From Ylistrum balloti (taxonomy: Eukaryota): 64,000 nt of DNA. The first letter of the stretch is position 1, and each line of letters opens with the position of its first letter. The stretch spans positions 186,001 to 250,000 of the forward strand of contig NW_026782127.1 in NCBI RefSeq assembly GCF_031769215.1, read 5' to 3'. The notes under the pieces were generated by a model that saw nothing but the letters and a program-made list of their open reading frames with translations, had not been told where the DNA came from and ran no database searches. The position numbers and the translations under genes were made by a program. Positions 1 to 64,000 of this stretch are shown here, piece by piece.

Positions 1-152
1 TACATGATATATCTGCAACAGTTTTGATATATTCCTTATCGAGAGATATTGACCCCGAGTACTGACCTTGAACTCCTGTATCTGGGCCTGATTAAACATG
101 GCGAACACATTTGATGTGTATCTCTGGGTCCTAGACCTGTGTTTCTTTTTAG

Positions 153-2965
153 ACTTCATCGACGACATTTTGTCTTCTTGTTTCTTATCGACTGTGAAAA
201 AAATATTAATAAAATTTAATAAAAACACGATCATGTTTGCTGAAGACAAATACATTTTAGTATTCCACATGCAACATCCGTGAGTAGATATTTTGAGTAG
301 TTCGAAAGGTTCCGATCATGGTTCCGACATAAGACCCCTCGCGCGCTTACATCCGGGCCATCAAGAGTGATTAGTTGAAATAAATTGTTTCGAAATTGTT
401 GTGAAATAAATTACAGGTTTTTCATGATTAAAACATATTTTGTTATCAGTATTAGATAAATGGATCAGAGACAAGCAACTTAAGAACTCTTCTCCATAAA
501 TGAAATTACAAATAACTAATATATTGCACGTGACACATATTTATACTATAAATATGAAGATAAGTAATTCGAACAATTGTAAGTTTAAATCATTTTGTCA
601 AAAGGAGGAAAAGATGAGATGATAGGATAGAAAGAAAAGAAGAGAAAAAGAGATAGTATAGATTTTATATCAATTCTATATCAATACATATATATGGAGG
701 GCTTTTATAGGGTTCCGACTGCCTGTTTACGATTTTATTTTGTGTTGGTCGCGGTCCAAAATGAATTGGCGGATATTCAGAAACATTCGGACTAATACTT
801 CGAGATGCTCTATCCAACAATGATGAGATTTCTATCTATATTTTGTAAAATTGTCAATATACGTATTTTAATTTAAAAAGAATCATCTTTACGGACAATG
901 TCCCTGATAACCACAAATTAAAGGTAAGTGGTAACTCGGGTAGTGGTCACAATTAGCTTCCAAACTGACCTCCGTGGTAGTTACATATTGTAGTGGGATG
1001 GAGGAAGATTCAATGTACAGTCAGTGACGAACGTTACAGTGATACAGAAGTACTGGGAAACAAATTTTCATCCACACCATGTTCAGTATAACGAATGCGT
1101 ATTGTGTCATAAAACTAAATTATATTGATTCTTTCAAAATAACGAAACAATTGTTTCGTCTTAGTCTCAAGCACCGGAATACCCTGAGAAACGTTTAATG
1201 TTCAGACAGATGACCTTCATACCTTTTTAGGAATCGGTGATCGATAATTGATGTGTGTTATGAATATACTGGCTTTTCAATCACCAAAGAATGAATATTA
1301 CAATACTATTACTAATTACACGATGTTTAGCAGAGATGAATCTAAAGAATAAATTTTGCGTTGTACTGAAAAGATTTCACATGTACATAACTTCTTGTTA
1401 AAAAAGGCAATATGAAATTATATCGGTACCAGAGACAGGGCAGTCGATGTGAAAATTATCACGGTACAAACCCAGGGCAGTTGATGTGAAAATTATCACG
1501 GTACCATAGACAGGTCAGTCGATGTGAAATTGTCTCGGTACCAGAGACAGGGCAGTCGATGTGAAAATTATCTCTGTACCAAACCCAGGGCAGTTGATGT
1601 GAAAATTGTCTCGGTACCAGAGACAGGGCAGTCGATGTGAAAATTATCACGGTACCATAGACAGGGCAGTCGATGTGAAATTGTCTCGGTACCAGAGACA
1701 GGGCAGTCGATGTGAAAATTATCTCGGTACCAAACCCAGGGCAGTTGATGTGAAAATTGTCTCGGTACCAGAGACAGGGCAGTCGATGTGAAAATTATCT
1801 CGGTACCAGAGACAGGGCAGTCGATGTGAAAATTATCACGTGAAAATTATCACGGTACCAGAGACAGGGCAGTCGACGTGAACATGTCTCGGTACCAGAG
1901 ACAGAGCAGTCGATGTGAAAATTATATCGGTACCAGAGACAGGGCAGTCGATGTGAAAATTATCACGGTACCAGAGACAGGGCAGTCGATGTGAAAATTA
2001 TCTCGGTACCAGAGACAGGGCAGTCGATGTGAAAATTATCTCGGTACCAAACCCAGGGCAGTCGATGTGAAAATGTCTCGGTACCAGAGACAGGGCAGTC
2101 GATGTGAAAATTATCTCGGTACCAGAGACAGGGCAGTCGATGTGAAAATTATATCGGTACCAGAGACAGGGCAGTCGATGTGAAAATTATATCGGTACCA
2201 GAGACAGGGCAGTCGATGTGAAAATTATCTCGGTACCAGAGACAGGGCAGTCGATGTGAAAATTATCTCGGTACCAAACCCAGGGCAGTTGATGTGAAAA
2301 TTGTCTCGGTACCAGAGACAGGGCAGTCGATGTGAAAATGTCTCGGTACCAGAGACAGGGCAGTCGATGTGAAAATTATCTCGGTACCAGAGACAGGGCA
2401 GTCGATGTGAAAATTATCACGGTACCAGAGACAGGGCAGTCGATGTGAAAATTATCTCGGTACCAAACCCAGGGCAGTCGATGTGAAAATTATCACGGTA
2501 CCAGAGACAGGGCAGTCGATGTGAAAATTATCTCGGTACCAAACCCAGGGCAGTCGATGTGAAAATTATCACGGTACCAGAGACAGGGCAGTCGATGTGA
2601 AAATGTCTCGGTACCAGAGACAGGGCAGTCGATGTGAAAATTATCTCGGTACCAGAGACAGGGCAGTCGATGTGAAAATTATCTCGGTACTAGAGACAGG
2701 GCAGTCGATGTGAAAATTATCTCGGCACCAGAGACAGGGCAGATGATATGGAAATTATGTTGGTACAAAATTAACGCTGTGCTTTAATATCTTCTGGATT
2801 TCACGAATTGTAATATTCACAACGCATCTATATTAATTTAGCCATTTTAAGGTATATACGACATTTGCGGATGGTCGTTACCAGATTGTCTATGACCAAT
2901 CTCTGATTACTCGAATGCCCTGTATTCTTCGAGCTATTGACGTGGTCCCGAGAAGTTCGACTTAG
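153..2965 (+). CDS. 3' coding exons of an unidentified protein (exons 153-279, 881-923, 2852-2965); 5' part probably upstream of the window
   Basis: Three segments bounded by AG/GT sites (ttttag|153, 279|gtgagt, aaaag|881, 923|gtaagt, ttttaag|2852) join in compatible phases (2, then 0). They give ...DFIDDILSSCFLSTVKKILIKFNKNTIMFAEDKYILVFHMQHP-IIFTDNVPDNHKLK-VYTTFADGRYQIVYDQSLITRMPCILRAIDVVPRSST*. No family recognised. Confidence 0.5.
330..412 (+). mobile_element. 5'-truncated copy (3' end) of the SINE at 35112-35342
   Basis: taagacccctcgcgcgcttacatccgggccatcaagagtgattagt...ttgtttcgaaattgttgtgaaataaa matches the reverse complement of about 35112-35193. Confidence 0.8.
1412..2767. repeat. 38-bp minisatellite, about 35 copies, in intron 924-2851
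   Basis: Unit gtcgatgtgaaaattatctcggtaccagagacagggca (period measured 1985 to 2023). Variants include aaaccc/agagac and tatcac/tgtctc. Most units carry a GGTACC (KpnI) site. Confidence 0.97.
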
Positions 2966-4833
2966 CGGGATTTTTCCCTCCGGGTTTGAGACACCATAAA
3001 TAACAAATACGAAACACGTACGTAACGACTCTCGACCCTCAGTCCGTGTATTATCCTGACAGTGGCGAGGCAAGTCCCTGTATCTTATTTTGTCTTATAC
3101 AGAAAGAGATAGAGAGATAATAAAATTATTCAAACATAAGTAATCTGTCTAGCAGAATGACTCAACTAATTACTTTTAAACGAACGAGTGTATTTTGAAA
3201 ATGCGAGTTGGTTCAAATTCACAAAAACATCACGAGAGATAGGGCTGCACGTCCGACTTGGAATGCAGAGATAAAAGCCTTGAAATAAACAGGAGCGTCA
3301 CCTTACGTACAACCTATGGTATTAGTCATCCCGCCTACAACAAGATAGGAACCTGTAGACATTTTATATAATGTATGAAATCATGCCAATCGCAGTTTTT
3401 AGGTCTTAAGCGGTGCTCTTAATCATTTTTACATTCTATAACGTTTTGAAGAATTAGTCCTCTTTTAAAGATGAAAACAGCGATTTCATAACTCGATGGC
3501 AATATCATTATGAAGAGTCACAGTATAGAAAGTAGTCTTATCATACATGTATAGGCAATATTACCAGACGGCCCATGAGGATTAAATTCTTAAGAATGCT
3601 GAGGTCATTTGCTGTGTGTTTTATACCGAATAACTACATATCACTCATATTACCAAAACTCACCTTTGTGTAGGAATACCACTGTCCAAAATGTCTGACA
3701 CAAACTCTGTTTCTGACTCTACCGGAAACACGTAATTTGGATACGACGGGGAAAGGCTCGAGAAAATGTGCGATTGGCTCCAGATGCTGGAAATTTATCT
3801 CTTTCGGTTACCATGACGACCACCAGAGAGGCCTCCGTTGGGGAACCCGTATCATCAAGCACTATCGATTTGTTGTTATTGTAGGCTAACAACTGTCGAA
3901 TCGTCACGCATGATTACGGGTTGTAATGAGTAAATGAAAATGTGACCTTTTTCTTCTGATCATTGAAAAAGGATTTTTTGACATTTCATTAAAAGAAAAT
4001 GAACATAAAGTTAGGCTCAATTTGTGGTAGAATTTTATTTCCTGTGGATCCAAGGAAAAGAAAGCAGCACACAGACGTTGATGGTCCATCTGTAAGTTTG
4101 ATATAAAAATATCCGTATCTGATGTAGATGTTTGGGAAATTGATGTCGACATGGTTACTGCATAACATTCATATCACTGCTTTTTCCAAGGTCAGCACGT
4201 GTGACTATCATCCATGGGCATCGTATCCATATATATGTTAGTATTGTACAAGAAACACAAGTGGATAACCCTATCCTTTCTACAGAAAAACAGGATTAAA
4301 TAGTGACGAGCCAAAACAATGAAACAAACTACATCGTATATTACAGTTGTTTCATTAATTATAAAATTAATCAATTATAGGGCGTAAAGGCTAGAAAACA
4401 ACGACTAAGGCAAAGCAATATTGGAGATGTATATATACATGTATCAACTAGATGGGGTTGTGCATTGGGGAGGGGGCTGTGTGAAAAATACCGACAGTTT
4501 CTACCATCTGTAATCTAAAAGGATTATATCAAAATAATCCGTTTGGTCTGACATAACGGACTAAATTAAACGTGTATTAGAAAAGAAAAAGAAAAATAAC
4601 AAGTCATATGCGCCCGGAATGAGGTGCCGTCTCAAAACCAACAATATTCGATTTTACTGATCAGTAAATACAGGTACCTAATAATGTATACCTTCAAATC
4701 ATAGAGATAATTACGTCCATTGTTCATTGAAAACATGCACGTGACTGAAATGCGTTATTTCGTACAGTCTGTCATGTCAACTTAATCCGTAATTAAAAAT
4801 TTTGATTATTAGTTTTGTAGAACATATAATTTT

Positions 4834-6710
4834 ACATCCGAACCCTGATCAGTAATCCGTACATTCTACACTGTCTTACTGTCTGTAAGGTAACACCTCT
4901 ACATCCGAACCCTGATCAGTAATCCTACATTCTACACTGTCTTACTGTCTGTAAGGCAACACCTCTACATCCGAACCCTGATCAGGAATCTGTACATTCT
5001 ACACTGTCTTACTGTCTGTAAGGTAACACCTCTACATCCGAACCCTGATCAGTAATCTGTACATTCTACACTGTCTTACTGTCTGTAAGGTCACACCTCT
5101 ACATCCGAACCCTGATCAGTAATCCTACATTCTACACTGTCTTACTGTCTGTAAGGCAACACCTCTACATCCGAACCCTGATCAGGAATCCGTACATTCT
5201 ACACTGTCTGTAAGGTAACACCTCTACATCCGAACCCTGATCAGTAATCCTACATTCTACACTGTCTGTAAAGTAGTTCCTCTACATCCGAACCCTGATC
5301 AGTAATCTGTACATTCTACACTGTCTTACTGTCTGTAAGGTAACACCTCTACATCCGAACCCTGATCAGTAATCCTACATTCTACACTGTCTTACTGTCT
5401 GTAAGGTAACACCTCTACATCCGAACCCTGATCAGTAATCTGTACATTCTACACTGTCTTACTGTCTGTAAGGTAACACCTCTACATCCGAACCCTGATC
5501 AGTAATCCGTACATTCTACACTGTCTTACTGTCTGTAATGTAACACCTCTACATCCGAACCCTGATCAGTAATCCTACATTCTACACTGTCTTACTGTCT
5601 GTAAGGTAACACCTCTACATCCGAACCCTGATCAGTAATCTGTACATTCTACACTGTCTTACTGTCTGTAAGGTAACACCTCTACATCCGAACCCTGATC
5701 AGTAATCCTACATTCTACACTGTCTTACTGTCTGTAAGGTCACACCTCTACATCCGAACCCTGATCAGTAATCCTACATTCTACACTGTCTTACTGTCTG
5801 TAAGGTAACACCTCTACATCCGAACCCTGATCAGTAATCTGTACATTCTACACTGTCTTACTGTCTGTAAGGTAACACCTCTACATCCGAACCCTGATCA
5901 GTAATCCTACATTCTACACTGTCTTACTGTCTGTAAGGTAACACCTCTACATCCGAACCCTGATCAGTAATCTGTACATTCTACACTGTCTTACTGTCTG
6001 TAAGGTAACACCTCTACATCCGAACCCTGATCAGTAATCCTACATTCTACACTGTCTGTAAGGTAACTCCTCTACATCCGAACCCTGATCAGTAATCTGT
6101 ACATTCTACACTGTCTTACTGTCTGTAAGGTAACACCTCTACATCCGAACCCTGATCAGTAATCCTACATTCTACACTGTCTTACTGTCTGTAAGGCAAC
6201 ACCTCTACATCCGAACCCTGATCAGGAATCCGTACATTCTACACTGTCTGTAAGGTAACACCTCTACATCCAAACCCTGATCAGTAATCTGTACATTCTA
6301 CACTGTCTTACTGTCTGTAAGGTAACACCTCTACATCCAAACCCTGATCAGTAATCCTACATTCTACACTGTCTTACTGTCTGTAAGGTAACACCTCTGT
6401 ACATCCTACCCTGATCAGTAATCGAACAGTAATCTGTACATTCTACACTGTCTTACTGTCTGTAAGGTAACACCTCTACATCCAAACCCTGATCAGTAAT
6501 CCTACATTCTACACTGTCTGTAAAGTAGTTCCTCTACATCCGAACCCTGATCAGTAATCTGTACATTCTACACTGTCTTACTGTCTGTAAGGTAACACCT
6601 CTACATCCGAACCCTGATCAGTAATCTGTACATTCTACACTGTCTTACTGTCTGTAAGGCAACACCTCTACATCCGAACCCTGATCAGTAGTCTGTATAT
6701 TCTGCACTAC
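4834..6710. repeat. 66/67-bp tandem repeat, about 28 copies
   Basis: Unit acatccgaaccctgatcagtaatc(c/tg)tacattctacactgtcttactgtctgtaaggtaacacctct; starts at 4834, 4901, 4967, 5034. Some units lack an 8-bp ttactgtc segment. Confidence 0.97.
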
Positions 6711-6829
6711 ATTCAACACTTGTTCCCTATAGTTTAAAGTATAATATGTACACAAGTTCGGTTATGTATCACAGTTTGAGATGCATTGATGTCTGAACCT
6801 TGATTGGTTCAAGGTCGACTGTAGATGAA

Positions 6830-7065
6830 GAGAAGAACATTTTTAAGGAGGACCCCATTTTATTTACCTATGTGGCCCCGCCCCTGAGGGCCGCATAAGT
6901 TTCACAAATTCAGATGCACATGTCCTACTTATGATCCATGACAAGTTCGATCAAAACTGGCCTTATACTTTTGGAGAAAAAAAGGAAAAGCTTATGGATG
7001 GATGATGGATGGATGGATGACAGACTCTAGACCATGCTGTAAACTTTAGGCCAGGGGAGCTAAAA
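6830..7065 (+). mobile_element. Helentron-associated interspersed element (HINE/pearl-like), partial
   Basis: Contains ggccccgcccc, a (GATG)n microsatellite and the end motif ggccaggggagctaaaa. The same end motif is at 41120-41133 and 45787-45802. Confidence 0.6.
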
Positions 7066-9622
7066 TTAAATTTTTGTAAAGAACAATCACTTGTGTCGAT
7101 CCTTTCTTGCTTGAAAAACATCTGCCTGAACTTTGAATGCTGCCAATTATCTACCTGGAAAGTCCCACTGTTAAACCAGTAAGTGCATATATAACACAAA
7201 TACTACATCAATAACATATTTTACATCCTTTTATTGGAGATTCCATAATTTAGAGAAATTATCATGATTTTATGAAGGTGTAAGAAAATCTCTGAAATGA
7301 ACACCTTTACAACTAAATCATTCTTTAAAGAATGTACATAACCAGAGACTTCTTGTTCGAAGCCTGACAATTGAACAATAAAAATTGAACTGATATGACT
7401 TTCAACAAACTGTAAAAGAATGAAAGAGTATAAATCTAAGTGTATCACATTTTTATTAATTGTTTGTCTCAAGACAATCTGTTCCAATGTTTCACTGGTA
7501 ATAGATATTAAATTTTCATATTTTTTTTTTCAATCATACGGTAGTCCTACAGTGTATTTCTGTTGATGCTGAACCTGTGTATTCTGGCATCCTGTCTAAC
7601 GTAACTAATAAATTTTGACTACCACAGTATCGGATTGAAATATTTAAATCAATTTGATATTACAGTGATAGGTTAAACAGCTGATGGGGATGAGGATGTG
7701 ACAAACAAACAAGGGGAAGTTCATATTCATGAGCTTCTTTTTGAACTTCATTGTTGTATGTTTTCTCTGTTTATTTTCTTCAAAGTTTGAGAAAACAATG
7801 TACAGCTTTGGGAGTAGATAAAATAACTCTTTATTATTACCACTAGCCCGGATCAGGAAATGTAAAGGACTGACTGTATTTAAAACAAGAACATAATGTT
7901 AGTGAACTACAGCAGTAAAAAGAAGAACAACAGAACAGTTATGTTGATGAATTCTGTACATGTATCAAATATTCTGTGTCCGACAATGTAGCATCATAAA
8001 ATCCTTCCACTTACATCCAGACATCATGAATGTTTTAACAACTGAAAAGTTTTATTATCCAAATTTTGAAGAACACAAACTCTGGTTTACGATTTATACA
8101 AATATGTACATAAGGATCATATTTTCATCGAATGCACCATTCATTTCAACAAATATGAAAATTGCAACACTCTCTGAGTACCTTTTATAATGGTAGACAC
8201 GTAATCACTCTTCATTCTACTGCACCAGATCAGACACTAGTAACAAATGTACAACAGTTACAGAAAATCACTATCTATCTAGTAATAAACCCATGGCTGG
8301 TAATAATTATCATTGTTTAATCAAATAACGCTAAAATTCTAATTACAATCCTATGATAAGCCCACCCCCTTCTTCAAATCTGAGCTCGTGTACTTACACT
8401 ATATCAACCTACTAAGAAATTCTCCAGGAATCAAGCTAAGCTCATGTGTGTAATAATTCATCTGCTAGGTTTCAGAAGGAGTAAGTATTGTACCAACTCA
8501 GGATATCAATTGACAAAGAGTTATCTTAATATTGAAATACAACATTATTTTATCATGAGTACAACACTTAATCAGCTTACAGGACAATGTTCAAACTGTA
8601 TTGAACTCTTCTACTATAACATATTGATTTTATGATAAAGAAATTTGGATACGACCATTTACTGAACAAAATCTCTAAAATTTACATTCAAAACTTGATC
8701 AACTCAATGGGAGACAACTCAATTCATCCATATTTTCACTGTTTAAAGTCTTAAAGATGAAGGAGATTGTTATAACCAGGCAAACATTTATTTTTTTGAC
8801 TCAGATATTGGAGTCCTTGACTTGTGCTTTTCCAGTAGGACTCACTCACATTTTGAGAACCTGCTGTATCTCTTTGTCACAGGACACATCAAAATTTTAG
8901 AAATGATGCTCAAAAGTTACTGGGCACAAGACAGTAGTCTTTACATTTTTTGCAGTTTTACTTTCTTTTAAACAACACAAACATACCTGGTATATGATTT
9001 TGCAACTGATTTTTAAAAAAAAAATGGTGTATAAAACATGGATATACAAATTACAGAAGCATATCAGGGCCATTCCGCATTAACTCAAGTGATAAGCTGA
9101 TTTTTTTTTGCTGAAAATACCATATGGTCTGAGGCTTCATATACTAATATATTATGCTATTTAAAGCATCAGGCTTTGTGTCCAGTTGTAGAAAATTTGT
9201 GAAAATTAGGGAAGGGAGGGGAAGTAAGAAAGTTCAAAAGGAGGTGAAATTACATTACCATTGAATTTAAATATATATTCTGCTGATGTTGAGAATTACC
9301 TTAAATCACAATTTCCATAAAATCCCATCCCATGATATTCTTCAAAATCAGGCATAGTTGGTGAAGTAATTTGGTTTCACATATTCCTAATCATACTGAA
9401 CAATTGCAGATACTGCAAGCAATGAACTAGAAACGGTATCTCCATTTCTTTACTATAAATATCAACATCACATTGTCATTTCCTATTGCATGTTGAGTCA
9501 GTATACTGTAGACGTGTGAAATTATTAAAATGAAAATGACTGAATGTTCTGAACAAATGATAACAATATAAACTTTATACAATAAAAATCCCACTTATTT
9601 TCTTAAATTAACATTCACTCTG

Positions 9623-12541
9623 TCAAGAAAGCCTCACAGCTGAAAATGTTGCATCTCGTTTAGAAAATTCTTTTTCTTGTTTGCGTCTCTGTTGTTCCAA
9701 ATTTCGCTTCTGGCGCTCAGATCGCTTCTGTTCCTTTATGGCCGCCTCTGCTTGCCATGATAAATCCTCCTCCGCTTCATCATCCCATCCAGTCTCTCGG
9801 TCATCCCAAGTACCTAACTCTGGACCCTGAAATAATCGTGAAAATAAATCATTGTAGCGGTTATCTTGTAAGTACTTCACTTGCTCCCTTATTGATGTCC
9901 TGGTGTGTATTCCATGAAAACATTTACCCCACACAAGGAATAATGTACATTTCTCAATTATTTGCATAAAAAATTAGACAGAAAACCAGAACAATGAAGA
10001 AGAGAGACTAAAACTGGAGTTTGGGGGAAAGGCAGATTTTTCTGTCCTAATTAAAATTTCAAAAACATTGTAGATTCTGTTTTACAGGTTCCTTGGGTAC
10101 ATTCATAGTTTAAGTTAGTATTTTGTCAACATCTATGTTATTTACTGATAATTATTCCTGGAAACATTTTACATGACTTATAATTCACTAAAAACCAATC
10201 CATAAATTACTGGTACATGTGTACTTTGCTAAACTGGAGAACTGACACTGATTTCCAGGTGAAAAATTGTCCTTGAAAACTGACTTTTACTTACAGCAGA
10301 TAAAGGCACATCAGCAGTAGACATAGCAAACTTATTAGACTGGCTTCTCATCTCTTCTTTCTGTTTAATCAGTACCTGTAAGTAATCCAACATGTCATCA
10401 AATTAAAGTATACTGATATCCACCTTTCCCTCCCTACCTCCTCAAGAAAAGATAACTCTACTCATCCACAGATATTCATGTTTAACCTCCCTTCAGTATA
10501 CATTCACACATGTCTTTTTTGACTTGTAACAACCTCCTCCAAATGTACCTTATGTCAATTAAGTAAGAAATGAATTCAGATCTTATTTTGTTTTTGATGC
10601 ATGCAGTATTATAATATCCTATTACATGTAGTAGCTGGTGACTGTTTCACTAAAGAACATTAAGAAGCCAAGCACATGTTATCCACAACCATTAAGCTAA
10701 AGTGTCTTATCCAAAGACACCATCCATACAGCCGTTCCAAAGTGTCTTACCCAAAAACACAATCCATACAGCAGTTCTAAAGTGTCTTACCCAAAGACAC
10801 CATCCATACAGGAGTTCTAAAGTGTCTTACCCAAAGACACCATCCATACAGCAGTTCTAAAATGTCTTACCCAAAGACACAATCCATACAGCAGTTCTAA
10901 AGTATCCTACACAGACACAATTCATACAGCAGTTCTTAAGTGTCTTACCCAAAGACACAATCCATACAGCAGTTCTAAAATGTCTTACCCAAAGACACAA
11001 TCAATACATCAGTTCATAAGTGTCTTACCCAAAGACACAATCCCTACAACAGTTCTAAAGTGTCATACCCAAAGACACAATCCATACAGCAGTTCTAAAA
11101 TGTCTTACCCAAAGACACAATCCATACATCAGTTCTTAAGTGTCTTACCCAAAGACACAATCCCTACAACAGTTCTAAAGTGTCTTACCCAAAGACACCA
11201 TCCATACAGCAGTTCTAAAGTGTCATACCCAAAGACATAATCCATACAGCAGTTCTAAAGTGTCCTACCCAAAGACACAATCCATACAGCAGTTCTAAAG
11301 TGTCTTACCCAAAGACAAAATCCATACAGCACTTGGCAGTCTAGATCTAGGATCTCACTTTCCAAAAAACAGCTAACTGACAAAAGTAGGGATCAAACCA
11401 AGAACATTATATGTAAATCTTGAGGTTTAAATGTTGTTGGCTCTACTGACTGAGGTATTGGAGTCTCCTGGTACAGCTGGTAAAGACATAATTAGTACAC
11501 TGAAATATCATTGTATTAAAATGTGCAAGAATAATAAGCCCTATTTACCTTCTTTTGTTTCTTTATGGTTGGTGTCATGTCTTGAAAATAATCTGGTTCA
11601 GGTTCTGATGATTCTTCCTGAGACAGTGACCTTGACCTTGAATAATTATGATTCACTAATCTCGAATTGTTACTTTGTTCTTGATCCCAACTCTCCCACG
11701 ACTGCAATTCGGGCTGAGACAGAAAAAATTGCAAAACATTCTGAACATATATGTGACTTGACAATATTTTTACCCTAATAATGTCAGTGATACAAGTCGT
11801 CTTTGATGCTTTGACCTTCTGAGATGACTTTGTCCAAATATACATAAAAAAAAAAAATCATAAAAGATATCAACCTGATTTATATGATAGAGAATTTGTT
11901 TTTTCCTGGCTCTTGAAAACCTTCATTTTGACTTCTTAAATTGACAAAGGACAATCAAAATTAGTAAAATATTATTCTATTTCATAAATGACAAAAGTCC
12001 CAGGACTATTACAATTTATAAATTTATAAGTCCCAGGGAAAATCTGTCAATATTGTTTATTTTTCATGTGTACAAAAACAGAGTAAATTAGTAAATTGGA
12101 AAATAATTGAAGCAGCACTTCTCGAAATCTACCTTCATGGTAAAACTTCATATTTTTATAAAATAATTACTACAATTCCTGTAGCACAATCTACATCTAC
12201 TCTAAACCATTTATCTTTGTCTAAATTGGAGTTGTACATCTTCTGATCTAAATATTATCATGCATGCTTATGCCAATGAAAATAACATTTTTATCGTTTC
12301 CTCTCTGTTGTCACAGAGAGAAATGAATAACATAGCTAACTAATCAATGTCAGTCTCCAACCTGTTTTGGTGTGCTTGGTGTTTGTGTGAAATCCTGAGG
12401 AATGCTGTAGTGATTTGTTAATGGCAAAACGGTGTCGGATGTCCGCCTCTTCCTTCTACAGAAAAGACGTTTGAACGGTGAACATATCAGCAGCACAAAA
12501 CCGAAAGTCTTCTTGATGATATTCCACACAACTTTAATCAT
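9623..12541 (-). CDS. EBAG9: Receptor-binding cancer antigen expressed on SiSo cells (RCAS1/EBAG9) ortholog; exons 12541-12362, 11713-11549, 10375-10295, 9826-9623; 209 aa
   Basis: All introns are GT-AG, phase 0. The protein has an N-terminal hydrophobic segment followed by KRLFCRRKRR, then SWESWD, EPEPDYFQDMTPTIKKQKKVLIK, ELGTWDD and a C-terminal coiled coil WQAEAAIKEQKRSERQKRNLEQQRRKQEKE...AVRLS. This matches recalled human EBAG9 motifs (EPDYFKDMTPTIRKTQKIVIK, WQAEEVLRQQK, GVKLS). Confidence 0.93.
10699..11330. repeat. 40-bp minisatellite, about 16 copies, in the EBAG9 intron 10376-11548
   Basis: Unit aagtgtcttacccaaagacacaatccatacagcagttcta, with an internal inverted repeat gtgtct...agacac. 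Confidence 0.95.
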
Positions 12542-13706
12542 CTTGACAGGAAATCGGTGTGCTGGAAAATAAAATGATAAACTCCTTTTAATTTTTTTTT
12601 ATTTCTTACCGATACTTGCTATCATGTCACAACCTATAGAAATGTCACACAAATGTTACAGCCAGGTTAAGCGTAATTGCTTTGTTGCTATCTAATTCTG
12701 ATAAAAAATATATAACTAAATCATTGGTCAGTATATATGTTAAATTATTTGTTTGCATTGTTTATCATCCTACGATCTGCCAGGAACATTTTGAGGCACC
12801 GTCTTTTAGTAGTAGCTGTTGGCAATATGTAGCTACCTCACAGAGCAACACATGGGAGGCCCGTCACATTCCAAACAGAGCAATATTGGCAATTTTGGAA
12901 AAAGTGTCTCAACCAAAGACACAGCCATGTGAGCACAGAGAGGCCTAGCCATTTTCAGTTTCCTGAGAAACACAAACTGTTGTGGGTAAAGAGCATTGAA
13001 CCACACACCTATGATTTTCACCTGATCTTTCGATGGCCATTGTTTAAAATGACTTTGATATTTGCTGTATGACTTATCTCTGTTAGACATATTGAGCATT
13101 TGTCACTGTTATGAGCAGAAATTCAGGATTTGTATTTGTGGCTGGTCACAGGCAGATCTAACCAGGCGGAAACACTTATTGACATCCTTAATACTTCACT
13201 GAATCTGGAATTGTGATCTCCCTGCATCAAATCATATACATTCAAGAAAAAAGTCATACTAGACTTATATAAGCTCTTGGGAACCAGCATCTCACATTGC
13301 CAAATATAATTATGAAACAATTTCAAATGTAACTACAGACTATATACATTTAGCCTTTATGTACACTCACTGTTTCAAATGTGTTTATTAAAAAATTTGA
13401 AAGAAATGTAAGGGTTCTAAAAAGAGTAAGCAAGCCCTAACTTTAATTGGGATATGTAGACCATGTACAATCTAATATTTTTTTTTTGCAGATTTGTAAT
13501 TTTTAAGGACAGATAAGTTGTACTTAAATATACTCTATACATATGCAATGACATAAGGAAATAAAAAAAAAAGAAGATTTTGAGTTTGTTTTCTGGAATC
13601 AGAAATGTAACCAGAGCGACCAGCCTGCTCCCCTCCACCCCATCTGTTTTATATGTAGGTAAGAAGAAATATTCATTTTAATAACTGAGCTTTACTACTA
13701 TACATG

Positions 13707-13785
13707 TAAGCCTGGACTAGGCTTAAACCCTTTTGAGATTCCTCCGTTAGATATAAATGAGTGCCAAGGAGGAATCTCAAAAGGG
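13707..13785. repeat. Double-hairpin palindromic element (foldback A)
   Basis: taagcct-ggact-aggctta (13707-13725), then a perfect 18-bp stem cccttttgagattcctcc (13728-13745) / ggaggaatctcaaaaggg (13768-13785) with a 22-nt loop. Confidence 0.85.
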
Positions 13786-13837
13786 ATAAGGCTATGGTCA
13801 TGCACGTGTCTACACCGCTAAACAGGTACTGGGGCAC

Positions 13838-14535
13838 CGGTAAATCTGGCTATTTATTCAGATATGGCTATATGTTTATAGTGCAAATGTAAACAACTTT
13901 ACCATACTTGGCATACATGATGTGCACATCGAAAAAACTGGCGGTGATTTTAAGGAGCGAGTAAAACAATAGCTTTCTGTCATAAGACACCATTTTCCGT
14001 GAATTGGTTGAATTTCGTCATTGCAATTTTTGATACTTGCATCCCTTTGTCCACATATTCCAATGGTGATACATGGAATTTCCTAAATACGTGATTAAAA
14101 CACCCCCATATTTCACTTGCTTCCACCACACAATTCACAATCATTGCAGACTTTATTTTTTGCACAGAAACATCATGCTGAAAGCACACCTTTAGCCTGT
14201 ATCTGCATCAAAGAGATGCTTATCTGCAGATGACACAATGGGTGAATGACGTCATATTGGATAGACTTTATAAATATACAGTTTGTTTCTAGATAGTGAG
14301 ATACTAGAAATAGGTAACAATGAAATTAAAAAAAAAATAAAACGCCTTAAATCGACCAAATATGCCAAAATCATTCATTTTCACTGACTTACACGATTCG
14401 TTATCCATTTTTTTATCTGCGCGAAAATAATGTGACCGGACATCACCTCGGTGTTTACATATAAGCCCTGTATACATGAACGTATAGTCAGATTTGACTG
14501 TATAGCAAAATCTGCATATAGAGCCAGATTTACCG
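13838..14535. mobile_element. Non-autonomous DNA transposon (MITE) with terminal inverted repeats
   Basis: Perfect 14-bp TIR cggtaaatctggct / agccagatttaccg, extended by imperfect subterminal similarity. TA follows the right end (Tc1/mariner-like), but the left TA is not preserved. No transposase ORF. Confidence 0.65.
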
Positions 14536-14543
14536 TAATCCCG

Positions 14544-14641
14544 TTTGGGATTCCTCATTGGGACTCATTTATATCCCACAAGGGACGTTACCAAACGTCC
14601 GATATAAATGAGTCCCAAGGACTTAGGAGAGGAATCCCAAA
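14544..14641. repeat. Triple-stem foldback element (foldback B), related to foldback A
   Basis: Stems: tttgggattcctc 14544-14556 / 14629-14641; ttgggactcatttatatc 14558-14575 / 14601-14618; ggacgtt 14583-14589 / 14594-14600. It shares gatataaatgagt(g/c)ccaa and gaggaatc(t/c)caaaagg with foldback A. Confidence 0.85.
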
Positions 14642-14994
14642 AGGCATTAGATCTGTCGGTGCTCCAGTAGGCAGTACCCACTAAACATCACGTGTCATGC
14701 AATATTTTACAATGATTATTAAGAATCATAACCGATCTCCTGAATTTCTACAAACATATACGACCGGACATACTTCGAATATGTACCTGTCTATAACACA
14801 AGATGTTAATTTTGTTATCGTAACTACACTGAATATTGCATTACATCCTCATGGATTTCTGCTGCCATCTGTGAGTTTTGGGTTTCCTCAAGGTCAATTT
14901 CATGTTTACTTTATCGGTGTAGAACCTCGTAACAAACAAACCTCTTAGCGACGAGGATTTATAGTTTCAGTTCTTGCCGACAGATGTCGCCAAA

Positions 14995-15007
14995 GTTGCT
15001 AGACAAC
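14995..15007. promoter_or_regulatory. Putative RFX X-box in the shared EBAG9/LKAAEAR1 upstream region
   Basis: gttgctagacaac resembles the GTTGCCATGGCAAC-type X-box and lies 114 bp upstream of the LKAAEAR1 ATG. Confidence 0.45.
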
Positions 15008-15120
15008 AATAAACAGTATGGCGACTACCATGTAGGAATAATATAATTCAACACGGTGTTTATATTAATTTCAACTGGTTAGCGAGACTTATTTATATGT
15101 TTGACCTTTAAAACTGAAAC

Positions 15121-18100
15121 ATGCCGGTAAGTTGTAACACTGGTTGTTTAAACGAAAACTAAATTGTGGGTAAGGGAGCTTCTTTGAACTGTTCAAGGAT
15201 ACCCCAATTTTCCGGATTAAAAAAAAAGATTGCCTGTAATCCGTCACACACTTAAACAATGTCCAGCTCCACACCCTCTCCGCTTCCTCCAGGCATATCT
15301 GCCTAGTGTTGAGTCCCATACATCTAGCATATGTTCAATGAATGACATGTACCAATTTAGGCTTCAAATATACCATATATAAACTATGTAAGTCGGACAG
15401 ACAATATTTTGGCTACTTTACAGAGAATTTGTTTAATAGTGGCAATGTCAGGACCAAATAACAGTGATACTGAAGAAGAATTTTGATACAGCATACTGTA
15501 TTTCTGTATTCTTAATCCAAATGTGTAATTCACGGGGGTGCAATAATTATGTTGCAAAACAGAAATGTAAAAACAAACGAAGATGAGCAATGTGTTTGAC
15601 AGAGACTATGTAATATATAGATTACTGAATGTGTGCTTGATTTTTGTACAGGAAAAACTCCCACCTATAGATCGTGATAATGGCGATCCTAATGAGAAAT
15701 TCAAGGCAAGGAATTGGAAGAAAAAGGATATCAGAAAAATGAATCCCCAACAAAGGAGTAGATACATGGCTGTGAGTAGTTGATATAAAGAAGATTGATA
15801 TGAATCAAATATTTCATTGTTTTGCAGTATTTTTAACCATTTTTCTTTTACTATACTATTTATATTGATTGCCATGTAGATTAAAGAACAGTCACTTTTA
15901 ACTTTTGTACTTTGAACATCATGACATGAAAATTTTAGTAGTTTTTTGTTTTTATCTAGAAGTACTGCAGTGCATTTGGTTAAATAAAAGATAGCACCAC
16001 CAGAAAATTTTGATAATCATTTAAAAAGAAAAAGGATAAGATATGAATTAGAAATGGTTTTTAGAAATAAATTATGAAGTGATATATGCAAGGAGACATG
16101 AAAAACAATATGATTTTACATATAATGATCAACTTCTGTTGTGATCATGACCAGTATGAAGAGCCATCCAAGGAGGCAGTGGAAGCTCAGAGTGTATCAA
16201 ACAAACGTCTGCTTGACAGGAAACGTAATGAAATGAGGTAAGTTTACAATGCACCTTAAACTTCAAGAGATTCATCCTCAAAAATGATTACTTTCAGTAC
16301 TTCAATGGAATATTGTTATTAAAATTAAATTTCAGTATTAGTCATTAGACAAAAAGACCTGACAGATTGTTCCGGCTGAGTATTGTCATATCAAGTTCAC
16401 AAAAGATCACCAACAAAACCTTTATGTTGCCTCTCTTATAACCGCTGTCAGAAAAATCACAGATGGAAATGCATCTTTCCAAACAAAAATATAACTTCCG
16501 TGGTTGTGGATTATGAGGAGATTTGCATTTTGAAAAAAACATTCTATATTTTACCATATAAAATATTGTTTGCTTGTTTATATTTATCTATTTAGTTTTC
16601 CCTTTTTTTCATAATAAAGCAAATGTTCATAATATTTTGATTATCAGGGAGTATTGCCAATAAAGCATATACATTTTTTGTGGTCTTAACTGCTGTTAAA
16701 AAGATATACCTGATAAAGATAGTAATGTACCAATGATTGAAATGAATAGAAAATTATGATAGAAAAGTTAGTGAAACCAATTAAACAATGCCAATGTTGA
16801 AAAGAATTAATTTTCAGAGTTCAGGTATTATACAATATTTCTGAAATGAAAAACTTAAGCATTCTGGCACTGGTTTACTAAAATTGTAGGAACTTACAAT
16901 CAGCAGACTACACTGGTTAATTGTGTTTATACAGTCACACCAGACTTAAACGTCACCAGTATATACCTGTTTGTAAAGTCCACAGTCCTACCTATCTATA
17001 AAGGTCACTGGGGTTCAAATGCAATACAAACCATAGTTTAACCTCTATTTGGGGTTCATCTGCCTAAAAAGGCCATGTTTCCCCTCTGGGTGGCCTTTAT
17101 AGACAGGTTTGCCAGTATTCAATAACAAGAAACTACACATAAATAGAATCAAAATTTCTATGTAGTTTTGATGGATTGATGGATTTAATTAACTTTCAGA
17201 TTTATCAATATTTGAATTTTAAAGACAAATAGATAACCTGTTAAATCAGTTAAAATGATAATTGACTGGATATGAGGATTTAATTGACGATTATGAAAAG
17301 GGAACAACATCCCATATGTATTGAAAGAATATTTAACAATTGACTTATTATTTAGATTTATTAATTAAGCTGATTTTAAAAGGCCATTTATACTTCATTT
17401 CAATTTGTTGCCAATTTTAAACAGTTTCAACATTAATCTTAGTTGTAAATTATAATTATTCTAAGATGTTAAAATTTCAGTTGAACAATTTTAATTGATA
17501 TGACACATTGTTTTACCAGGATAAATGCTCCACTGCCAGCCGAGGAGTATGATGAAAGAGAAAAACATGCCAAGTTAATAGGACAGTTGAAGTAAGTCTG
17601 TAGAACTGTTTAGGTACACAAGGTATTGTGTTAAAATATGATTGTGCTAAGTGAAGTTTCTATATTGCATTTTTTATATAACAATTATTGATAAGGACAA
17701 ATTCATCTTTGTGGTAATATTTTTAAAAGTATTAATGTGCTAAAATGTGATTGTTTACAGTATGTAGATAATAGATGAACACTGAAAATCTATGTTACTT
17801 AATTAAGGTTGTAAACATTGAGATGTTACTGAAAATAAATTGTGAAAGAAAGAACATTAATACATGTATCTCTATACAAATATTTTTAAGAATTATTGAA
17901 GGAGGATGGTGTGGTAAAACATAAAGGATATTCTCAGTGTCAAATTGAAATTTCAATAATAAATTTTGTTTTAGAGCTGCTGAATCAAGAAATAGATTAA
18001 GAATAATGAGGTTACGCTACCAATCAAACAAGGTAAGATGTGACATCCACCTTATTGTAGGAATAAGTCACAGGGCCAATGTATATAAATGTATTACCAG

Positions 18101-20105
18101 TTATAGTAAAGAAATGCTGATACAACAGATTATTAATTTTGTTAGTCTTTGATAACCTTAACCACCCCCCACCCCTCCATCCCCCCACACACTTTAAGGA
18201 ATTTGTATGATTGCCTTTTGGGTTCAGAGTGCTATGAAGATGTTAAACAACACAAAACGAAACATCGTTGATGCTTTGTATAAGGAGCCAAGTATAATTT
18301 CCTAAACATACTTCCGAGCCTTCCAACATTTTTATGGGGGGGTCATATAGTTTTATATCCCTTTGCCTCTCATCCTGAATTAATGTCATATCCAGCTAAA
18401 CTCATATTAAACCTATAGTGATGTAACATCAAGTTCTCCAGCTTTTCATATTTAGGTAGATATCAGACAAGGTTCAAGGGTCGCCTTTGAAAACGTCTAT
18501 ATATTCATCCAACACTTTGTAATGATATCTGGATTCCTTATAGTGAGGGAGTTGATGTCTTTCAGAGATTTTCTACTTATCCCTAAGTTACATATTAATT
18601 TACCCATAAAAGTTTTTTAATTGTTACTTCAAAAATCCAAATATTTATGTAAGTGTTCATCAGCATCCCCGTCCTGTGTGGACACAATCTCCATATGACC
18701 TGGCTGGTGATAGGGTGTAATAACAAACAAAAAATAAACAAACCGTAACCTCTTTCTGCATAAATAATAACAGAATCCTAATTCAAACTCAAGTTCAAAA
18801 GCAAAATATTATCAAAAAAAGAAGAAGATTTACAGAGACCCTAAAAGAGGAAGAAAATTTCTAGAAGCAAATTGATATTCTTATTCAATGTTTGGACAAC
18901 AACCTCAAAATTTTATGGATTTTGATAATTGACAATTTGTTTTTATTTATTTTTACTAATTTTCTTCCTCAGGTGAAATTATTGTTTGCAGTGTACATAT
19001 TAATTTTAGTAGAGAAAATCATTGATTTTTTCAATATGTTCTTTTATGACAGAGTCAAGAAATAAGTCATTTGATTGCCTGCCAACCGACTGCTGCCAAA
19101 GCTGTAAGGCTACAGGCATTGGTACCATCCAATCCAGAACGCAGAACCAGAAAGGACACTCTAGATAAACTATCGGTGAGTATATACGACAAAGTCTAAA
19201 CAATGTGGAATCATATTCTGGATAATTGAAATGCTAGAAAATAAAAGATCTAAGTCATCATGTTTTGTTTTGTGAATTTGGAAAAATGATTTAATGAAAA
19301 CTGTTCAAATAAACTGTCCAGGTCATTATCATTTTAATTGACTAAAGAAAAAGGTAAGATTTTGTCATTTAGGTACTTTCATATTTTAAGATTAATTAGA
19401 GAAATTGCAGAGATGAAAGTAAATAAAAAACAAAAGAAAATTAAAAAATCCAAGCAAATGAAAAAAATAGATAAAACGAGATGTGTTAAAGAAACACAAT
19501 GCCCCCTGTTGCGACAAAATTCATGAAGCGAGACATTAAAACTGTACCGTGTAAAGCATGTGCTAATTGCATGCACACTTTGTGAAACACTTGTGTCTTC
19601 ATTAAGGTAATGATTTGACAGTTTTAGTTCAAAAGTTTCGGCCAGTGTGAAGTTAAAGGTCATGGCCAAGGTCACATGATCAAAAATTTTGGGTTGCAAC
19701 AGAAAGGTCTGGTCACAAGAAATTCACATGCCATATATAAAAGCACTAACTCTTATGGTGCAATAGTTATTCAAGGTTAAAGTAGACAACAGACAAACAG
19801 GCAGACAAACAGACAGACAAACAAACAGACAAACAAACAGACAAACAAACCGACAGCACTAAAACAACATGCCCCTAATCTTTTGACCTTGGAACATAGA
19901 AATAGAACGATAAGAGAATGGATATGAATAAAGTTGTTGGAAAATAGATCACTATTTAAAAATAGTTGTAATTAAACAGGCTAATGAGTTGTAGAATTTG
20001 AAAAAAAATAATTTAATGAAATACATGGGTCTTATTTTGCAGAGGGAACGATGTGAACGATTACTTGAAGATTCACAAGGACTATTAGTGAACAGGGTCC
20101 ATTAA
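15121..20105 (+). CDS. LKAAEAR1: LKAAEAR motif-containing protein 1; exons 15121-15126, 15652-15771, 16155-16237, 17520-17591, 17975-18032, 19053-19175, 20043-20105; 174 aa
   Basis: GT-AG introns in phases 0,0,2,2,0,0 give MPEKLPP...KMNPQQRSRYMAYEEPSKE...KLIGQLKAAESRNRLRIMRLRYQSNKSQEISHLIACQPTAAKAVRLQALVP...KDTLDKLSRERCERLLEDSQGLLVNRVH. This matches recalled human LLGVLKAAEARGRVRALRLRYTRMRAEEIALLIQRQKSARAAIRLELFLP and DPLDRQERRRVETILE. The 2-codon first exon (ATGCCG|gtaagt) is the least certain part. Confidence 0.88.
19475..19900 (+). mobile_element. HINE/pearl-like Helentron-associated element in the last LKAAEAR1 intron
   Basis: 5' aacgagatgtgttaaagaaacacaatgcccc, a core with aggtcatggccaaggtcacatgatcaaaaatttt...agaaaggtctggtcacaag, an (ACAG/ACAA)n microsatellite at about 19790-19855, and 3' aaaacaacatgcccc...cttggaacatagaaa. 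This is the layout described for bivalve pearl/DTC84-type elements. Confidence 0.7.
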
Positions 20106-22483
20106 ACTCAGTCTTTGTTGTCATGTCGCATTACCATCATTTTATGTATATAGTGTACACTTAACAATGTGGATCATATTTCCATTATTTGTGGATCAGT
20201 TACCGACCACAGATACTGATGTGGATTCTAACACAGAACAATGTTGTGCTGTATGTGGCTTTTTGTCTTTCTATGGAAAACATCATAAATTTACTTGTAA
20301 TCAAATTTAGTTTGTTCAATCATGAAATCATGATTTTTGTGATATACTTGGCATGTAATCAATGAAATACTGTCTTTAGTTTTAAAATAGACTTTTCAAT
20401 CCTTAGGCCAGACGTTTTATAAAAATTTGTAGTTTAAGATGCAAAAGGGTGAGAATGGCTTTGATACTAGTTTACTATAATATTACTGAGCATATTTAGA
20501 TATAGTTTTTTAAATGTATATACATACACTTGTATGTCGTTCACAATAAATCTTACACAATGTTTGTCATATGAAATATTTTAGATTAGTATCGTCTAGG
20601 AATATATTTGCTATTCTTTTTTTAATGTTTCTCAGTGTATGTAATATTTTGTAGATACCTTTTAGGATATGTGAATGATGTACATATGTAAATGTAGTGT
20701 TGATGTTTATTTTTTTGAGTATTTATTCATAAGCTTCATATCATTGGTAATCATTATCACATTGTTCTGTTTCTTTTTTTGATTAATTAATTGATTAATT
20801 TTAATCTACCAATATTTTATCTTGCGTATCTACCATATTTTTGTTTTTATTTTTCAACGTGTTAAATGTGATTCAGTATATATACATGGATGCATCTAAT
20901 TTGCAGTCTTTGAATTTCCTACTAAATTCTCGCTCAAGTCACATGAAATGAATAAGTTGCTCTTTATTATTTAAAAGTTAGCATTTTCAATTATTTCACC
21001 TTTTAAAAATGTGTTTATCAAGATGTCCAATGAATTACAGAATTGAAATTTAAATGTGTTTTTCCTTGATTCAAAACAAAGAAACGAAATCTGTTAGAGT
21101 GTTTATTTAAATTCAAAATTCTTTTTATTGAATTATTATTGTGTACTTGTTTGATGGCCTCACTGAAGTTGTCTCCCTTCTCATGCTTTCAAACCGTTCA
21201 TATTAGGATTAGACATTTAAGTACATATACCATACAAAATTCTTACTTTAAGTCATTATTCTATTGTATATAAATACTGAAGTATGTAGAAACCGTCCAG
21301 GAATGCTGCAATATCAAGGAAAATAATTTCTGAAATTCCGCAAAGAATTGCCATGGCTTGCAGACACCAACAACAATACTGCCTTAGTTTCGTTAGAAAC
21401 AAAATATTGGAGTAAGTTAACAGAGAAAAAAAAACACATTTCATAGCTAATTTGCATTCAAGCAGTTCAAGGTGACAATGATTAAAACATACCCTGTCAT
21501 GTACATTTGAATGGTGTTGGTAGAAAATTTAATTGATTTTAATTGGTTTTCTGAAACTAAATAATATCTTACTTACAATTAGTTTTATTTAAGCTGGTTT
21601 TAAATTATCTTGTGTAGTGATCTGTATTTTCAATTAAATTTTCATGGTTTCACATATACCAGCTGAAGTCATGTAGAGATGACATCCATGGTTGGCCATA
21701 GATCATTTTAAAGTGACAGAATTTACCAGCGCATGGGACCATGATACTAAAAAAGGAAAAAAGAAAAAGTGTTGTTGTAGGAGCAGTAAGTAAATTTTGG
21801 TTTATCTCTCTTAGCAGAAACAGAAGAAAAAAATGATGGAACACACAGTTTTGTCATCAGGTACATTTAAACATGAGAACAATTTCAAAATATAATCATC
21901 ACATTATATATTTGATGTGAAACTTGATTTAAGCAAGTTTAAATAAAGTGAAAGAAAAAGCTTTGATATAAGTAAAATTTTCAGAATTAGGTACATTGTA
22001 TAAACTTGAATGTATGTTTAAAACAACACATTTATCCCAAAAGCAAAGATATATGTTCAACAAATTTTCCTTCACAGGAGAGAAATTACTTATGAGGAAT
22101 TTCTGAAATTATTTTCACTTTGGGGGGCTTGTGCAAAGACTGCAGGCCGTGGTGCATATAGGCAAATTTGTACATAGCTCAATAACACAGATGTCTCTTC
22201 AATTTTTTTGTGTAGACAGTAGTAAAAATATCTGTAGCTAGAATTATTTATCTTCCAAACAGTAACATTGTATCACTTCATTTCAAAATATTACATGTGT
22301 AGGTGTCTCTTTAACACAAAACTTTAACCCAGCGGTTGGTCAGCAGATGTTTAGATTCACAAAATCCCCATTAATGCACCCTGTATGGTATATATCAAAG
22401 AAGGGTGTCGTTTTTACTGAATATTGACCTAACCCTCCCAAAAACATCAAAAATATATATACTGATAAGATATATATGTACTG

Positions 22484-23424
22484 ACTGTAGGACTAAGATA
22501 TAATAATAATTATTGTATACTGACTGTAGGACTAAGATATGATAATATTGTATATGACTGTACTAAGATAATAATATTGTATACTGACTGTAGGACTAAG
22601 ATATGATAATAATTATTGTATACTGACTGTAGGACTAAGATATGATAATATAATGACTGTGATATAATAATAATTATTGTATACTGACTGTAGGACTAAG
22701 ATATGATAATATTGTATACTGACTGATATGATAATATTGTATACTAAGATATGATAATATTGTATACTGACTGATATGATATATTGGACTGTACTAAGAT
22801 ATAATAATAATTATTGTATACTGACTGTAGGACTAAGATATGATAATAATAATATTGTATACTGACTGTAGGACTAAGATATAATAATAATTATTGTATA
22901 CTGACTGTAGGACTAAGATATGATAATAATTATTGTATACTGACTGTAGGACTAAGATATGATAATATTGTGTACTGACTGTAGGACTAAGATATAATAA
23001 TACTAAGATATAATAATACTTACTGACTGTAGGACTAAGATATAATAATAATTATTGTATACTGACTGTAGGACTAAGATATGATAGATAATAATATTGT
23101 ATACTGACTGTAGGACTAAGATATGATAATATTGTATACTGACTGTAGGACTAAGATATGATAATATTGTATACTGACTGTAGGACTAAGATATAATAAT
23201 AATATTGTATACTGACTGTAGGACTAAGATATGATAATATTGTATACTGACTGTAGGACTAAGATATGATAATATTGTATACTGACTGTAGGACTAAGAT
23301 ATGATAATATTGTATACTGACTGTATAAGATATGATAATATTGTATACTGACTGTAGGACTAAGATATGATAATATTGTATACTGACTGTAGGACTAAGA
23401 TATGATAATATTGTATACTGACTC
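22484..23424. repeat. About 35-bp minisatellite with a variable (AAT)n insert
   Basis: Unit actgactgtaggactaagatatgataatattgtat (period 23103 to 23138). 38- and 41-bp variants carry extra aat triplets; units are more degenerate in the 5' part. Confidence 0.95.
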
Positions 23425-26179
23425 CTAGTTATCTGTCCTTGTGAAGAATAAATTGGCTGTTAAAGAGTCAGAACCCTTCAATTTAGACTTAAAACCACAT
23501 CAAGATGAAGGTTCTATGTTACTTCTGAAAATACAGATATCCCCTATGATATAAGTTTACTGCAGTTTAAAATATAGTTGTTTTGCTGTTTTAATTGTCT
23601 GTAAAAATATTACCATAGAAACTGTGTAAATATTGTCAGTTTTAATAGGGTATAAACCTATCAATTTAACAGAGTTGTTGGTAGAATGTAAAGAAGTAGA
23701 ACTAATTGTATATATATATTGTGTTTTATTTTTATCAAAAATAATGTTTAGGTTAGAAGACACACTGGTCTGTATCGTCATACATATATATTAGGTTCTT
23801 TCTTTTGATGGAAAACTTCACTCTGTTATATATAAAAAACATATTTTCTTTGTATGAATACGATATAGGAAAGAAAAGAAATTTACGGTGACTGTAGATT
23901 GAAAGAAGAATATAGGATTTCTCCTAAGCACGATATTTTTTATGCATTTACACAATTCACTTTCATGTTGGTACTGTAATACAGCCACTTTTCTTAACTA
24001 TTTTTCTTAATGTTTAATCTTCACCTGATCACGGAGATTCGCATTTTTTTATTGGTTGTATTGCACAAGGATGTGTATTTTAATATATTAGAAAACATCT
24101 CTATTTCACTCATCGTGGGCGTCCCTGTATCATTATATACCGTATATATAGACATTATTTACATGTGTAATTATCGTGGTATGTCAACCATTATAAACCT
24201 GTGTCGACTTCCCATGTATATGATAACAATTCTTTAACAAATTAAATAAATATGATTATGTATAGATGAAATTATGATGATATAATTAGCTCCCTCGTGT
24301 GTTTTTACTGATTCATAACAGGATTGAAGAATTTTATAACGCCAGACATGAAAGAATCATATGAATTAGTTTTATGTACAGATTTTGTATGTGGTGTATA
24401 TTGTATGTTGAAAGATGCATGTATGAATGAATTTTTTAAAAAAATATTTTATGTGTGCAGACTCATCTTTGCGTGAATAGTGCTGCCGTTTAAATGTACT
24501 ACATTTCATATGTATTTTTATTTTATTCATATTCAATGATAATATTGTACTTAATTACTGAATTTTATGATTTGTCCACCGTCTTCTATACTATACTTAT
24601 TGAGAGCATTTTTGTGATAAGTTGGCTTTCATAAAGTTAATGGCATGGTATAGGTCTCGGTAGGTCATAGAAGATACATACTATATTTGTACATGTGATT
24701 TTAGTTTTTAGAATTTTTGTGGTAAGTTGTCCCAAATATCAAGATTGCACACTGCCTTCACAGACCATTCAGACCTCACTCATATCACAAGACAGGTTAT
24801 GTTTTTCCCCGTGAAAATCCATTGTTTTTGGGACAGAAAATAAGTTTTCTTAAACAAAAGCTGAGGTCTGTATCGAATGTAAAGGCAAGGATACGTATGT
24901 GTAGGAATTTTTATACAGTATTCACTATTCAAAGTTTTCACATCTACTTATAGAACTGGAGATATAAATCTCTAATTTGCTTGAAATTTAATATCTGTTT
25001 ATGATTTGACTTTGAATCACAAGGAATAGAGTTTCTGAATTATCTGTGACAGTATGGCGGTGTTGAACACTATGACGTGAGACTAGTGAGAGAAAGTCTT
25101 TGGTTATTGTTATGAAGGTTGTGATATTTTGTGCGACACAAAATTAAAAAAAATCACATCTATTAGTTTTCCTGCGTTTTCTGTCATTTTACTATTTGGA
25201 AACTTTTTAATGGAAGCTGACCGGACTTTGACTTCTAGCAGCTGTTAAGAATGAATCTAGTGTTGATATATTCCTCATACACTTGTCATATCGAATTAAT
25301 GGTTTATAAATTGATTGATCAAATGAATTTTGACTACTTCTCATATGAATTATCGTCGTTATACCTAAGTATCTATTTCTTTATACCAGTCAGATCCATT
25401 GTAAATACAGCTCTTATTTTGAAAACATGACATTACTTAGACTTGACCGAAATTGGTCAGCATTAATGCAGAACATCGATTAGTTGACATATAAATTACA
25501 ATAGATTATTTCAAACGGAAGAAGAAACAGTTTTCACTTGTGATATTTTATAACATTCCATTAAACACTAAAACGATCTGGAAATTATTTTGTTGCACAT
25601 CTTGGGTGATTACATATTACATTTTCATCAAATTTAAATAAATGTCAATAATTTCTTAAATGTGTTACATGTAAAGAAAAAATGAACAAATCCACGTATA
25701 TTATCAGGAATTCTTTTCCGTGCTTTACATTTTAAAAGAAAAAAAAAGAATCCGGACGGATTTGAACTAAAACTCACAAGGCGGATTGCAGATACGCGAC
25801 GTGGAAGCCACTACTGAAAGCATTTCGCTTTCACTAAGCTATCAACACAGTTGGTTAAAGTATTGGCAGATGTCTCAATTTTAAAGTATTACAATGATGT
25901 AGCCCATACAGACAAGTAAATGTGTATATTACATAGGCCGGAGCAGATATACATGGTATTGGAAATTTATGTATATCTTCCGAATAAAGCCTTAATTAAG
26001 CATGAGAAACAATATATTTTCTCCAGGAAGTCATCACCCTGACAGGAGACAATTTTAAAGCATTTGTTATCATAGATTGGTTTGGCTTTTATAATATAAC
26101 TTTCTATCGACAGTTTTGGTTATTTAAGAATCATCCCTATGTATGGTATCAATGTCAGAGGAGTAAGTGTGTTTGTGGG

Positions 26180-26405
26180 AGATGACGATATGTTCCGGAA
26201 GTCGCAATGTGAAGTGTGTGATCCGGATTTATAGTGCCATCACACTGAAGTATACCCGCCGACAACAGACAGATCAGGCGTTACACTGCCACAAGGCTGA
26301 GTGTTAAGTGGTAATAGGTAACTACCATTCATATTTATTGTGGTATGTCTCGACCGGGAACATAATCCAAAGCTTTCTTCACTAGAGCGAATGCTCAACT
26401 CAAAG
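26180..26405 (-). mobile_element. Decayed tRNA-derived SINE-like remnant
   Basis: tatagtgccatcacactgaag...tggtatgtctcgaccgggaacataatcc...ctagagcgaatgctcaact resembles the antisense body and tRNA head of mollusc SINEs, heavily diverged. Confidence 0.35.
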
Positions 26406-26754
26406 TCATCAAACGGGACGAAGTGTGAAGGGAGATATTAAGGAAAGGAGTTATTTAGAAAGAAGATATTAGATAATGCATTGGATGCAACAGGTACAAA
26501 TTTTACAGCCTACCTACAGATCAGGCTGCTATTGGGACATAACACAGTATTTTCTCGTACGTCACTACAGGTATCTACCTAGATCTCCATAGGTCTATAT
26601 AATCTAACACAATAGTTTGTCATGTTCCCCTATCATTATCGTAATAATGACAGGTCGGTCGATCTATACTGTGGAGAAAACCAACCGCTTTAAGAGATCA
26701 CAATGTTATGACAGATGAATTGGATGTCGTGTCTTCGAGCTGTAGTCTGTTTAG

Positions 26755-29012
26755 TAATAAGTATCAAACAGTCTGTTTCCTAATTAGTATCAAACAGTCT
26801 GTTTCCTAATTAGTATCAAATAGTCTGTTTCCTAATTATTATCAAACGGTCTGTTTCCTAATTAGTATCAAACGGTCTGTTTCCTAATTAGTATCAAACG
26901 GTCTGTTTCCTAATTAGTATCAAACGGTCTGTTTCCTAATTATTATCAAACGGTCTGTTTCCTAATTAGTATCAAACGGTCTGTTTCCTAATTAGTATCA
27001 AACGGTCTGTTTCCTAATTAGTACCAAACGGTCTGTTTCCTAATTAGTACCAAACGGTCTGTTTCCTAATTAGTACCAAACGGTCTGTTTCCTAATTAGT
27101 ATCAAACGGTCTGTTTCATAATTAGTACCAAACGGCCTGTTTCCTAATTAGTATCAAACGGTCTGTTTCCTAATTAGTATCAAACGGTCTGTTTCCTAAT
27201 TAGTATCAAACGGTCTGTTTCCTAATTAGTATCAAACGGTCTGTTTCCTAATTAGTATCAAACGGTCTGTTTCCTAATTAGTATCAAACAGTCTGTTTCC
27301 TAATTAGTATCAAACGGTCTGTTTCCTAATTAGTATCAAACAGTCTGTTTCCTAATTAGTATCAAACGGTCGGTTTCCCAATTAGTATCAAACAGTCTGT
27401 TTCCTAATTAGTATCAAACGGTCTGTTTCCTAATTATTATCAAACAGTCTGTTTCCTAATTAGTATCAAACAGTCTGTTTCCTAATTATTATCAAACAGT
27501 ATGTTTCCTAATTAGTATCAAACAGTCTGTTTCCTAATTAGTATCAAACAGTCTGTTTCCTAATTAGTATCAAACGGTCTGTTTCCTAATTAGTATCAAA
27601 CGGTCTGTTTCCTAATTAGTATCAAACGGTATGTTTCCTAATTAATATCAAACGGTCTGTTTCCTAATTAGTATCAAACGGTCTGTTTCCTAATTAGTAT
27701 CAAACGGTCTGTTTCCTAATTAGTATCAAACGGTCTGTTTCCTAATTAGTATCAAATAGTCTGTTTCCTAATTAGTACCAAACGGTCTGTTTCCTAATTA
27801 GTATCAAACAGTCTGTTTCCTAATTAGTATCAAACGGTCTGTTTCCTAATTAGTATCAAATAGTCTGTTTCCTAATGAGTATCAAATAGTCTGTTTCCTA
27901 ATTAGTATCATTAGTATCAAACGGTCTGTTTCCTAATTATTATCAAACAGTCTGTTTCCTAATTAGTATCAAACGGTCTGTTGCCTAATTAGTATCAAAC
28001 AGTCTGTTTCCTAATTAGTATCAAACAGTCTGTTTCCTAATTAGTATCAAAGTCTGTTTCCTAATTAGTATCAAACGGTCTGTTTCCTAATTATTATCAA
28101 ATAGTCTGTTTCCTAATTAGTATCAAACAGTCTGTTTCCTAATTAGTATCAAACGGTCTGTTTCCTAATTATTATCAAATAGTCTGTTTCCTAATTAGTA
28201 TCAAACAGTATGTTTCCTAATTAGTATCAAACGGTCTGTTTCCTAATTAGTATCAAATAGTCTGTTGCCTAATTAGTATCAAACAGTCTGTTTCCTAATT
28301 AGTATCAAACAGTCTGTTTCCTAATTAGTATCAAACAGTCTGTTTCCTAATTAGTATCAAACGGTCTGTTTCCTAATTAGTATCAAAGTCTGTTTCCTAA
28401 TTAGTATCAAACAGTCTGTTTCCTAATTAGTATCAAACAGTCTGTTTCCTAATTAGTATCAAACAGTCTGTTTCCTAATTATTATCAAACAGTCTGTTTC
28501 CTAATTAGTATCAAACAGTCTGTTTCCTAATTAGTATCAAATGGTCTGTTTCCTAATTAGTATCAAATAGTCTGTTTCCTAATTAGTATCAAACGGTCTG
28601 TTTCCTAATTAGTACCAAACGGTCTGTTTCCTAATTAGTATCAAATGGTCTGTTTCCTAATTAGTATCAAATAGTCTGTTTCCTAATTAGTATCAAATAG
28701 TCTGTTTCCTAATTAGTATCAAATAGTCTGTTTCCTAATTAGTATCAAATAGTCTGTTTCCTAATGAGTACCAAACAGTCTGTTTCCTAATGAGTACCAA
28801 ACGGTCTGTTTCCTAATTAGTATCAAATAGTCTGTTTCCTAATGAGTACCAAACAGTCTGTTTCCTAATTAGTATCAAATAGTCTGTTTCCTAATGAGTA
28901 CCAAACAGTCTGTTTCCTAATTAGTATCAAATAGTCTGTTTCCTAATTAGTATCAAATAGTCTGTTTCCTAATGAGTACCAAACAGTCTGTTTCCTAATT
29001 AGTATCAAACAG
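26755..29012. repeat. 26-bp minisatellite, about 86 copies
   Basis: Unit tagtatcaaa(c/t)(g/a)gtctgtttcctaat (period 26761 to 26787). Confidence 0.98.
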
Positions 29013-29548
29013 TACACACGAGTATAAATAAAATTGTCCGTGTTTTAATAAGTGATATTCAAAATCGCAGATCTTTCCAGATGGCTTTCATCTACCTATC
29101 AATCTATTCTTATTCTCCATTTCTCACCTGATGGTTTGGTAAATTTCAGTCTCGATTTTGCAAAATCCTCAAATCTTTTAAACGTATAAAGGTTAGTGGG
29201 CTTTTCGTTTTAAACTGATAAAGTTTGTGTAATAATTGCAATATTGATATTGCTTCAGATTTAAAGAACAAGCTTTCCTCGAACTAGATGTTATGTGTAC
29301 TTACATGTACGACACGTGTACCCAGCATAATTAGACATATGGAAATCATTATTTAATTTTTAACACAGAACCTAAATAAATGTTTGTAAAAGATATATAC
29401 CCGTACCGAACAGATAAGTGACTAACATACACATACTCTATGTGTTTTTCTCCTCACTGTGCTGTCAGTTGCGATATCTATTTCAGAACTGCATTATTAA
29501 TTGGAAACAAATCTGTGACAAGCTGTATTATTGTAATCAATAGACTAT

Positions 29549-29560
29549 CGCGCATGCGTG
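29549..29560. promoter_or_regulatory. NRF1-like motif upstream of a probable non-coding first exon (donor at 29621) of the qtc-like gene
   Basis: cgcgcatgcgtg lies about 60 bp before gacag|gtaagt (29620/29621). Confidence 0.4.
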
Positions 29561-30689
29561 CTTAACGGTGTACACGTGTTCAAGGTGTTTTTTCTGTACT
29601 TGGTATAACGGATGTGACAGGTAAGTTAAGATCTTCATTCTTTTATAATTTCAGATTATAATTTCATTTTGTAACAAATGAAACACCAAGAAAACGCTTG
29701 TGAAGAGAAATGAACTGGACATCAATTGTCAATATAAAATGTGAAAGTTTATACACTGCACAGCAATTACCAGCAATGGCTATTACCCAACTTGTTAAAT
29801 AAGATCCCTGCTCGAGATTCTTTAACTTATTGCCAGTTATTTGCATTTTCTAGATGTTGGATTATTAAGACTTTGTAGTCGTGAGCTTCGTCATTTAGTT
29901 CTTCGATCTTTTACGTAAGTTGTATATAAAAAAAAAAGTCAGGTTATGGTGAGTTCCAGACACTTGGCGCCTGCTATCAGCTTCATTTTAGTAAATGAAA
30001 TCTATTTTCATTAAAATGGTTTTATCTTATAAATGATTCGATACTAGTGACGCTATAAACAATTATACAATCACGTTTAATATGATAGAAATATTATCAA
30101 TCATTTAAAGAAGGTAACTTCCTTGAGATACAACATACTATGTAAGGCAGATTTCTGTATACCTATGCATTTATTGACATAAAGGTAACTTTTCGCTTGA
30201 TATGTTTACACTTTTACAAGTGAAATGATTTTACTTAAGTGAATAGCATTGTTCTCGTGTCACTAAGTAACGTGTCATTGCGTTGCTAAGATGATTATTT
30301 TGTTCCTGTGAATCAGCGAAATAAGACTTGCGGTATTGACCACCGTGTTATTGTGTGTAATGATGTAAAAATTTTAGATATCACCAAATATTGATCATCA
30401 TGTAAACTCCAGCTGGTGTATCATACAATAAAATACACGAGTCTTATCGTTGGTTAACAATACCTAAAGCAAAATTGATATAGATCCTCCACTATATTCA
30501 ATCTTTCTCAGTGCTTCAGGTTATTTTTTTATTTTGCATCTACGAAAGTGTCTGTTTGAACTACACATCAAGCATTCCAGAAATATTGTAACACAAATTG
30601 TTTATCTAAAGCAGTTTAACACAGTTCTTTGTAAAATTTATGTTTTTTGTTTCAGAAGACAGAGAAATGAACTGAAGCAACAGGTGAAC

Positions 30690-33600
30690 ATGTCGGATGA
30701 AATACCAAACCACAATGTGGAACAAGAAGCTGAATACACTACAACTCGTTCATCAAATCAGGCCGGAGCCTTAGAACCGGACATGGAAGAAGACAGCTTA
30801 GACGGGGACTCTGATCACTTCAATTTACAGGAGGTCAATGCTGGCAAAAACGATCAAGTTCTTGGCTCATCTGAATACGACAATACATATCAACAGTCTC
30901 CTCGCTCTCATTCTGACTCCATAGATTCCCTTAGCCAATCAAATTCAAGCACAAATGAAAATTCCGAATTAACTGCTCTCTTGCCTTGCGCGGAATATCA
31001 AGAATCAGATGTAGAAAGAGGCAACACAGAGACGAAATCACGACTTCCTTTGAAATGTGCCTTGGGATTAAACCGGAAGTCTTCCCTGCCTAAGCAAAAA
31101 ATACAAAAAGACATCAAAGTGCAAAAGAATTTAACAAAGAGTAAAACGGTTGACTTGGCGAAAGGAGTTTTCTGTCAGGGTGAAAAGAAAAGACTTAACC
31201 GTGGAGAATCCCAGACAGGTTTGAGCGAAAGTCGCGCTGTAAGAGAGACCTTAACGAGTCGCTTGCGATTTGAGAAACGGCACATTCCTCATGACCAAGA
31301 TTGTGAAGGCGAGGACTACATGACGCCTACACAAAGGAAGGACCAGTTGCTGAAGGATCTAAAGATCCAAGTGAAGGATTTAGCGAGTGAGGTAGAAGCA
31401 CGTGATCTCCAGATAGAGAGATTGAAACAGGATATAGATCAGGAGGCACGAGAGATAATCGACAGGAAGAAAGAAGAGGCTAGACTGCTTCAGTCTAACC
31501 TCGACATCTTACAAACTGAACACGATGACCTCAAGATGTCCTATCAAAAATCTCTTTGTAGCATCGTCGATTTGGAAGAATCCATTTCTCAACTAAATGT
31601 GAGTAAAGAAATATTGAAAAGGGTTTACCGACATTGTAAAGATTGTAGAAAAGACATAAAATGGAAAAGATCCTTTAGATATATAGATTTAGATACAGTA
31701 GAGCAAAAACAGTGAATTAAACTGCATCAACCAGCTGTTTCATCCTTTTAGGATTCGTCAATGATAAGGGCCTAGATTCTAAAGCCCAGCAGGCGTCTGA
31801 AGAAAATTCAAAATCTAGATTTTACGGTGCACTAATCTCCCATTATTTAAATATCAATATAACATTATCAGATTAAGCTATATCAATGTCCGTTTGTGTA
31901 GTTATCGTTATAATTTTTTAATGGGCCGAAACGTGTCAACGCAATATGAAGTTAAATTGTCATCATTCAAACCACAATGCTGGTCTTATGTTGTAATGTG
32001 TTCATGCCTTGATTTTTAAAACAAGTGTCTATTATGTTCCAGGAACGTATAGTGATCCAGGAGAAAAGAAACGAGCGAATCTACTTGGAAATGTATAAGA
32101 AGGGGCAAGAATCAGCTCAATTTGAACGAAATGTTGAGGTCTGTATACATAATTAGAGCTATGTGTAAAATATTTTGGGGTAATTACATATTCATTTATT
32201 TACCTATACATTTTCCTCGCACAAATTGTACTCGTGTAACATTTTATGATATTTTTTAATAACTGGTTAAAATTTGCTATTCTAGCAGTTTAGACAATCT
32301 GTGTGCTATACTTGTTCGTATTGATTTGGGAATGTCTGTTAAATAACATCAACATTTTTTTTCGTTTCAACTATTGTAAACTTACTGATTACTTAACACA
32401 GATAATCAATTAATTAATAAAAATCTGCAATCGAACGTAGGCGAATATTGATTGAATTGGCTATTCACGAGATTCTGTTTATTAGGCTATTTTCTAAAAT
32501 AGCCTTGTGAAAATAACTTTGACTTATCAAGCTGACAAAACTTTGATCAACAGGTGACAAGGTAACATGTGTTTGATTTATTGACTGACCAAACAGCACG
32601 CGATGTGCACGCAATGTGCATGCAATGATATCATTACTTCTCAATTTACACCCGACTCAGTAAACGGTCCAAACGTGTTAGAACAAGAAAATACTTTTGC
32701 TGAGATTGTTGTGAGGAAAACATTTTATATGATTATATGACATTTTTGTGCAAAAGCATCAGTGACTAAAGGGTGACATTATTTTGCAATTTTTTGTTTG
32801 TTCGTTTTTTGTTTTTTGTTGTTTTTTTTTAATTTATTTTTTATTTATTCATCTTAACTACAATTGATAACAATTACTATATTTCCTGTTCAAAGGAACA
32901 TAAACATATGGTCCATATGTTTAGGTAGTTTACAATAAATGTGAACCCATGTTTGCCGTTAGAATTTGAATATCTCTTCATACAATATTAAAGAAAACCA
33001 TCTCCGGAAGGTAGAAACATGTATGTGTGTCGGAGTAATGCATTCTGACGAACCAGACAATAGGTGTATACTTTCAAAGTTGACGTGTTTATTTCTAATG
33101 CGCATTTTGTAGGGATATCAATACTCTGTTCTCAATGGCATGAAATACAATATACGTCCGTCCGTCCGTCCGTCCGCCGTCCGCACTCATTCAGGAGTAG
33201 TGGTGAGGAGAAAAAGCAGTTCATCCCGAAAAAAAAATCCATCATTAGACTTTGCATTGTAATTTCACTAAAGTACACAGGAATGCGTTTTGCAAAATCA
33301 TTATGTTATTTCTTTTTGCTCTCTGAGGTTGGAGATATTTAAAGTCATCGATGAAGCGGAAGACGCTTATTCTTTCTGAACACTCGGTCTTATTCTCCTT
33401 GTACTTTTTCAGAAGTCTCCATGTAAATTATTCTTTTGTTTATATTTTTGGTATAGTTTTATTGAATTTGAATTAAGATATAAATATTTCCTTCTGTCGT
33501 AGTTGGAGCTGCTTGCAGTAAATTCTGAAAGTTCAAGTATGACGATGAAAGAACTCATAAGAAAGCTGGTTGTGACAGAATCCGAACTGGCAAAGTGGCA

Positions 33601-33820
33601 ATCTTTTCGTCGGCAGGAGTCATACGAATCAGCAGAGAAACCGGAAACACAGGCGGATGTGACGTTACGATTTCTCAAGGACTCTTTCTTTCATTACCTA
33701 ACAGACATGAAAGACTCAGACCGCCATCTTAGAGCCATGATCAGAATTTTTAATTATACTGATGTTCAGAAAAAGAGAATATCAAAATGCGTCACTGAAA
33801 AACAGAACAAAAGTGCATAA
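30690..33820 (+). CDS. qtc: Quick-to-court-like coiled-coil protein with C-terminal GRIP domain; exons 30690-31598, 32043-32138, 33503-33820; 440 aa
   Basis: Phase-0 GT-AG introns; acceptor tttcag|30656 lies before the ATG. The protein has an acidic low-complexity N-terminus, YMTPTQRKDQLLKDLK plus coiled coil, IYLEMYKKGQESAQFE (recalled Drosophila qtc EMYLKGQEAAKFE), and a GRIP-like TLRFLKDSFFHYLTDMKDSDRHLRAMIRIFNYTDVQK. The start could extend into an upstream exon. Confidence 0.78.
33340..33480 (+). repeat. Interspersed repeat fragment, also at about 52120-52260 (-) and partly 36225-36300 (-)
   Basis: gtcatcgatgaagcggaagacgcttattctttc...ggtcttattctccttgtactttttcagaagtctcc matches the reverse complement of 52190-52260 (gtcgtcaatgaagcagaagacgcttactcttcc...ggtcttattctctctgtactttttctggagtctcc). 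Confidence 0.7.
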
Positions 33821-35111
33821 CCTTAAATCAAATCTGGTCGAATTTTCTACAAATTTCTTTTTCTGTTTTGTTGAATTCGATTTACGAGTGTTTATTTTAA
33901 TCTGTAGCTATACTCGAGAACACATAAATGAGTAATTATTATAGATTGTTGCTGTGTAACTAGCTTTCAAAATTGCTGCATTTCATGGATGTTTAGACAT
34001 CAGACAAAGGGATAGTTGATATAAGAACTATGAATAAACATGAGATATGAGTGTGTTGCCGTGTTGGTATTTTCTTGATGTTTATTATATATTTCATTAA
34101 CCATAACAAAATTGCTATGTGATAATTTGACATGGTATGGAGGAAAATCTAAAACAGTGGACCAGGCTTCGGATTTTATCTTTAGCGTACACATAACAGA
34201 TTCCAAACTTTTACATCCAAGTACATTATTGTTTCATGATATCATATTTTCCCTCAATTTATTTCTTTTCTTTTGTAAGCTTGTATGTTTAGATGACACG
34301 ACCATGTAATCTTTTATACTGTCGGTTTTCCGTGATACTGAGAGATACAACATGATTCAAACTCAGTTATTTTGACTGTTGTATGGTGAAACGCAGGACG
34401 TGACGTTGATTGTTTAACTTTTAAACAATATTTGGCATCGTTTAATTTGTGGTATGTATAACATGGAATGTTTATGTAATGTACACTATTGTAATTTGTA
34501 AATAGTATACATTTAAATCAATGGTAGAGTATGCATTGCTTGTTTCCATATATAGGATAATATAGATTTCATCCACTTGTGACACGCTTCAAAATCCTGT
34601 ATAATCAGTGTTGTACAGCTATTTAACTGTGTATATGATTAATCTACAATCAAATGTTTTCTAAATGTTCACTTTTCTGTATTTAGCGGTATTTACTGAA
34701 CATTGATTAACACCTGTAACAATTGTTATCTTTTGTTTTGAATTGTATGTTCTTTTTAGATATGTTTGTATAAAGTCCTGTTAAAAAGTGTTTGTTATCA
34801 CACATTTTAGATTATTAATATAAGTATTATCTATTTATTTATTCATCAATACCAAATTTATGAATTTTTTTAAAATTGTTATTATTACAGGTAATTCGAG
34901 TTCACCTGTTGTACGTACAGAAATATATATTCTCTTTACAAACATTTGTGTTAAACAAGGTTTATTATCATACATTTTAGATTTCCAGAGTATTATCAAT
35001 TTATTTATTTATCAAAATCAAAATGCTGAAAATGACGTGCATTTACAAACTATAATACCGATGATAAATTGGGCCCCTTTTACAAGACGTATTTCTGTTT
35101 TTTGATATAAA

Positions 35112-35342
35112 CTTTATTCATTTTACAACAATTGCGAAACAAGTAATGTCAACTTATACTAATCATTCTTGTTGGCCCGGATGTAAGCGCGCGAGGGGTC
35201 TTATTGTGGGAGGAAACCGGAGTACCCGGGGAAAACCCACGTGGTCGGGCAGGTGACCCCTTACCTTTTCACGTCCGTTCCGGGAATCGAACCCCGGTCG
35301 GCTAGGTGAAAGGCGAGTGCGTTACCACTGCGCCATCCGACC
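35112..35342 (-). mobile_element. tRNA-Glu-derived SINE with V/Meta-type central domain, apparently full length
   Basis: The minus strand reads ggtcggatggcgcagtggtaacgcactcgcctttcacctagccgaccggggttcgattcccgg (A box, TTC anticodon-like loop, B box), then gtgggttttccccgggtactccggtttcctcccac (V-SINE-type hallmark) and an AATAAA-containing tail. Confidence 0.85.
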
Positions 35343-38300
35343 ATTTTTGTACGAACTTGAATTACCTGTAATATTAACAAACTCTTAAAAAGCCAAAACG
35401 TGAAGAATATGTAGTATATGTATTATCAAAATAAGTCGAATTACTTTTACTAAGTCATAACTGGTTATCTACATCAGTGAATTACGTCATACTTAACTAG
35501 GTTATTTTCCTAAGTACCTAAGTTTTTTCATGGTAATGTACAAACAATACAAGTTTCATGTTTTCGTAATGTCTTCTCTTCCACTTGATCATATTTCATA
35601 CCTGCTTTGCGTTTTCGATTAGCAATTGAAGTGGAAAAAAATGCCAGGTCATTACAGTGTTTTGTGAAATGTCATTTTCTCCTGCAAGCTTGAAAACTGT
35701 CATTCATTCTCATAAGCTATGCTAATTTTACATTTTCGTTACAAATTGATTACAATTTTTCGTACTTTGTTAACGTTTTTTTAGTTGACTGTTGGTCCGT
35801 GTGGTGGTCCTGCTGCTTATAGACATTAAAGTATGGTATTAGACTGTTGTTGTTCTGTAGTACTATGTCGTTGTCTAGCTTATCATACGATTCGTTTGCT
35901 AATGTACCATTATATATGCCTCTAGAAAAAGAAATAGCATTTCCAGGCAGTGTTGTTCATTTACATTTTCTATAACCAATTTCTGCCTGGTCTGAATCAC
36001 ACTCTCAAGTTAAGGTTTCTTTATCTATAAATCCGGTGATGTTCCTCAGTGTCTCTATCAGTCCATGTCAGATTTAGAAGTCATGCAATTTATCACACTT
36101 TATGAAGTGCTGTTCGCGAAAACAAACAAATACGGGGTGTATATGTATTTATGGTGGAAAAATATCGAGAAAATACAAACACGGCAACCGAATGATAACC
36201 CAAACTCGAATTCCATAAACTAGAGGAGCAAAATTTGAACAAAGAAAGATTTACTCCTGGGATAGTACAAGGAGAATAAGACCTGGGACCTTATTCATGA
36301 AACCATTCTCATGCTCAAGCCTAGATTTTGTGCTCAAGCAGGCTTTTTTTTTATAATTCGCATAAATCATATAAAATAATACAAATGTCAAATACAAACA
36401 CTGAATACAACTTTGATTTGAAGTCCTTTCAAAAATTGTTTGAAATCTTTGGCAAAATCAGTTTTATTTATTGATTTTAAACTTAAACAAGACATAAGGC
36501 TTGAGCACAAAATTCATGCTGACGTTTGATGTTTTCTGCGATTAAATATATAATTTTGTACGAGTTTTGTTCTATGATCGGGTTCTCCTCAAGCCCGCTG
36601 TAGACCAATCCAATTACTACGCTTGTGCCTTTAATTTTGATAGTGACATGTTCCAGGGGTGCACTGAGCGAAAGTGATTGCAACCCCTGGAATATCAAGG
36701 ATGCCTAAATCTCGGTGAACTGCACAAATTACGATGGCTTGGCTATTATAACAAAATGATATATTTAAAATCCAAAGGTATCATTTTGAGACTCTATACC
36801 ATGGTCAGTACTTCTGTAATGCCTGAAACAGACATTGACCAATTCCTCACACAAATGATTGGTAAAATAAAATCTCTTTATCCTTTATACATAACCCTTG
36901 AATCGAGGGTACCATCAGCGTTTCCCTTTCCAACAGATGATGATGTTGCAGTTTAAACCATCATTTGGGATCAATTGTATCAAATAAAATATGTTTATTA
37001 AATGATGCTAGTAATTTGTACAATCTCCTGTTAGAGTTTAGAATTGTACAACCTTAAGATGGCTTCTATAATATCAGTGTTTCAATCTTTAATGCTTAGG
37101 ATGAAATTAATATCGCCATTTGTCATAAAACATAAGAACACAAAGCAGTGATTTCATAACTTTTTTTATCAGCTAACATTACAATATAGCAATGCAATAT
37201 ACCAACAGCAAATATAATCAAACAACGAAAAACACGTGCTTACTTTAATTAGAACCAATAGACAATGACCATGCACAGTTGACAGAATACTGTATCAACT
37301 TTTGTAGTAACTGTCTCATTAAGTCAAAAACCCACGTTATAAAATGTTTTCGGATGAATACTTGCTTCAATAACGAGTCAGTGAGGCACGTGATGACAGG
37401 TGCGTCATTGAGCGCTAATTATGGTTATACTAATATCATATACATTTACAGTATGTAATGAACTTACACAATATACCTTACAGGAGAGGTGACAATCTTT
37501 TCTAGTATGGAATGAAACATTTCTGTAAAAGTAACTGCAAGTATATAACTAATAGATTTGACAAAACCTGTAACAATATGCATGTCGATAGAGTAGATAT
37601 GAGAAAATGTCGATTTAGTCGATACGAGAAAATATCGATGCTGGAGATAATACAATTGTGTGCCCTTATCGAGGTTTGTAAAAATACCCCTCAATATTTC
37701 ACGTTTAATTCATACATCCTGTCCGTATCTCCATCCTATTCTTGTCGTATGAAATTAACTTTTAAGTGTTTCTGTTGTTACAATTTTGGCCACGCCCATA
37801 AACACCAACAGAAGCATTTCCCTTACGGACGATAGATGATGGAGTTTTCATTATTCATGTTCCAGGTAGTTAGAAATATATCATAATCCTAACATTTGCT
37901 GGTCAAAGTGACTGATTTAATCATTCCATCGAAAGATATTTTTATCAGTACGTAAGTCTGTCACAACGTAACTCCCTTTTAGACGTAAAAGATTTCTAGT
38001 TCTTCCTGTCACAACGTAACTCCCTTTTAGCTGTAAAAAGTCTATTTATTTCTAACCGTAGAAACGATTATTTACTGATATTAAAATATAATATTAATAT
38101 CAAAAAGGTACCAAACGTGTTACCACGGAGAGCGGACACAACTTTAGATACAACATCGTCTTCGTGGTGTTGAATACATAACGACACGTGTTCTCCCTAA
38201 TATCCACCCTTACGTACAGGGTGAGGACATTGTAGAGGGTTGATATTTCCGGTATTACTACACAGACGATTATCGTTAAGATCAATCACTCATCACACTA

Positions 38301-40904
38301 GACCTACCCTATCCAGTACCGGTTACACTGGTTCATGACAAGATATCAGTGTCTGACTGAAATATATTGACAAAACAGTTGTACCGTCCGCTAAACTACT
38401 AGCCTCAAACTTTCAACTGGTTGCCTTTTTTAACGGGATAACAAATACCAAGGAAGCCTAAATGAGTTTTGAAGCTTCAAAGTTTCCGTGATGAAATGTT
38501 ACGGCAAAGTTGGGGTAACACTTCATATATCAAATATAATAGTAATTAAATATTGCACATCACAATATAAAATGGTTTACAAAACCCCTGAATCGCTGAT
38601 TATTTTTTTTTACTTTAAAAATCACTTTTACATCCGACATTTTTTTCTTCTACAAATCCCTCGTATCTCTTAAACACTGTCAATTGTCAATGAATAATGA
38701 ACTTAAAAAAAAAAAAAATTTTAGTGAGTAAAAATTTTAGGATGCAAATTATATCATCAAAGTTATCTGTATTTACTTATCACCAAAAGACAAATATTCT
38801 GAAAATACATGCAAGTCAATGACTATAAATAGACATATCATTCTGTTTCATGTAACATTTCTGTGGTTACAGTATTATAAACGGATTTAGGAAGAAATCC
38901 ATATTTTAAATACCTTTACTTTTATTTTTCACCTTATTCAGAATATATTATACTGACAAAGTCATTTTAATTTGCTGTCAAATTTCATGATTCTAATTGT
39001 CTGCTGTTGCAACGAAATTAATGAAAACAAAATAAGCATGTTTATATGTTTACAAAACGATCCAAATACCATACCAATGGAAATAAAATGAAAAATTGCA
39101 AGATATCAATGTGAGTAAACTGGTTACAACATTTTCCAAAAAAATAACATCTATTTAATACAAATAATATCCATACTGTATGCTACATGCCCGTTACTGT
39201 GACACTGCAAAAAATTGTACCGCAATCGAATCTGTTTTGTTAACAATATTAAGATAGGAAACAACACCAGGACATGATGTACACTGCACATAATGAAATG
39301 AAACATAACCCCACTTTAGCACTACAGGTGCTACATAAACTTAGATACTACAAAGTGCATACATATTTTGTATAAATAAAATTAAAACTAAACATAAATT
39401 ACTACATAAAACTATTAAAACAAAAATTAATTAACAATATTTTTTTCATAAACTTTGATTTCTATAAAAAAAACTTTTTTCTTTTTCTTTTCAAAATACT
39501 TTCCTTTTCCACATGAAAAACAATAAATAAATATTCTTTCGGAAGTTGCAGAAAAAAGAAATCTTGCAAATCATGTTTTTAGAAAAAACACTTCCAAGAA
39601 TTCACACACTTTCGTGTATAATTAGCAATAATCCAAACGTTCAGTGAAACACAAGTTCTATCTAAAGCTGCTGTTTGGCTTTATGGTAGAATAAAGGCAA
39701 TATAACACACTGGTTCAGAAAAATACAAACTTTCAAATGCTGAATGTATCTAAGCGATTGATAAACAACATGATAATTTCATGATGTGGAGGAGTTCCGA
39801 TGACTCTTCGATCAAACAATAGTAAACTTTATGACAATCACAAATGGAGGTTATTGAAGCTTGCAACTGATATCAATTAATAAAGTTATTTTTTTATGCA
39901 TCCATGGTTTTTCCAAAAATTTCAAATAAAAACAAACATCATGAAACATTCTTATTTTCTAGTAGAACAAATTTTCTGCAAATTTACTCGAAACCTTTTA
40001 AAAGGTGAAAATTACAACACTTTGAGTGATAAACCACGAAGCACTGAAAAATAAAAATCCAATTCATTTGCAATAAAAAATAAAGCTTGAAATGAAATCT
40101 ATTAATATGTACATGAATCTGTTAAATCATATTTAGTTGATCATACATCATGATAAAACAGTCGGTACAAAACAGAAAAATGTTGATTAAATGTAATATA
40201 ATCTCTTTAATGATAACAAAAGAGGTCAAGGGAACTCATCATAACAAAGGTTTTACATATGCTCCATTCATATTAGAATCAGGTTAAATAATTGTTAAAG
40301 TGTGACCCTAACCATCCTAAACACCCTCTCCGAAGTACACCAGACTCATGTGTTTTATAGAAGCAAGTGATGTCCACTTCATTGCAATACTCAATATGTA
40401 AGTCAAACCAAAGTAATGACAAGCTCTCAAAGTTTGAGCTGGAGTGGTGTATCCAGTTAAAATTTGTATGTATAGCCAATTTTTCTGTGGACAGATGTGT
40501 CACAATATCAAACAATTTACCAATATCATAAACAAATCTGTGTAGTTTGATGTAGAATATTTTATATGCTTTAAACCTTAGCTTCACTGAGTGCACTTGA
40601 CCTTATCATATAACAATAAATTATGACACCATATATACAACTTATATATATATATATATATAACATCTGACAGCACAACCAGTGCAGTACAACTAAAATC
40701 CACAAGAAGACTTATTAATACAAGTTATACATGTCAAGACAAATATCTTAATAACACAAGTTCAGAAGTGTATACGCTCCACATGTGCTATGTGATTTCT
40801 AAGTCCATCTTAAGTGGATCCAGAATTTGTATCATGGGTGTCCATCCTGTGACTTCAGCTAAAATTTTGGCAAAATCCAATCGATAGTCCAACAGGATAG
40901 GGAT

Positions 40905-41133
40905 TTTAAAGAATTTACTTTATTTCTGGCCCCGCCCCTCTCTCCCAAGGGGGCCGAGATCATTGTTTATACAAAATTTGTTCCCATTCCCTGAAGATGT
41001 TTTTGACCAAATTTGGGCAAAATCCGCTCTGTCATTTATGATTAGAAACAATTAGTAGAAAGAATGATGGACAAACAATGGACACCACTGTATCCCTATA
41101 GCACACTTGGCCCTTCGGGTCAGATGAGCTAAA
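40905..41133 (+). mobile_element. HINE-like element, partial
   Basis: ggccccgcccc, atttgggcaaaatccg, a degenerate gatggacaaacaatggaca tract and the end ttggcccttcgggtcagatgagctaaaa. Confidence 0.55.
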
Positions 41134-43311
41134 ATCAAATAGGGGTTCCCCTGGATCCCCAATCACTCAATGCTAACTCCATACTAAGGTATATTACTGT
41201 GCTTAGTAAGCCAAAATATTGTTTAGATCAAAAACATGGCCATTATAACTGTCAGTTGACAGGTTGTCATGTCAACCAATGAAATCCATAATCATTAGTG
41301 CAGTATTAACCCCAATAAGCTCAGGACAATAAATAAAGTCGGCATCGTGGACGAAAATCAGATTCACTAGTTTTGCTCTAGATAATGTTTGGAAAGATAA
41401 AAAACTAGACACATATATAAATTAGGTGTATGCAAACCAGATAAAAATATGAAGAGGTCCATTGAATATCATATAAGAGGCCATGTATTTTAAGACAAAT
41501 TCAACGATTTTCTACAATTCTCCGTTGATCAACATGTATTAGGGACCCTCCAGTTCCCACCCACATTTATCTCTTTTTGTAAATTGGTATATTTCAGAAA
41601 TTCCACTATACAAATAATTCTCAGTTCACTGAAATCAACGCTGTAACAGGTTTCAGTTACTTCTTTATAAATTCTACTTAAATGCAAGCACAGCCATTGT
41701 GATCTATATCTAACAATCTGCATTTTTCAAAATCAGACTTGTATCAAATTGTGATACACCAACACTTGTTCACATCTACAACTAAACATGCCTCTTATTC
41801 ATTAAATATTCAAATATATAGTATCAGAGTTGAGTTTCACTGATTCATTTATTTTAATGTATTTTATAAAAGTCCATTTTAGAATTGTTAAATTCAACTT
41901 CAGTCCCAATAACCTGGCCATACCTTCGTTCACTCTAGCTTTGTTCTCTGTTAGTTTTCTTTTAATCGTGTTTTTATTTGAAAAATTCCTCTGAAGAATT
42001 TGAATTATTCCCAATATTGATGTTGAAAGAATGAAAATACAATTAATGTGTACTGATCCCCTGTAACAATAAATCTTAAAACTGCGGAACCATAAAAATA
42101 TTAAGAAATTATTCAATTTTTGTTTTGATATAATTTCTACACATTTTCAGAATAAGTTATATTAAATCATTTGACCTGTATACATTCAGAAACCATTAAA
42201 TTAACATCTAAAAATAATCAGAAAAGTCATGACCAGCTACATGAACAACATGGATGTATTAAATGTATATGTAAATTAAGGGACTTCAACTGATAGATTT
42301 CGATAACTTGAGTACACCATGGAAACCAAAATCAAAAACATTTTACATTTCTTTTCCAAATCAGGCTGGGAAGTGGACGAAATATTTCATTCCAAAATAC
42401 ATTTACCATTGTTGGACAAAATAGAACTGACTTATTTTGTTTTTCCCTGTTTTTCTTTTTTCCTAATAAAAATTGTAAAAATTAACATAGAAAAAAATGT
42501 AATAAGTTTAAGAAGTTGATGGCAAACAATTTTTTTCTTTTTTTCGTTTGGTCTGATAAATGATACAGGTTGATTTAGAACATTAATGCAAATTAAATGA
42601 GCATAGGAATCTATAATAAATATGTAAGAGAGAATCAAGAGATACATACAGATACAACAGTCTGGAAACATAGATATCACGTGTACTATTTCAATAACAC
42701 AAAGGAATACACTACAGCTATAGAGGTTTTTCATAAATTAAAGAATATCTTATCACAAAGAGAATCACACACTTAGATATTGTTTGAGCAAATAATACTG
42801 GACATAAATAAATAATTTAAATATCTTAACACTGAACGTGATTAAATTTTAAAATAATTAACTTTGTGTGCAAGAATACAAACACAACAGACATGTAAGA
42901 AATATGAGATTTATATTATCACAAGAAGATAATACACACGATGAATACATATGCACTATTTTTAGGGAAAATAACAGGTAGGGAACTTCTTCCATATAGT
43001 TAAAGGGTTGTGTTTTAAAATTCTGTAGAGCAAAATTAATTTTACTGTATAAAATGAAAGTTTCAGTCACTTTAAAACTACTTTTAGCCATTTAGAAGTG
43101 TTCTTAACAGTATTATGTTTGTGAAATTAAGTTTACAGAAATATACTGTTAAAACTGACATTCACAATTTCTATCCAACCCGGGAATGATTATAAAGTGT
43201 TAGCTCAGATACATTTCATTATACACAGAATTTAAATTAGCAAATAAATTTTGCTTTTTTGAAAAATACTTTTATATATACTGAATTCTTATTGAACTTG
43301 AGTATTATTTT

Positions 43312-45165
43312 TTACCCATCCATGGTAGGTTCTAGATGCCATACTAAATGTGCTGTGAATTCAAGACGATTCCCAAGTTTCTTTAAGCATTTTCTGCAGG
43401 TGAACGGATCTGATTCGTCTGCGGAGTGGAGGGAGTTATGCAGTAAACTCATTGCATAATCCTCAAACCATATACAACAATGTTCGCATCGCATCATTTT
43501 TTTCACTTGAGTTCCTGCGGGAATTTTGTTGACGGTGCTTGGACCCGCTGAAAGTGTTGTCAAAGTGCTTCCCCAACCCGACTGAGGGGCATTCACCAAT
43601 TTGGACATATTAGCACTATTTCCTGCAGCGCTGGTTATTCCAGGGCTAGAACTGACTGTTGGGATGGTAGAAATTGGAACATAGGATTTTAATTTGGCTC
43701 GTAATTTCTGCTGCATGGCTGCCTTGTAACTTGCTGGTCCAATGACCTTGAATTTCATCTTTTTGACACCAGTAGCTGATCTTGGCCCCACTCGTATTTC
43801 CTGAACATTGGGAGTAGTTCCATTATTCTGTGTTTCATTATTTGAACTCTCCTCTTCGCTGGTTTTTGATGCTGAATTTTCTTCATTTTTTTCATCAGTT
43901 TTGCCATCATCTTCTTTAGATTTTTCGTCATCATCGGATTCATCATCATCATCGTCATTATCCATGGTCTGGCATTCCTTACTTAAATCATTGGATGTTT
44001 CAGCCTCTGCAGCAGCTTCAGCATTTTCCTCCATTTCGTCTGCATCTTTTGGTTCCTGTTTGATTTTTTTCAGGTCTGATGGTAAAATAAACATATTCAT
44101 ATCATCGGTGATGGTAGTTGTAGACTGATAGTTGTTATCACCATCTCCGTTATTTGTTTCATTTGTCTCCCTTCCTTCAAAAGTTTCCATTTCTTTCTTC
44201 AATGTATTTGATCCTCCATATGCCATTTCCATCTCATTCTGCACAGCATTTGAAATGGCATCTTTGATGATGCTTTCCATAGCAATGTCTTCGCTGAGTT
44301 GGAAATCGGCAGGCAGACCATTTGATTTATTCACTTTGGCTGGGACATGGCTTACTACATTGTTACGAGGCACTGAATCACGTTTTCCAGAGACGTCTTC
44401 TGGAACCTGTGGTTGGGGACCTAAACTGAATTTTGCAAGGCCTGTGACAGGATTTTCATCATCCTCTGGTATACTTGGTTCTTTTTTTATGATAACACCA
44501 TTTTCTGTGACTTCTGTTGTGGGAGGGTATAACGACAGATGGCTTTCCTTGTGGGTATGGAGTTGCGTTATCAAATCGAAAGCCTCGCCACAACGATGAC
44601 ATGTAAACACTGTTGACACCCCATGAATCTGCTGCAAATGAGAATGCAAGGTCTGGCGACGTAAAAATTTCATGTCACAAAGACGACAAACATTTCTCTG
44701 TTTCTGCGGCATATGAACTTTTAAATGTTGTTTGACATGGTCAGAGCGCGTAAATCTACGACCACATATATTGCAAGCATACGGACGTTCTCCACTGTGA
44801 ACTCTCACATGACGTTGTAATTTTGATGGTGTCGAGTAAGTTTTTCCGCAAACATAGCACGAATGTGAGGATGACTTGCCCCTGGAGTGTGTTGCTATGT
44901 GGTTTTGCATTTCGACAGGTGTATCAAATTGCCTTGCACAAAATCGGCACATAAACTTTGTGACTACCTGAACCGTATATTTGTCCTTATTAGCTGGAGT
45001 GGGCGTTGCAGTAATCATTGACTTTTCTACACTGGACCTTGTCCACACACCGGACCGTGTAGAAACAGGTGGTGTTGATGCCTCCCCATTCATTGACGAA
45101 TCCAGACCATTGACCTCTTTCCTTGGTTGAAGGTCAAGGTTGCTCTCTGTGGCCTCTCCATTCAT
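43312..45165 (-). CDS. C2H2 zinc-finger transcription factor with five N-terminal fingers and an Ikaros/Hunchback-type C-terminal finger pair; single coding exon; 617 aa
   Basis: The listed ORF starts at a TTG (45177); the first ATG is at 45165, downstream of acceptor ttttcag|45213. Fingers: CRFC..HIATH, CYVC..HVRVH-SGERPY-CNIC..HLKVH, CRLC..HLQQIH, CHRC..HKESH. After an acidic linker comes CEHCCIWFEDYAMSLLHNSLHSADESDPFTCRKCLKKLGNRLEFTAHLVWH, resembling the Ikaros/Hb dimerisation consensus CxHCxIxFxDxxMxxxHxxxH...DPFxCxxC...RxEFxxH. Confidence 0.9.
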   Translation of the reverse strand: MNGEATESNLDLQPRKEVNGLDSSMNGEASTPPVSTRSGVWTRSSVEKSMITATPTPANKDKYTVQVVTKFMCRFCARQFDTPVEMQNHIATHSRGKSSSHSCYVCGKTYSTPSKLQRHVRVHSGERPYACNICGRRFTRSDHVKQHLKVHMPQKQRNVCRLCDMKFLRRQTLHSHLQQIHGVSTVFTCHRCGEAFDLITQLHTHKESHLSLYPPTTEVTENGVIIKKEPSIPEDDENPVTGLAKFSLGPQPQVPEDVSGKRDSVPRNNVVSHVPAKVNKSNGLPADFQLSEDIAMESIIKDAISNAVQNEMEMAYGGSNTLKKEMETFEGRETNETNNGDGDNNYQSTTTITDDMNMFILPSDLKKIKQEPKDADEMEENAEAAAEAETSNDLSKECQTMDNDDDDDESDDDEKSKEDDGKTDEKNEENSASKTSEEESSNNETQNNGTTPNVQEIRVGPRSATGVKKMKFKVIGPASYKAAMQQKLRAKLKSYVPISTIPTVSSSPGITSAAGNSANMSKLVNAPQSGWGSTLTTLSAGPSTVNKIPAGTQVKKMMRCEHCCIWFEDYAMSLLHNSLHSADESDPFTCRKCLKKLGNRLEFTAHLVWHLEPTMDG

Positions 45166-45496
45166 TGGTTGGTGCAAATATTAAGCTCTCTGGCTGTTAA
45201 TTTAAGTTTTCATCTGAAAAAAACACAGAAATGAAATGTCTATTACTGTTTGAACACATAAAAAAACATTTTCCTTATTAAGTGAAATTAAGCAGAGATT
45301 CCCCCTCACTGAGAAGACCTTGAAAGCTTATGTAGCCTGCAACAAACCCAGGAAGCCGTTGATAATCCTTATTACTCATTTGATTGGCTTTAATATTTCA
45401 GGACAATGCATTAGCACTGTAATATGGGTGGGCTTATTACCAAACTTTATTGCCATTTAAATGGAGAAATGCCTTATAACAGAACGTAATCCATGA

Positions 45497-45802
45497 ACAA
45501 GAGGCCCAGAGGGCATGTACTGCTCACCTGGATATTTTAGTCAATAATGTTAAACTTTACATTTCTTTAGAAGAAAAATATTTCCCCTGATGAGAATCAA
45601 CCCACAGATACAGCTTCAGTGGGGGTCACAACTGCTTCAGATAACCATAGATTCAAATGAATTGTTGATGGTACAAAGCAATGATATGAAAATAAACTAA
45701 ATCTACTTGGGGGGTTAGATTTCCCCCATTGGGTCCCACCCATCTAGCCCAAGGGGCCTTAAACCCACACTTTATACAACACTTTGGGCCAGGTGAGCTA
45801 AA
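45497..45802 (+). mobile_element. HINE-like element in the 5' intron of the zinc-finger gene
   Basis: Starts aacaagaggcccagagggcatgtactgctcacctg and ends ttgggccaggtgagctaaaa; the two ends carry inverted ctcacctg/caggtgag motifs. Confidence 0.7.
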
Positions 45803-47349
45803 AAAAACCACCACTTTAGAGCTTTCCTGTGTGTTGTCTATACATCATTCTGGATTAATAATTGATGAAGCGAACAGTATGAATTAAGTCATTACTTGTT
45901 GAACATATTTCAATATTTGTCTTCTGATTCACTTTTAGTATATTCAATACAGTTATCACCACCTGTTTGTCGTGAATATTTTTTATATATTTTATTAAAT
46001 TGTCTAAAACAAGCAAAACAAGCTAATATATTACAATATTTTTGTTTATTGAAGTGCTTCAATCAAACTCCCTATAAAACAGCATTTTGTTCTGATAAGT
46101 TATTGTATCATTAAATATTTTTGTCCAACGGAAACAAACCAAAGGGTGTGTATTGTGATGTATATCTAATTGGAGCTAACATATTGTAACCCTGATAATG
46201 TACATGTGTAATCATTTCATCTCAACGAATGTCAAGTACGGTTTTATTTGTGATTTCAGAAATATGACTAAAAAGATGATTCACTTAAACAAGTCTCTGG
46301 CAAAGCCAAGTAAATTAAAACATTAACTGTCACTCTGGATGAAGAAGAGGAATGGTTTCGACCTCCACATACCAGGTAGGTCTTGTGTCTGACTGCAGGT
46401 TTCACCTGTCAGTCACCTGGAATCTCTTACCTTTCCGGATCAGGATGGATGTATTTGCTTTGGATAATCACATTCAAAATTCACCTTAAATGATATAGTA
46501 TGGGACTTTAAAACTGGAGCAGCAGTTCTCAGCAACATCATCCAAAAAATGGATAATCAGAATATTTTAATCTGTAATGTCATTGATGATTATCTTATTC
46601 AAAATCTTCAGTTATCAATCGATGAAAAAACGAAAAAATAAAATTAGATTTGGTATATCAGTGTGTGGAAATGTTTTCTTAATTTTTTTCCAAACTACAA
46701 GTAACACATCTACAAATTGTGATTTTACAAATCCATAGAACAAATCGAAGTTTTATCTGCATGTTTTTAAAAATTGTTTTTAATTATTTTCAGGGTACAA
46801 CATGAAAATATCCTAAATTTTACAACAAAATTATATCCTATCAATTGAATTCAATAATTGTTAAAATCATCATTAAAAATCCAAATCCTATTTGCGATGA
46901 GGATTTGCGATGAGATAACATATCACTGATTAATTTTATTAATAGATTAATGAAATAATCCTTTACCTTCATGTAAAAAATACATTGTTTTATTTGTGTT
47001 TATTTCTATTTTTCACTCTTGTTTCCCCTTTGTGACCCTCTCCTGGACTTTACACAACAATAGGCTTTAAATAGCGACACTGTGTATTGGGGGATTTCTA
47101 GCTCGTTACCTCGGCAAATGCAACAGACCCGAGCCGGAAATATAATATCATTTACCTACAGATTGCTATGAAAGATACCACGTGTTTCGTCTAATTTGGA
47201 TTATTTTTGGTAAAAGCAAGCATATTATTCATTTCAAAGTCCAACCTATTTTCGATATAACTGAGATATAGATCCAATACACATACATGATATGTACACA
47301 TATACGTACATTACCGGTGACCTCACTTTGCCCTAGGGGCCAAATACAC

Positions 47350-47363
47350 AGCGCCATCTATCG
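47350..47363. promoter_or_regulatory. CTCF-like motif upstream of the zinc-finger gene; YY1-like atggcggc at 47612-47619
   Basis: agcgccatctatcg resembles the AGCGCCATCTAGYGG consensus. Motif match only. Confidence 0.3.
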
Positions 47364-47722
47364 TGGGTCACGGAAATAATTTATGCGCTATGTTTAGCCC
47401 TGTAATGACCGTAACATGCTGCCCTTTTTATTCTAGACCACAATAAAACTTTGAGCAAAAAACCGATCAAACATACGTTTAAAGACAAGGTTGATATATA
47501 TTTGATATAAATCAGCTGTTTGATATTACATGTGTCAGTCAGAAACCGTCAAAATGAAAGCGAACCACAGCCCCTAGTAGACTTGTGTATTGTGTCTGAC
47601 AGCGCCGTGTCATGGCGGCGAGAAGGGACCCGACCCTTTCTCAACAATTACTCACGTTTTCTATCTAAACAGGAGATTTTTAAAACTAAATGTTCGTGTA
47701 AATATCAACAATATATACTCAC

Positions 47723-47950
47723 AATGACGGAGAGGCCGTTTCAGGGGTGAATCCAAACCCGGTGTGAACAAGGACCCTGATTTACCTACAGTAGCCACAG
47801 GTCCCTGCCTGTTCGCGAGCCAGCTAGTAAACCTGCGAACAGTGCTCGCTACCAACTAGGGATTAATAAGGGAGAGCAGTCAGCTCGCTCAGCTGGGATC
47901 TGATTCCAGGATGAGGTCATGTAGGGGGAAAAGGTAGCGGGATACTTTAG
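47723..47950 (-). other. Probable non-coding first exon / promoter island of the zinc-finger gene
   Basis: GC-elevated block ending, on the minus strand, at ccgtcatt|gtgagt (donor at 47722). Further minus-strand donors lie at 47655, about 47150 and about 46430. Confidence 0.35.
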
Positions 47951-50254
47951 GGGCTAAACAGAATTAACCTAAGTTAACTTAGTAAAAATTCACTTCCAGG
48001 CGATGCACATTACTACACAAATAACAGCATAATCGTATTTATAAAAATATTCAGATATAAATATTTCATTTCCAATTTATGTATCTACCACTGAATGTAC
48101 CGGATGGGCAAGGTAATTGGTTTGCATTTTCTTAAATAGCAATATACAAATAGGACTCGAAGTCTTTTTTTTAAATTTTAATAAACAATAATTTTTATAT
48201 TTTAAATTTAACACGTGACAATTAGTATAAATGATAATAATAAAAATTATACCTATAGGAAATGTAAAGGATTTCGTCAAAGTGATACAATTTTGATGCA
48301 TCTTTATTATTGGGAAAATATTCGTGAATACGTAAACCACGTCCACATACGTTTCCATAGCTCATCCTCCCCCTCTCTGTCTCTGTATACACGTCACATG
48401 TAGGTTTATGACCAACATATGATAACCAAACCCTACCGCAACCGTGCTTATGATTTTAAAAAATTGTAGTATTCATTTCCGTACTTATAGTATGTCCTTT
48501 ACTCGTAGGTACACACACCGATTCACATTCACGCTCACATTCCAAGCTTTATATAATATACACGTGCATACCCCATTCACATACACAGAAATGCACGTGT
48601 GTGCATAGCGTTCTGTCTAGGCCTATTTCCATCAACATATACTTGAACTTGATTTAAAACAAAGTTTTAAATTGTGGATATGCATGTTGATCAGACATAA
48701 CGCACGTGTACCCAAAGCACATGCAACGATATTAATTTACTAATAATATAAATAGTATTATATCGGCACACACCTTCTTAACACAGAAACTCTCTCAAAT
48801 GTATATATATCTCATGCACTCCATGCTCTCATTACACCTCCACACGTGCTCCCAAAAGCGCTCACTTTCTCTGTCCATTGCATACCATAAATCTAGATCT
48901 CTCGCAAATATTCCCCCACCTATCGTTTGGACATTGTCCAGCTGGCGTGTGTCCGATAAACCCAGGTCACGTGGTATACAAAATCTGACGTAAGGGTACC
49001 TATACTGACCTGTGTGTACTGGCCCTCTGATACGGTCTGCAGAGATTTTTTTTGTGACAGTTAAAACAGCTAAATACACACACCGTGGAAAAGTAGCGAT
49101 GCACAGGCCCCTCCCCCGTTTAATTTCTTTATTTTGTTTTGTGTCCAAGTGGTATTCTTGTCCCCTTTCATATATTTTTGTTTTATTTAATTTAATTTGC
49201 ATTTTTTTATTTCTCGTTTTCTCCATTTCCTTTTATTGTTTTTTCTTCAGTCTTTAATTCTTTTAAGAAAGAGCTCTTTTAATATCGCAATATTTCAATA
49301 TTTCAGTGAAAGGAAAAGGACGTATCTATCACTATCTATTTTCTACTGTTCAATTTCTAAAACATTATGTAAGCGTCTAAAGCAACATATGACTGAAGTA
49401 CAAGTCGTCACTGGAAACACGAGAGCACAACAAACGGATGAAATATTCACCCGTCTGACCCGATCCCATAATTGTGTTTTTGATTTAGTTATTTTGTTTT
49501 GTTATTGTTTGTTTAATATGTATATGAAAATTATCTAGTACCAGTGTCCTGTCTTGATATGTATTAATATGTAAATGTATAAATTAATTTTCTGAAATTG
49601 AATCCATACCATCATTGCTAACATTTAGTTAAAAACTTCGGACCATAGAAAGAGTGAAAGTTGAGACCACTGAAGAAACTTGCATAAACACTTTACCCGA
49701 AAGATTGCCCCCAAAAGGTTGTCCCAAAACGAGTGAAATTAGATCATTTTCACAAATAAGACTGATTTTACCATTGTTAGTCCCCACAAGTACAACCATG
49801 CCGAAAATTAGGCCAACAATACATGTACTTTATTTGAATGAAGTGTCGACCCCTACCCCCCTCCCCGCCTTCCACCCCGACCCCCCCCTCCCAGCAAGCA
49901 AATAGTAAAAAAAAAAATTCATGTTGAATATGTACTGTAAATGATAGACACCACAATAACATATAAAAAAAATAAGGCCGTAAGATCTTATCTAATGAAC
50001 CACAGGCCACTGTGGAAACTTGTACCAATGATTTAATCTAAAAGTTTCCAACAGGTCAAAAGTTTGAAATGCTGTCTACATAGAAGTGGTGGATCCCACT
50101 GAAAATCAAAACCGATTCTAAGTTACAAAGGCCACCACGCTTTTTTGACCGCATGATGAATGTAGATGTTGGGTCATTCTGCAACAACCGTATTTATATC
50201 AGTGTTATGGTGGGTGTTTTTATCACATTGTGACCTTGTCACTTCGATTTTGTC

Positions 50255-50452
50255 GCATTTTCGCTTCGATTTTGTCGCATTGTAGCGTTGGCGCTTATGT
50301 TTTGTCGCATTGACGCTTCGATATTGTCGCTTAGGTTTTGTCGTATTATCACGTTACGAAACTTTACGGTAGGCTATAATAAAACAATGGTGATGGGAAA
50401 TAGACCTAAATGTGAATACCTAACTCCGAATATTCACGGGGCCACCCGTCTA
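50255..50452. mobile_element. Probable end of a non-autonomous DNA transposon with subterminal ttttgtcgcatt repeats
   Basis: At least five ttttgtcgc(a/t)tt-like units followed by ccgaatattcacggggccacccgt. The partner terminus was not found. Confidence 0.35.
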
Positions 50453-50479
50453 CAATTTTCTGATATTTTTTTTAACAAA

Positions 50480-51560
50480 TGAGGACTTAATTTAGACACC
50501 GTGAATTAGGATACCCTAAGGTACACAAAGATGAACTAACGACAGATGCGTTAGCCAATTAGCGGAGGTTATTTGGGATGTTTTGTTCGATTTCGAACTC
50601 TTCTGGCTAACTCATCCCACAAGTATTCCATTGGGACATATCAGGGTTATATGGAGGCCAATCTATACAGAAAATCCCTACAAAATCTTGCGACGTGTGG
50701 TTTAGCGTTATCATGCTGAAATGTCAAATAGTGCCTTATAACAAAGGGCCCAATATGAGGCCTCAGAATCTCATCTCGATAGTGTACAACCGTTAGATTC
50801 GCTCTAATGACCACTAATGTTGTCCATGGGAAATCCTTCCTAAAACCATAAGTGATTCACCACCGAATCTGTCGTGCTCCATAAGTTTCTGCAAGAAGCT
50901 CACCTCAAAGACGGCACCCACGTCGATATTTATCCGTGAAGTGCATGGACCTCCAATGTCTCGAAGGGGACGTCTGTGCACCTTGTGCCGTCACCCATCG
51001 CAAACGGCGTGCTCAACGTTGAGGTGTCAGTAGTGAAACAAGGCCTCTCGCAGTCTATTTCTCACAGTTGCTGAGTGGGTCGGATGGTTTCCGTTACCAA
51101 CGGTATTTCGCGCCGTTTCGGACGTCATTGATATCTTGTCACGCAAGTGGGTAAGGCTAATGTACTGATCTTGACGTCGCGATGTTACACGTGGATGTCC
51201 GGGTCTCGGATTTATAGTCGGTTTGTGAACTCCGAAGTGAGTAACTACCTGCTGTTGAGTATTACCTCCTATGAGCATTGCGACAGACCGTCCTCTACTA
51301 AGGTAGGATAGCCGTGGCATATTTGTAAAAACAATTCTTGATTGCAAACATAAAGACGGTCACGTGTCTTGGTGATAGGCAGAAACCGACACTAGTTTGA
51401 ATGGAAAAGAACGCATGCATTTGTACAGTCACGGTACATTGGTAATTTAAACACACCGGATGTGGATGAGTTTTTTGTCACGGTTGACAGATTTTAAACA
51501 TTTATTGAGGGATTAGGTAAGGTGTCCTAATATTCCTCTTACTTTTTACACAGCTATGTA
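50480..51560 (-). mobile_element. Decayed Tc1/mariner transposon (transposase pseudogene)
   Basis: ORF 51027-51347 gives a Tc1-type N-terminus (MPRLS...TQQQVVTHFGVH...RPGHPRVTSRRQDQYI...TVRNRLREA). Downstream, broken frames give HFTDKY, TFQHDNAKPHVARFCRDFL and DWPPYNPDMS/PMEYLWDELARRVR (DDE core, with a 1-nt deletion near 50635). A TIR-like end lies at 51519-51560; the left TIR is degenerate. Confidence 0.88.

Positions 51561-64000: not shown

What the first reader, a model, noticed from the sequence alone, without database searches (positions are those of the whole stretch)
9623..33820. EBAG9 lies next to a syntabulin-like gene, echoing the vertebrate EBAG9-SYBU neighbourhood
Seen: EBAG9 and the qtc-like gene are about 18 kb apart, separated only by LKAAEAR1. 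Established: human EBAG9 and SYBU (syntabulin/GOLSYN) are adjacent on 8q23, and both are Golgi/vesicle-traffic proteins. Seen plus recalled: the qtc-like protein carries a motif that aligns with the syntabulin/syntaphilin signature. Inference: a microsynteny older than the protostome-deuterostome split, which would also make qtc the invertebrate relative of SYBU/SNPH. I do not know of this link having been described. Orientation differs (divergent here, convergent in human as recalled).
Basis: partly seen in the sequence, partly recalled or inferred. Interest (0 to 1): 0.75.

Follow-up and report, generated by a model that had tools for sequence, protein, structure and literature searches.

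The report
Scallop EBAG9 beside a syntabulin relative
In this scallop, EBAG9 lies close to a gene that really is a distant relative of vertebrate syntabulin and syntaphilin, but other invertebrates do not share the neighbourhood, so an ancient conserved gene pair is not shown.

Summary
The window comes from the scallop Ylistrum balloti. EBAG9 (minus strand), an LKAAEAR1-like gene (plus) and a 453-aa quick-to-court (qtc)-family gene (plus, LOC132550005) lie in that order with nothing else between them.

A profile built only from invertebrate qtc proteins scores 50 bits on bird syntabulin, against a best of 11.5 bits for 3000 shuffles. hhalign gives 97% probability. 19 of 37 family members hit Pfam Syntaphilin. 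The shared part is a Y-[LM]-T-P-x-Q-x-K motif plus a coiled coil. The C-termini differ: a GRIP-like domain in qtc, a hydrophobic tail anchor in SYBU. No paper in the searched library links qtc with SYBU or SNPH.

The microsynteny half is not supported.
- EBAG9–SYBU adjacency is real in vertebrates (barn owl, killifish).
- In the clam Mercenaria the two genes are about 17 Mb apart on one chromosome.
- No partner lies within 10 kb in oyster, abalone, the annelid Dimorphilus, a crinoid or amphioxus.
- Side and orientation also differ between scallop and vertebrates.

What is conserved (scallop, chiton, nemertean) is a head-to-head EBAG9–LKAAEAR1 pair. The region beyond LKAAEAR1 in chiton and nemertean could not be fetched, so a wider block is not excluded.

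The parts
9623..12541 (-). EBAG9 (RCAS1) gene, coding part. Exons are about 12362-12541, about 11546-11719, about 10295-10375 and 9626 to about 9898, with the stop at 9623-9625. The inner exon borders are approximate.
   Evidence: tblastn with EBAG9 proteins of Mercenaria, Solemya and Saccostrea. The last exon as query gives 91 hits, named RCAS1/EBAG9 by their sources. Splice sites were read from the sequence.
15640..20099 (+). LKAAEAR1-like gene, head-to-head with EBAG9. Conserved exon pieces lie at 15640-15780, 16152-16238, 17512-17598, 17973-18035, 19050-19181 and 20031-20099.
   Evidence: tblastx and tblastn matches to the genes called PF15478 LKAAEAR next to EBAG9 in Lineus (L009) and Liolophura (L010). 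The motif LIGQLK | AAESRNRLRIMRLRY is split by an intron at the same place. A weak Pfam LKAAEAR hit, E 0.026, falls on the first exon.
25072..33820 (+). qtc-family gene LOC132550005 (453 aa). Exon 1 ends at 25076 (ATGAC, then GTGAG). The other exons are 30656-31598, 32043-32138 and 33503-33817, with the stop at 33818-33820.
   Evidence: 100% identity to P0001. ATGACGTGAG occurs exactly once in the window, at 25072. Donor and acceptor sites were read.
31266..31598 (+). Syntaphilin/syntabulin-type region of the qtc-like protein, residues 206-316, continuing into exon 3 (32043-32093). The invariant motif Y-M-T-P-T-Q-R-K starts at 31317.
   Evidence: hhalign of qtc family against bird SYBU covers columns 186-314 against 244-357. 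HMM test. Motif scan. Invariant columns Y223, T225, P226, Q228, R229.
33650..33778 (+). GRIP-like C-terminal domain, residues about 398-440, core R-F-L-K-D-S-F-F-H-Y-L-T.
   Evidence: 16 of 37 family members hit PF01465 at E<0.01. The nearest Atlas clusters are GRIP clusters. The best Foldseek matches of the AF2 model are the golgin-245 GRIP domain chains 1r4a_E and 1upt_D, with TM by target 0.72 and 0.71 and rmsd 1.9 and 1.7 Å, but E 1.2-8.
12542..15639 (.). Intergenic stretch of about 3.1 kb between the divergent EBAG9 and LKAAEAR1-like genes. It is a candidate shared (bidirectional) promoter region.
   Evidence: Gene positions as above. The same 5'-5' arrangement, with gaps of about 1 kb or less, occurs in Lineus and Liolophura. 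Promoter activity was not tested.

Best explanation
Three ordinary genes lie here in the order EBAG9 (minus), LKAAEAR1-like (plus) and a quick-to-court-family gene (plus).

The qtc-family protein is a true but distant homologue of vertebrate syntabulin and syntaphilin. The homology covers one module: a short non-helical motif (C/H-rich stretch, then Y-L/M-T-P-x-Q-x-K) followed by about 100 residues of coiled coil. In the vertebrate proteins this part lies in the region reported to bind kinesin-1, microtubules and syntaxin (recalled knowledge). The ends differ. The invertebrate protein finishes with a GRIP-like domain, the kind of module that recruits golgins to trans-Golgi membranes through Arl1. 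SYBU and SNPH finish with a hydrophobic tail anchor. My inference is that qtc proteins are motor or microtubule-linked adaptors attached peripherally to Golgi-derived membranes, and that SYBU/SNPH are the same adaptor core attached by a membrane anchor.

The closeness of this gene to EBAG9 in the scallop is most likely not a retained, constrained microsynteny. Both genes seem to belong to one ancestral linkage group: they share a chromosome in Mercenaria and in vertebrates. The scallop juxtaposition is then either a lineage-specific rearrangement that placed qtc next to the older EBAG9-LKAAEAR1 head-to-head pair, or a coincidence of the kind a genome-wide scan is bound to meet.

Shown: gene identities, the homology, vertebrate adjacency, non-adjacency in Mercenaria, and the EBAG9-LKAAEAR1 pair in three lophotrochozoans. 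Inferred: the function of the module, the linkage-group argument and the chance estimate.
For: Homology:
- 19 of 37 qtc-family proteins hit Pfam PF15290 Syntaphilin at E<0.01, best 1.5e-8. Precomputed PF15290 tags sit on spider and gastropod members.
- BLASTP of spider qtc against stork SYBU gives E 4e-8, and scallop P0001 against the same SYBU gives E 5e-5, both across the motif.
- hhalign of the qtc family (A1) against bird SYBU (A2) gives 97% probability, E 1e-10, 114 columns.
- An HMM built from invertebrate sequences only scores 50.4 bits on the SYBU region (E 3e-13 at Z=20000). 3000 shuffles have mean -2.2, sd 2.4 and maximum 11.5; the reversed sequence scores 4.1.
- Generic coiled coils in the PDB reach at most 24 bits with the full qtc profile.
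- qtc proteins pick out the owl SYBU motif exon by tblastn.

Architecture:
- qtc proteins have no hydrophobic segment (maximum KD19 0.26-1.30), while SYBU shows 1.5-1.65 at its tail.

Vertebrate adjacency:
- In the owl, EBAG9 (+) and a PF15290 gene (-) are convergent and 6 kb apart.
- In killifish, ebag9 and sybu are 4.4 kb apart (PMC12134989).

Non-conservation:
- Mercenaria has EBAG9 at 18.54 Mb and qtc-like at 35.41 Mb of CM038774.1.
- In Saccostrea cucullata the two genes are on contigs of different length.
- No EBAG9 or LKAAEAR1 lies within 10 kb of qtc-like in S. echinata, Mercenaria or Haliotis. In the scallop LKAAEAR1 ends only 5 kb upstream.
- No qtc/SYBU-like sequence or motif lies within 10 kb of EBAG9 in Dimorphilus, Anneissia, Branchiostoma, Lineus or Liolophura.
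- The 3' neighbour in amphioxus starts with an N-terminal membrane segment and proline- and tyrosine-rich motifs, unlike SYBU.

Older pair: EBAG9-LKAAEAR1 lie 5'-5' in scallop, chiton and nemertean.
Against: - A priori, two given genes of one linkage group lying within two genes of each other in a second phylum is improbable. My rough estimate is a few per thousand, so neutral retention of an old neighbourhood in two slowly rearranging lineages cannot be dismissed.
- The scallop qtc gene lies beyond LKAAEAR1. That is exactly the stretch I could not see in chiton and nemertean, because the LKAAEAR1 genes fill the 10-kb flank.
- Most of the negative results rest on 10-kb flanks and on tblastn or tblastx sensitivity.
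- Only bird SYBU sequences were available as real vertebrate sequences. SNPH itself was compared only through the Pfam model.
- The proposed function of the shared module is untested in any invertebrate.
Confidence: 0.62

Rival explanations
1. True ancient neighbourhood. The bilaterian ancestor carried LKAAEAR1, EBAG9 and the SYBU/SNPH/qtc ancestor as close neighbours. The scallop and the vertebrates both kept the proximity. Vertebrates then split the block across paralogous regions after genome duplication, and clam, oyster, abalone, Dimorphilus, crinoid and amphioxus lost it.
For: - The genes are adjacent in the scallop (window) and in vertebrates.
- The two genes are still on one chromosome in Mercenaria.
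- EBAG9-LKAAEAR1 is an old pair in lophotrochozoans, so this spot of the genome can be stable.
- Read as the reverse complement, the scallop order qtc(<-) LKAAEAR1(<-) EBAG9(->) keeps qtc in the same direction relative to EBAG9 as SYBU(<-) in EBAG9(->) SYBU(<-), only on the other side.
- From memory, not tested here: human LKAAEAR1 and SNPH are both on chromosome 20, and EBAG9 and SYBU both on 8q, two regions generally regarded as paralogous.
Against: - The pair is absent in all seven other invertebrate genomes sampled, three of them molluscs.
- The gene lies on the opposite side of EBAG9 in scallop and vertebrates.
- There is an intervening gene in the scallop.
- The immediate EBAG9 neighbours in amphioxus and crinoid are other genes.
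- Only two lineages are linked, whereas the published criterion needs four (PMC3514665).
Confidence: 0.22
2. Pure coincidence without any shared linkage history. The two genes came together in the scallop lineage by an unrelated rearrangement, and the resemblance to the vertebrate neighbourhood carries no historical signal at all.
For: - A scan of a whole genome inspects tens of thousands of neighbouring pairs. My rough estimate is that a few dozen chance coincidences with human neighbour pairs are expected genome-wide (inference, not computed on data).
- There is no support from other species.
Against: EBAG9 and qtc-like share a chromosome in Mercenaria, which fits a common linkage group rather than complete independence. 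This rival differs from the best explanation only in degree.
Confidence: 0.12
3. The qtc-SYBU/SNPH similarity is convergent coiled-coil composition rather than common descent, so the neighbourhood comparison has no basis.
For: - Most of the aligned region is coiled coil. P0001 itself does not reach Pfam's threshold: no PF15290 hit, and 11 bits for its Pecten orthologue.
- The Atlas feature search of the coiled coil returns only generic coiled-coil families.
Against: - The best-conserved shared columns are the non-heptad motif (Y, T, P, Q invariant in 37 qtc proteins and in 10 SYBU).
- 0 of 3000 composition-matched shuffles come near the real score.
- Generic coiled coils score less than half as much.
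- The match is colinear over 114 columns.
Confidence: 0.04

Closest known systems
Vertebrate syntabulin (SYBU/GOLSYN) and syntaphilin (SNPH), Pfam PF15290
   Same: They share the N-terminal module: a cysteine/histidine-containing stretch, the Y-L-T-P-x-Q-x-K motif and a following coiled coil of about 100 residues, preceded by a serine-rich disordered N-terminus. SYBU is the immediate neighbour of EBAG9 in vertebrates.
   Different: SYBU and SNPH end in a hydrophobic tail anchor (KD19 1.5-1.65). The scallop protein has no hydrophobic segment and ends in a GRIP-like domain. P0001 alone does not reach the Pfam threshold. The second invariant qtc motif (M-Y-L-E-M-Y-R-K-G-Q) aligns only loosely with K-Y-F-I-D-I-N-I-Q-N in SYBU. 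The position relative to EBAG9 differs: 5' side, one gene between, divergent, against 3' side, adjacent, convergent.
Drosophila quick-to-court (qtc) and arthropod qtc proteins
   Same: This is the same family. Spider, tick and hemipteran proteins named quick-to-court align over the motif, the coiled coil and the C-terminal GRIP-like domain (E 1e-14 to 5e-18 against P0001 residues 215-453; alignment). NCBI already names abalone members 'quick-to-court-like'.
   Different: The scallop protein is shorter (453 aa) and only 25-31% identical to arthropod members. The Drosophila protein itself was not among the sequences retrieved. The courtship phenotype known from flies says nothing yet about molluscs.
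GRIP-domain golgins (golgin-245, golgin-97, GCC88, GCC185)
   Same: A long coiled coil is followed by a C-terminal helical domain of about 45 residues. Pfam GRIP hits occur in 16 of 37 family members, and the best structural matches of the model are the golgin-245 GRIP domain chains.
   Different: The match is weak: no PDB sequence hit at E<=1 and Foldseek E 1.2. The position I take, by eye and from memory of the GRIP consensus, to correspond to the Arl1-contacting tyrosine is an invariant phenylalanine (R-F-L-K-D). The coiled coil is of the syntaphilin type, not golgin-like.
Conserved ancient microsyntenic pairs (Irimia et al. 2012, PMC3514665)
   Same: EBAG9-LKAAEAR1 looks like a typical member. 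It is 5'-5' oriented with a short intergenic distance and is found in three species of two phyla.
   Different: EBAG9-qtc/SYBU is linked in only two lineages, with different orientation and side. That paper required linkage in four or more lineages. I could not check its supplementary lists, since none are held.

Membership tests
Syntaphilin/syntabulin family (PF15290) | N-terminal conserved motif (Y-L-T-P-x-Q-x-K) followed by a colinear coiled coil | tested here: met
   Motif at 31317 in the window and in the owl SYBU exon. hhalign 97%, E 1e-10. HMM 50.4 bits against a shuffle maximum of 11.5. BLASTP E 5e-5 and 4e-8.
Syntaphilin/syntabulin family (PF15290) | Score above Pfam's gathering cut-off (25 bits) for this protein | tested here: not met
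   P0001 has no PF15290 hit at E<=10. Its Pecten orthologue reaches 11.1 bits. At family level, 19 of 37 members hit at E<0.01, best 1.5e-8, and several carry precomputed PF15290 tags.
Syntaphilin/syntabulin family (PF15290) | C-terminal hydrophobic tail anchor | tested here: not met
   The maximum 19-residue Kyte-Doolittle mean is 0.45 in P0001 and 0.26-1.30 in 11 other qtc members. In bird SYBU it is 1.53-1.65, about 55 residues from the end.
Syntaphilin/syntabulin family (PF15290) | Binding to syntaxin-1, kinesin-1 heavy chain or microtubules | not testable with these tools
   Biochemical property.
GRIP-domain proteins (PF01465) | Significant match to the GRIP profile at the C-terminus | tested here: inconclusive
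   16 of 37 family members hit at E<0.01, best 5.7e-6. P0001 itself has no hit. The C-terminal profile finds no PDB chain at E<=1. The nearest Atlas clusters are 91-96% GRIP, but with scores of 0.83-0.86, below 0.9.
GRIP-domain proteins (PF01465) | GRIP fold (short helical bundle as in golgin-245) | tested here: inconclusive
   AF2 model: pLDDT 77.8, four helices. The top Foldseek hit of 350,542 chains is 1r4a_E (golgin-245 GRIP, TM by target 0.72, rmsd 1.9 Å), and 1upt_D is also listed. E-values of 1.2 and 8.4 are not significant for so small a domain.
GRIP-domain proteins (PF01465) | Conserved tyrosine that contacts Arl1-GTP; Arl1-dependent Golgi localisation | not tested
   By eye, the corresponding position appears to be an invariant Phe (F405 in R-F-L-K-D). 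I made no residue-level alignment to a solved GRIP domain, and localisation needs an experiment.
Ancient conserved microsyntenic pair (criterion of PMC3514665) | Linkage (four or fewer intervening genes) in four or more independent lineages | tested here: not met
   EBAG9-qtc/SYBU is linked in the scallop (window) and in vertebrates only. The genes are 16.9 Mb apart in Mercenaria. No partner lies within 10 kb in Saccostrea, Haliotis, Dimorphilus, Anneissia or Branchiostoma. The far side of LKAAEAR1 in Lineus and Liolophura was not visible.
Ancient conserved microsyntenic pair (criterion of PMC3514665) | Conserved relative orientation | tested here: not met
   In the scallop the genes are divergent with LKAAEAR1 between them (window). 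In the owl they are convergent and directly adjacent.
EBAG9 / RCAS1 | Orthology of the minus-strand gene at 9623-12541 | tested here: met
   The last exon finds 91 proteins at E<=0.001, named RCAS1/EBAG9 where named. Orthologous loci carry PF28220 RCAS1_C. N-terminal, middle and C-terminal exons align with bivalve EBAG9.
LKAAEAR1 (PF15478) | LKAAEAR motif and similarity to annotated family members | tested here: met
   The motif LIGQLK | AAESR spans an intron. Six exon matches to the PF15478-tagged genes of Lineus and Liolophura. The direct Pfam hit is weak, E 0.026.

The most novel reading that the evidence does not exclude
The bilaterian ancestor had a three-gene block made of the ancestors of LKAAEAR1, EBAG9 and syntabulin/syntaphilin/qtc. 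The scallop still shows it whole. Vertebrates distributed it over two paralogous regions after genome duplication: EBAG9 with SYBU on one, LKAAEAR1 with SNPH on the other. The qtc family is then the pre-duplication orthologue of SYBU and SNPH, which exchanged a GRIP domain for a tail anchor.
Probability: 0.2. Interest if true: 0.6.

Novelty: new variant of a known kind. Interest (0 to 1): 0.42.

Why it matters
Reviews and comparative studies treat syntaphilin and syntabulin as lacking insect counterparts; PMC2374702, for example, reports that they were 'not detected in insects'. The data here show that the quick-to-court family of molluscs and arthropods carries the same N-terminal module joined to a different membrane-targeting end. 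None of the roughly 8.4 million searched papers mentions qtc together with either vertebrate protein, although automatic Pfam tags on some qtc proteins already hint at the link. This gives a molecular hypothesis for a fly behaviour gene of unknown biochemistry, and it gives a genetically tractable invertebrate relative for two vertebrate transport and docking adaptors. The synteny claim, which was the finding proper, does not survive as stated. This is useful as a caution: a two-lineage coincidence of neighbours is weak evidence. The EBAG9-LKAAEAR1 head-to-head pair is a small, testable case of a conserved divergent gene pair.

Tried and rejected
- Pfam scans of the single window exons gave nothing useful for EBAG9. 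The Pfam copy held appears to lack PF28220, and the other hits were only weak coiled-coil matches.
- Atlas feature searches of the coiled coils of P0001 and of SYBU returned generic coiled-coil families and were uninformative.
- The word-based search could not be used for EBAG9. The longest stop-free exon (114 aa) limits candidates to 199 aa or fewer, below full-length EBAG9. I therefore spent the single exhaustive search on the EBAG9 last exon, not on the qtc profile.
- The third word search, with the owl SYBU last exon, returned only bird SYBU in its 120 rows. No SNPH sequence and no non-avian SYBU was obtained.
- Two contig look-ups were lost on shorter isoforms that are not on record.
- The PDB sequence search found no solved SNPH/SYBU or GRIP relative.
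- The search for RNA runs found one run of unknown kind, kept as contigs and holding 64% of a mostly intronic stretch, so probably DNA. I did not lay reads, and the exon 1-exon 2 junction (25076 to 30656) rests on the NCBI protein model and the unique ATGACGTGAG site.
- I considered that the 273-aa gene convergent with crinoid EBAG9, and the 664-796-aa gene downstream of amphioxus EBAG9, might be SYBU-like. I rejected both, because tblastn, the motif scan and reading of the ORFs all failed to support it.
- No human contig was fetched or compared. The human map positions mentioned are from memory.

Full report
**Source and observation**

The window matches Ylistrum balloti (Ballot's saucer scallop). 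The 303-aa main exon of the plus-strand gene at 30690-31598 is 100% identical to NCBI protein LOC132550005 (P0001, 453 aa). The window has no N.

On the minus strand, EBAG9 runs from its start codon at 12541 to its stop at 9623. Its exons align with EBAG9 of Mercenaria, Solemya and Saccostrea. Its last exon, searched exhaustively, finds 91 proteins at E<=0.001. Wherever these carry a name, it is 'receptor-binding cancer antigen expressed on SiSo cells'.

Between the two genes lies a real LKAAEAR1-like gene on the plus strand, about 15640-20099. Its name-giving motif is split by an intron (LIGQLK | AAESR). Six exon pieces match the Pfam-LKAAEAR genes of a nemertean and a chiton.

The protein begins M-T-R, and the only ATGACGTGAG in the window is at 25072. 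The start codons of EBAG9 and qtc-like are therefore 12.5 kb apart, and LKAAEAR1 ends about 5 kb before the qtc-like start. I found no tRNA, no Rfam family and no other convincing ORF in between.

**What the qtc-like protein is**

Word-based searches found orthologues in pectinids, oysters, pearl oyster, clams, abalones, other gastropods and cephalopods. More distantly they found spider, tick and hemipteran proteins that NCBI names quick-to-court.

In an alignment of 37 of them (A1) the invariant columns fall in three places:
- Y-x-T-P-x-Q-R, consensus Y-L-T-P-T-Q-R-K-D;
- M-Y-x-K-G, consensus M-Y-L-E-M-Y-R-K-G-Q-E-S-A;
- the C-terminal R-F-L-K-D ... H-L-x-A-I core.

Scanning each member against Pfam gave Syntaphilin (PF15290) for 19 of 37 (best E 1.5e-8) and GRIP (PF01465) for 16 of 37 (best 5.7e-6). 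The next family reached only 4 members. P0001 itself stays below threshold for both.

An AF2 model of the last 90 residues (pLDDT 77.8) has the golgin-245 GRIP domain as its best structural match among 350,542 chains. The TM-score by target is 0.72 and the rmsd 1.9 Å. The E-value is not significant for so small a domain, and a sequence profile of the domain finds no PDB chain. I therefore call the domain GRIP-like.

**Test of homology with SYBU/SNPH using real sequences**

I needed vertebrate sequences obtained from a tool, so I fetched the barn-owl EBAG9 locus. Its 3' neighbour is a 659-aa gene tagged PF15290. The exons of that gene in the locus include the motif exon (…N-P-E-Q-Y-L-T-P-L-Q-Q-K-E-V-T-V-R-H-L-K…) and the large last exon. 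A word search with the last exon returned bird syntabulins, and ten of them form alignment A2.

The results were as follows:
- BLASTP of spider qtc against stork SYBU: 35% identity over 81 residues, E 4e-8.
- BLASTP of scallop P0001 against the same SYBU: E 5e-5 over the motif.
- hhalign of A1 against A2: 97% probability, E 1e-10, 114 columns. The alignment runs colinearly from just before the motif through the coiled coil.
- An HMM built from the 37 invertebrate sequences only (residues 200-345 of P0001) scores 50.4 bits on the SYBU region (E 3e-13 for a proteome-sized search). The 3000 composition-preserving shuffles have mean -2.2 and maximum 11.5, and the reversed sequence scores 4.1.

As a further control, the full qtc profile against all PDB sequences reaches at most 24 bits on generic coiled coils. 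The best-conserved shared columns are outside the heptad pattern. I regard homology of this module as established.

The C-termini are not homologous. SYBU has a hydrophobic segment near its end (Kyte-Doolittle 1.5-1.65), whereas the qtc proteins have none (0.26-1.30) and end in the GRIP-like domain.

**Is the link known?**

None of the papers searched mentions quick-to-court together with syntaphilin or syntabulin, and none uses phrases such as 'syntaphilin homolog'. A 2008 comparative study states that syntabulin and syntaphilin were not detected in insects (PMC2374702). A 2017 mosquito paper mentions the GRIP domain of qtc.

On the other hand, precomputed Pfam tags already put PF15290 on several qtc proteins, and on 13% of an arthropod qtc cluster in the ESM Atlas. 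The link is therefore implicit in databases. I cannot exclude that orthology resources list it.

**The synteny claim**

Vertebrate adjacency is real. In the owl, EBAG9 (+) and SYBU (-) are convergent and 6 kb apart. In killifish the order is ttk, ebag9, sybu, gdf6, with 4.4 kb between ebag9 and sybu (PMC12134989). Mammalian papers list the two genes together.

For invertebrates I used the twelve contig look-ups allowed, each limited to 10 kb on either side of the gene.

| Species | Result |
|---|---|
| Mercenaria mercenaria (clam) | EBAG9 at 18.54 Mb and qtc-like at 35.41 Mb of one chromosome (CM038774.1): linked, but 16.9 Mb apart |
| Saccostrea cucullata (oyster) | The two genes are on contigs of 644,569 and 125,293 bp |
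| S. echinata, Mercenaria, Haliotis asinina | Around qtc-like, neither EBAG9 nor LKAAEAR1 found by tblastn or tblastx; in the scallop LKAAEAR1 ends only 5 kb upstream |
| Dimorphilus (compact annelid, seven genes in view), Anneissia (crinoid), Branchiostoma floridae (two assemblies), Lineus, Liolophura | Around EBAG9, no qtc/SYBU-like sequence and no Y-x-T-P-x-Q-x-K motif in any frame |

The same tblastn queries recover the owl SYBU motif exon, which serves as a positive control. The amphioxus gene just downstream of EBAG9 starts with an N-terminal membrane segment and proline/tyrosine-rich motifs, so it is not SYBU-like.

**What is conserved instead**

In Lineus and in the chiton, the gene immediately upstream of EBAG9 and divergent from it is LKAAEAR1, with a gap of about 1 kb or less. 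This is the arrangement seen in the scallop, where the gap is 3.1 kb. The exon matches, and the shared intron inside the LKAAEAR motif, confirm orthology.

In both Lineus and the chiton the LKAAEAR1 gene fills the 10-kb flank, so I could not see what lies beyond it. This is the main gap in the survey.

**Weighing**

The published systematic survey of metazoan microsynteny accepted a pair only if it was linked in at least four lineages, with vertebrates counting as one. It also found conserved pairs enriched in 5'-5' orientation (PMC3514665). EBAG9-qtc/SYBU is linked in two lineages, on opposite sides of EBAG9 and in different relative orientation. EBAG9-LKAAEAR1 is linked in three species of two phyla and is 5'-5'.

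My rough estimate, an inference and not a computation on data, has two parts. Two given genes of one linkage group of about a thousand genes end up within two genes of each other with a probability of a few per thousand. A scan over all neighbouring pairs of a genome should nevertheless meet dozens of such coincidences with human neighbour pairs.

Given the shared chromosome in Mercenaria, a common ancestral linkage group is plausible. From memory, human LKAAEAR1 and SNPH are both on chromosome 20, and EBAG9 and SYBU both on 8q, which fits this but was not tested. I put about 0.2 on a truly ancestral close neighbourhood. I put about 0.75 on a scallop-lineage juxtaposition or coincidence within a shared linkage group.

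**How it most likely works**

Shown: a protein with a syntaphilin-type motif and coiled coil, a GRIP-like end and no membrane anchor.

Inferred: the shared module is the functional core of an adaptor. In SYBU and SNPH the corresponding region is reported to hold the kinesin-1, microtubule and syntaxin-binding activities (recalled, not tested). The C-terminal module decides which membrane the adaptor sits on: trans-Golgi-derived membranes through an Arl1-type interaction for qtc, and vesicles or mitochondria through a tail anchor for SYBU and SNPH. An invariant Phe appears, by eye, to replace the Arl1-contacting Tyr of canonical GRIP domains. That leaves the Arl1 step uncertain.

No regulatory coupling between EBAG9 and qtc-like is suggested by the data. 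A shared promoter for EBAG9 and LKAAEAR1 is a reasonable hypothesis.

**Verdict**

- Observation: confirmed.
- Homology: supported, and apparently undescribed in the literature.
- Ancient EBAG9-SYBU microsynteny: not supported by the available survey, though not fully excluded.
- Interest: moderate, carried by the homology and by the EBAG9-LKAAEAR1 pair rather than by the claim as made.

Noticed in passing
window 9623-20099; L009 1026-12883; L010 765-14610: EBAG9 and LKAAEAR1 form a head-to-head (5'-5') pair in the scallop, the chiton Liolophura and the nemertean Lineus, with gaps of about 3.1 kb, under 0.5 kb and about 1 kb. The pair was not seen within 10 kb in Mercenaria, Dimorphilus, a crinoid, amphioxus or the owl. 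No paper co-mentions the two genes.
   Followed up: partly
window 10660-11300, minus-strand reading: The EBAG9 intron holds a tandem array of units of roughly 120-140 bp. These read as repeated peptide-like ORF pieces (…L-E-L-L-Y-G-L-C-L-W-V-R-H-F-R-T-A-V-W-I-V-S-L-G-K-T-L…) in all three frames.
   Followed up: no
window 43312-45177 (-): A single uninterrupted 621-aa ORF with several C2H2 zinc fingers and acidic low-complexity stretches. It is probably an intronless zinc-finger gene.
   Followed up: no
window about 52800-55900 and about 57900-62000: A unit of roughly 5 kb is tandemly duplicated. It shows near-identical short ORFs (53262-53468 and 58184-58390; 53662-53841 and 58584-58763) and paralogous longer ORFs (54211-54732 and 59748-60164; 55208-55822 and 61266-61925) of unknown family.
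   Followed up: no
window 50647-51347 (-): ORF fragments resemble a Tc1/mariner-type transposase (…H-D-N-A-K-P-H-V-A-R…). This is probably a decayed DNA transposon.
   Followed up: no
window 19767-19924 and 62516-62724: A microsatellite reads as (T/Q)-D-R-Q or N-R-Q-T repeats. One copy lies between the last two exons of the LKAAEAR1-like gene.
   Followed up: no
protein P0148 (UniRef C3ZTW9, Branchiostoma floridae, 540 aa): An old amphioxus gene model joins an F5/8 type C domain protein to the EBAG9 C-terminus. It is probably a fused gene model, since current models give 210-216 aa.
   Followed up: no
L005 38039-38230 and 35810-36934 (-): In owl SYBU an intron falls inside the shared coiled coil (…K-L-K-E-R | E-T-E-I-E-E-L-K…). 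In the scallop the whole motif and most of the coiled coil lie in one exon, so the intron positions of the shared module are not conserved.
   Followed up: partly
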